DNA from: Amphiscolops sp. MND2022
Taxonomy: Eukaryota
Length of the DNA: 64,000 bases
Direction: 5' to 3'
Assembly: GCA_964187785.1 (NCBI GenBank)
Contig: OZ076409.1
Span: 27,220,001-27,284,000, forward strand
The notes under the pieces were generated by a model that worked only from the letters and a program-made list of their open reading frames with translations, did no database searches and was not told the origin of the DNA. Each line of letters begins with the position of its first letter. Position 1 is the first letter of the stretch. This document shows positions 1-64,000 of this stretch, in pieces. A program made the translations under genes and the position numbers.

Positions 1-75
1 TCTGGGACATAATTTTTTCAATATCATCAGACAGTCTTTCAAGTTACTCACTTCATTAGAATGTTTTTTTTTCAG

Positions 76-3000
76 ATAAATTCGCGTCTGAGTGATAGAA
101 GCATTCCAACGGCAGAGGCAGTGATGACGTCACGGGATACAAACAAAAGGGATACTGCGAGGTCACGTGACTCCCATGGTGACGTAATTGATGACGAGAA
201 AGCTTTCGGCGAGTTGGATGAACTGGATTGGGTCAACGATGCCACGATACTCACTCGGAAGCAAGGTTTGACTCAATTTGAGTGCTAGTTTCCGACATGA
301 TACTAATTATTTCGATGTATATCCGTTTTGAAATGCTTGATAAAAAAGTCTGATGAATAAAGTTAGAGGTGCACCGGGCGTAAAAACTTGCATCAAAAAG
401 ATGTCATTTGAGATCGTTTTCTCAAAATAGTTCAAGTCGTTTCCTTTCGAATGAAGCTTCTCATAAGTTGAATGAATCAATTGAACACTTTTACACAAAA
501 TTTTTGTGTCCAGTTCCTTCCATGTGACATTTTTGATTCATAACTTCACATTTTTGTCGTTTTTTTTTCATTTTTCATCTCAGAAATGCGATCATTTGCT
601 AAGATATTTGTACGGTCAGATTCCGTCAAAAGTCCAGCCGGACACCGTACCGGACTTTTTCTTGAAATCCGGCCGGATACCGGACCGGAATTGATGTTCA
701 GTACACCACTTCCTGAAGGAGTGACTTTACTATAATGACCTATGCTCCATGATGATCCTTGTCTAGCCGCATGATATCCCATAACAATAGTAACAATAGG
801 ACATGATCAGTTTACTATTTCATTGCTCAGGTGATCAGTTTGTGTCAATTTGCTTATAACGAAGTCTCCAATTAGGGCTCAAAAAGCAAAGTTTTTTGAA
901 TGAGTCAAGAGGCTGTTTTTATGTACAGTTTGAAACATTTAACAATGCCGAACCGTTTGTCATCTTTGTCAGGTACTCTTTAGTTCTTAGGCGAAAATTC
1001 TGTAAACAACGGACATTCAGATACATTCTGTCATATGACGAAAAAAACTAGTCACTTCAAAATTCGGGCTCATTTCGTATAAAAAGGATGAAAGAAAGAT
1101 GCAGTTTTGCTTTTTTCAGTCGGCGCCCTTTTTCGGGTTCTATCTCCCCATAGCAAGCTATGTCACCATTTTTTGCCGCAAATAGTCGAGCAATGGTCGC
1201 CTTGAAGCTGTGATTTTACTGTGACTTGCTCAAAGCCATAAAAGTCTGTTTAGCGTTGCAATGTAAACAAGATATAAGTCACATTAGAATCACAGCTTCA
1301 AGGCTTCAATAACCAATAAAAGGAAATTTTGAGGTAGCGGATAGTACGTTGCTAAAATATTTCTGAAAAGCGTTTCGGACCGAATTCAATTCCCGGAACA
1401 GGCTAGTATTCGATAACTCCAAAATAATCCTAATTTCAAAACGTTTGAATGTTTATATTTTTGGTCAAGATATGTTGGTCTCTTAACCTAGAAAAGGTCA
1501 GAAGTTCTTGCCAGAGTTGTTTACTAATTCTTTCTTGTACGTTTCGATGATTTTTTTCAGTTTCACCATGTCCATGCAGTTCATTTGATACATTATTTTG
1601 CTCCGATTTATGATGAAAGAAATGACAGCAATATTATATTACTGAAGATTTAGACAGTCATTTGAATACCAAATACAATTCCAAATATTTATTTTGTATT
1701 CTTCCCATTTCTAAAACAAGACGCCCGCAGACCAGCGGGATATTTTCCGCCCCAAATCTCTTCGAAAAAGACTACTGGACAACAAATTTGTTCCTTGTTG
1801 ACTCTTTTCAACATTCCAATCTACGAAGTCTGTCGAAAATTTGACAAAAATTGCATAAAAAAACTTTGAAAATTGGAAAATTTTGGGTTTTTTGTCATTT
1901 TCGGTTTCAATTTGATATATTTTTCATTTAGAAAACAGTCATTATCTCTTCGGAAAAGCATACTGGACAACGAATTCCTGCCATTCCTGTCACGTTAAGC
2001 GTTTTCAACATTCTAATCCACGAAGTCTATCGAAAATTTGACAAAATTTGACAAAAAAATTCCGCTGAATTTGGATATTGACGACCTGAGTACTTCTATT
2101 GCTGATAGTATTATCGAAAGTGTGAACAAATTTGCCCCCGAGAAGTGTCATCATCCAATCAATAATTCTGATACTTGGATTACAAATAGCGTTAAAAATG
2201 CAATCAATAAGCGAGACAAATTGTTCCAAAAATGGGTGTCAAATCCAAGCGATGAAAATCATCGTTTATACAAAACGCAACGCAATAATGTTACAGCGAT
2301 TATTCGTAAGGCTAAAAGAGATGACAATTTTAAAAAACTTGGGAGCAATCCAACTGCTAAATCAATATACAGAACATTGAAAACGCATAAAAATGAAGTC
2401 CTCGGACTCCAGGATTACCCAGAACTGAATAGATTGAATAAACATTTCGCTACTATAGGATCGCGTCTGTCATCCAAGTTACCTATAGAAAACTTAACAT
2501 TGAACATGCCAGCTAACGAAAACTCTATGGTCATTTTTCCCACGGACGAACTAGAAATCGGGAAAATTATCTCAAATTTAAAAAACAAGAAAAGTCACGG
2601 ACATGACGGTATTAGTAATGAAATCCTAAAATGCTGTTCATCAATAGTTGAACCATATTTAGCGAATGCTTTCAACAGAGCCATTGAGGAGTCTAAATTT
2701 CCAAGTGCGTTTAAGATTGCAAAAATTATTCCGCTATTTAAAAAAGGTGATAGAGCTAAATTGGAAAATTACCGCCCGATTAGTTTATTAAGTTCCCTAA
2801 GCAAAGTTTTTGAAAAACTTTTGTATCAACGAATGATTAATTTCTGCGAAAAAAATCAATTGTTCACATCTGCACAGTTTGGTTTTCGATCAAAAAAATC
2901 TTGTGCTGACGCAATAATGTTAGTCACTGAGTACATGAGGGATGAGATTGATAAAAAATCTAGCGGTCAGGCTTGTTTTATAGATCTACAGAAAGCGTTT

Positions 3001-5316
3001 GATACACTTGATCATGATATCTTACTGATGAAATTGTATGAATATGGTTTTAGAGGTGAAGTCAATATCCTTTTGAGAAGCTATTTAAGTGACCGGGTTC
3101 AATACATAAGTATATCAGGTAAAACTACCAGCTGTCAAAAAATTGAAACTGGCGTACCTCAAGGGTCAATTCTAGGGCCATTATTGTTTTTACTTTACAT
3201 CAACGATATAGCGAAATGCGATATCAACTGCAAGATAGCACTATTTGCAGACGACACCAGTATTTTGAAAACAAATCGGAAAAACGATACGGGTATTCAA
3301 CAAGATGTAAACGAGTTAATTAATTGGTACACAGCGAATAAGCTCTCTGTCAATCTAGACAAATGTGAAATTTTGCCTTTCGGTTCAGGACAACCAGATG
3401 AGATCAAAATGATGAATAATACCATACCGTACAAAAAGTCGTGCAAATATTTAGGCATTCATTTGGATAGTTCGTTAAGATTTAATCATCATATTGAATA
3501 TGTAGTGAAGAAGTTAAACAAATTTTGTGGTCTGATCTATAGAATTCGACATTTTTACGACATAAAATGCCTTTTAATGTTCTACAACTCGTTTGCAAAA
3601 ACTGTTATCTGTTATGGTCTATTGATTTACGGCGCAGCTGCTAAAAGCAATTTGAGAAAAATAGAAATGGCTCAGCGACGTATACTTAGAGCTATTTTTT
3701 TCAAACGAAAGTACGATTCTTTGGTAAATGTTCTGCAGAAAAATAACATTCTCTCTGTCTTTGAACTCTATTTAGTTGAACTAATCAAAGAATTGTTTAG
3801 ACAGTTTCAAAATAAATCCCCAACAAGTTTTCTGCCCCAACTTGAAACTAATGTTAGTAGAAGCATAACCACAAGGTATCAGAAGAATCATTCCTTACCA
3901 CTGGTTAGAGGACGTACGTTAATAAAAAGAAAATGCCTTCAAAATGCACTTTGCAAAAGTTACAATTGGTTAGGTCAATTCAATCTTTTACCATGTGACA
4001 TGCATTTGATGACCAAATCACAAATACACACGTATATAAAAAAACTAGAAAGACTCTATATCGTTGACAATTATCAACTTTTTAAACTTTTCTTCTAAGT
4101 ATCTCCGTGTTCCACGCATCGATGTCTTATAAAAGTATGCCTTTTAGTTGATTCTCCGGGGTGAGAACTCGAAGAGCTACTAAGCTCATTTCTCATCCTA
4201 TTGGATATTATATATAAATAAAGTGATTCATTACTGATATGTTTTGCTTTTAATATCCAATGAAATTAAACTTTCAACTTTCAACTTTCAAAAATTGCAT
4301 AAAAACGTTAAAAATCGAAAAATTTTGGAATTTTTTAATCATTTTTTTTGGTAATTTTTCTTTTAAAAAACCGCATTTATCTCTTCAGAATACTATTGGA
4401 CAACGAATTCGTGCCTTGTTGAACGTTTTCAACATTCTAATCCACGATGTTTATCGAAAAAATGACAAAAATTGCATTAAAACGTTAAAAGTCGAAAAAT
4501 TTTGGAATTTTTGTCATTTTTTTGGTAATTTTTCTTTTAAAAAACCGCATTTATCTCTTCAGAATACTATTGGACAACGAATTCGTGCCTTGTTGAACGT
4601 TTTCAACATTCTAATCGACGATGTTTATCGAAGAAATGGCAAAAAATGCATGAAAACGTTGAAAATTGAAAGTTTTGAATTTTTGTCATTTTCGGGGTCA
4701 TTTTTGGGTCATTATGGGGTCATTTCCGTCATTCCCAAAAAAGTCCAAAAATCTTTACAAATACATATCGCATGGAACTAAATTTATGTCAGTTGAATTC
4801 TGTGAATGTACTTCTTCATATTACGTAAACATAAAGTTAAACATAAATTTGGTGCTTGGCAAATTTTGTAAAAAAAAAACCCGTTTGATTTAAATATTTT
4901 CCTTTCCCATATGAAATATGGGCGGAAAATAACAAGTTGTACTTGCCGAAAACTACAGATGCTGTCAGCCTGACTACTCAGTGTTACTCTTTTCATTTTG
5001 CATTTCTCTGCCGAATGCGCTTTTTTAGTCATGGCCTTACCAGTGAGCCAAAAATTACCAAATTCACTGACCAAAAACTGCTGCTCCAGTTCCGTCATCG
5101 GCTTTTTTCCAGGAAATCATTTCCCACTAACTCTTTTTGGAACGATTATCAAAATCAATTGATATTCGCGTTTCAGTGCCCCCAGTGAAGAAACGAGTGA
5201 ACCGATCGTACCCCGTGCAAAGACTTTCCTGGACAATGCCGAACGAGGCCCCTGTCAAGATGAAAGAACTCGGAATCTTCAAGGCAGTTCCACGGGAGAA
5301 CGCTCCCAAGAACTAG
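76..5316 (+). CDS. Probable last two coding exons (76-265, 5177-5316) of an unidentified host gene that begins upstream of the window
   Basis: Acceptor ttttttttcag|ATA at 76 opens the frame INSRLSDR...TRKQ. Donor CAAG|gtttga at 265 (phase 1) is in phase with acceptor tttcag|TG at 5177, giving VPPVKKRVNRSYP...APKN*. Alternatively the first exon reads through to the stop at 288 (AATAAA near 356). Confidence 0.45.
1199..1304. repeat. Short hairpin/inverted repeat with ~29-bp arms, possible MITE remnant
   Basis: gccttgaagctgtgattttactgtgactt (1199-) pairs with aagtcacattagaatcacagcttcaaggc (-1304), 2 mismatches. Confidence 0.6.
2038..4098 (+). CDS. LINE ORF2 reverse transcriptase, C-terminal ~680 aa (endonuclease lost by truncation)
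   Basis: Uninterrupted ORF with NYRPISLL, QFGFR, FIDLQKAFDT, GVPQGSILGPLLFLLYIND, LFADDT and KYLG motifs. The first codons derive from the flanking repeat. Confidence 0.93.
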   Translation: MTKFDKKIPLNLDIDDLSTSIADSIIESVNKFAPEKCHHPINNSDTWITNSVKNAINKRDKLFQKWVSNPSDENHRLYKTQRNNVTAIIRKAKRDDNFKKLGSNPTAKSIYRTLKTHKNEVLGLQDYPELNRLNKHFATIGSRLSSKLPIENLTLNMPANENSMVIFPTDELEIGKIISNLKNKKSHGHDGISNEILKCCSSIVEPYLANAFNRAIEESKFPSAFKIAKIIPLFKKGDRAKLENYRPISLLSSLSKVFEKLLYQRMINFCEKNQLFTSAQFGFRSKKSCADAIMLVTEYMRDEIDKKSSGQACFIDLQKAFDTLDHDILLMKLYEYGFRGEVNILLRSYLSDRVQYISISGKTTSCQKIETGVPQGSILGPLLFLLYINDIAKCDINCKIALFADDTSILKTNRKNDTGIQQDVNELINWYTANKLSVNLDKCEILPFGSGQPDEIKMMNNTIPYKKSCKYLGIHLDSSLRFNHHIEYVVKKLNKFCGLIYRIRHFYDIKCLLMFYNSFAKTVICYGLLIYGAAAKSNLRKIEMAQRRILRAIFFKRKYDSLVNVLQKNNILSVFELYLVELIKELFRQFQNKSPTSFLPQLETNVSRSITTRYQKNHSLPLVRGRTLIKRKCLQNALCKSYNWLGQFNLLPCDMHLMTKSQIHTYIKKLERLYIVDNYQLFKLFF
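2055..4291 (+). mobile_element. 5'-truncated non-LTR retrotransposon (CR1/L2/Crack group LINE)
   Basis: RT ORF, ~170-bp 3' UTR with AATAAA and a (CTTTCAA)3 tail at 4271-4291. The host repeat sequence gaaaatttgac|aaaaattgcat resumes after the tail. Confidence 0.9.
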
Positions 5317-6945
5317 CATCCATACTAGTTTGGTGACAGCTAGATTAGAACACTCGACATGTTCGATAGACTCCAAGTCTTACTAAAGTTCTGAGCAACC
5401 AGGAAAGGTCTTTCCCAGTAATGCAATTGAATTTGAAATTGAAAAAATAGTTTAGCTATTGAAAGGCAATTGAAATATATTTTACAACTTGTTTAAGACT
5501 TGAGTCTGGTCACCATTCCAAAGCAATTTGAGAAGCACATATTTACCAGGCGTTCGTAAATATCGCAGCCAATTTCCTTAAAATCTCTTTCCAAAATGTG
5601 AAAAACAGAAGAAGAGAAAACGACGTGATATCAAAATGAAAGACATCGAAAACGACCATTGAAACTTACGCTAACCTGATTGGTGCGAAGTTTTGGCTAT
5701 ATTGAGCAAGTCACTCTGAAACCACAGCTTCAAGTCCACCATTGCTTGACCACTTGGCTGCAAATATGGTACCATAGCTTGCTATGGGGAGATAGTATCC
5801 GAAAGGGCGCCGACTTAGAAAAGCAGAACTGCTTATTCGGCGTCCACCCCGCGAAATTGGGGAAATAAACTTTCTTCACTGGTCTGGAGGTTGGTTGGAA
5901 TGCGCCATATCATACTGCTTTTATTTTTCTAGGGCGAAACGAAGCATGACTTGCAGGATTAGTGAATGTTTACACTGTCACTGCAAATGTTTCAAGTTTA
6001 CGGAAACAAAATTGAAAAAACAAAAACGGAAACAAGACGACTGCTGACCATCGAAATATCCCCTAAACAGTTCTAGCAAGGACATAATTTTACGGCTCGA
6101 GAGTAGTGAATGCACTCTAAGATTGCAAAAAAGATAAGATTATTTAAGAACACGATAAATACCCATTTGGTTTGTTGTTGAACTCTGTAGATACCAGTAC
6201 CCACTTGAACATTCGAAAACAATCAATATTCAAGAACAAAAAGTTCAGGTCACGAATTGCCCGGGGTCCGGGATTGGCCCAATTTCAGATTTCCAAATCG
6301 TTACGTTTCCATATACTATCTTCCCGAAGAAAGCTGCAGTGCCAAGTGATAACGGGCTAGAAACTGTGGTTTCCAAGTGGTTCACTAAATGTTACAAAAG
6401 TCTCATTGGACGTTGTTGTTTTTTCAGTTTTATTTCTCCGCCAATTGTCTTTTTTCCAGACCATTCTCGGCAAGATATTAAGAGCTTGCTCGAAACACAC
6501 CTATGTTGAGAGAATTGAACCTTAAAACGCACTAACGCAAGCCTAACGCTTCAACTGTAAGAAACATCATTTTCTCGAAAGCAAAAGTAGACTCTGTAGC
6601 TTATACATTCTGCTTTTCAACTATTTGGATTTTCACACTCCGGGAAACATCCCGCTGGAAATCCTTGAAAAATCATAAAGAAACTGTCGAAGAGCGAAGT
6701 TTCAACTTCTGGTTGTTCAGGCAATTTTGACCGAAAACTTGAAAATTCTCAACACGAAAACGCAATGAGTAGTTATGAAATGCAACAAAAAAAATAGATT
6801 CTGAATAGCTTTGGAAAAATCCAGACCTTGTGCAAAAAAGTTTCGCAACACAGGTATTTTTTTCTGGCCATAGTTTCGTTTTTAAACTCTGTGGATGATC
6901 ATACATAGGAAAACAATTTGAGATGTCACAAAAGGCACAAACTGC

Positions 6946-9900
6946 TGTTGTGAATCAACATTTTGATTGAATGAATTTCTTTGATTGTGATTCATACGTG
7001 AAATCTTTTGAATATATTTCAGTTTTTTTTTCGAATTGCTCATTGCAAGTTCCGCTTAGTGAAATTATTCGAAATTTAGTCTTTGCGTCTTTGCAAGATG
7101 TAGAAACGAAATTCAAGAAAAGAGAAAGAGGAAACCATTTCCTCAGGTAAATATATTTCGAAACTGTCCCCTCTGTGTTACCCCTCCTCTTTTCTCAGTA
7201 CTCTTATATAAGATATATACTTTATACAATATTAGGTAATTTACAGGCCTCAACCTTTTTCTAATTTCAGTCAGTGTTTCCGGGCATTTCCTGACCAATC
7301 ATTTTATGGCCACTGTCCCCACGACTGCTATGATGAATTCATCCATTATGCGAGGTCAGTAAAATATTTTTGGCGCCCAACTTGAAAAGTCGATCGCATT
7401 ATTCGTGTCTGATACCACGTTGGTTTTAATTCGTTTCGTCTCTGGGATTCTTCTTTCCACTTGTTCCAATGTTTGTTACGTCTCTTGTTCATACGTCGTA
7501 TATGTTTCATTTGAACTAATTGAACAACTTAGAGGAGTATAAACTTCTGTTTCACCTACTTTTTCATTCGTTTCGTTGTTTCGCAATTGTGACGTTATTA
7601 TCATCTTTTACGTCTTTCATTATGTTTATCATCGGAGACAGCTGTCTTTATAATATCCTAAAGTCGAAGTCCATCCCTCATTCCTTTCGTCATTCACTCT
7701 CCAAAAGATCCTCTGCACTACGAGGACTCAGTTTAAATCCTTCTTCGAATTATCGTTTCAACGTTGTGCAGAATCTTCTTCGTCGTGACTCACTAGCAAG
7801 CAAACAAAACAGTCATTTGACACGACGTCATTAGTAACAGTATTTCGAAGCACAGAGCAATAGTTACACTTCCCTGTCACCTGAAGGGTTAATTCAACTG
7901 ATTTTTGAATTCCGAAATTGCATCCGCGCAATTGTTTACATTCAACGGAGCGGAAGTCCAAACATCCTGAAAAATTTTTTCCTTTGGAATTATCATTTTA
8001 CACGCTAAACATAAATTGTGGTCTCACAAAAACCTAGGACTCCTTCTGTCATTCGTTCGTTGAGTAGTGTTAACCCTTCGCTTACCTTGGATTCCCATCT
8101 ACTCTGCATTGTAGTCAACCATCAACAAAACCTTGTTTCACTCCTGAAGAAACAGCGCAAAAACAAGCGAACCAGGCTGTCCTCCCGGGCCATCATTAAC
8201 ATCTGTTGTTGAGGACTTTTTGATCCTTGTGACTTTCAAAGTGCGTTAACTCGCACGGGTCGATCAGGGTCAGATTAGTTGTTTGTAACATCTTTTCGGA
8301 AAATTTTTTTTTGTTCCCATCCAAACTTTTCAACTTTTTCACAAGGCCTCCTAATACATATAAATTACGCAATCGTGCGCCCTCTAACGGTGACGATGCT
8401 CATGTTGACGTCTCGGCCGACACTCAAACTGTCGTCTCTGAGCCTTCTGAAATGAACACTATCCATATTCTCATTTTGTTACAGCAGGAGGAAGTTGTAA
8501 GAGTGTTATCTTTTGGCAATGATTTGCTAACTAACGACACTGATTTTGATGATATCAGTTCCGTTACGTCGAATTTAACAGTTGCTGAAGCTGAGCTACT
8601 TCGTTTGACAAATTCTTTAGCAATTCACATCTCAACCACTGGTTTTGCACCTCAAGTCAACAAATTGACATCTATCAAGCTTCGACATTCGTCGCTTCAA
8701 GGTATCAGAGGCTAGAAGCAAAAGGTCCTCTTGTGGTAGTAACTCTAACGATCCTTTGACACCGGCTGCTGCAGCTTCTGACGTTTCACCCAATTTTTCT
8801 TCTTCATCGTCTTTGCATCATTCCCACGGAGACAACTCTACTGCTGTACCCCCGTTACCCAATGCCGTTTCAATTTCACCAACCGCTTTTGTGCCCAATA
8901 TGCCTTTGTCAATCAATCTTCAAACTAATCCTTTCAGTTTTACGCAATCGCTCGACCCATCTGCGCATGTTAGCGCTTTTGATCCAGCGTCTACCAGCAC
9001 GACCGACGCCCTTCATAAAAATACGGATACTGTGCAGCCACAACGTCGACTAACCTCGTCGAAAATTCAGCCACCTGGTGTCCAGGGTGTTCTCTTGGCT
9101 TGCTTAGATTGTTTTGGTCCCTTTTCCGCTACCATCGACAGCGCTGCATTTTCGTAAACGGAAAAGACCATTCCCTTACAAACTCCTGTCTCTGGAGAAC
9201 CAAAAGCATTAATCCAGTCCATGGTTGTAACACCGCGATGTACCAGTATGCACTATCCAGATTGAAGTCAACATACGGCAAACCTGATCGAATTGTGATG
9301 TCATTTCTTCAGCGTCTCCAAACATTCAGGCAACCATCAGCTGATGATCCGAGCTTCATCACGAACTATGCAAATTTCATCTCTTCGCTTGTCGGTACCT
9401 TCACATAATTGAATTTTCTCCATGACATTCACTCCACTGTCAATCTTACAAGTGCACTTTCGAAATTGGCGACCGATGTTAGGCTGAATTGGAATCGCCA
9501 CGTGCTTTCGGAAAACATCAAAGGCCCCGTCGCTCAGAAATTTTGCTCCTTGGCTTCGATACTCCGCTACAGCTTGTTGTGACAGCTTTTTTCCTTTTTT
9601 TTTGACACTAATTAAAACGGGCGCTCCTCCTCATCAACAAATGCGCGAACTCAAGGCCACAATTCCAAAACGCCGTTCGTCAAATCGTCTTCTTCTCAAT
9701 CTAGTTTATGTCCGGAGAAGAAAGGTTGTGTCTACTTGAGGACCTGCGAGCATTTCAAAGCATTTTCTCCATTAAACCGCAAAAACAACGCAAAGAAGTT
9801 CCATTTGTTCTTCAGCAGTCTAAAGGGTCATACTTCGATAATTGCAAGTCGACAAAAACTCGAAGGCTGTCTGGATGTATGAAAAGGCACCACACCTTGC

Positions 9901-12900
9901 TTCATATTGACAGACAAGGTCGCAATCAAATTCAATCTTCAACATTGTCCACTTCGCTGCTGATAATCCCGATATCCGTCTACTTGTGCCTGCTACTGTT
10001 TCATCGAGTGGTAAAACTGCAGACGTCTTTGCTCTACTAGACACTGGCTGCTCAGTGTCATTGATCACTAGGAGGATTGCCTAAGATCAACTAGCTCTTT
10101 CTATTTTGAAGAAAAATACTCAACTTTTGGATTAGCACTATGAAATCGGCTTCCTTTGGAAGAACCATGTCTCTTTGCCTATTATTAAATGGGTAACCAA
10201 AAAACAGCTGTCTTCACTTGAAATCAAGTTGGCACGAGAACCTCAACTAGATTCTCTTTGCGAAGCGTCTATTGCGACTGACATCGAAAAAGGCACGTGT
10301 CTGTTTTACCCGCCTCAGAAGCGAATCGAAAAGACGCTTGGGATCTTCCACAGCACCCTGTTACCAATGTAAAAAAAACCTGGTAAAAGTGGAAGAGTAA
10401 CCAATGCATCATTAGTTTATCAAAGTACTTCCCTGAGCTGTAGTCTTCTGAAAAGACCAGACTTATTGTGTAACCTTACTGGTTTGATTTTCCGCTTTCG
10501 TATTGCCTTATCTGCGGACATTGAAGCAATGTTCATGCAAGTTTCTGTACCCCCTTCAGATAGACGCTTCTTACGATATTCATGGCGTAACAAAATTCAT
10601 GAGTACAAGCTCCACATTTTTGGAGCAACAAATTCACCGTGTGCTGCTGGCTACGCTGTTCGACAGTACGCTAAGGACAACAAAACTGTCTATTCTGTCG
10701 CTCCAGATTTAGTGACTCGACACATCTATATGGATGACCTCTATGTGTCCACTGATACCCTTGAACAAGCAAAGAATTTGCGCCGAGACCTCCAAGCAGT
10801 TTTAGCAACCGGTAGTTTCAATCTAACGTAATGGACGTCCAACAATCTTGAGTTCAATCAGTCCACTCCTGAATCCGACAGGCCGAATTCAGCACCTGTT
10901 GAAACAAACACTAGCCGTTGACAAAATCTTAGGTTTAAAATGGAATCCAAATGACATTTAGTATCTTTTGCAACCTACGAATTTTCAAAACACTCCAAAA
11001 AAGCTACCACAAAAAAAGCTTTTGAAGTACTTTTCGTCATTTTTTGACCCTCCTTGTACGTTTTCGCCTATTCAAATTCGCTTTCGCACCTCTCTTCAGC
11101 TAATTTGGAAGGGCAATAAGCACTGGGATCGTTCATTTTCCCTTGCAGACTACCTTGACTTGAACGATTTTTCCGAAGAAGTAGCGGATCATTCAACAAT
11201 TCACAACAAGCGATATTAATAATGAGCCTTCCAAAGAAACCAGCACGTAAAGAATTACAAATTTTTAGCGATGCTTTTGAAAATGCGATAGCCAATGTTG
11301 TATTTCTTCGTACAATGTTCTCCGACAACTCCGTGAGTCTGAATTCCATTCTCGGAAAAGCTCGAGGGGCACCGATCAAAAGAATGACGACACCCAACCT
11401 CGAACTGTTAGCAAATAGCTCAATTCATCAAAGAAGAGGAGTTTTTTGTCTTCCGATTCAACCGTATATTGGGTTGACAGCACTACTGTTCTCTCTTGTA
11501 TCAATTCATCGGAGAGCCGGCACAAACATTTCATAGGCAACCGTTTATCCATCATTCTCTCAGCTTTGACTGTGTACCAGTGGTGTTACGTTCTCACAGC
11601 TTCGAACACGGCTAATGATGGTGCTAGAGGAACACCGGTTTCAAAATTTACATCCGAATAACGGTGACACAAAGGAAATGATTTTCTTCTGAATAATCCA
11701 AAGACTTGGCTGGAAAGACCTAACATTGCTCTCGAATGTCCAATCACTTGCTTTCCTTTTACCCCGATTGATTCAATCGTCTCGTTCCAAAACTTTAGTC
11801 AATGAACTCGTATCAAAACTGTTGCTTCCTGTTTTCTCTTGCTGGACAAACACCGTCGCAATAAACTATCGACTGGGGGTTACTCGTCTTATGAAAGCGA
11901 TCGGATAGATCTTATTGAAGACTCAAAGAACTTCGTTTCCAGAAGAAATCTACGCCTTGACAAGACGAAAACCTCCTTCGCTTAACTCACGAAAATCATC
12001 ACCCTCTCCATTTCTCGATCGGCAAGGTCTTCTTTGCTCTCACCGCAGGATTTCCGAAGCTAAGTATCTCCTTGCCGCACGTTACCCAATCTATCTTGAT
12101 TCGAATCATCCGGCAGTAAAACTTTTTCTCCCCCTTACAAAAGCAATTCCCATGCTAGCATTGAACAGTCTCATAGCATTGTTCAACAGCAGTTTTGGGT
12201 GGTTCTGCGTTGTCGGTCTGCCCTCAAGACCATCATACATCATCGTCTTCTTTGCAGAAGGATAACCCAGCACGTCGACTATCCGATCATTGCTCATCTA
12301 CCTGATTGTCGCTTACCTTCTGCGAACCATTTACCATTTGTCACAACAGGACTCGATTTCGTTGGCCGTTTCCCATCAAAGACAATGGTAAATTTCGGAG
12401 ACGATATTGCCTGCTCTTTAGTTGCTTTGTCATAAGGGCTAATAACATCGAAATTCTCATGGCAATAGGGGGTTTCATTTCTTTGCGTGGAAATCCACAA
12501 CAAATCTACTCCGACAACGCTACAACTTCCGTCAAAGCTAGTAAAGACATGAAAAATGGTATTGAGAAACTTCGAACGGACAATGCCTTTTGCGACGCCT
12601 TGGTACTACCTCATTTGGATTGGCGATTTATCCCTCCATCATCGCCTCATTTTGGTGGATCCTGGAAGAGTTTGGTAAAAGTGTTCAAGAACGCCTTTTA
12701 TCGTGTAATTGGTTCTCGAACTTTGACTCATGACACCCTCTCGACATTTGTGTGCGATGACGCTGGGGGTATGATGAATGGTCGACACTAACTCAAGTAT
12801 CCAGCCATTCTCGAGATGTAGAACCCATCACACGTAACAACTTTCTGCTAGGCCGCCCATCACGAAATTTTCCACCCGGCATCATCTTGGTTAGTCAGTT

Positions 12901-14163
12901 ACTTTAACGAGCAGTTGGAAGCAAGCACAACAGCTCTTCCATCAGTTTTGGAATCATTTCCTGAAAGAATATATGCCTACACTCCTCAAGCGTGGCAAAT
13001 GGTCCATTCCAACTCCAAATGTGCAGCCTGGCGACTTGGTTTGGTTTCTAGATTTTACACCACGTGGGTTATGGCCAATGGCAAGAGTCGACAAAGTGTT
13101 TGTGGGGGCGGATGGAGTCGTGCGATCTTGCAGACTCAAAACGACCTATAACTACATTCACAGATCAGTCATAAAGTTGTCAAAACTTCTTGTTGACTTC
13201 GTAATTAAAACTTGAAACTTCCCGTTAATTTTGCGTGTGTCAATTGTTCCACTTTTCAGTTTTTATTTTTCGAATTGCTCATTTCAAGTTCTGCTTAGTG
13301 AATTTATTCGAAATTTAATCTTTGCGTCTTTGCAAGATGTAGAAACGAAATTCAAGAAAAGAGAAAGAGGAAACTAATTCCTCAGGTAAATATATTTCGA
13401 AACTGTCCCCTCTGTGTTACCCCTCCTCTAATCTCATTACTCTTATAAAATATATATACTTTATACAATATTAGGTAATTTACTGGCCTCAACCTTTTTC
13501 TAATTTCAGTCAGTGTTTCCGGGCATTTCCTGACCAATCATTTTATGGCCACTGTCCCCACGACTGCTATGATGAATTCATCCATTATGCGAGGTCAGTA
13601 AAATATTTTTGGCGCCCAACGTGAAAAGTCGATCGCATTATTCGTGTCTGATACCACGTTGGTTTTAATTCGTTTCATCTCTGGGATTCTTCTTTCCACT
13701 TGTTCCAATGTTCGTTACGTCTCTTGTTCATCCGTCGTCAATGTTTCGTTTGAACTAATCGAACAACTTTGAGGAGTATAAACTTCTGTTCTACCTACTT
13801 TTTCATTCGTTTCGTTGTTTCGCAATTGTGACGTTATTATCATCTTTTTCGTCTTTCATTATGTTTATCATCGGAGACAGCTGTCTTTATAATATCCTAA
13901 AGTCGAAGTCCATCCCTCATTCCTTTCGTCATTCACTCTCCAAAAGATCCTCTGCACTACGAGGACTCAGTTTTAATCCTTCTTCGAATTATCTCATTAC
14001 TCTTATATAATATATATACTTCATACAATATTAGGTAATTTTCTGGCCTCAACCTTTTTCTAATTTCAGTCAGTGTTTCCGGGCATTTACTGACCAATCA
14101 TTTCATGGCCACTGTCCGCACGACTGCTACGCCGAACTTATTCATTATGTGAGGTCAGTAACA
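6946..14163 (+). mobile_element. Decayed BEL/Pao LTR retrotransposon with an extra internal LTR plus leader copy
   Basis: TGTT...AACA termini; 5-bp TSD ACTGC (6941-6945, 14164-14168). 5' LTR 6946-7364, second LTR ~13254-13603, partial terminal LTR 13991-14163. tRNA-Lys-like PBS TGGCGCCCAAC at 7371 and 13610. Confidence 0.92.
8311..13215 (+). pseudogene. Fragmented BEL/Pao gag-pol
   Basis: Frameshifted fragments: gag (ALSRLKSTYGKP), RT (ADIEAMFMQV, FGATNSP, YMDD; 10466-10831), Pao RNase H (IFSDA, GKARGAP, NLEL), integrase (YSDNAT, PSSPHFGG) and the C-terminal DUF5641-like GDLVW...WPMARV..GADG. Confidence 0.9.
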
Positions 14164-17100
14164 ACTGCCATTACGGTAACCCAAGGCACAAACTGTCATG
14201 TTTTAACTGTTTTGTCTTGTTCATGGCATTCCGTGGATTTCAAGTATCAAAAAACTCAACAATTGCTAAAAAACTGTTTTCTCTTTGAACCCTTTGAAAT
14301 CTGATGTTCACGGTGTCGTTCAAATTTTCGAAACGACCAAGAAATTTTAAAATTTTGCATAAAATTTCAAAGCGCTTCCACAACTTTCTCCAGTTCCTCT
14401 TCTGAAAATCTGTTTCAATGCTGCGTTCGATAGATTTTTCAAGTTGCGAAAACTTTCCCAAACTTGCCGAAATTGGGAGAAGGTTGTGGAAGAACTTTAC
14501 TTGACTTTTGTCATTTTGGCCACTTTGAGGTTTGTTGCAGACAAAAAGTTTCAATTCTTTTCGAAAAAGTGAAAATGTTTTTGGGTATTGAAATGTTTAT
14601 TGTTTCATTGTTGTGGTCAGTGGATGGATGTTCTAACCTACGAACTGGTCCATAAAATTAACAAAACGTGAAAATAAATTGTTGAAAATTGTGTAGTTTT
14701 GGAGTTTTGGCTTGTGTAATTTTGAGGCTTTTCTCTATGAAGAAACTGCAAATATATTTTAAGGAAGCCTATTAGATGGCTGGTTTCGTGGTCGTTGAAC
14801 GATTGAAACATTCTTAACCTCAAATATTCTCAAAAAGTTCTCAAAAATTTATCAAACGATCAAATTTAAAAAAAACGGACTACTCGAGTGTTTCAGGGTC
14901 ATTAGTAGGTTTTTCTCGTCAAATTTCAAAAAAGCATATTGCGTAGCCAGTTTTTCCGTCGTTGAGCTCTTGAACATTTCAATCCTCAAAATCATCCCGA
15001 AATGGCTTCAAAATGGAAGAGATATGGTTAAAAAATATAGGATTTTTTGTTGATTTAGGGGTCTGTATGAGGTATTTTCTAGCAAAAAAACTGCGAAACT
15101 CTCCGCAAAAAAACGTATTGTATAGTTAGTTCTTTCTAGGATTTGTTTCCTACTTTCTAATCCGCAAGATCTCACAATTTAGGAATTTTAAAATGTCATT
15201 TTGGTAATACTAAAAAAAATTCGTATTACACGAAACTATTCTATGGACGAGTTTCGTGTATGAAATTTTTGGAAACCGCGCGGCTGAGTAATTTTTTCCC
15301 ATCGGGAATTATGAGCGGACAATAAACATTCATCTAAATGGAAAATCTAGTTGAATTAGGCGTAGAATATCATTCCACCAGACATAAAACGATGTTTAAC
15401 CTAATCATTATATTCGGAAACTTGTCTAGAAATTTTCTCTGAAAATAAATACTTCAAAAATTTGAAGCATTGCAAAATGTCTGCAAGGATCTGTGGTAAC
15501 ATTACCTTGGGTTTCTCTGAAATCTGTCTATATTTTTGTCTGCAAAATTTTTCCATGATACATGATGACGATCTTACAAAATCATTGCAATGTAGCGACA
15601 AGCTGTTTTTTCGAAAAGTTTCGTTGACATGCTCGATGGTGACATTAAGGAACTTTCTGGAAATCTGGAGCAGAACAACGCAAATAAGACAGCGATGGGA
15701 AAAGTTTGGCGAAAGCTAGAAAGATTGACTTCTCGCGTTTTAATGCAACAGTTTTCGGAACTTCGTTCTTTAGCGCCTCAGTGGTCAATTGTATTCGATC
15801 TGTGTATAATGTCTATAGTGTTTTTCGGGTTAATTCTAGGAGGACCCGAATCCCCATGATTTCCGATTATCTGACCATTGCAATTTGATTTTTTTGGAGA
15901 TGTATACGCCTGTACCACGTGGAATTTTTTGTCATTACTTCTGTTTTTTGTAGTGTACTGTAACTAAGTGCCAGGTACCGGAAATTTTTGTAACCGTTTC
16001 CAAAGGCTACTTAAACGATGGATTTGTAATTGTATTGACTGGAGAGTGCAATACAGGGCGTTTTCGAAAGATCAAGAGGATTTTTTCACAGACCATATGC
16101 CTAGGCGTTCAGTGTCTATTAGTCCTGGACTTTACTGACTTACTAACTAATGTTTCGCAGTCACTGTAGCGTCCTGCGTATGGTTTACGTTACACAATGA
16201 AAGCAGAGATAATTGGCTCCCAACCAGAGATAATTCATGCTTCTTAAACACTTCGTCCTATTTTTGCCTAAGAAAATTATGTCAGTGTTACTGGTCTAAA
16301 TCCTAAAGTAAGTTCTAAATGAAGGGTAATTTTTAAACACTTCAATTCGAAAAGATTTGGTCCATGTTGAAACTTCATCAGAGTGCACTAAACAATCGTA
16401 GTAATGAATTATCATCCGCATTTGTCACTTTCTCTTCTTGGTTTTGTTTTCTGAAACACAAAATGTCACTAAAACAGTAAAAGATATGCAGCTACGAAAG
16501 AAGTTCTAGAAGGCACACTTTACAACCTCACTCTCTACTGGAATGTTTCTCGAGATCTTAGTGAGGAGGTATTGACGAAGTGTAGGTTACTGGAGAAACT
16601 GGATAATTTTTGAGTGAGCATAACTAAAAGTGAGTGAGAAGAATTGATAACTCGAAAGAATTGACTCGAAACTGGGCAGTGGTGATCGGTTTTGACTTTT
16701 AGTAATTACTTAAACTCATGATTGATCATCATTTGTGTGATTTGAGTCAATTCGCTCTTAAGAGCTAAGTACGTCACGAAACCATTGGGGGATATGGGTA
16801 CCAAAAACTGCCAGTGAAAATAGTTCTCGCTGGATACTGAAACTGGTGGACAGAGAAACAAAGGAGTGCCATTCCTAATAGGTCAAAGTATCCTTGTCTG
16901 CCAATTTCGAGGGGAATTGAGAAGAAAAACAAAAATAATTCAGTATAAAGGTAATTTCAGTTTCGCTCTCGGGTTTGAACAGCTGAAGAAATGGAAAACT
17001 GTCATTTTTATGAGTGACAGTTCTGCAAGTAAGTTTTTGTAGTCACAAAACCAGCGCCAATTGCTGCATAAAATGGTTCTTCGAAATAGTAAAGAAGGTA

Positions 17101-17410
17101 CACTCTTTTTCAATAGACCTATTGTTCACTTATTTAAGGTTGCCGGGTAGTAAACAAACATGGTACTGGAGATTGTGGGGACGAAATGGTCATTAAATAC
17201 AAAAATGAAGCATTTTTATATTTCTTTTGCACTCAATTAAACCAATAATGTAAAGGAAGATCTAAAATTTCGCATGAGCACACTTGGTATTTTATCCGGC
17301 ATTGAAACTTTGGCTAAAGTAATGAAATTTCTTCGAAACATGATGTTTCTCAATGCTAATCTTACTTGACCTGGTCCAAACTCGTCTAATATCTTTGACC
17401 TTTACACGAA

Positions 17411-20400
17411 TCAACCTGAAACAAAACCAAATGATATCATAGTGCACACGGCCTATAGAATTTGAAACAATGAGCGACAAAAATCGCCATTTGTTATTTG
17501 TGTCAAAAACTCCCTCTTATTTTACTACTTGAACAATTTTCATTTCTATCACAAATTTAACAATTTTTCATCTGACAATTTTATACTAATCTTTTTCTAC
17601 AACTTTGCTTATTTTTGTTTCTGTCGCTCAGTATAATGTGTGAATAGAGGAGACAAACCAACAGCTGAGTACTTACTTACTATGACCCTTTTTGTGTTTG
17701 CTGCTCAGCAGAGTCGCTTCCTCTTCTTCCTCCAAAGTGTTCTCCGTGGGGACAGTCTTAGTTGTTACAGTGCCACTGGTTCTCTCTGTCCCTGTGCCCA
17801 TTCCTGTTGCAAGAGAACAACTTAAATCAATTTAAACGTTTTATAATGAAACATGACGCAAGCTGACCAGCAGGATATTTTCCGTCCAAACTGTTCTAGC
17901 AATGAATGACATATGTACGAGACTCAAAAGAAGCCATTGCTATATGAAAACGCAAATAGTTTGATGAAAAGAGGTTTGACACTTTTTGAATAATGTCATC
18001 CCGTTGCAGAAGGAAACATTTTGAGAACACACCGAACACCTAATTGCTTTTTGTCGGCTTGTGGCGATTCTGACGAACTTTTTAAATACAAAATTCTGAA
18101 TTAATTTTTTAGAACATTCTGCATGCATATTTAAAAACTTTAGGTTTTAGGAAAAACATGAAATTTCAGTAACTTTTATTAAAAATTCACTAAGTCTCAA
18201 ACAACTGCCAAATTTTTTTTCTTGACAATTTTGGTGTTATTTTGAGGTTCTTTTCTAGCGTGAAACTGCAATTGACCTTCGAAAAGCATACTAAAACGCA
18301 TTTTTTCGCTGTTAAACGTTTTCATTCTTCCAACAATGGAAACATCCCAAAAAACTTAGAACTTTGCATAAGAAACGTTGAACTTGGATTTTTTAACTTC
18401 CGACTCATCGGGGTCAGTTTAAAAGTGATTTTGAAGCAAAATACTGCAACTCTCTCTTCAAATTAGCATACTTTATAGCTATTTGGATCATGTTTGAGTG
18501 TTTTAATTTTTGTAAGTCACACAATTTTTCAAAAATTATACACAAATTGCAAAAAAAAACGACAATCAGGAAAGACTTGCGTTTCGATAATTTGGGGTGA
18601 AATTGAGGCATGTTTCCTTTAATAACTTGCACTTATTTTTTCAAAAAAAATTACTGCACAATCTTTTCAAATGCGAATTCAATGTTTCAAAGTTCTAATT
18701 TACGAAATCTTTCAAAACTTTGAAAGGAAATGGGTTAAAAAGTCCAAATATTTTGAAAATTTTTGATTTTTTTGGTTATTCTGGGGTCATTTTGGGGCTC
18801 TTTTCGAACATGAAACTGCAATTAATTTTCAGATAGTATACTCTTTTTTGCATTTGTTTGGTAATGAATGTTGTATTCTTCTAATATACGAAATTTATGA
18901 AACTTCCAACAAAATTCGTTATTCGGAAAAGTTTTGGATTTTCTACTCATTGGGTCATTCTGAGATAATGTTCTTCGAAGTTTTCCTTTGAAAAGCGTAC
19001 TAAAATATCTTGATAACTTGTCTGGAGCTTTAGAACCATCTAGTTTACGAAACGTTTCACAAACAATCGCTGAAATTGTCAAAAAAAGGACAGTTTTGAC
19101 TTTTTGTATTTTTGTCGGCTCATGTTGAGACAATTTCCGAACACAAATCAGCAAACACCTTCAACAAAAACTAACTGTATATCAACTGCATTTGTTGTTA
19201 TTATTCTATTTTATTCACATTAAAATATTTTATTTATATCTATATATTTTATTATTCTAACCCTCCAAACGTTTCGAACAAATTAAAGACTTAGCACAGA
19301 AACCTTTGAAAATTCAATTCTTCTACGTTTTAGCCCACTTGTGTCGTTTTGAAGTATTCCTGAAGAAAACAATGTCTTCTTCTCATTGAAAGTGGAAACT
19401 ACATACCTGATTCTTTCGCCTTTGATTGTTTTGAAACTTCTAACTCACAAAAATTCTCGGAAAATGTATTCTAATAACATGAAGCTGCTACATAAACTGG
19501 CAATTTGTGGACTTTTCGACATTTTTGTGTCATCTTAGAGCACATTTTCGTTAGAAACTGGCATTATTCCATCAAAAACCTACTAGACAACGCACTAAGG
19601 TGTTGTTGAACAGTTTGAGAGTATAGTTCGTGGAAAGTGAAAATTTCACAAAAGTTTCCTTTGGAAAATTGAAAATTGTAGCAATAAAAATATTTTGACT
19701 ATTTTGGGGGCATTGTGGTGTTAAACGTTTCCAACGTTCTGATTCATGATATCTCTTGAAAATTTGACAAAAACTGCATAAAATGTGAAAAATCGATACG
19801 TTTCGCAGTTTTTGTCATTTTTGGTCGCAAGTTCTGCCTTTTTTCATTAGAAAAGGGCATTTTTTTAAATGAAGCCTCCTGGACGTCGTTAAAATTGTAA
19901 GCCACCATCTCTTTTTATAAATAGAATAAAATTTCATGAAAACTTTTAAAGTCTGAATTTTTGGATTTTTTTCAATTTCGGTCTGAATTTGAGGCATTTT
20001 TTTGAAACAAATTGCTTTTATCTCTTCGAACAAGCCTCCTTGACAACGAATTGTTGCCTTGTTGAACGCCTCTAACCTTCTAAGCCACCAAGTGTTTCGA
20101 AAAGACAAAAATTGCATGAAATTTTCAAAAATCTGTATTTTTTGTACTTTTTGTCAATTTCGGTCTAAATTTGAGGCCTTTATTTTCATAACAAATAGTA
20201 TTTATCGCTTCGAAGATTTAGGGCACCTGCATTAATTCGCTTCTGCGTTTAGGGCACAAGATGTATGTGACTATAGCTTACTACGTTATCGTAATTTTCT
20301 AGAGGCGTTATTTCATCTTGGGCGTTTTTCCTTTTTTTTGCGTGGGGTGTACTGAATACTTTTGACTTAACTGTCCTTACCTGTTCCTCCCGTGTCTCCC

Positions 20401-23400
20401 TCACTCTTGCTAGTCTCTCCCATCGAGGGCTCGGAGCTCCTCTTGGCTCCACTCACAAGGGGAGTCTCGTCTTTGGGGACCACATTAAGGCGCTTCCTGC
20501 TCCAGTATTCGCTGTCTTCTTTCTGGAACTCAAAGCATTCAATCAATCAAACTATTCCAAAATAAATGCGTCTTTCTAAACTCTCCATTGGTTTTTAAAT
20601 TGTGATACTGGATAAAACTCATAAGAGCACTCACAAAGCCACCAAGTAGCGCAAATAACGTCTAAAAGTGTTTCGGGAATAACGTCTAAATGAATAACGT
20701 CTAAAATTCTATGCTTTGACATAAGGTATGAGCATGATTTGGCTTTAGACGTTATTCCCGTTTTGCATTTAGACGTTATTCCTTAGACGTTATTCCCGCT
20801 CTCCTCACGCAAAGTCTATTGATGGAGTATAATGGAAACAATGTAAACTTGTACTCAATCTTAACAATGAAAACTGTTACCTAAATTGATTGACATTCAT
20901 ATAATTGCTTTGCATATTGTTTTGTGTTAACTAGCTATATATTATTCAAATGTATTTCATCTGCATCAGTGAAAAAAGATTGAGTTAAAGATCAAATTCA
21001 TGTTCTTCTCAATTCCAATATGAACATTGAAAACGAATCAAAGATGGCTATCCAGGTGACCGAGAATCAGCCAACAAACTGGAGAGTTGCAGTACCAATT
21101 CAACAAGTAACCAAATAATCGTGGATCAGTCAACGATATCTCGACTAAGACGGTAAAACGGTCCAACAGGCAGAGTTTAACCATTCGTGCCTGGAGAATC
21201 TCGACGTAAGCAGTGCGGATATCTGGTGGGAAGGATTTGTCCAATATGTCAGTATGCCTCAATACATAGACTAAACGGTCATGTCCAACGACCGAGAGAT
21301 TCTGGGCGAACACCGTCAACGACTGAACGAAGAAATAGAAGAAATTATTCGTATAGAACGTTAAACAACAAAACAACCATATATTTTTGAAATGACCAGA
21401 ACCGTAAGAGTAAATGTCTACTTCATTGCCATTAGAACAACTATATTTCGTCTTCACATCACCACGGAAAAAAAACAAACGTCACAACACAACTGATTTT
21501 TTAGGTATGGAAAGAGACCCGTGTAATAAACCTGCCATATCAGGAAGAGATAGCTGGAAGTAGCAAAGCAATGTGAATTCGAATAAATTACGCCAGCAGA
21601 AAGACAGGCCTCAAACTTCACAGTAAATCAACCAGAGACATCACTTTTCAAAAAAGCGAATATAGAAAAGCGACATAAAAATTGGACCAATAACCGAGGC
21701 AATGCATCATTAGATTGAAGCAATGTATGGGAAATCGAACAAACCAACAAACAGCGAAGAAACAAAAGTCAAGCACGTAACTGAAAGGATGAGAGAAGTA
21801 CCAACCGAAAGGAACCATTCAAGAGCAATTAGAAAACATCCGATTGAAAAATTTGTAGAGGACTGAACAGGAAGAAAGCACATACTTCTCCGGCAAATAC
21901 ACAAAAGTGCACGAAGTGCCGTAAACTCGCAGAGAAGGTAAACAATTTTTTTCTAAAAAGAAGCCAGAATTGAAGATATTTGGTCACCGTGAAGGCGGAA
22001 AGTTCACGAACTATTACTTTTTCGTGAAAGGCTTTCATAGTCTCGTCGACATCGCGACTATCGTTCGAAAAAAATGTGTAAAACTCTCAAAAACAAACAT
22101 TCAGCATGACTGCATGACATCATATGAGTTACCAAAGGCTCAAAAAGTAGTCCACTAAATACAACTTTATGTCACGATGAAAGAATGGAGGATGCAGGAT
22201 ATCGCCTGTTCGAAAGTGAGCTATTCCGCAGCGAGGATGATGAATCCGCCACAAATTCGAACAGAACAAAAACAAGCGATTACAAGACAATTCAGCAGCG
22301 ATAAACAATCTGAAACAACCACAAAATGAAAAAAATTGGAAACTGTTCCTTGGAGCAATTCAATTATCATCGAATATAACAGAAATCTCACAGCAAGAAC
22401 ATATGACTAACGAAAAATATTCAGGAAGAACACATCGTGAATTTGGACTGGAGAACATTCACAAGCATTTGACCATTTCAAAAAGATCAGTGCAAACTTG
22501 TACTCAATCTTTCTTGATCATCAAAACTGTCTCCTGACTTGATTGACATACATGTAATTGATCTGTATGTTCTTTTGCATGGTTACATGCCATTTCGTTC
22601 TATACACTTTCAACCTATGCAATTTCACCCGCTCAAAATTTCAACCTATTGTACTTTCAACCGTCCGCAATTTCGATTATACTAATTCTGCCCAATGGAT
22701 TCTATTAGTTATATAATTATTCGAGGTAGTTTTCATTTTCATATTCATTTTCATTTCTAAATCTAAATGCGCTAATATTTACACCATTTTTGATACGTTT
22801 TGGCTTTATATGAATAATTACCAATAATTAAAGCTGTTTCATTCAATACCAACTATTATAATGAAATAATAGCTCAACCGAATTAAGGCAAGATAGGTTG
22901 AAATTGCGAGCGGTTGAAATGGCAACAGTTGAGATTGCATAAGTTGAAAGTGTATAACCTGATAATCTTTTGCATTAAGTACCTGTTAGGTCTACATCAG
23001 TTGAATGCAGGGATGAAGGCTTTATGCGGATTTTATATTTCTGAGAAATATGCGTGAATATGCTGAAATATGCGCCGCATAAAGCCTTCATCCCTGCATT
23101 CAGTTGATGTAGACCTAACAGGTACTTAATGCAACACTTAATTGCAACAACTTTTGCATTAAGTACCTGTTAGGTCTACATCAGTTGACTGCAGGGATGA
23201 AGGCTTTATGCGGCGCATATTTCAGCATATTCACGCATATTTCTCAGAAATATAGAATCCGCATAAGTTCCCGCATATACTAGCGTGCGTACACATAGAA
23301 TAGCCAAATGCTATGCGGCTTCCTATTGGCTAACAAGATCTTTGTTGGCCGGTTATCATTTTAGTTAGTTGGTTCAGAGAATTCACGTAGATTTGGCGCT

Positions 23401-26400
23401 CATTTCAATAGAAAACTAAACGAAATAATTTGTCTTGGCGGCAATTTTCGTGCTCAATATGTGTCTGTTCATGCCTCTAACATGTCGGCTAAGCAAAGAA
23501 TACTTGAGAAAGATAATTTTCTCCGATATTATAAGGATGGAGATGCCTTGTTCTGCCGTATCTGTCTTTCATATGTTGACCATTCCCGCCAATCGTTATG
23601 CGATCAACATTTACGTGACTGGGCTAAGACTCAATCGGAAATTCCTCAACTCAGAGCGGAAGGTGTACCAAGATACTCTGGACATTTTCCAATCCTGTCT
23701 AAGTTTGGGTGTATTAATGCACCCTGAACTTGTAAGATTGAGAGTTGAACTGGATAATCAATCAAGCCGGGAAGGGCCCAAGTCGGCGCCATATCTAAGG
23801 CTCAAAAATAGCAAAATAATTTCAAAGTGTCAAGTATTCCCTTCTACAGTACCCTCGTGAGGAAAAGAATGAAAAAAATCCATTTTTTTGGAAAACTTTT
23901 TCGAAAATTTTTAGTCTCCGGTAAGTCGCATAGTGCCGAAAAATGTGAAAGGGGGGCCTTTGGAAGTTTTTGAACAACCATTCTTTTGCAAAACAGAAAA
24001 AATGGAGGGATCCCTTGGAGACGTTAAAAAAATTTGCGAAAAAAAGCCTCAAGGCCGAGAAAAAACCTGCACAAAAAATTTTGGTCGTAGGCGGGACACG
24101 AACCCACGTCCTTCTGCTTGGCAGACCTCAAAAAACCTACTTAAACTTTATGCCAAGTGCAGTAGTCTCTATGCAGCTAGTGGAAGCCAGCTTATGAAGC
24201 TTAAAAAATCTGTCACTTCGTTGGTCTTAAAAAAGAAAAGTCATTTCTATAGTCTGCATTTTAATACGAAACGCGCCGACTATAAAAACATTGGAGATCT
24301 CGATCTTCTCAATAGTATACTCAATTATCCGATGGTATCGGCGGATTCGAGAATCTTTTCAAATCTTGTCGTACAAATCACTGAGGCAGCAGTTGACTCT
24401 GGCCGCACGTTTCTGAAAAATGTTAGTTTCTTCAACCCTGGAAAGTGCCTGGCGATAACTCATCCTATCAATCTCAGCATTCACCCTATCAATCTCAGCA
24501 TCGATGAAATCCTTTCTGGAGAGCTGATTTTGTACAGAGAGAATGCCCAAGAGTTTGAACCACGCGATGCTACACCTACTTCAAGAAGAGATTCTCTTGA
24601 GCAGCAGCTCATCGACATCAAAAACTTTCGAATATGTAATAGGGATGTGCTTCCAAATTTATGTGAACTTGCCATTGATCCTGTGCTTTACTTCAGCCGG
24701 TTGAACGCAGCTTCAGCAGTTCCAACACGCTGTCTTCTAGTGAACGAAACCGAATGTCACCAGAGACCATTAACATGTTGCTCTTTCTATATTTCAATCT
24801 TAATGCTAAATTAGATTGAATATTTTGTAATGTCTCGTAATAAACCTTGAAAGGTCACGGTGTTTTATTGAATAGAGCCCCAAATCCCCCCACATGTTCC
24901 AGTTATACAAAATTGCAGCATTATTAAAAGAATTTGGCGCATAAACAGCAAAAACGTCCGCATATGCGCTACGCATATTTTTGGAAAATTTACCGCATTA
25001 ACCCTTCATCCCTGGTTGAATGCAATCAACTGTATTAGTAGAAAACGAATCCAGTTAGAGATTAGTGAAAATTCATCTTCATCCCAAATATAACAATTAG
25101 CTGAGTCGCATGTGCGGTAAAGGTATCGGAAACGGATTGAAATATTGAAACCAAGGTACTTGATTATATTGGCCATTTTTGGGAAAAGTTTTTGAGAAAA
25201 TCAAAAGTCCGAAAATGGCTGTTTTTTGGTCATTTTAGACTCGTTTTGGCTATGTTTCTCAGATCCCAGTCATGCGATTTTCATGTCATTGCACACAGAG
25301 GACCCTATTATGGTGTAGAATGATTGTGAAATATTTCGTTCGAATCGTATGAAAAGTTTTTGAGAAAAACAATTCGAAACTCGCTATTTTTGGTCATTTT
25401 GGACTTGTTTTGGCTATGTATGTTTCTCAGATCCTAATCATTTAATTTTGATGCGCACGCAGAAGCACCTTTCGGTGCAGAATGACTGCTTCTGTATTGT
25501 ATGGACAATTTTTGAGGAATTTCAAATTTTGATTGAAAGGTGGGGAAAAAGGTACGATTGCATAAGTAGTCGAAAACTTTTTCCGACTCCTAAATCTGTT
25601 TGAAAAATGTTTCCAGATTGGCCTGATTTTTCTTCGCTTATCAAGGGTTCTTAGCGGACAATAACTTTGTGATTTTGTATAAAATCCAATAAAATCATTG
25701 CAAATGAGGGCTGTTTACAGTTTACGTAACCTAAAAGCGGTACTAAGAAGTGGTTTCCCTTTTATGAAAAAATTCATTCATCAAATTTCATGATAGCTCA
25801 AGGAACACCAAGGGAAGGTACATAATAATGAACTTACTCCAGGAGTGTTTTCATATTTCTTGGTGTCTCCAGTTGACAATGAAGTTGGCGCAGATTCTAA
25901 AAATGAAATAGAAAAACTTCTTCCAGCTCTCAATTACATTGGAACTTGTCTAACATTGAAATCAATTCTCCTAATTTAAAGAAGTGGAGTTTTCATTTTC
26001 ATAATTGGAGTCAGATGCTTACATGACAGAAAAAAGGACAAATATTGTTGCTGACTTGTTATTTTATTGAGGAGCAGTTTATATAAAAATGCAGAAATTT
26101 CGGAAAACACTTTAACTTCAGAAAAACTTTTGGTTCTGACACCTTTTTTCAAATTCATAACCAAAGAACAAAACAGCTTTAAAACAGTTTCCTGGTAGAA
26201 TCAACTGTGCTCAACTATTCATTTTCACAAAATTTTAGCTAATCAAAGCTTTCAATGAGCTATAAAAAGGTCAAAAAGGTCATCAGTTGACGTGTACCTG
26301 GTATGTCATCGGCTGTCAAGGTGGTTGTGGCAAAAGCAGATTCGTCCTCGTCGTAAGTGGTCGTGGCCTCCGCGGACGGATTGACGACGGTGGCACTGGG

Positions 26401-29400
26401 CTCAACTGTGGCTGAAGCCAGTCTGGACTTGTTTTCAATCAGGAAACTCTCTTTGTCATACTCCTCTTGGCGCGAAGACTTTGCTCTGGTTGGGGTCACT
26501 GCAGCACAAAACCAGGGTATGAGATAAGAAAGCATTACTAAATTGGCAGTTGGTGTATTCAATAACTTAGAACTTTTTCAAAGAAAAAACACGCGCCAAT
26601 GGCATAAAACCTTCCAAAAAAGGTCGAACGAAAGGAGTAGCTCTTGCTTTCATGTAATTGCTCCAACTAGATTCATATCAGCTCGGTATGTTTTCGAAAT
26701 ACAACTTTTCCCGAATGAAGAAAAAAAGCATAAATCTCTGTGGCGCAGAGGATTTCGGAAAGTTTTAACCACACTGATGCATTTTCTCGCGGAAAACTCG
26801 TTTGTTGAAAAGCTGCAAAATTGTAGGAATGAGTGCACTTTGTTAGCCCCAATAAGTTTAGCCTCGGCGTTTATACCAGCCGTATTCGTTTTTGAAAAAA
26901 CTGAATTTATAAAATTATAGCACGCAAGCTGAACTTTAAAAAAATCGGCAAAACCGAGAAACTCAGGAAAATCTTTACCAACAAAATGAAAATGTTTATA
27001 ATGGTTATCGATTCATCTAGGAGAGCTGGCAAAAAACGAAGTTTCTGATCCATTGCACTTCCACATTTCCAGTTTTTTCCTCATTGGTACTTCCATTAAC
27101 AAATACTTCCAAATTTGTTTGACGGCAATCAAATAATTATGGAAAGAAATAGTTGTTCCACAAAACCATGGAACGTCTGTAACTTGAGAATCACATCTCA
27201 GCATTTGAAAACATACGCTTTACCCGCAACCAAATAGCAAGAGATGTTTCTGCTTCGCGGTTTTAGGTTTGGTTATCATTGAATGACATTATGATACTCA
27301 ATTACAAGTAATTAGTAGCGCGCACCCTTGCTATAAGAAGTGTTGGGAGCTCCGTCCCTCCACTCCACAGGCTCGACTCCACTGCTGTGTTTCACAGAAG
27401 AGCCCTTGCCGTGGGCGGACCTGTCGAGGTCTGCTCCCAAGTATTTGGGTCTGGGACTGGGAGAAGTCCTGGATTGGGACTGAGACCCCGTCAACGTCGA
27501 GTAGTATTCAGACCCAGAGCCCGTTCTGGCGCTACTGCTGCTACCTGATTCTGTTGCGTCACAGGGTTGTAAAATTCCATTTTGTTCAGACAATTTTGTA
27601 ACTGTGACTACAACTTGTTTCTATTTTTTTTGTGCGTTTGTTCAACCCGAAAACGAGTTATTTTGATTGCTAAATAACAACTTTCGAAGGAGTTTAGTTG
27701 AGCGACTCATTGATTCGAGTATGAAGCTTGTTCACAAAAAAACACAAGACACTTTTCGAAACCGATTTTTGAAAAAAAAACGTCGCTTAAAAACTACTTT
27801 AAAACTTAGGCAGATGACTTGATGAGTGCAGAAATTCTACACGTTGTATTGGCGGTAGCAATCGAAACCCACTCTTTGATTGTTCCACAAAAAAGTTTCA
27901 AGGTGTCCAAAAAATTCATAAGTCGTTTTTTTACATCCCTGTTGTAGTGTACTCGGCACTGCTTTGGTCCTTGAGTTTCAACTTGTGGCCTTTCTGAGAC
28001 AGAATAGGTCGCAACACTCCGTCGTCTTTCACATTCTGGTTACTGATCTCCTCCACCTCCGAGGGCTGGAAGCTTTCCCGTTGCTCACCCACTCGCATGT
28101 ACTGGGTGTCATCGGAGACGCTCTTGTTCTTTCGCTTGTCTGTAGATCTTTTCGTGTTCGATTCTGCACTTACGAGAAGGGATGGCAAAGTTTTGGATCG
28201 CGAAACCTTATCACTTTTTGCTTGTTTTTTGCAAAAGTATTTTACGGAGAATGAGATTTTATTCGTAAGAGACTGAAAACTAATGCTCACCAACAATATT
28301 TAAGAAAATTGAGCAAAAATATTTTATCGCTACAAAAAACATCAATCGATATTGAAATTTTTCAATCCCCGATTGGAAGCTTTGTATTTTCAATTGAAAG
28401 ATGGAATCACTTTCCGAAAAATCTCTCGGAAATCAGACAGAAGTATTTCTAACGTTTCAACCGGAAGTTTTTTTAGAGCGTAATCAACACAGGACGAGAA
28501 AACTTAATGACATCCCTGTAGATATTTCTTTTCCAGGCACCACGTCATGGCCACTGGCGTTGGTTGCATACAGAGAAGTTCCCGCGTCCGCACTTCCGTT
28601 GGGGGGCATACCTGTCCTGACCCTGGAGTACTCCTCGCTGATTCTGGGTCTTGAGGAACTTCTTTCTTCGGATAAAACACTGTTGCTGCCGAAAGTGACC
28701 GTTGGATGGCTGATAGAAACCGGGTGGTTCAGAGAACTATGCTTCGATTTCGTTTTCACGTCTCCTTTTATGGAACCCTTGCTCGACCGAGTTGACCCAG
28801 CGTGAGGCGCACTCTCCGTTCTGGCCGCCCAGGGCTCTGTTCGGCCTTTAAAAGGTCAGGACAACAAAAAAATGTCTATAATCTATGAAAACTCAACGGA
28901 TCCGCAAAAAAACTGGGAGTACCATGTTTGCATGCATCCGGCCCTCCTACATGGATCTAAAGAAGAAACCAACGAACTTCCATTGTAATTGTGTCAAAGG
29001 GAATTGAATGTAATTAATTGATATTCGTGATTAGTTAATTAATTTTCAGATTCCTGACTACACGATTCACCACTAGATCAAAGTTCGCCAAACTGTCCAA
29101 TACAATCTAAAACCAGTCACGAAAGTTGTACAAAAACTGATTAAGGAGTCAATCGTCTACTGCCATTTGACTAAAGTGTAGCTTTCGGAATTGATTCAAG
29201 CACGTTTCTCAAATTTTTCTGACCCAAGATATCGCATTCATTGGTGACTTTCAAAAAATCTGACAGGAATTCTAAAGGTAAATACCAAATTTGGAGGTGC
29301 CTGCTATTTGTCTGGTGTTCACTTACCTCTACCCAATTTATCAACAGTTAATTTTTCCTCTGGTTGATCCTCCTCGTTGATCTGGTCCGTGGTACCCGTT

Positions 29401-32400
29401 GCACTACTCTTGACAACATCCTGAAATGATTACACGAATAGTAAAACTCTATACTTTTCTTTTTTTTACATCAGGTAATTTTATAGTAAACTATAGACAG
29501 TGAACTCGGTATGTTTCAACGAGGCCAAGGTGAGCGCAAAATCAGTTTAAAACAACTGGATTTCAATAGTCTCAATTATTTTCATGATACCTTTTTATCA
29601 CACTAGCTTGAACTTTGTCCCACTTTCGTTAACGAGTATGCGTGGTTTTAGTCATTTGAAATAATGCAAACAAATTCTGGATAATATTGAGAGGATAACA
29701 TAGAGAAAAAAGCAGGGAACGGCCCAAGTCAGCGCCACATCTAAGGCTCAAAAATAGCAAAAGGACTTCAAGTGTCAAGTATTCTCTTCTACAGTACCGG
29801 AAAGAGAAAAAAATTGAAAAAAAAATCCGAAATTTTTCGAAATTTTTGTCGAATTTTTTTTGGTATCCGGTAAGTCGCATAGTGCCTAAAAATGTAAAAA
29901 GGGGCCCTTTGGGAGTTTTTGAACATCCATTCTTTTGCAAAATCGAACAAATTGAAAGGGATTCTTTGGAGACATTGAGAAAATTTGCGAAAAGAGTCTC
30001 ACAAAGCCGAAATAATCTGCACAAAAAAATGTTTGGTCAAGGGCGGGACTCGAACCCACGTCCTTCTGCTCGGCAGATCTCTGAAAATTCTCAAAAAATC
30101 AGAAGCAGAAGAAACTACATTAGTGTGGCAGTTAGTGGACGCCAGCTTATGAAGCTTATAAAATCTGTCACTTCGTTGGCCTTAGAAAAAAAGAAAAGTC
30201 ACTACTATAGTCTGCGTTTTTCTACGAAAAGCGCCGACTAATAACAAAATTTTCCAATTCTGTAATCGGAATATGAAAAATAAAGAAAAATGAATAGTTA
30301 AAAAATAGTCAACAAATTAGGTATGATCTGTATACTTTCTGGACTCAAAAGGTGAAACAAATTAGGGATAAGATCGTTAGATGAAAAAAAAACTGGAAAA
30401 ACAATACACTTCTGTTAATTCAATATACAGAACACAATCATTCACCATACCAGTTTACATCACCTTAAATTCTTTTCGGACCGAAGAATATACAGGTAGA
30501 AAGCGTATACGGCGTTTCACATTTGCATTTGAATGCAGGCGAAGCTATAGACGAACGAAAAATTAACACTCCTTCACTTCATCTCAATGAACTCAGGGTA
30601 CGAACTATTAAGACTCGTTTGATTTATCTCAATGAAAGTGCTGTGTCGCTGCTACGAGAAATATATTTACTAGCTAATGATATGGAATAGCCAAGAAAAT
30701 TAGCTAACGAAAAATCAAGGAATAGTTCTCGCATTTACGGCTTCTATGACGTTTCAGCTTACGCATAAGTGTTTTAAGAAGTGGGTCGGACCCTATGTTC
30801 AATCCCCCCAAGCGGCCGCAGGGGAAAAATAAGACACAAAGTTCAAATTCCATCATGTCGACATCGTTTGCGTTGGAATTTTGATCCAATAAAAAAAAGT
30901 GATGTCGACATAATCCTATCTATCACATTGACTGTCAGTTAAAAGTTGCTCATTAGATTTTATCACGGAGAAAATTTGCCTTGAAAAAGGGGCTTTTTCA
31001 TACGATTTTAACTTGTTCCAAGCGTCAATTTCTGTTATTTTGGACAATATTATCAACAAATTAGGGTAAATTTTTTGCCTGAAGTGTCAAAACAGTTGTA
31101 GAGACAATCCTCTGTTTTTACGTTCATATAATATTCTCTTATAAGTGAAATATTTTTATTCAAGAACAAAATGTCATTTCGTGTTGAGGGGAAGTTCGCA
31201 ACAAGGTGTACCTGGGGGGATTGAACACATGGTCCAGTGGGCCTTTCACAGTGGAAACTGTAATCTTTAAAAAAACTGCCACTAACAAAATAACGCTAAG
31301 AACATACACAAGCTAGTTGTATCAAACTACTAAGAACAGTTGATTATGGCATTAATTCACACATAGAGCTTAACAGATAAATTGACACACCGAAATGGAA
31401 CAAAGCTCAGCCTGGAACGCCAAGAATTAGGGCCTTGCTGGAAGCCAAAAATTGAAAAAGGATCATATACTATACCGCACAACTTTATACACAGACGAAT
31501 AGTAAGAAGTTAGTAAAACATTGGCGCCCGTGGAGCAAAGGACTTTGGAGCTATTTCAACCACACTGGTACTTCCCGGAGCTTCATAGTGAAAGCTATTA
31601 ACCACACTTCAAACAGTCCCTCCTTTGCTCATCTACTTGTGTTCTTCCTTTCGCAAACGAATTGGGATTTTGTTTGATTTTTTTGTTCAAAATTTGCTGT
31701 TTTTTTCAGTGGAGAATTGAATTCTTGTCAAAAAATTCAAGAATACTTGTAACAAGTGCATTTGCACCTATACCAGCATCTATGGGAAAAGATAGTTTTC
31801 AGAGTCCCAAAAAATTTGAGTCCGAACAGAATATATAGCAGAAAACCTAGTGAATCGAACGTACTTTTGAAAAACTATATCTCCAAACTCCAAAAAGTAA
31901 TTCATGTCAAAAATCAAAAACTTTGCCGATGATGGCACTGAGAAATCCCCAATTGGACCTATCTTTGCGTCTGTGCCTTAATGGGTTGTTTTTGTAGAAA
32001 ATATTTGAATCAATTTTTAGCGAAAAAATTACCCTAGTAACCAGAACAGCTTTCTGATTTTTTTTTCGATTTCTAACACGGTGTAGGACCATGAACTTTT
32101 TCTGTTTTCCCCACACAATATGCGACACAATAACTTTTTTTTGGAAATTTATCTGAAAATATATAGACAAAGAGACCTGAAACCAAACCAGAAACCAATT
32201 TTATATTTAACTTCAGGGTGACAATATAGGATCCAGATACACCCTTTGTTCTCTTTTCTTTCCATATGAAGTCCCGCATTCTTGTTAAGGGAACAGATTT
32301 TAAGGGAACAGGAAAAGTTTCGAAAAAACTGAAATTTCTATTAAAATTAGTTAAAAGGTTTTTGAAAAAGTTTTGTTCAATCGGAGAACTATACCATTTG

Positions 32401-35400
32401 TATATCAAGTTAAACAACTAGGAAATTCAAGTGAAACAGTGCATAAACGGAAATTCAAGTGAAACACTAGACATTCAAGTGAAACAAAACGGAATATCAA
32501 GCGAAACATTTCGTACTTCCTTCTATTTTTGTTTTAGAGTTTAATAATATTACGTTGTTATGACTCCTCGAGAGGAAATTAGTCAGATTGCAAAAGCATT
32601 CGAAATTTATCGTAGAGGAATGAATATGAAAAAACTTCACAATTTCATTGATTTTTGCAGCGGGAAATTTATTGCTGATACTGCTGACAACGCATCCGGT
32701 TATCTTATCTTTGACAATGCTCCCACCGAAATATTGAACAAGCCGGGAACGGCCCAAGTCGGCGCCATATCTAAGGCTCAAAAATAGCAAAAGGACTTCA
32801 AAGTGTCAAGTTTTCCTTCTACAGTACCCGCATGAGGAACAAATTGGGAAGAAAAATATTCGAAATTTTTAAAAACATTTTTGGTCTCCGGTAAGTAGCA
32901 TAGTGCCAAAAATTGTAAAAGTTACCTCAAAAAAACCTAATAAACCCCTATCTCAAGTGCCCGTAGAAGTAGTGTGGCATTTAGTGTTAGTTCAAGTCAG
33001 CTTATAAAGCTTATAAAATCTGTCACTTCGTTGGTCTTAAAAAAAGTAACCAATATACTCTGCGTTTTTCTACGAAAAGAGCCGACTAAAAAATTGAGGA
33101 TAAGGTGATGAACTTGACACGACTTCCAAGGTACAGTCCTTTTCTCCACCCAGCCAAAAACCCAATATCGACCTGGAAGTCAAGTTTTAAAACGCAGTTG
33201 AACGCGAGGCAACATAAGCTTATCAACATTAGAGATGAGATTACCCTGGTTGATTATCGTTTCCGTTTGATAGGAGAAATGCTAGAAAGTTCAAAGGGTG
33301 CAATTACAGTCGCAAAATTCCGTTCTTGGGAGCAACATGTTTTCACGTACCTTCCTACGTGCTTGCGAAAGGACAATATACAGCGTTGACTTTTGCTCCA
33401 TTAAATTACACCGTGTGAAAAATAATCTCTATTTATGTTTCACTTGATTTTCACTTTTCTTTCACTTGCATTTCTAGTGCTTCACTTGAATTTCCGTTTA
33501 TGCACTGTTTCATTATTTCGTTTCACTGAGTTTCCTATTTGTTTAACTTGAATTTCACTTTTGTTTCACTTGGAATACAAACGGTATAATTTTGTTCGAT
33601 CGCTGGAGAGAAACGGGCCAGATTATCTGATCGTATCCGAGAGCTTGTGTCCAGAAACAAAGCGCTACAACCACCACAAACTTAGGTTGCCTTAGAAATG
33701 GGAAAAAGTTTTCTGACGGGAAATGTTTGTTAGGATCTAAAAAAACAATTTCTACTGAAACGCAGTCCGACGTTTTGACTTTGTTTTGGAAAAAAACGAA
33801 ACGCGTACGTCGTAGAGGACGAAAAACAAGAACTCAAAGTGGGAAATTTTGGTCAATATCACACTTTTATTCATTTATTTTATTGTTATTACAGATGTAA
33901 CCCACAGTACAAACAAAAGTACCAAAGAATGAGCTGATCAGCTCTCCTAATGTCTTCGCCCCAGAGAAACCGATAATTTTTATTTATACCTACCCTGTAT
34001 TTTCTTTCTTTTTCAATGCTTGTAGTAAAAGAAAAGGTTATACGTTCAGTACTAGATTCGTTATGTGACGTAGAATAATTCGAAGAGCTCATTATTGTTT
34101 AGTAGAACTTTCTCCATAATTTGACAAAGATGGGACTTCACTTGTGCTTTTGTTAATGATTCAACATTCCGAGGGATCAAATCACATGACTTGAACCAGT
34201 TATAGGTTTTCATGACAGCATTATTGAGAGAACGCTTTTTCGGTTGTGTTCTATTGATTGTTACTGGTAGCAAACTTTTCAACTTTCCACGTTGATTAAT
34301 TTCATAAGGAACAAATTGATCCTTCAGATGGTCAAATTGAGAATTTTCTTTCAATTCTCTAAAACGTTCAACAAGTATTTCTGATATAAACATTTCGTGA
34401 ACTGTAAGGATTTTTTTATCAGCTATAATTTTATGGAGTGATCCGGATTTTTTTGAAAAATATTGCTCGAATTATTCTTTGTTTATTTTTGATAGAATCA
34501 AGATTCGTTTTGGTTGTACAGTTATCTTTCAAAAAACCATATAAAATTAGGGGTTTTGCATATAAGTAAAAAAGAGAAGTAAACTACGCAAGGATTAAAG
34601 GTGTCTTATTCTTCATACCACTCGCAGAATTTGTTCAATTTTTTGTCACGTGAGTACCTTGATCCTTGAAGTTTGTTGTCTATTATTACATCTAGTTACT
34701 TGCACGATCTCTTGCACGGAATGCCTTCACCAAACGCTTCTCCACCTATTGGTTGCGCTCCAACGGGACTAATGAATTCACATTTTTCGAATAATTTAGT
34801 CGCGTCAAATGAACTTCGCGGTTTTCCTACATCTTGAGTGAATTCTTTTATTGAGTTCCGACCAATGTCATAAACCGTTGTGTCATCAGCAAATAGAGAT
34901 TATTTGCTTTTCTCGAAAACAAGGGTATCTATCTTTTATGTAAATTAGGAATACGATAGGACCCACGACTGATCATTGCGGAGCGCTTTAGTTTTTCGGC
35001 TAAGGAGCAAATTCTATTGTGTTCAACGTACTGTTGTCTATTCTCAAGATAAATGGATGAAAGACTGAATGGTTCACCCGTAAAACCACATTTCTCTAGT
35101 TGTTGCAGTAAACGATTGTGATTGAGAGTATCAATTGCTTTTTCCAAATCAATCAAGCATGCATTTCCTGCGTTACGTTTATCTATTTTTATTTAAAATA
35201 TAGTCTAACAATCACTTCACCGATAGCAGGAGTACAACTACTGTCATTTCTGAAGTCATATTGGTTGGCTGTAAATTCGCTTACATATTACCTTTTCGAA
35301 AAAACTTACAGAGTGAACTTAACAAACTGATTGGTCTGAAATTTTCAGGATTACTTCTATCACCTCCTTCAAACAGCGGAATTACTCTAGCTTGTTGGAG

Positions 35401-38400
35401 AGCTTCTGGAAAATACTTTGGTCCAATCATTTGTTGAAAACATCTGCAACATATGTGTAACGGCTGCTTGCCTTTATCCTGCGCTGAGGCTTGACAAACT
35501 TTACGCCGCCCTGATCCGTTGCTTAGTACTGTGGACCGTTACTAAACAAATCCTGGTTTTCTTGTTTTAAAGGACTGTATCTTTTGGCTGGCGGGTCCGA
35601 TGTGACCCGTGGAATCTCCTGCGATTCCTCTTTGCGCTGATTTGGATCCGATGTGATCCGTAACACACTTCCCTCACTGTATCTTCACGCGCTCCGGCTC
35701 TCCAACTATGAGAGTAGCTACTTAGTCGCTCTGACTCTAGCGAAAAGTTGTGAAGATTGAGAAGTTGATTAATTAGTCTCGCGGTCCTGAGACCCAACTC
35801 GACTATAGCTATTCAGTGGAGAAAATCTCTATCTAATAATGGTATAAATGTGGTTTACAATTCTACAGTAAATATAAGCAAATATCTGTTGAAATACGTT
35901 GTATAAATAAATGACATTTAAGTGAATTATTAAAGTTATTTACTATGTAAACAAAGAATGTGGTGGTTTTGGCATGTTGGTCAGGTGGGCTCAGAAGCAT
36001 GTTTACACTATGTAAATATCATTAATTGCAACAGAAGCACATTCTAATGTGGTCATAGGGGTAAATAGCATTGTTTACATTTTCGGTTCAATGACCTTGA
36101 ATACCACACATGTGAGGTGTAAAGGGGGTTATAATGGGTGAATGACCTTGAAACTTAGCCGGTGTGTTTGTGTTAGGTACTTGCGTACGTGTGCCAAGTT
36201 TCATGGCTCTATGGTTAATAGTCTTGGAGAAAACCCATTTGGGGGGGGTTTCCAAATTTATGATGATTGGATTTTCTTCAAATTTTCATCCAAGTTTTTA
36301 AGTGTTTAAGTCTTGATTCTCAGCCAGCATGTTCCAAATCGACTTTCTCTGCTTTCTGATGACTGGCGCCAACATTGCCGGCCCTGTTTTTCTCCCGAAA
36401 AACACTTTCGTAGAACATGGGTGCCAGTTTCACTACTGGTCGTTTCAGTTTTCCATCTTCAGTTTTCACCAGTGCTGATCTCACTCGCCCATCGCTTCCA
36501 TGATAGACTTCCAACACTTTACCCATCTTGTAATGTGCTCTTTTTACATTTTCATCCACTATCCAAACCAAATCATTGACTTCCAGTTGTCTAACTTCTT
36601 CTTTAATCCATTTTCCAAAAAATTGAAGTTGCATCATCATTTCTTCCCATGATACAGCCGGCCCTATGAAAGGCCCATTTTCCGAACTTGTTGTTATTTG
36701 TGCTTTTGAAGAACCCAATTGCGTTTCCATTAGCGATATTTCATCTGCAAATTCATCTATAGCAATCTTTGCATATAGGATGCCAGTTGTCAATTGACCA
36801 CTTTCGACCATTCCATGTAATAGGTTTGAGCTATGTTCAACCTTCAATAAGCGTTTCTCGAATTGCTTGCCGTGGCCATTGCTCAGTTTGGGTTTGGTGT
36901 ACGCATTAGGGTTAGCTTGTGCCACTGCATCCATTCCCGAGTTTCCATTGCCTATCCAGTTGTTACAATTTTCACTGTCGTTTGGAATAATTTTGTCCAG
37001 CAGTTTATCTTTCAGTTCATCATCATGTCTTCTACAAAATGACATCTTTACGGCTTTTGTTCGATCACTTGTGTTCTCTTCAGACGGTTGATTGCGTTCC
37101 AACAAATCACTGCTGGTGTGTCTCTGATACACCGGAACTCCTCTTGAACCTCCATGAAGACACTCCTTCACGAATCCAACAACTTTTTCCAATTGAGAAC
37201 ACCTTTTTCCTTCTTCAAGTGTTAATGTCTTGGCAGCGAACTTCACGGCTTGCATTTGAGTTGGTTGCTTTTCCTCGACATGCTGTCGTACAGAGGCGAC
37301 ATCTATATTCTCTCTCAGCAAATCAAGCTTCACACTAAGTTCTTCCAAGGTTCGGATGTTTGATTTAATTGCAAAGCTTTCATGTCCGTTCTTTCCTTCG
37401 GTAAATGAGAAACCCATATTTTTGTCTTGTTTGACTATCATATGGTCACTCACAGCTAGGTGCATTTCGTCTTGCCAGACTTGCTTGTTCTCCAAAAGGA
37501 GGGGATTAGTACTGACTTCCTGCCAGTTTCTTTCTACAACGAATATGTCTGGTGAGTTCTCCGTGTTTTCCTTTGACCGTCTTGCCGTGCTTGTTGCAGA
37601 GGTGGCGAACGTAGAGCCGTCGGCCTTTTCCTTGTAGCTCGTCTTTGCACGATCAGCGTTCGGGTTTGAAGACATAAGCAGTTCAACTTGCACTTCTGCT
37701 ATATCATTTAGCCATTCACTGAACACAGCGAGTCCCGGTTGATACAGGTTCATTCGCTTGACATAAGTGAGCCACTTAGTTTTCATGTCCAGTGTTAACT
37801 TCCTTGTGGCACTGCCCAGAACTCCTTCTGAGTTTAGGTCGCCCACGTAGTTGAATTGTGTCAGAACGTTCACACAACTCGACACTATTCTCGCAAACTT
37901 GATCAATGCAGCTCCATCATAAGGTTCCATCGGAGGGAACGAATAGATTCGCTTCAACTGGGCGTTCACAACCTTTTGAGGTTTTCCAAAGTTTCGAACT
38001 AGAACGTTCCACGCCACATTGTACATCTCAGCAGTGTACCCAAGGCCAGCAATCGCCTCCTTGGCTTTGCCTGTGACCATGGTTTTCAGGTGATTCATCT
38101 TTACACTGTCGTCCATATTGGCTGCGAGGACGGTTGCTTCAAAGAGTTGTGACCACTCTGGCCACTCCAATGGGTCACCGGAAAACTCTGCCAGCTTCAG
38201 TTTTGGCAAGCTAGATCTGATGTAGTAGTCATCTCTCGCATTTGACACTATGTTTGGCCCTTGACTTGGCATATACTGCTTCTTTGTGTTCTCAAGCTGT
38301 GGTACTTGAAATGCACTACTCGGGTTGCCTCCATTCGTAGGTGGTACCCAGCCTTGGTTTGCCATAAGGGTCATTGACGGCTTCATTGAAGCGAACTTCA

Positions 38401-41400
38401 CTTCTGGTTGTGCTGTTGCTTTTTGACTGCCAACATCTATGACAGTCTTTGTTCTGTCCTTTCCAATATCTCGCACAGCGGTTTCAATGAAAGGTTTCAA
38501 TGAGGACTTCAAGTCCCTCGATTGCGTGGCGCATTGTCCTCCTTGCATCGATTGTACTGTAATCACTGGTGCTGAGACGGACGTTTGCTGGTATACAGAT
38601 GGCACGTTAATCGGCGATGCCACGTTTTCAGCTTCTTTGGTCTTGTCCATCCAATCTGAGACTTTCGTCAGATTGTCGTCTGGTGGCTCGACTGGTGAAA
38701 TACTTCGCAAGCTGGTGCCACAACTACTTGAAAATTTCGCCAGTTCTATTTCCTTTTCTGCAATTCTGGCTTTGCGAGCCAACTCTTCTTGCAGGTCAGC
38801 TATCTCCTTTTGTTTCAGTTCCGTCAGGCGAGCTTGCAGTTCTTCTTGCTCTTTCAAAGCTTTTATCTCTAGATCAAGAACTCGTCTTGCACTTGATGTT
38901 TTTGAAATCACAGAGGTTTTGTTGCTTTTGGTTCTTTTACTTCGCGAATGTATGCTCAATTCTTCTATTGGCAATGATCTAGTACCTTTTTCCCGCTCTT
39001 GGGCGTCATCCGCGTTATGACCATTGTCTTCCTTTTGCTCGTCGTCTGGTTGTGGTTCTTTTTGTGGCGAGGTACAATTTTTTCTGGATTTGTCTGCTGT
39101 CGAGTTTACACGAGCGTCTGCCAGTCTTTGTTCAGCATCTTCAAGACTTCGCAAAATGGCTCCCTCGTCTCCTGACTTCAGCAGAGCTTCAATTTTCGTT
39201 TTAATGTCAGACCTTTTCTGCAGCAATTCTTGACACGCTGCAGCATAATCTTCTTCGTTGGCGTCATTGCCATTTGCGATTGAATCCTCCCGCAACTTTT
39301 AGTTGCTAACCATTAGTTTATCAATAGCACGTTTCTTTTCGTCAAGATCCAAGTAGTTTAGTATCTGATTTTCGTCTTGCAATGCTGACATCAGTATTTT
39401 TACCCTTCCAATGCTAGAGCATTGATGCTGCAACTCAACCAATCGGCTCTGCATTGCTTTGTTCGCTGCTGAGAACATTTCGGGTATCTGCGGTTGGTAC
39501 TTGACTTTGATTGCATTTTCGACTGCTTTAATGAGCCGATCTCTCCTGTTTATGGCATCTGTTCGTCTTAACAGCAAATCTGATATCTGCTTGTCGTTAA
39601 CATTGTTAGCTAGGTTCTCATCAATTTCTTTGACAGTCTTACCGTGTTCGACAGCTGCATTCCAATAACTCAACGTTTGGGCTTTGTCAGCAGAGTTCTT
39701 CAGAAAGTTTTCGATTTTGTTGATATCGAACCGTTTTGGTTCTGCCATCTCTTCTCTTGTCGATTGAACTCAGTTCCCAAAGTCACAATAGCCCAAACTC
39801 CCAGAGATACAATAGCCCAATCTCCCAGAGACACAAAAGCCCAATCTCCCAGAGACACAATAGCCCAATCTCCCAGAGACACAATAGCCCAATCTCCCAG
39901 AGACACAATAGCCCAATCTCCCAGAGACACAATAGCCCAATCACCCAGAGACACTGTAGCCCAATCTCCCAGAGACACTGTAGCCCAATCTCCCAGAGAC
40001 ACATTAGCCCAATCTCCCAGAGACACAAAGTCAGAGACTCCAAGAATCAGACACTTGTTCTTTCTGGGCAATTTTCTCTGTTGTACACCAACGAGTCGTC
40101 TTCTTCTAGTCCGGGTCGCCCACCAAAGAGTTGTCCGGGTCGGCGGACCAAATGTAACGGCTGCTTGCCTTTATCCTGCGCTGAGGCTTGACAAACTTTA
40201 CGCCGCCCTGATCCGTTGCTTAGTACTGTGGACCCTTACTAAACAAATCCTGGTTTTCTTGTTTTAAAGGACTGTATCTTTTGGCTGGCGGGTCCGATGT
40301 GACCCGTGGAATCTCCTGCGATTCCTCTTTGCGCTGATTTGGATCCGATGTGATCCGTAACACACTTCCCCAAGATTGAGAAGTTGATTAATTATTCTCG
40401 CGGTCCTGAGACCCAACTTGACTATAGCTATTCAGTGGAGAAAATCTCTATCTAATAATGGTATAAATGTGGTTTACAATTCTACAGTAAATATAAGCAA
40501 ATATCTGTTGAAATATGTTGTATAAATAAATGACATTTAAGTGAATTATTAAAGTTATTTACTATGTAAACAAAGAATGTGGTGGTTTTGGCATGTTGGT
40601 CAGGTGGTCTCAGAAGCATGTTTACACTATGTAAATATCATTAATTGCAACAGAAGCACATTCTAATGTGGTCATAGGGGTAAATAGCATTGTTTACATT
40701 TTCGGTTCAATGACCTTGAATACCACACATGTGAGGTGTAAAGGGGGTTATAATGGGTGAATGACCTTGAAACTTAGCCGGTGTGTTTGTGTTAGGTACT
40801 TGCGTACGTGTGCCAAGTTTCATGGCTCTATGGTTAATAGTCTTGGAGAAAACCCATTTGGGGGGGGTTTTCCAAATTTATGATGATTGGATTTTCTTCA
40901 AATTTTCATCTATGTTTTTAAGTGTTTAAGTCTTGATTCTCAACCAGCATGTTCCAAATCGACTTTCTCTGCTTTCTGATGACTGGCGCCAATAATATGG
41001 TTCTATGATTAGGGAACAGCATTAAAGAATTTCATTCGAGATTCCATCAGTTCCTTTGCTTTTCTTTCTTTCTAAATTACGAACTGTTTTGGTTATTTCT
41101 TCAGTTGTGGTATTGTTTAACACCATGGTTTTGGTTATTCGAGGTATCGTCGATACGTAAACTAGATTCGGGAGTTATGAGGATCAGGCTGGACCTTCAA
41201 CGAAAGGTCTCTTCAATGAAATATTCATTCAACGCTTCGACTCCTGGTATTTTATTCGTCAGCTGATTTACACTATTCTTGCACTTCAACGTTTTATATA
41301 TCCTACTGGCTGATGGATTTTCACCTAATAGCTTATTATTGTAATCTTTTTTCGCTTTTCTGATTTTATTATTTACTTTAGTTCTTTACTTCTTAACTCT

Positions 41401-44400
41401 TGAAACGATTTCGATTTATGATGCTATGTTCTTTGATCCATTTCTCAAACACTTTATCTCTATGAATAATTAGTTTTTCCCCATATTTATAATTCAGATT
41501 TGTTGACGCATTTGCTTGAAGACCTTCATGGGAGCACATTTGTTAACACAAAACACAGTTCAACTTACAATTTGACAAAAAGGGAATTTTTCCTCTGAAA
41601 ATCGTATGACAATCGGATTAGCTGCGCCCAATAACTAACACGATTATGACCCCCTTCCAGATAATCGAAAATAAATTGATTTTTTGGTTTGTCTTTAGGG
41701 ACAAAAAGATATGCTAAATAGCTAATTTTTTAACGCTGAACTCGCTAAAGATATGCATTTTTGCTCTTTTTTGGGGTGTTCTGGGTCAAATTTTTAATTA
41801 GGATTTTCAACAAAAAATTTAAGAAACTGTACAAAAACAAAAGCAACGAACCTAGTTTTGTCCGTACTTGAAGTCAGATAAAACTGAGACTTGTTCAGAT
41901 TTGACGTTAATGGAACAAAATCACAATTTTTCAGAACCTGCAATGCAATGCAACACTTACCTCGTCACGTTCATCTGCATCTGACGCTTTACTTTTTGAC
42001 CTTTTCGACTTTTTTGATCTCTTCTCTCCAGATTTGTGGCTCTTATGTTTGCCACCTTTTTTGGCTTTAGCATCTGATTCATCTGAAGTTTTTGACTTAG
42101 CTTCTATTGGCACCCGAGGAGGAAGCTCGGGAGGCAGGCGGTTAGGTTCCTGCTTCGGTTCCTCCTCCGCTACATCTTCGTTTCCTTCCTGAGGACCTGA
42201 AAGTATTGCGAAGTTTCAGAAATTCAATTCATGACAAAAATACCTAATGTTGACCAATTTTTTGCAGTTTGCATTGCATGTCGAATTGGTCTAGTGGTTA
42301 GGGGTCTTTATTTGAAAGTATAAAGTCGTGAGTAAGAATCTCGGAGTAGAGTGTGCTTTCCATGTCACAATAGTCCAAAAGTCACCAACGACATCCTGGT
42401 TCGACGTTTTTAGTCAGTTCTTTCCGCTAAAACTAATATCGCCAGACCATTACAGCCACTTATTTTTCTTTAGAACAGCCACGAATTCGACGAAACGACT
42501 AGGGCGGCAGATATGGCAGTTGTCATCTAGTTAGAGCGTTGGTTTCCGAATTAGAGTCCAAAATTTTTTGGTATTTCATCTGCAAACCAAAACTGCATGA
42601 GTCCAAAGTGCCATCTTAGGATTTTTTTTCTGCACCCATTTAAAGTCCTTTAATGTTTTCTGTTTTGAAAAAAAGGAAAAACCAGAATGGAAAAAAACTT
42701 GGTTAACGTTTTAAAAAAATCTCGAGTTCTTCGTTATTGCTGTAGAGATGGGTCTGTATGATCTTTCAAAGGTTCCATTTGTGATTTCGTTTCAAAGATT
42801 CAGAAGGGTTTTCATTTTCCTCATGTTTTTTAGTCGGCGCTTCATAAAGTGAAACGCGACTATTATAGTGACTTTTTTTTCAATCCACACGAACTGACCA
42901 AAATAGTTCTTAAAAGTTCTACAAAATATTATTGCACCAAATTGCACCATTTGGCCTAGCGAACTGAACCAAAAAATTTTTTTCTGTTTTCCCGCGTAAC
43001 ATACCATACCGGGCGAGACCAAAGGGACCCCCTTTCAATTTTTTTGCTGTTTTGCGACAGAATGGATGTTGAAAATTCCCGAGGGGTCCCCCCTTTCAAT
43101 TTTTCGGCATTGTGAGACTTTATTCTAAATTATTTTTCTCTCCAAAGGGTCCCCCTTTCAATTTCTTTGATATTTTACAACAGAATGGGTGTTTAAAATT
43201 CCCGAAAGGTCCCTCATTTCTGTTTTTCGGCATTGTGAGACTTTTTTCGAAAGTTTGTTTTTTCGCCAAAGGGTCCCCCTTCAACTGCGACAAAAATGTT
43301 GACAATTTCAGAAGTGTCCCCCCTTTTAGCGCCCCAGGGGCTCGCGTTGGCGGGCCCCGGCGCGCCACTCGGTCCACTTTTTTTGGTTTTTCGATTTTCG
43401 AGTACTGTAAGTTGACGCTTGGAAGTCCTTTTGCTACTTTTGAGCCTTGGATATGGCGCGGACTTGGGCCGGTCCCGGCTTGTTTCACTCTCAAATAGTG
43501 TTGTTGGAATTTTGTGTTGCTTCTCTGAGACGTCTCAATCATTTTAGCAATTCAAAAGTCGCAATTGTGATGAGTCTTGGAGCTAGGAGACAAAGTTTTA
43601 GCTAAAAAATTATCCCATTTTCGACTCTTTTCCAGGAATTTTTGTTCTTCAAAAATTGTTGCTTCAGTGTTGTCCTTTGTTCATACAAAAATCTTTTATT
43701 TTTCGAAGTTAGAGTCTCTTGAGGCTTTCTAGGATCCCCGACAACTTTTTCCATTCAAAGCGTTTTCTGCAAAAAATATTCGAAAACATTGATACAAAAG
43801 AATGTTTTCTGGCTTCAGAATGTACGAAATGTTCATCGAGTAATAGGCTTCAGTTCTGCTACTGCGCGTATTCCAGAAGCATTTAATGTTGTTTGCTATC
43901 TCTTGTGTTCATTTCAGGTAACCGCAAATCCGACATGACGACGACAAACATCGCCTCTGAATGTTTTGTTGTATCCTCTGTTGTATCCTAAAGCTAGGGG
44001 ATCTATGAGTTGTGAAAAAGGGTAAAAGAATTGCACTTCAATTATGCAGGTTCCTTCCATTTAATATAAATCTATAATGTATGTATGAAAGTAATCTAAA
44101 CTGTTTTCTCAGTTTGTTTACTAACAACTCGTAATGTCTGTAATTTCAGACTATGATGGTAAACCGAAGTGCGGTAGAGGTCACTAGACGGATGAACCGT
44201 ATTACATTCTCCTCTGCTCTGTCTCTTTCTCAGATCTCTTTGCATCTAGTCGAAAAGGGTTTTAGATGCTGAAGTAGTTGGTGTTCCTTTTGGTGTTAGT
44301 TCCGGGTCACTAGGGATAAAGTCTGCCGGTTTCTGCACGTTCTCCGGTTGTGGAGTTCCTTGGTGTCGGTTCCACGACGATACTATAAGAAACATAGTTT

Positions 44401-47400
44401 TATTTACATTTATCACAAGAAATTTCCTAAATATGGTATACTGCCGTATCTATTCAGTTTGCTTACAATTCGGTCAGAGCGGCGAATTATATTTTTGTTA
44501 TTCTCACATTACAAGACACAACTTTCAGAGTGCGCGTAAATATACGTGTCTAAAATGCCTAAGTTTTCCTTATAAGCCAATATGCATTGAAGTATTGGTA
44601 TTACTGATACATTTTTCAGTTGTTAATACATTACAAATGTATTCAGTTTCCTTAGATTTGATAATTATCAGATTCCTTATAATTCGTATACAAATGCCTC
44701 AAAATGTTTCCCCCCACGTTATAAGTAATCCTAGTACTCAAAACAAGTAATGTTGATACTTTGTATTATAAATCCTAATACGCTTAAAACTTGTTGAAAA
44801 TAGGCTTCCTTATACAACTTGTGAGTATTCTTAGATTTCCTGATTTGAATTATAGTATCCATTGCAATATTATTCTGGTATTATTACAGCCAATGACATA
44901 TACTGAATCAAATCTCTGTTGATATCTTATTCAATAAAGTGCAAATCCTGAACATTTCTGTATTTGAACCATTTATTTGGGCGAATCGGCTGATATCTCA
45001 TTCAATAAACTGCAAACCTTGAAGAAATCGTATTATAAATGCCAGGGAATTGGAAATCTTAAACAATTTCGAATTTGAACAAGGCCATTGCCATGAACAT
45101 CAATTTTCTCGGCGAGAGTTGGGATCTTCTCAAATCTTGATAAATCAAAGTTACTTCTTATTGGTGTTGATGATTTTAAATTCTATTTAAATTTAAATAT
45201 TTGAATACAATTTAAATTCTAGAGCTATGGTATCAAAGAGGTCCCTGATTCAATTGAACAATCCTAGACAACTGAAAAGACCAAAGAACAAAGACAAAAG
45301 ATTTTTTAACAAGTGAGCAAAGACAACAGATTTCAACAATAATCAAAATACAACAAAAGTTCAATGTTTTTCATCCAACAGTTGTGTCTTTTCGTTCAAT
45401 CAGTTGAACATTTTCCATGCTGCAGGATCGCCATAGTCAAACAGAACCTGGGTGAAAGGGGGAAGGTCTCTGAGTGCAACCAGTGCCACTTTTCTAGGCT
45501 TTTGAGGGAGTTTTCTGCAAACTACTTCCCCCAAGCGGGCTGTGCACTGCTTATTCCTGAGCCTTGAGTGATTGCATAGTCTTCCAAGGCACAAATTTCG
45601 GGGATGGTGAGGACAGTCCTCATTGGATGCATCGACAAGACGCCTAATGTCTGTTGAAACTTCAATTATATAGGACATGTCACGGCCTGTTCTTGCAGCG
45701 TACGAGGCTGCATCCTTTTCGTCAACGAGACAACCATGATAGTCGCAGATGACATCGCCCTTTTTAAACGGCTTCAGTGTCATCACGCCACGACCCATGT
45801 CAGGATATGTGACACAGGTGATCCCGTCCCACGTCTGTGTGTCCTCACGGTGTAAAAAGTCGTATTGCCAACCCTCGTTGTTTGAGACACTGCTCTTGTA
45901 CTCCAAGTTCGAATTGAAGGGTGCACCTCGAGGTTTTTGGGCGCTTTTTCCTTCCCGGTAGTCCAATAGAGTTTTATGTAGCTTGGATTTGATTTTCCCG
46001 TCTTGCCATGACCCAACCTTGCACGTGTTCCACCCTTGTCGGAATGCATGGTCAAAGAAATTGGCATAGTCCGTTTCGGGATTTGCTTTGATGCGAAACT
46101 CATCGGCAAAGGCTTCAACCTGCGTGGAGAAGCGTTCAGTCCTTAGCGTCTGCAATCGTTTAGTGACAAGGTTTGTCAAATCCTCGAAGTTGACAGCTCT
46201 TCCAATTGAATTGTACAACAGATTGGAGACATGCTGCACTGACGGAAAGAGTTCATCCGGCTTGTAAGTTGAAGGTGTTTTCAGCCTGACGATACGTTTG
46301 AGGGCGAAATTCTCATCTCTGCAGTTGTGCCTCAGCTGTAATAAGCAAGAAATGAACAAATTAGACGTAGAGAAAATAGATCAAAATTATATTATGTTTT
46401 GTTATCTTCCAAGTGTCACCAAATTCCTTAAACAAATATTCAAAGACCCTAAATGTTGCGTGAAAGAGTTTTGGTGAAAATGGTAGAATAATAGTTTTCG
46501 AACACAGAGGAACGATGTTCGAAACTGCCACGAAACGTAAACTATTCCATCATTTTGAAATTTAGTCTAAAATTTCTCTAAAAACAATAAACAATCCAAA
46601 CAAATTCCAAAAACAATTTTTTGGCTATTTCATATGTCCCTTTCATATTGCATGAATTCTTAGACTCACTTTGACCATCTCTTTCTTTGACTTATCTCGG
46701 AAGTTGATAATGGTGTTTCCGGTAGAATTGAAGAAGAAAGGCTCTGTCCAAACCAGCTTCTCACTTCCCTGAAATCGTGTTTGCATCTGAGGTACTCCAA
46801 TCTTTGGTTTGAAATTCGGACGTACGTCTGAGTAATAGACTTGCAGGCCCCTTCCCACTATCCAAGAGATTGTGTGCGATCTGTAAAACGAATTTTGTGA
46901 CTAGGAAACTAATATTTAGGGAAGTATTTTGACGCTGCTTATTTTTTTGAACTAACTGTTTTCACTGAAGTATTCCAAGACATTTTTCACGTAAACACTT
47001 TTTCTTTCACAGAAATGTTCCATGCAACTAATTTCGAACAATTTTCCACCCACCTGAAACCACCAGGGGTCCTCGTGTTCGCGCAGGTTAAGGTCACTGT
47101 CCCTCGAGTATCCGCCTTGGCTTGAAGTTCCGGGATTGTCTGCGCAAACAAATTCACTGTGAAGGTTTCTAGTTCAGCTGTTGAACATCTTGGTTCTGCG
47201 AACTCCATCAGGTAAACAATTATCAAATTGTGTAACGTCTTCCTGTCAGTGAAGGAGAGGCGAGATGAAAACTCGAACTGTTCCACTAAATCTCCCATGA
47301 GATCTTCGCATGCATCGGCTGGAAACGCTCGATTCTGGACATAAGCAACATTGATGCTCCTAACGAAACTCTCTGCATTGACTTTTTGTCGTTTCGACGC

Positions 47401-50400
47401 ACGTGCTAACTCGTCGTTTTCTTCCTCATTCTGGCACGAATTTTTTCGTTTCCTCCGAACTTCGGAAAGTACTTGTTGAACCGGATTGCTCTCTGGAGCA
47501 GGTTGGAACCGGAATTGAGTTGAAGTGATGGCGTTCATTGTCAGCTCACTCGGCGTTGCAATAAAGTCACCTATCATTGAATCGGTCAGCTGAGGAAGAG
47601 ATGTACTTGGGTTGAGTGGCGTCGAAGTTGGAAGAATGAACTGGTAATCGAAAGAACCATTTACGGCCTGTGTATTAGCCCGAGGAGTAGCAGGCGGCGT
47701 TGGGAGAATTTCAGTCACCCCTCTCAGCAAGTGAGCAGAAGTGCTGAAAGCGGGAGTCTGAGAGAAGATAGGTTGAGATAAAGATTGTGGAAGCACCAAC
47801 GATGTTAATTGGGGATCTCCATTCGCAGAAGCCTGTTCCTCTGCAGTTTTTGCAAAATTTGAGTCGACGGAGCTCAATTTTTTCAATGCTGGTAATTGAG
47901 TCTCTCCATTCTCAGAAGCCAGTTCTTCCGCGGTTTTAGCAAAATTTGACTCGGTGGTGCTCATGATATTCGTTGATGGTAAGTGAGAATCTACAACTTC
48001 AGGAGCCAGTATTTCTGCGTTTTCAGCGAAATTAGACTCAAGGGTGCTTATCATATTCGTTGATTGAACACAAGGAACGAAGTTCTCAAGTTGCAGAACA
48101 GGAGTTTGTTGGCTCATGTCGGGATGTAGAGTTTTTTATCTCGAAGCAGCAGTTTTGAAATGCAAGTGTTCGACAGTTAACTGGAGATTGGAATGATATT
48201 TACAAGATTATCACTCAAAAAAACTAGTAGGCTCAATTCACACGTAATTGGCTCTAATAGCGCCTGAATTTGAGTCGACTCTTGATTTGCGTTGCAAGAG
48301 TGTTTGATAGAATGCTGAAGATTGGTGTGATAATTACAAGGATTATAACTCTCAATTACTGGTCGGCTCATTTTACACGCAATCGGCTGTAATCACGCCT
48401 GAAATTGAGTCGACTCTTGATTGATTACAACTACGCATACATATTACTTTAGTTGATTACAGAACGTTTTTAAACTGATCTGCTGACTTTTTTAGGCTGA
48501 CTAAAAAAAACATTTATTCGTGGGGATGAAATAATTGAGGAATTTCAATTTTTGAGTTTTGAAAGTGTCAATTTGGGTTCCTTTAACAGGGGGACTAATT
48601 ATGTGTCCATCGATTTTCTCAAATAGTAATCGAGACTAATATGTGCATCGACTCTCTTAAACAGTAGTCGAGACTTATGTGTGCATCGATTTCCTTAAAC
48701 AGTATTGCAGACTAATGAGTGCATCGAATTTCTTAAACAGTATTAAAACTAATGTGTGCATCGGTTTCCTTAAATAGCAATCGAGACTAATATGTGCATC
48801 GACTCTCCTAAACCGTAATCGAGACTAATATGTGCATCGACTTCCTTAAACAGTAATCGAGACTAATGTGGGCATCGACTTTCTTAAACAGTATTAAGAC
48901 TTATGTGTGCATCGACTTTCTTAAACAGTCTTAAGACTTATGTGTGCATCGACTTTCCTAAACAGTCGTAAGACTTATGTGTGCATCGACTTTCGTAAAC
49001 AGTATTAAGACTAATGTGTGCATCGACTTTCCTAAACAGTATTGAAGACTAATATGTGCATCGACTCTCTTAAATAGTAATCGAGACAAATGTGTGCATC
49101 GACTTTCTCAAACAGTATTAAGACTAATGTGTGCATCGACTTTCTTAATCAGTATTGAAGACTAATGTGTGCATCGACTTTCTTAAACAGTCTTAAGACA
49201 AATGTGTGCATCGACTTTCCTAAACAGTCATAAGACTTTTGTGTGCATCGACTTTCTTAAACAGTATTAGGACTAATGTGTGCGCATCGACATTCTTAAT
49301 CAGTATTGGAGACTAATGTGTGCATTGACATTCTTAAACAGTATTAGGACTAATTTGTGCATCGACATTCTTAAACAGTATTAAGACTAATGTGTCCATC
49401 GACTTTCCTAAATAGGAATCGAGACTAATATGTGCATCGACTCTCTTAAACAGTAATCGAGACTAATGTGTGCATTGAATTACTTAAACGGTATTCGATA
49501 GTAATGTGTGCATCGATTTCCTTAAACAGTATTCCAGATGATTGTGTAAAGTGTAGAACAGGCATCAATTTTGTTCAACAGTACTCGACAGAACACAATT
49601 GATCCTACCAAAGTTTGCAATGCGCATTCAACTGTCATTGAAAATACCACAAGTAACGACAGTGCTGAAATTTGATTGGTTGAAATGCTGAGATCTTCTG
49701 ACCGCTAAGAAAAGGCATCGACTATTTTGTAGAAATGGCTTCAATTTACTTGAACTTTTTTCAAAATTGAGCGTGCGTCTGATTTATTTTACATTGACAT
49801 TTCATTGTTTCAAATTCAGCTGCCTTCATTCATTAATTTCAAAAATTTAAACAAGCATCATCTCACTTTACTTCGCACATCAACTTGTTTAACCTGTTGA
49901 TCTGTTACTTCTCGGCTTTAGCTAACTAATCCTGTATTCTGTATCAATGTATTCTGTATGCTGTATCCTGTATCCTAACTAATAATGCCTGTATGCGATG
50001 GTAAGTTAAACAACTCTGCAATTTTGCTATATATGTATAGGGCTTTGTAAAAGATGACCTATCAAGCAATAGTCTACGATGAAAAGATGGTACATCTTTT
50101 TACGATGAATTGAGTTATATATTACAAGGAAATATAGTGCAACGAACTGAGTTATGTCTATTTCACGCCTAGAGATAATCAGAGTCTATTTACCAAATAG
50201 GCGTATAACTAACTAATCTGCCTTTTCAGCACAAATTTGCATGTAATTATTGCTTATCGCAAAAGCTTGGATCCTTCTATTTTTTCTGTTGTAACGAGAA
50301 ACCTTGAATAATATAACAATTTTTCGACAATGTAAATAAACCCTTTTAACAGAATTTCTATTTTTTGGTTCAATCTTATTCAGTCTTGTATCTTTATATC

Positions 50401-53400
50401 CACAATTTTTATACTACAATTATTTCATGAAGTTTTGGATCTTTTCTGTTAGTTACAACCCCACCCACAGATTCAATACCCCAATAACTGGCCAAAAAGT
50501 TTTATACGGGAGAGCACAAAAATCGAAGCCAAAATAATGTTCCGTTGAAGCCTCCGGCATGTGTACATGTCAATTTTTGGAATCCTTTGATGAATTTAGA
50601 ACCTCCCATTTCAGATTTAATAAAAAATTTTTCCCAGTGTTTCAGTTTTTCTCTATGACGTACATCAATATCTGGCCAAAAAAAAGCTTTTACGGAAAAG
50701 CACAAAAATCGAAGACAAAATAAAGTTCTGTGAAAGTCTCCTGCATGTGTGCATGTCAATTTTTTGAATCCCTAGATGTATTTAGAACCTCCCATTTCAG
50801 ATTTAATAAAAAATTTTCCCAGTGTTTCAGTTTTTCTCCATGACGTACATTAATAAGTGGCCAAAACAGTTTTTTACGGAAAAGCACAAAAATCGAAGAC
50901 AAAATAAAGTTCTGTGAAAGTCTCCTGCATGTGTGCATGTCAATTTTTTGAATCCCTAGATGTATTTAGAACCTCCCATTTCAGATTTAATAAAAAATTC
51001 TCCCAGTGTTTCAGTTTTTCTCTATGACGTACATCAATAAGTGGCCAAAACAGTTTTTTACGGAAAAGCACAAAAATCGAAGACAAAATAAAATTCTGTG
51101 AAAGTCTCCTGCATGTGTGCATGTCAATTTTTTGAATCCCTAGATGTATTTAGAACCTCCCATTTCAAATTAAATTAAAAAACAAAAATCGAAGCCAAAA
51201 TTTGTTCATTGAAACCTCCTGCATGTGTACTTGTCATTGTTTTGAACACCCAATCTGGTGTAATTTGGACCTCCCATTTTGCATCCAATAAATTTTTATT
51301 CTTTAGTTTTAGTCTCTTGTGGGGAAACAAATCCATTATTGGCAATTATTCAATTTTTTTTCAACGACTTCTTGATGGGCCGCATGTGAGGTATTTTATG
51401 AATCGATTGTTGATGCTTTTAGATTGTGGAGAGAGTTTCAAAAACGCCAAGACCCTGAAGCAGCACAGACGCCGGGGTAATGTGTCACATTGCGTTTTGA
51501 AAGCAGCTGAAGATTTGATAACGAAAAACAAATGGAAAACATGCATGTTTTGTGGCATGAAAGGCACTGCCAAGAGGGACAAAGATGGTGAAATGAAATT
51601 TTTCGAGTTTACCTGTCCCGCGGCAACTGCTCAGCATGCTTTAAACTACGACTGCAAATGGCAGCGAAAGCAAATCGAAGATTCGAATCCACAGGCGATT
51701 ATGAACAAGACGTACAAGGATTTTCAGGAAAGGGATTTCAAAGACCCAGACTCTTATGCTGATGAGTACTTGGCAGCAACTCGAGAAGTTGTCCAAGCGC
51801 TGACGCATGAAAAACAAGTTTTCAAATACACTCTAATGAGGAAAGAGGCATTCCTTCCTCTGAATGTGGACCACTACAAAAAAGGACATAAAGCAGGTGC
51901 CAGCTGGGCTGACTATGGAAGCAACGTAGCCGCTCGGTCGTCCACGGGTAAAACGAATTATCAAATTACAAGAGACTACACTGGCTCTCATTCTGTAAAG
52001 GAGCTGGATCCAACTCCACCGTTAGGAAGAATGTCTGGCACTCGTTAGTGTTGAATAAGTTTTTCAGTTCAATTCCCGACTGCATGTGAAATTAAATAGG
52101 ACTTTCACTGCTTTTCTTGTTAGTAGTGTCTTCAGCGGCAACAACGACCACGAGAATGCCAAAGCCCGGAAGAAGGAGAGCAATATCTTGTTAGTACTTC
52201 GATGGTTATCTGATGTTCAACTTATTAAGATGTTCAATGCGTTTTTTACGTAATTGTTTTCAGGTTCGTTAACGACCACGGGAACAACAACGCCTCGCAA
52301 AAGAAGAGCAACTTCTTGTTAGTAATTCGATGCTTCAGTGATGTGGTTTTGATTAGGTTTTAGATGCTTTTCTTGACAATAGTGTTTTCAGCGCTGATAA
52401 CGACCATGAGAATGCCGAAGCTTCGAAAGAGAAGAGCAACCTCTTGTTAGTATTTCGAAGTTTCACTGATGATGATTTGATTAGTGTTTTCAACGTTTTG
52501 CTTGATTTATGTTTTTTCAGCCTCAAAAACAACAACGAAACTAACATCGCCCCAGAAGAGAAAGGCAACATTGTGTTAGTTTTTCGAAATTCGAAAGAAG
52601 TTGTATTGATTATGATTTAATGCTTTTCTTGAAAATGTTTTTAGCCCCGATAACGACAACAAGTATGACGACTACAAAAATGACAAGAACGGCCGCGAAT
52701 CCCAGCATATGCGGTCCCTTTGGGGAAGCTTCAACAAAAGATAATTGCGGTAAACCAAAACTTTTATTGCTAATGCTTTGAAAGAGTCTTTTGGGAAAAC
52801 GTTTTCAAAAAACAAAAAAATGAAACTTCAAAAAATGTTGTAACAATAAGAGTACCAATGAATAGAACAACTCTAAGTTCAGTTAAGCAAAAAATAGCTT
52901 GATTACTTGCAGGAGACTTCAAATGATAATAAGTTTAGCTTGTCCGTTTTTTTTAGATTTTACTGAACAATTATTGGAATACGGCATGAAAGAGAAACAG
53001 AAAAACCTGAAATTTTTTTCCTTCAAATTGAATTGGGAGGTTCTAAATTCTTTTCCGGATTTGAAAAGAAGAGCTTGTTTATTTGCAAGAGACTTCAAAT
53101 GAACATAAGATTGGTTTCAATTTTTGTGCTTGTTCGCTTTTTTTTAGTTTCCAGAACAAGTTTTGGCGTACAGCATGAACAAAAATCGAGAAACTTTTTT
53201 ACCTTTAATTTTGAATTTTTACATTTAGTTTGAAATGGGATTTATTATTCAGCTTCAAAATATTAGGGATATAAAATAAAGTTATTAGATTTGTTAGTTT
53301 TTTGAAGTCTTATTGATGTTGAATTGAATAAGATTTTTACTGCCTTTCTTAACAAAATTGTTTTCAGCCCCGCTAACGGCCACTAATCTTCTTCGTACTG

Positions 53401-56400
53401 CTTCTCCTCCTCCTACACCTGGTCCTTCTCGTATGGATTCTCCACCTCCAACACCTGGTCCTTCTCGTATGGCGTCTCCTCCTCCTCCTCCTCCTCCTCC
53501 TCCTCCTCCTCCTACACCTGGTGCTTCTTCTTCTATGGCGTCTCCCCCTCCTACACCTGCTCCGTCTCGTTTGGACTCTATTTTCGTACACCTGGTCCTC
53601 CTCTTGCTCCGTCTTCTCGTCCTACACTCTTTCCTCCTCTACCTCCCCTCTTTCAGAAGGCTAAAGCAAGGAAGCGGAGTCCACGAAAATCCCTGACTCC
53701 AAAGAAACGTACGTATTATTTTTCCACTTTATATCCGGGGAAATGTACTAGGTATTTTAAATATTTCCTAAAATTTTTGTTTTGGAAATGATAGTCTGTG
53801 TTGACATTTGTTTTTGTGCTAAGGTGCCGTTCCTCCTACCGGCGGGCCCATTACTCCTGCAAAAAAGCGGAATCCAAGAAAATCGCCGACCCCGAGACGA
53901 ACTCTTCCAACACAATCTTCTTGCAGCTATGATCGTACGTGGTTTTTTAAAAAATCTATAAACATTTAAGGACATTTTATAGGCAATTATTTTTAAAAAA
54001 TGTAAGCCTTTATTTTCCTAAACAACTGAATATTAAACATTGGCAATTGAAAAGTTGATTTCTTGTAGTGTCCTATCTTTTGATTTCGTGTGTTTTCAGC
54101 GATCAATTCAATTGACCCTGATGGCTACCCAACGTTTAGCGACGCCACAGAACTGCGCCAACTGGTGGAATGGTTGCCGATGGGCAAAGAGGGCATAGAC
54201 TACTTGCAATACAAAGCCGAATTCTTTGATCAAAACTCAGCGCTTTTGAAAACGGCTCTAAAAGGAATTGTGAAGAAGCCGATGTTGATAGTTGATGCTC
54301 TCAGACTGAAGGGCTTCTCACACAAATTTGCAGCTGGAGACCTCAAACTTACCGATGAACGTTTATTCAGAGCAGTATTAGCGAAAGAAGATCCAAAAAT
54401 GACAGTAAACTGCAGTTGGCTAAAGGGAGTAAGAAACTTTTGATTATTTTCTCAAATGAATGCTTAACCAACGTAGCGGTTGATTAGAAATCCTGAAAAA
54501 TGACACATCTAAAGAAACTTGATACATTTATCATGTATAAATAGAGAAAAATGTATCAGTAATACACATTCTTCAAAGCACTTTGGCCTATAAGAAAACC
54601 TTATACACTTTAGACACTGAGCGTGAATTATCACTGTCAACAAGTTTCCAAGTCAATGTAGGATGAAATATCATCGGCAATAATTCTCCAGCCTTTTTTG
54701 TTAGAGTTATATTTCACTATTACATCTTTGTTAATTTTTCAGCACGAGTTCGAAATTGAGACCATGCCTCTGAAAACCTATTTCCTCAAGTTCGATCTCT
54801 CCAGACCAATGAACATCATTGATCTGAACGCAACAACAAGCAACAGTCTGCAGTTCGAGCCTGCGAACTTTGTGAAAGAAATCTCCTTGGGACACAAATT
54901 GCAAATGAGACTCCCAAGAGATAAGAGCAGCGTCTGGAAGCTAAACTACGTCATCCTCAGTCAAGCTGGGTGTTTCGCTGACTGGCACGTGGACTTCAGT
55001 GGAACCTCTGTGTTCTACGTCCTCCTTGCCGGAGAAAAAGAGTTCGTTTTTGTGAACGAGACCGGCAAGCTTGGTGAAGGACTGGCCAGCTTTCAGTCAT
55101 CTAGGACAACGACATCCGTTAATAGGTTCTTCGGAGGCAGAAGAGATCTTCAGGCCTACAGAATCACTTTGAAAGCCGGACAGGGCGTTTTAATCCCAGC
55201 AGGAACGCTCCACTTCGTGTCCACAATAGCGAACAGTGTGGCTGTAGGGACAAACTTCTTGACTTTTCAGGAATACCGTTAGTATCTCATGTTGGCAAAA
55301 GTTTGAATAAAATTTTGAAAAAGGTGGCTCCAAACTTATGATCATAAGACAGTATTGATTATTTTTCTTTTATTACTTAATGTTCAATGAATATTTAAAA
55401 AAGTTTTCTTTCCAGCTGCAGCACTCAATGAATTCATGAAGGAGAGGATCAGGAAGGTCAGATATTGCAAATGTTTTCCCCATTTTTGTCACCTGTCTGC
55501 TGCCATGGTATCTGAGTTTGTCCGTCGATGCAAACAAGCGAAATTTAACAAGCAAGCATCCCCACACCCCATTAACGAAGAAGGAGAAATATTTTGGCAA
55601 ATTTGGACTATACATGAAGGCTATTCCTCAATGCTACCCAATTCCATGCGTAACGGGATCCGAAGATCGTTCCGTGCAAGTTTGAGTGAAGTCGCGAAAT
55701 ACAATACAGATATACCGCAGTACCCCAAACTCCCGGAGATAATCGAATACATGAACACCATGTGTGGCTTCTAAACCAGGGGTTTATTTGAAAAAGAAGA
55801 AATAGTTCTTTGTTTTTGTTGAAACATATACCAGTAAGATTTAGATTTCATTAGAACTTGTTACTTTGCGACCTTTGCACAGGTTAATTCTGTTTGAAAA
55901 CAATCTTGGTTTTTGTTGAAATTTGTACCAGTAAGATTTAAGGTTGAACTCCATCGACTTTTTTAAAAAGTATTCGAGACTAATATGTGCATCGACTCTC
56001 TTAAACAGTAATCGAGACTAATATGTGCATCGACTTTCTTAACCACTATTCGAGACTAATGTGTCCATCGACTTTCTTAAACAGTCTTAAGATTAATGTG
56101 TGCATCGAGTTTCTTAAACAGTGTTGGAGACTAATGAGTGCATCGACTTTCTTAAACAGTATTAGGACTAATGTGTCCATCGACTTTCTTAAATAGTAAT
56201 CGAGACTAATATGTGCATCGACTCTCCTAAACAGTAATCGAGACTAATGTGTGCATCGACTTTCTTAAACAGTATTGGAGACTAATGAGTGCATCGACTT
56301 TCTTAAACAGTAGTAGGACTAATATGTGCATCGACTTTCTTAAACAGTAATCGAGACTAATGTGTGCATCGACTTTCTTAAACAGTATTGGAGACTAATG

Positions 56401-59400
56401 AGTGCATCGACTTTCTTAAACAGTAGTAGGACTAATATGTGCATCGACTTTCTTAAACAGTAATCGAGACTAATGTGTGCATCGACTTTCTTAAACAGTA
56501 TTGGAGACTAATGAGTGCATCGGCTTTCTTAACCACTATTCGAGACTAATGTGTCCATCGACTTTCTTAAACAGTCTTAAGATTAATGTGTGCATCGAGT
56601 TTCTTAAACAGTGTTGGAGACTAATGAGTGCATCGACTTTCTTAAACAGTATTAGGACTAATGTGTCCATCGACTTTCTTAAATAGGAATCGAGACTAAT
56701 ATGTGCATCGACTCTCCTAAACAGTAATCGAGACTAATGTGTGCATCGACTTTCTTAAACAGTATTGGAGACTAATGAGTGCATCGACTTTCTTAAACAG
56801 TAGTAGGACTAATATGTGCATCGACTTTCTTAAACAGTATTGGAGACTAATGAGTGCATCGGCTTTCTTAACCACTATTCGAGACTAATGTGTCCATCGA
56901 CTTTCTTAAACAGTCTTAAGATTAATGTGTGCATCGAGTTTCTTAAACAGTGTTGGAGACTAATGAGTGCATCGACTTTCTTAAACAGTATTAGGACTAA
57001 TGTGTCCATCGACTTTCTTAAATAGGAATCGAGACTAATATGTGCATCGACTCTCCTAAACAGTAATCGAGACTAATGTGTGCATCGACTTTCTTAAACA
57101 GTATTGGAGACTAATGAGTGCATCGACTTACTTAAACAGTAGTAGGACTAATATGTGCATCGACTTTCTTAAACAGTAATCGAGACTAATGTGTGCATCG
57201 ACTTTCTTAAACAGTATTAGGACTAATGTGTCCATCGACTTTCTTAAATAGTAATCGAGACTAATATGTGCATCGACTCTCCTAAACAGTAATCGAGACT
57301 AATGTGTGCATCGACTTTGCCTCTGAAAACATATTTCCTGTGAGATTTCTTGTATTTCAGTGAGATTTCAGTAAGATTTAGATTTAATTAGAACTTGTTG
57401 CTTTGAGCCCTTTGCACCAGTCACTTCTGTTTGAAAACAATCTTTTGTGTGCAGATTTTTTTTCGATTATTTAAGACTAGGGTACATTATAGAAATACAA
57501 CGTCACAAAGGGAACAACATTTAAAACCAGCATTAATAACGAAATTAGGATGTAAAGTTCAAAACGATGACGTCTCATCTTTTTTTGTATGTCTTTTGCC
57601 AAATATCTTCTCGATGTCTTGTGTGAGGTTTGAGTAGTTTTGCTTCCGAAATTCTTTGATAAGTACAAACGGGCCTTTGGTAACTCCTTCAATTATTTCT
57701 TTGGCCTCGCATTGTCGTTTGAACAAGGGCTTCATGTCACGAATGGGCACTATTGGTATGTCATTTCCTGGTTTTATTTCATAGTTAGCTGGATCAAGCA
57801 AAGTACGTTTGTTCAAGCAATCAACAACAAACTTTACGTTCAAAAAAACAACTCCCGATTGTACATAACATCTTAACTTTAAAGCTCTTTCCTTTTTTTC
57901 GACAATTTTTTCACGTTTCTCCATTGGTCGGCCAACCCCTGGTTCTCCAGTTGCTATTCTAAGATCTGTTTCATTTTGTACTAAAACATAGCAAAACGGT
58001 AGATGGGAGTGCTTTTCAGTCAGTGTTTTCAGGGCATCTTGGGTCATTACCAGGCCGCCACATTCGAGAATCATCTTGTTCACTTGAACCTGCGTTAGGT
58101 TAGCTTTTCGAAAATCTCCAAATACGGTGAAACGTAGGCCTAGAAAAATCGAATCTTTCTCGCAAGGTGTATCGATTTGAATAGTCCTCGCTTTAATTGT
58201 TTTCCTACATATCCATAGGTAATCTATGTGGAAAGTTGGAATTGGCCGGAAGATACTGCGGAGCTGCATCATACACTCTTCAAAAGCGATTTGTTGCTTG
58301 CTGTGGATATAACATCGAAAAAACGACAAAACCAGATCTTGAAGCATGGGATCAACGTGAAGTAGTTTACCTCCCCCGCGCATTGTCTTTTGATGGTAGA
58401 ATTGATGTGCTCGATGATTCGAGTGCTCCATTGCTTCGGTTAAGTGGTCCCAAGGTGACCGAATACAACCCGATTCGACCAATTTGGGAACAAGAAGGAT
58501 TTTCACTTTATATGGCGTAACTTCGCCAAAGAAAGCCATTGAGATATGATAATATGTCTCCGCCCAGAAATTGTATTCATCAATGAGTTTTTGAGGGAAA
58601 CCGTTTTTCGAACCTCTGAGAATAATGTTCATATTGTTCAAGGATTGCCGCCATAGCTCTGCGGCATCGTACTTTGACATCAAATACCGTTTTGTTTTGT
58701 CTTCAAGTAATACTTCATGCTTGAAAAGTGTTTTGTGACACAGTTTAAGAGTTTCTAGGTTAGCCGGATGGCCCACTAAGTACTCGTTTTCTTTGAAGAC
58801 ATTATCAAAAAGGTTGCTTTGTATTCCACTGTCGCTTCCAAATTCGTCCCGATGAGCAATCGCGAGCAGGGCTTCTTTTCCACTTAAAGACACAGAATTG
58901 CAACTAGTTGGTCCGTTTTTGCTTGTATTGATATTAAATCTGAACCTGGGCTCCTTCACTCCTCTCTCGGTTAAATTGGATTCGAATAGGTTCAAAACGG
59001 TGTAAATTGTTTTCCCGCGGGTCTCAATTAGTAGATTGCAAAACTTTTGCAAGTCATTCTCAACCATTCTTGTGATACCATGGCAAGTGTCAACGCAAAC
59101 TCTTCGGATGTCGTCAAGATAAACCAGGGAAGTTGACGGTAACACCTGCCAGGGTATATTCAGCGTTGTCCGTTTCTTCGTTTTGGGATCAACTGTCGTT
59201 GAGAAAAAAGGTTGGAAAACTTTCTTTCCATCTTTAACGTCAAAACCAATTGACGACTTTTTGCCAACATAGATTGCGCATTTGGAGTCGTCTTCAACGT
59301 TGTCACCATTAACCAATCGCATTACAAATGGCTGATCGCCGGACAACGTCAGTTTCACTTTGTAGTCCTCGACCAGCGTCTTTGTCTGCTGGTAAAGCCA

Positions 59401-62400
59401 TCCACTCTTTTGAACTCCAACTTGTGTTGGGCCGAGGTTTTGTTCCATTGCAAATCTGCTATCATGACCTGCAAACATGTGCAAAACAGTCTCGTATCTG
59501 CATCTTTGGTACAAAAATATTTGATATAGCATGTTTTTGAAGAAAAGTTCTAGCGAATTGCTTATATTAATGCAAGTATTTACTTCTTTATTGAGGCTGG
59601 TAAACCAATGAGATTAATGTGAGAAAAGTTTCTTGATATTTTTTAAAAGATTTTCCGGGACAAAATTTGAGAAAGTTACAAACAGCTGATTTCGAGCTAA
59701 TTCGGGACTTATTTCCGTTTTTCCAATTTTTTACCGTTTAATGCACAATTTCCTTCGCAAGTGTATGGTCAATTAACTCACATAATTCAAACGAATCTAT
59801 AGATCTTTTTCATATTCAAAATATATCAACAGTTTTCGAATCAGTTTAGTTGAATATAAAGCATCGACTGCGGTTCTACAGTTCGTTTGAAAAACAAAAA
59901 GGACTCGTTTAAAACAACAAATGTTGTTCACAACTGTATTCACATATGTAAAAACTTGAGATAGACAATAGATTTATCCACTACATTAAAAGCGCTTGAA
60001 AACATTCCATTATAGTTTGTTAATATTGCTACGCAACTCGTTTTCAGTTTAACATCTTTGCTTAGTTTAAACCATTGATTTTCTTGAACACTTTAGTTGA
60101 ATAGAAAGTATTCATTTTTCCTAACAACGTTCAATCACTTTTGCACAAACCTTTGAAGCAAGCAAATGTGAAACATGCATCTGAAGATTGTGGACTGATT
60201 TTCCCTTTTGTATCAAGAAATCGGAAAACCATTCTCGTACACTCCGAGTTCCCAATTTCAACCCCGTCACCCCAAAGATCAACTGCAACACCTTCTAACG
60301 ATTCAATTCCCGTCAGAAGGTAGTGAGAGGTTCTCACTAAGGTAATCAAATCGGCTCTAAAACCTGAGTAGGTCTTCTCCGGTTGGAATATGTTGTAATA
60401 AAAGCAATGTAGAGGATTTGACAATTTGTTTAATGTTGTAACACTGGGAACTAACTGATCATTTCTTATGCCCTGTAAGTCAAATAAAGTCTTGAGATAA
60501 CCGACCAAATCAACAACATTACCAGTTTTCTTGATCAAATACAAATGCTCCATGAATTGATGGGTGTATCTCGAAGGGAACAGTGCTTTCATGATTTGTT
60601 TCAAATAATTAGGCCGTTGTACAAGTTTTTTTTCGGTAGCAATATAGGCTTTATTTTTCAAATGTTGAATCAAACTCCCAATTTCCAAATCTCGATTGTT
60701 CATTTGATTCAACACATCACTCCAGAAATGATTGCTACTAGTACAAAAAGCGGGCTCGTGTAAATCCGAATTTTTTGCTATTGGTGGTTCTCGATTCTCC
60801 AGTTTCCGTAAGAATTTGCTAATTTCCGAGTTGTTTTCTACTGGCTTTCCGTCTGGAATGAATTCTGGGCCGAAGAAGTGTGCAACAAAGCGTCGGCGAC
60901 GATCTGTCCACGATAGGCCAGTGAATCCTTTAAAGACAAGCAAGAGTGCAATTTTGAATACCACAGCATTGTATTTTGCTCGTCTACCTGTCTCATTGCG
61001 CGTTGCACTGATGAAAACATCGGTGAATTGAACGTTTGTGCCATTCAAGAGACAAGTGATTGCTGGTTTCACTTTCCTTTGCTTGTCATTTATTGTTTCT
61101 TCTGCTAAGTAGTCGAATAACGATAAATCAACATACAGGCCTTCTGGCAAATTGATTAGGTGTTTTTTCAGAATTATCTCCTCATTGCAATAACTCATTG
61201 TAATACCGGGACCGCTTTTAAGGAATAGGATTTCGAAATAAATGGGAAAACGTTTACCAAAATTAGCAACATTCACATTTGAGGCTTACTACATTCTTAT
61301 ACGCTTATCCGCGTTAACGCTTTCATCGAAAAGAGAAACAGGTGCCGTAGATTTACATTTGGTGTCAACGGACTCACATTGCAACATCATCAAAAATCTG
61401 AGTCTAACACCAGAACTGAATTGAGGCAAATTATGACTTGCGAAGACGCAATTTAAAAGCATTCAGAAACCGTAAATTTCATTTTCCACTCTTCGCTTTA
61501 CCTCGAATCAAATTGGTCAATCAATTTTGAACAATCAACAATGCTTTTTGCCAATGTTTTCTTCCAGACTAAGCCAGTCGTTCAAGCTTTGGATCCTGAC
61601 ACTCAAATCTGGGAGGAGGCTAAAATCGAAGGTTTTGAAGGCACCAATCATGTTCGTGTTAATTTTACGCGCTGGGGAAAAAACAAGGACCCTGTTCGGG
61701 TTCTTTTTTGTGACCCCCAAGTTCATCTTGAAAATTGGCCAGTCAGGAAAGCTCTTGAAGAAGTTCTATTTCCCAGACGACACAATATTGATTACAAACT
61801 GGATTACACTAAGGAAAAATTCGCAAAAGGCGATATAGTATATTTTGTTGGGTCGACTGCGCCATCGGTTGGTGATATTATGGAGCCTTGGGAGATGAAA
61901 CAAATGATCCAAGAAGCATCAGTTTTGAAATCTGGAACTGTGCTAATCAATGATAGGTTTAGAAAAACTTTGCTGATTTGCTCCAATGTGGAGAAGTTTT
62001 ATATTTCGTACAACCAGTTGAGGAACTCTGACTGGCAAAAAGAAGGAATAGCTGACGAAGAAGAAATGATACCAATCCCAGTTGCCAAAAAATTGAAAGT
62101 TGAAGTGAAAGCTGTAGTGAAAGAGAAACTGTCGAAGATCAACATTGGAGACATTTTGCGGGCATTGTGCGGATCTGACGAAACCGTTAGCCTGACACTT
62201 GTTCCCACTACGAACGGAATACTAGCAGCAGGATCACGTGTTGTAATAGACTTGTCACAGACGGGGGTTGTACGAAAGCTTTTTTTTGACCGCAGGGAGG
62301 CGCACGCGATGGCAGAAGTAACTTTAGACGGGAGTAAGAGATACATTGGACTGCCAGCCACAGAAGTTGGACTGTCAGTAGACCCCAATCAATCACTTAA

Positions 62401-64000
62401 GAAGCAACAGGAAATCAATTATATGAAATCCCCAGAACTCACAGTGAGGAACCCTAACTTGCACCCAGTTGATGAAGTTTTCACAGTGTTTTCCGCCATC
62501 AAACGGGAACTTTTCCTCTCTTACGACACAATCAGCCACACAGAAATAATATACAGTCCTGTGCCATTTTACATTAGGCAAGTTTTGGGCTGTGAATCGT
62601 CAAGAGATTCGGTAAGCATATGCTAATTGTCAAAGTAGTTAATAGCATCATTGACAACAAGTCTTTGAAAACACTGTGGAGTGTAATTATTGAACTTCCC
62701 AGGGCATTGAAAATCTTGAACAATTTTTTAATCCAGCGTTGCAACTCCAAGGGCTTTCATAACTTTCAGCAATTTTGTATCTGAAGACTATACATGAAAC
62801 CTTCATCAAGCGTTTGTTTTATAATTGTATTTCATTAGTTTTCTTCCATTGGCAGAAATTCACTATCAACGAGGAGCGGGGATCGCATGGAAACAAAGTG
62901 TTTGATGAAATTCTCGGTAAGAAATGGGATCTCCTTGAAACCAGGCCGGATGCTGAGAAGTTTTTCAATCATGTCCTCTTGGGGGTGCGGTTCAAAGTAA
63001 AAACCAGTCTCGCTTTTGAAGCCCTCAAAATTCAAGTTCAAGGACACAGAGGAAACTACGAGGACTATGAAAACTATCGCGAGTTAATCTCGAAAAACAC
63101 AAAAACCTCCTTGGCAGCTTGATAACTTGTGCATTTTCAATTATTCGTTTCTGTTTTTTGATGTAAATTTTGGTTACTTTGTTATTCGTTAGATCATATT
63201 AACATTTACTTTTACCAATAAATAAATTCGAGGAATTAGATAGCTCTTGATTCGATTTTTGTCGTTGAATTATTTCAACTACTTCTGAGGAAAAATGCTA
63301 AGCTGGTAGAGAGTGAAATTTACAATGAGCAAGAGGAGGCATCGGAATTCTTAAACAATTTTACAGGACAAAGTGTATAACTTGTGATTTAAAAAACTTC
63401 TAATTGTGTATCAAAATTACTTTATTAAAATTACTGTGAATCAGCGAATTGCTGCAAGCGACTGCAAACGCATTTTCGTCAAAACCACAATAACATGCGT
63501 TTTTATTAGGATTACTAAAGATTAGTATAAGAAATCCTATTTGTGTATAATGAATCCTTTTTGTGTATAAGAAATACTGTTTGTCTATATGTTCTCCGCG
63601 GAAATAGTATAACTTATACTTGACACTAGTATAAGAAATCCTTATAATGGGGATATTTATGGATATTTATTAGAAATCCTAATAAGTCGCATTAGGTTTC
63701 CTGATAGTAGGTATATAAAATCCTCCGTTTTCACCAAATATTAAAAATCCTTAAATTTTCGAAAAAGTTAAAACATACAAATAGGTAATAATAATACAAA
63801 AAATAATACATTAGGGGCCAGTGAAAATTCCCTTGTGGAGCATTTAAGGATATTTAATAAACTTTTGAGGCTCGTGAAAGTTGTGTCTTGTAATGCACCC
63901 GGTATCTCTTCGTCGGTATAGAGTTGTAATGCTTCGTCTTCCAGATTTGTCTGTATCGAGATATATCGGCCATTGCGTTCCGATGTATCATATGTTTGTC
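17411..64000 (-). CDS. Multi-exon host gene for a low-complexity S/T/E/K-rich protein of unknown function. Inferred exons: >=64000-63899, 44382-44206, 42196-41961, 29420-29327, 28845-28516, 28163-27939, 27550-27326, 26498-26298, 25896-25838, 20522-20381, 19439-19407, 17803-17681, 17415-
   Basis: Exons delimited by hand from AG acceptors and GT donors; intron phases chain consistently (1,1,0,1,1,1,1,1,0,1,1,1) into one reading frame. Caveats: in-frame TAG at 44248-44246, two GG-like donors, no recognised domain, and exons may be missed. Confidence 0.65.
20650..20804. mobile_element. Small foldback-type MITE
   Basis: Three copies of aataacgtctaa on the left face three copies of ttagacgttattc on the right. 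Confidence 0.65.
22601..22956. mobile_element. MITE with TIRs built of TTTCAACC sub-repeats
   Basis: tatacactttcaacctatgcaatttca... versus ...tgagattgcataagttgaaagtgtata; repeated ttcaacc/ggttgaa motifs in both arms. Confidence 0.75.
23192..25014 (+). mobile_element. Internally deleted hAT DNA transposon with a CGGBP1-like N-terminal zinc finger
   Basis: TIR CAGGGATGAAGG...CCTTCATCCCTG. 8-bp TSD GTTGAATG (25015-25022; GTTGACTG at 23184-23191, exact copy at 23000-23007). Remnant ORF SAKQR..KDGDALFCRICLSYVDHSRQSLCDQHL resembles the CGGBP1/BED finger; C-terminal remnant FFNP...LPNLCELA. Confidence 0.85.
23763..24283 (-). mobile_element. Helentron-like non-autonomous element (HINE-like), copy 1, nested in the hAT
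   Basis: Subterminal inverted repeats AGTCGGCGC/GCGCCGACT, small terminal GC-rich hairpin region, T-rich flanks, no TSD; shares a core with the other three copies. Confidence 0.7.
25170..25670. repeat. Interspersed element with two ~180-bp internal tandem units
   Basis: gaaaagtttttgagaaaa...tttttggtcatttt.gact.gttttggctatg...tttctcagatcc at ~25183 and ~25351. Confidence 0.55.
29709..30243 (-). mobile_element. HINE-like element, copy 2
   Basis: Same ends (ggaacggcccaagtcagcgccacatctaaggctcaaaaatagc ... aagcgccgactaa) and the internal tRNA-like segment. Confidence 0.75.
30788..31235. mobile_element. MITE with ~22-bp TIRs and an 8-bp TSD (Merlin- or Mutator-like)
   Basis: GGACCCTATGTTCAATCCCCCC...GGGGGGATTGAACACATGGTCC, flanked by AGTGGGTC and AGTGGGCC. 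Confidence 0.8.
31259..31550 (+). mobile_element. Possible old LTR fragment with a PBS
   Basis: TGTAA...AAACA followed by tggcgcccg..gagcaaagggac, resembling a tRNA-Lys PBS (TGGCGCCCGAACAGGGAC). No partner LTR seen. Confidence 0.35.
32392..33586. mobile_element. Non-autonomous TIR element with TA target duplication (Tc1/mariner-pogo-like termini)
   Basis: TA|TACCATTTGTATATCAAGTTAAACA ... TGTTTCACTTGGAATACAAACGGTA|TA; subterminal aaattcaagtgaaaca repeats in both arms; contains HINE copy 3. Confidence 0.75.
32737..33090 (-). mobile_element. HINE-like element, copy 3 (internally deleted)
   Basis: acaagccgggaacggcccaagtcggcgccatatctaaggctc ... aagagccgactaaaaaa. Confidence 0.75.
36320..39748 (-). 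CDS. BEL/Pao Gag-like polyprotein (149-aa and 991-aa ORFs separated by a stop/frameshift at ~39296-39301)
   Basis: LPKLKLAEFSGDPLEWPEWSQLF...KMNHLKT..G.AKEAI (DUF1759-type gag) and C-terminal NDLVWIVDE...YKMGKV..V..G.DGRVRSA.VKT..G...RPVVKLAP (DUF5641-type). No YxDD or integrase DDE core. Confidence 0.85.
39784..40023. repeat. Minisatellite of 10 x 24 bp in the LTR element leader
   Basis: Unit CACAATAGCCCAATCTCCCAGAGA. Confidence 0.95.
42829..43484 (+). mobile_element. HINE-like element, copy 4 (different internal region with short tandem units)
   Basis: ttttagtcggcgc ... tttgagccttggatatggcgcggacttgggccggtcccggcttgttt; internal gggtcccccttcaa repeats. Confidence 0.75.
45400..48117 (-). CDS. 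SET-domain lysine methyltransferase (SETD8/PR-Set7-like), 3 exons 48117-47054, 46880-46670, 46335-45400, ~736 aa
   Basis: GRGVMTLKPFKKGDVICDYHG, GRLCNHS and ALRDL...VLFDYGD SET motifs. GT-AG introns (phase 2, phase 0) join the ORFs without stops. The N-terminus is low-complexity with three ~35-aa repeats. Confidence 0.88.
48590..49540 (+). repeat. 37-38 bp satellite array 1
   Basis: About 25 copies of GAGACTAATGTGTGCATCGACTTTCTTAAACAGTA(A/T)T(C/A). Confidence 0.95.
50490..51290. repeat. ~184-bp tandem array (3 full units plus a partial one); diverged inverted copies at ~52895-53240
   Basis: Near-identical spurious ORFs at 50756 and 50940 are 184 bp apart. Motifs cctgcatgtgtgcatgtcaatt and gaacctcccatttca recur; reverse-complement gggaggttctaaat at 53035. 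Confidence 0.9.
51423..55774 (+). CDS. JmjC-domain histone demethylase-like protein (KDM2/KDM7 type). Inferred exons: 51423-52043, 52136-52189, 52264-52317, 52392-52445, 52521-52574, 52645-52749, 53368-53708, 53824-53933, 54100-54428, 54743-55277, 55416-55774
   Basis: YVILSQAGCFADWHVDFSGTSVFYVLLAGEKEF...LIPAGTLHFVST..NSVAVGTNFL contains the HxD...H iron triad and the conserved Lys. N-terminal Cys/His cluster (CGESF..AKTLKQH, CMFCG); Pro-rich linker; phase-consistent GT-AG introns. Start exon unresolved; one apparent 1-nt frameshift near 53582. Confidence 0.85.
55945..57320 (+). repeat. 37-38 bp satellite array 2 with a 339-bp higher-order repeat
   Basis: Same monomer as array 1, about 36 copies. 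Identical spurious ORFs at 56501 and 56840 (339 bp apart, about 9 monomers). Confidence 0.95.
57559..61198 (-). CDS. DDE transposase (CMC/Transib-RAG1-like core) with a C-terminal BRCT domain; exons 61198-60151 and 59468-57559, ~985 aa
   Basis: Ordered motifs DLWGDG, FACFKG|HDSR, LSGDQP, VDTCHG (DxxH), VTPYK and TEAMEHSNH. BRCT-like IFLGLRFTVFGDF...VNKMILECGG.V...FVVDCLNKRTLLDPANY. A phase-1 intron (AAAG|gtttgt...ttgcag|GT) joins both ORFs in frame. The start codon is uncertain. Confidence 0.82.
61568..63122 (+). CDS. Protein with an N-terminal Tudor/chromo-barrel-like domain; exons ~61568-62611 and ~62856-63122
   Basis: VQALDPDTQIWEEAKIEG.....VRVNFTRWGKNKD fits the Royal-family pattern (EAxD..W..AxI...VxVHFxGW...D). 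Donor TCG|gtaagc and acceptor ggcag|AAA are both phase 0. The first exon and a possible middle exon are unresolved. Confidence 0.6.

Follow-up and report, generated by a model that had tools for sequence, protein, structure and literature searches.

Gene and repeat content of the locus

The window, a 64,000-nt stretch of Amphiscolops sp. MND2022 DNA (assembly GCA_964187785.1, contig OZ076409.1, positions 27,220,001 to 27,284,000 of the forward strand), was analysed as a whole, and all coordinates refer to it. Positions 44507-63895 are one of approximately 15 near-identical copies of an autonomous cut-and-paste DNA transposon of 19,389 bp. Its terminal inverted repeats (TIRs) are complementary at 21/21 nt, give the element CATTAC...GTAATG termini and enclose four genes in two divergent pairs, SET(-)/JmjC(+) and transposase(-)/barrel protein(+). 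The following features were assigned:

44505-44506, unstranded: left copy (CA) of the target site duplication (TSD), from flank reading and paralogous empty sites
44507-44527, + strand: 5' TIR, 21 bp, starting CATTACAAG, from inverted-repeat pairing and genome counts
44528-45006, unstranded: 5' subterminal region with 5 copies of [AT]TCCT[AT]A, from motif count
45403-48117, - strand: KMT5A/SETD8-like SET gene, predicted exons approximately 48117-47054, 46880-46670 and 46335-45403
47801-48064: coding repeat of 87 bp x3 within the SET gene
48601-49538, unstranded: 38-bp tandem array, 24.8 copies, separating the divergent SET and JmjC genes
50482-51182, unstranded: 184-bp tandem array, 3.8 copies, immediately upstream of the JmjC gene
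51398-55774, + strand: KDM7/PHF8-like JmjC gene, predicted exons approximately 51398-52043, 54100-54428, 54743-55277 and 55422-55774, 3' end approximate
54546-54617, - strand: inverted 72-nt copy (83%) of 5' subterminal positions 44546-44617, within a predicted JmjC intron
55952-57318, unstranded: second 38-bp-unit array, period 113 (3 x 38), 12.1 copies, set between the JmjC gene and the transposase gene, at the 3' end of each
57562-61198, - strand: transposase gene, exon 1 approximately 61198-60151, exon 2 59468-57562
61199-61540, unstranded: 342-bp intergenic stretch between the divergent transposase and barrel genes, from gene geometry
61541-63119, + strand: gene for a tandem small-barrel (Tudor/BAH-like) protein, predicted exons 61541-62611 and 62856-63119
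63396-63874, unstranded: 3' subterminal region with 3 copies of [AT]TCCT[AT]A, from motif count
63875-63895, - strand: 3' TIR, 21 bp, from inverted-repeat pairing
63896-63897, unstranded: right TSD copy (CA), from flank reading and paralogous empty sites

The layout of four spliced genes in two divergent pairs given in a preliminary description was recovered; all splice sites are predicted, except that an intronless homologue of 1175 aa (family D, see below) supports the transposase intron 60151|59468. The subterminal repeats claimed there received modest support, as 8/21 sites of the motif lie within the terminal 2 x 500 bp. The 3' subterminal end is common to short non-autonomous elements at 91-97%. 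From the gene geometry, positions 61199-61540 presumably act as a bidirectional promoter. An Rfam scan of the window gave no match. BEL/Pao-type domains occur near the element.

Copies, insertion sites and related families

The TIR 21-mer was counted in the 1.07-Gb genome with ≤2 mismatches, which gave 156 forward and 163 reverse matches, versus 7 and 3 for a reversed-TIR control (319 against 10 in total). Element copies were located by per-exon protein searches of the genome and compared within orientation only; their mutual divergence is 0.11-0.24%. Seven further full-length and 17 short elements end in the same TIR; the genome holds MITE-like derivatives. Identical 2-bp flanks were found in 8/8 full-length copies, including that of the window (CA, AT, AA, TT, GG, AT, TG, TA), and in 15 of the 17 short TIR pairs, with a chance expectation of 1 in 16 per site. 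The two misses (L021 and L022) are a single duplicated locus with CA/CT. The window copy is inserted inside another repeat, and in 4/4 paralogous copies of this repeat the site is uninterrupted and carries a single CA or TA; these empty sites are paralogous (approximately 90% identical repeat copies), not allelic. Fixed segmental duplication with shared flanks is contradicted; the copies differ in flanks and 2-bp TSDs. The perfect TIRs and 2-bp TSD read from the single locus thereby hold for the family, and the proposed search for further TIR-bounded copies was answered in the affirmative.

Among the 15 copies, transposase exon 2 is open in 11, the SET exon in 14, the JmjC exon in 13 and the barrel ORF in 12. 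All four main coding segments are open in 9/15 copies, consistent with the mostly open frames originally noted. The family is young, and natural copies are probably active.

The four genes recur in three further families (B, C and D; the element of the window is family A) at 25-41% protein identity, their order being rearranged. Family B measures 18,943 bp (TSD GT) and family C 16,483 bp (TSD AC); both carry all four genes, as does family D. CATTAC termini and a 2-bp TSD are common to families A, B and C, and no fifth conserved gene was found across the families. The divergent barrel-gene/transposase pair was also present on 3 of the 6 environmental contigs that include the upstream flank.

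Ratios of dN/dS were 0.11-0.12 for SET, 0.20-0.22 for JmjC, 0.15-0.16 for the barrel gene and 0.16-0.18 for the transposase. On this measure (0.11-0.22), all four genes evolve under purifying selection, and SET, JmjC and the barrel gene are constrained no less strongly than the transposase. One JmjC comparison, with L059 (dN/dS 3.5 on a dS of 0.008), was set aside as uninformative; L059 is a recently decayed copy in which the iron-binding His is changed. The cassette is kept in at least four families at low dN/dS, which marks the genes as selected components of the element itself rather than passengers.

Encoded proteins

The SET domain lies in the last predicted exon (46335-45403). It matched Pfam SET at 3.9e-11, and all 14 PDB sequence matches were KMT5A/SETD8 (best 2.6e-10). 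The catalytic motifs GRG, NHS and DY are invariant in 5/5 aligned sequences; a database search with the protein returned 5 matches, none of them named as KMT5A. The product is predicted to be a stand-alone KMT5A/SETD8-like methyltransferase, its H4K20 specificity being assumed from solved relatives at approximately 30% identity.

The JmjC protein matched Pfam JmjC at 2.1e-6 and, in the PDB, ceKDM7A (1.3e-16), PHF8 (7e-15), KDM7A (3e-14) and KDM2A (5e-12). Both enzyme domains named in the preliminary description were thus recovered. Of the iron and 2-oxoglutarate (2OG) residues, WHVD, H157 and K99 are invariant in 4/4 sequences across families; T88, the Thr that binds 2OG, is present in 3/4 and replaced by Ile in L062. 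Upstream of JmjC, families B and C retain a zinc-finger exon, and a weak C2H2-like N-terminal finger was matched below the Pfam cut-off in families A (0.024) and C (0.0013). The PHD finger of PHF8/KDM7 was not found in Pfam scans of the exons upstream of JmjC. A KDM7/PHF8-like dioxygenase with intact Fe/2OG residues is predicted, with a substrate likewise assumed from solved relatives at approximately 30% identity.

The transposase matched no transposase family in Pfam, where sub-threshold BRCT matches were the only ones obtained, and a PDB profile search gave 0 matches at E≤10, RAG1 and Transib included. A weak RAG1-fragment lead (0.75) came from the ESM Atlas. Its structure was therefore judged from the AlphaFold model of the 1175-aa family D homologue. 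The model shows a DDE enzyme whose RNase-H core superimposes on RAG1/Transib and is followed by one BRCT domain. The core matched RAG1 with Z 16.1 (rmsd 4.2 Å, 379 residues aligned) and HzTransib with Z 14.7 (363 aligned). With Foldseek, the best RAG1 match had E 1.9e-5, and the 32 matches at E≤1e-3 consisted of 31 RAG1 rows and Transib; Hermes (4.7e-3) ranked well below. The name transposase, which no sequence family supported, was thus borne out by fold.

The strand order of the RNase-H core is beta1-3, alpha1, beta4, beta5, with D132/D136 on beta1 and D216 after beta4. A large insertion precedes the last acidic residue of the DDE core, a layout like that of RAG1/Transib. Invariant acidic residues in the alignment are D132, D136, D216, E506 and E509; the third catalytic residue may be E506/E509, in a segment partly modelled at low confidence (pLDDT <50 for residues 507-535), or alternatively the acidic position 539 (46/47 sequences). 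The C(2)C and H(3-4)H motifs of the CACTA-Mirage-Chapaev-Transib clade, as defined in the available part of PMC12730594, were not found in strictly conserved form in the transposase. Candidate Cys residues, arranged as C282-x-C284, are C282 (23/45 sequences) and C284 (32/45), and candidate His residues are H513 (47/47), H514 (26/47) and H516 (24/47); both sets are unlike the clade motif in spacing and conservation. The transposase family comprises 576 clusters in public data and has no Pfam model, which suggests that RAG1/Transib-like enzymes include a large branch still lacking annotation.

The BRCT domain occupies the C-terminus (approximately 57650-58150). Its structure matched MDC1 (Z 11.1), Rev1 (Z 10.8, 90/90 aligned, rmsd 2.2) and 53BP1 (Z 10.7), a profile search matched the BRCT domain of DNA ligase IV (5e-4), and Pfam BRCT_2 was reached at 3e-4 to 1.5e-3, under the Pfam cut-off. 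It was detected by Pfam or structure in families A, C and D and in database homologues, and the C-terminus of the family B transposase has conserved BRCT motifs.

The fourth protein, originally described as a Tudor-like reader, was modelled by AlphaFold as three beta modules. Foldseek matched it to Agenet, MBT and Tudor readers (5e-4 to 3e-2). VIA gave BAH cores with Z 8.1-8.7 (61-64 residues aligned, rmsd 1.8-1.9) and Tudor domains with Z 6.5-7.5, among them PHF1 and TDRD3 Tudor with Z 7.0-7.5 (58-59/60 aligned); these values (6-8.7) are middling, a range which according to the tool can reflect a common arrangement. ESM Atlas leads were Tudor_3, Agenet and 53BP1_Tudor clusters (0.76-0.82), and barrel 1 has a conserved W and aromatic positions by eye. 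Pfam models for Tudor, Agenet, MBT and BAH matched 0/11 members, no other Pfam family was matched, and the PDB profile search gave 0 matches. The small-barrel fold of the earlier assignment accordingly stands at a middling Z, but without a Pfam match; from the model, the protein is a probable chromatin-binding protein and a putative reader.

Possible roles of the chromatin genes

That the element and its SET/JmjC/barrel cassette form a selected, element-serving chromatin module is, in our assessment, highly probable. We infer that the cassette acts on nucleosomes to the element's benefit. Among the routes by which it may do so, management of the chromatin at the element's own breaks was ranked first, tentatively and at less than even chance. 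A RAG-like excision would produce a double-strand break, after which repair or timing at the donor and the target might be steered by the transposase with its BRCT tag, by the barrel protein and by a local cycle of H4K20 methylation. Phosphoproteins of the DNA damage response are docking partners of BRCT domains. An antagonism has been described for Kmt5a and Kdm7b on H4K20me1, which KMT5A writes and PHF8/KDM7B erases (PMC5542855, available part).

A more specific form of this proposal, which we regard as speculative and unlikely as it stands, is a free-living RAG1/Transib-like lineage that brings its own break-repair chromatin. Its KMT5A-like H4K20me1 writer, PHF8/KDM7-like eraser, Tudor/BAH-type reader and BRCT tag would recruit or steer end-joining at excision breaks. 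If true, the element would be a transposon-borne counterpart of the 53BP1/H4K20me/BRCT axis on which V(D)J recombination relies, and a natural system for studying the first coupling of RAG-like enzymes to the repair chromatin of the host.

A second route, a serious if doubtful possibility, is that the cassette counteracts silencing. The JmjC protein would clear the element's own nucleosomes of H3K9me2, H3K27me2 or H4K20me1, SET and the barrel protein would help to hold the two bidirectional promoters open, and the internal arrays would be docking sites; the gain would lie in raised expression and not in breaks. The nearest solved JmjC relatives (ceKDM7A, PHF8, KDM7A) do remove repressive methyl marks. 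We know of no KDM7-type enzyme that removes trimethyl marks, which counts against this reading, as do the KMT5A-like writer (14/14 PDB matches) and the BRCT domain of the transposase, both of which it leaves unexplained. VANDAL elements are known to encode an anti-silencing function, and accessory genes of an epigenetic kind have been described in Plavaka, KDZ and HarbingerS elements (PMC12730594; bioRxiv 10.1101/2025.02.11.637652; available parts). Arrays of 38-bp units lie on both sides of the JmjC gene, as arrays do beside Plavaka PAG3 in the same preprint.

Quite unlikely, in our view, is a role in target choice, in which a histone mark would be read by the barrel protein, possibly jointly with the BRCT domain, and the transposase thereby led to particular chromatin, with SET and JmjC preparing or erasing that mark at the target, comparable to the chromodomains that guide chromoviruses. 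The modelled barrels resemble Tudor and BAH readers, the barrel gene adjoins the transposase gene on half of the informative environmental contigs as given above, and the two genes have the 342-bp presumed promoter region in common. Capture of reader domains by transposons is discussed in the available part of bioRxiv 10.1101/2021.11.30.470311. Against this, the 24 insertion sites compared revealed no strong sequence preference and the reader function is putative; the location of the window copy within another repeat is compatible with targeting and is not evidence for it.

Gene capture is common in DNA transposons (Pack-MULE and Pack-CACTA; giant elements of Ectocarpus), and SET, JmjC and barrel genes could be host genes captured by a Pack-type element which they do not serve. 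This is very improbable given that four families with 25-41% identity retain the full set of four genes in spite of a rearranged order, with dN/dS of 0.11-0.22, conserved catalytic residues and 9/15 copies open in all four segments. An ordinary cluster of host chromatin genes between chance inverted repeats, for which nothing speaks beyond SET and JmjC being normal host genes, is refuted by the 319 versus 10 TIR matches, the approximately 15 copies with different flanks and TSDs and the 4/4 empty sites, and single-copy host genes are likewise at odds with the recurrence of these genes in at least four element families under purifying selection.

As the family is young, 9/15 copies are open and MITE-like derivatives exist, the gain of a transposon from histone editing is directly testable with natural copies.

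Comparison with known systems

Mirage elements have a TSD of 2 bp and Transib elements one of 5 bp. The present element fits Mirage by TSD length alone and departs from Transib with 2 bp versus 5 bp. Its TIR differs at one of the first 10 bases from the plant En/Spm TIR quoted in the preliminary description. The best structural matches of the transposase core are RAG1/Transib, but the element has no RAG2-like partner and carries a BRCT tail and three chromatin genes instead. Judged by fold alone, the modelled transposase fits a relationship to the EnSpm/Transib/RAG1 group. The CATTAC...GTAATG termini and 2-bp TSDs of families A, B and C agree with the CACTA-Mirage-Chapaev-Transib clade, whose termini are mostly 5'-CA...TG-3' and whose TSDs measure 2-5 bp (Kojima 2025, PMC12730594, available part). 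TRC/EnSpm elements resemble the present one in a 2-bp TSD and 5'-CA...TG-3' termini; 2-bp TSDs are described for SmTRC1 and its insect relatives (PMC1636069, available part). The animal CACTA-related TRC elements have, however, a Pfam Transposase_21 domain, which was absent at E≤0.1 to 1 from the transposases of families A, B, C and D and from 14 database homologues. The En/Spm affinity first suggested for the TIR therefore stands at the level of this supergroup, but without the Transposase_21 domain.

Precedents for the cassette were compared by description. SET genes are carried by oomycete HarbingerS and MuDR elements and by Helitrons, and TET/JBP dioxygenases by fungal KDZ, Plavaka and others (PMC12730594; bioRxiv 10.1101/2025.02.11.637652). 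These carriers belong to other transposon superfamilies and have one accessory enzyme each; in the available parts of these sources, no element is described that combines a paired writer and eraser with a reader-like protein and a transposase bearing a BRCT tag. The VANC protein of VANDAL (MuDR) is, as proposed here for the cassette, an element-encoded factor that alters the element's own epigenetic state, but it is not a histone-modifying enzyme. SETMAR combines SET and transposase in one locus, as a host fusion gene from an immobile mariner copy and not as a mobile element.

A transposon with KMT5A-like SET, JmjC and Tudor genes was not found in the literature (Repbase, Dfam and paper supplements lay outside the scope). 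The novelty suggested for the full combination holds to that extent, but is reduced by giant red-algal Plavaka elements with SET and 2OG-oxygenase genes, which are the closest precedent as described in the available part of bioRxiv 10.1101/2025.02.11.637652. These elements of the EnSpm/CACTA lineage measure 17-19 kb and encode a DDE transposase and the accessory genes PAG1-3. PAG2 is a SET domain fused to an N6-adenine DNA methylase, and PAG3 a 2OG oxygenase with a ParB-like domain weakly detected by HHpred. According to this description, the two systems are alike in size, in the CACTA-related group, in three accessory genes including a SET protein, a 2OG oxygenase and a protein of unknown family, in tandem arrays beside an accessory gene (PAG3 in Plavaka) and in the conservation of the cassette across families. 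They differ in that the present SET protein stands alone and is KMT5A-like, the JmjC protein is clearly of KDM7/PHF8 type, a Tudor/BAH-like product takes the third place and a BRCT domain is attached to the transposase. The host also differs, being probably an animal here to judge from the BEL/Pao-type domains nearby; DNA-methylase and ParB domains were not found in Pfam scans of the element's proteins. The likeness is one of design rather than of shown homology.

In the usual view, transposons are what host chromatin silences, and a few are known that carry one epigenetic enzyme. In the lineage described here, as a whole, writer and eraser are matched: the nearest solved relatives of both act on H4K20me1. 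The set also includes a reader-like protein and, attached to the RAG1-like transposase, a BRCT domain of DNA-damage type, and purifying selection holds for all of these.

Termini, copies and insertion sites of the element

The family A element occupies 19,389 bp of the window. Its features are listed below; splice sites of the SET, JmjC and barrel genes are predictions.

Features of the family A element (window coordinates)
44507-44527: 5' TIR, arm of a perfect 21-nt inverted repeat with 63875-63895
63875-63895: 3' TIR, other arm of the same repeat
~48117-45403, minus strand: SET gene (Pfam SET, 3.9e-11)
~51398-55774, plus strand: JmjC gene (Pfam JmjC, 2.1e-6)
61198-57562, minus strand: transposase gene with a single intron (60151/59468)
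61541-63119, plus strand: barrel gene, without Pfam match

The perfect 21-bp TIRs and the 2-bp TSD named in the preliminary description were confirmed, and its subterminal repeats received modest support. A CA dinucleotide borders both TIR arms of the window copy. With up to two mismatches, the TIR 21-mer gave 156 forward and 163 reverse matches in the 1.07-Gb genome (1929 contigs), compared to 7 and 3 for a reversed 21-mer control. Plus/minus pairs were frequently spaced by 19.36-19.41 kb, others by 0.25-3.8 kb. The 2-bp flanks were identical in 8/8 full-length elements, i.e. the window copy and seven more long pairs (CA, AT, AA, TT, GG, AT, TG, TA), and matched in 15 of 17 short pairs. Given these counts, the paired spacing and the matching flanks, the TIR pair is not due to chance. 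Subterminal repeats were represented by 8/21 motif sites within the terminal 1 kb.

Short TIR elements have 190-520 bp of the 3' end in common (91-97% identity) and are non-autonomous derivatives. The two with mismatched flanks (L021 and L022; CA/CT) represent a single duplicated locus. Here (G000:C3:78393903-78397342), two identical 680-bp elements with the same outer flanks lie 2.6 kb apart, and the pair is a local duplication containing the element.

The window copy is nested in another repeat with 40 matches at 77-100% identity, its own copy included. The empty-site check was run on paralogous sites: in 4/4 fetched copies of this repeat the insertion point was uninterrupted and carried a single CA or TA. 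These are empty sites, paralogous rather than allelic. Host repeat sequence extends over 44150-44506 and 63896-64000; minus-strand open frames at 44246-44449 and 63768-63998 flank the junctions and appear to be one coding region cut by the insertion. A related stretch was also found near the family B copy on contig C7. The window is rich in repeats, and contains a reverse-transcriptase ORF (2017-4098; RVT_1, 6.7e-36) and a 992-aa ORF (36320-39298) with DUF1759 and DUF5641, a pair typical of animal BEL/Pao retrotransposons; the host of the element is probably an animal.

From one end to the other, alignments of full-length family A copies show 99.6-99.8% identity. Their substitution differences of 0.11-0.24%, taken from within-orientation comparisons only, indicate that the family is very young. 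In exon-level protein searches, each of the four genes led to one and the same set of 15 loci, with 96-100% identity. Further copies with the same genes and differing TSDs, as anticipated, are present. Each gene also has dozens of open genomic copies at 25-41% identity. Two full-length copies lie ~100 kb apart in opposite orientation on one chromosome (C10:4507383-4524773 and C10:4616393-4633589), which could be due to local hopping or inverted duplication.

Encoded proteins and classification

The SET and JmjC genes proposed earlier were substantiated by protein comparisons. For the SET protein, 14/14 PDB sequence matches were KMT5A/SETD8 (best 2.6e-10), and the GRG, NHS and DY motifs were unchanged in 5/5 aligned sequences. 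The JmjC protein matched ceKDM7A (1.3e-16) and PHF8 (7e-15), and also KDM7A, KDM2A and PHF2. Its HxD...H iron ligands and 2OG-binding Lys are invariant across families, and the 2OG-binding Thr is retained in 3/4 sequences. In the exon upstream of JmjC, Pfam detected no PHD finger; a weak C2H2-like finger is the only such feature.

Several repeats accompany the JmjC gene. A 38-bp unit forms two long same-orientation arrays on either side of it (48601-49538 and 55952-57318). The long gap separating the zinc-finger exon from the JmjC exon after it holds a Gly/Pro-rich low-complexity stretch of 36-bp period (53294-53791). On both strands, several of its frames are open. A predicted JmjC intron contains a 72-nt inverted copy (54546-54617; 83%) of the 5' subterminal region, which may either remain from an old nested end or serve as a binding site within the element.

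Across the transposase intron, the spliced junction matches a 1175-aa homologue that has no intron. A profile built from 20 transposases matched 576 clusters in a set of 1.84 billion representatives; for 187 of these clusters, E was <=1e-30. Pfam gave only a sub-threshold BRCT match for the window protein and no transposase domain in 14/14 long database members, and PDB yielded no sequence match. An AlphaFold model was obtained for the intronless family D homologue L026:3290-5824, 41% identical to the window transposase (pLDDT 69.6 overall, core 80-95). It displays the RNase-H strand order, with invariant D132/D136 on strand 1 and D216 after strand 4; E506 and E509 are invariant in 47/47 sequences, and position 539 is acidic in 46/47. 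All 32 Foldseek matches at E<=1e-3 were RAG1 (31 rows) or HzTransib, followed by Hermes at 4.7e-3. With VIA-align, model residues 75-560 were superimposed onto RAG1 479-1007 (Z 16.1, rmsd 4.2 A, 379 residues), and HzTransib gave Z 14.7. Residues 598-767 correspond to a BRCT domain (MDC1 Z 11.1; Rev1 Z 10.8, 90/90 aligned; 53BP1 Z 10.7), and the profile also matches the DNA ligase IV BRCT (5e-4). On the modelled fold, the presumed transposase is a RAG1-like DDE enzyme with a BRCT domain.

Because of fold and termini, we place the element in the CACTA-Mirage-Chapaev-Transib clade (as outlined in PMC12730594), either as Mirage-like or as a new lineage. It resembles this clade in its 5'-CA...TG-3' termini, 2-bp TSD, subterminal repeats, large size and RAG1/Transib-like transposase fold. 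Transib differs in having a TSD of 5 bp instead of 2 bp. According to PMC1636069, 2-bp TSDs are also made by animal CACTA-related elements. The initially suggested En/Spm affinity holds only at the level of the supergroup; Transposase_21, the domain of CACTA proper, was absent from the element transposases in Pfam. Neither the C(2)C nor the H(3-4)H motif is conserved in the transposase alignment.

The barrel protein had been described as Tudor-like. Pfam matched 0/11 family members. The model, with three beta-rich modules, retrieved Agenet, MBT, Tudor, PWWP and Spindlin readers and Spt5 KOW domains with Foldseek (5e-4 to 3e-2). VIA comparisons covered Foldseek's list and 48,161 representatives. 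Module 87-170 resembled Tudor domains (PHF1 Z 7.5, 59/60 aligned; TDRD3 7.0; 53BP1 6.5), and module 209-281 resembled BAH cores (EBS Z 8.7, Rsc2 8.2, AIPP3 8.1, DNMT1 BAH1 7.5, ORC1 6.8). On these middling Z values of a model we call the protein Tudor/BAH-like; it presumably acts as a reader.

Related families and selection on the four genes

Three other families in the genome carry the same four genes, and conserved coding blocks between them and family A are confined to these genes.

Element families with the four-gene cassette
Family A: SET(-), JmjC(+), transposase(-), barrel(+)
Family B: contig C7, 18,943 bp, perfect 23-bp TIR beginning CATTACAG, TSD GT, four genes in the order of A
Family C: contig C10, 16,483 bp, TIR beginning CATTAC, TSD AC; transposase(+), JmjC(+), barrel(-), SET(+)
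Family D: contig C13, all four genes present

Families C (read from L046+L045) and D (L047+L026+L048) differ in gene order; that of D (JmjC, barrel, SET, transposase) appears to be the order of C circularly permuted. Internal arrays also occur in family C, with a 183-bp period of their own. Termini of family D were not found in the three sequences read; an A-like terminus beginning CATTACAAGACACC is present at position 8852 of the region.

In comparisons of family A with subfamilies of 77-92% identity, dN/dS was 0.11-0.12 for SET, 0.16-0.18 for the transposase, 0.15-0.16 for the barrel protein and 0.20-0.22 for JmjC. One JmjC copy (L059; dN/dS 3.5 on dS 0.008) was set aside as freshly decayed, its iron-binding His being lost. 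Among the 15 young family A copies, transposase exon 2 was open in 11, the SET exon in 14, the JmjC exon in 13 and the barrel ORF in 12; all four segments were open in 9. The three accessory genes belong to the element, are under selection and have intact catalytic motifs.

In environmental contigs, the barrel gene lay divergently upstream of the transposase in 3/6 with upstream flank; these contigs are too short for SET or JmjC to show. In a 7380-bp metagenome contig (L068), a PLAC8-family ORF (1.3e-11) follows the barrel/transposase pair on the opposite strand. In L066, an ORF with an integrase zinc-binding domain adjoins the transposase and is probably part of another element.

Possible role of the cassette and known systems

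The element is real and its first reading was correct. H4K20 methylation and BRCT domains both serve the DNA-damage response. KMT5A is the H4K20 monomethylase and Kdm7b/PHF8 counteracts it on H4K20me1, as stated in PMC5034662 and PMC5542855. We infer that the cassette edits nucleosomes for the element's benefit. Tentatively, it would manage chromatin at the element's own breaks; this route is ranked first, and it alone also accounts for a writer that is KMT5A-like in particular and for the BRCT tag. Anti-silencing, ranked second, is a nearly equal possibility, and targeting, ranked third, is unlikely. That SET, JmjC and barrel are passenger genes is highly improbable, contradicted by the occurrence of the four-gene cassette across families and dN/dS of 0.11-0.22. 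A chance cluster of host genes can practically be dismissed in view of the TIR counts, TSDs, empty sites and 15 copies.

Accessory enzymes with an epigenetic role have already been described from transposons. A search of the literature, outside paper supplements, Repbase and Dfam, revealed no element in which a BRCT-tagged RAG1-like transposase is accompanied by a KMT5A-like writer, a KDM7-like eraser and a Tudor/BAH-like protein. HarbingerS, MuDR and Helitrons can carry SET genes and fungal elements TET/JBP genes (PMC12730594; bioRxiv 10.1101/2025.02.11.637652), giant EnSpm, KDZ and Sola elements with accessory genes are found in algae (PMC12477816), and reader-domain fusions have been reported (bioRxiv 10.1101/2021.11.30.470311). 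Closest among the systems in these texts are the Plavaka elements of red algae, which are 17-19 kb long and have genes for a SET protein, a 2OG oxygenase and a product of unknown function (bioRxiv 10.1101/2025.02.11.637652), and the 38-bp arrays beside the family A JmjC gene recall those beside PAG3, an accessory gene of these elements.
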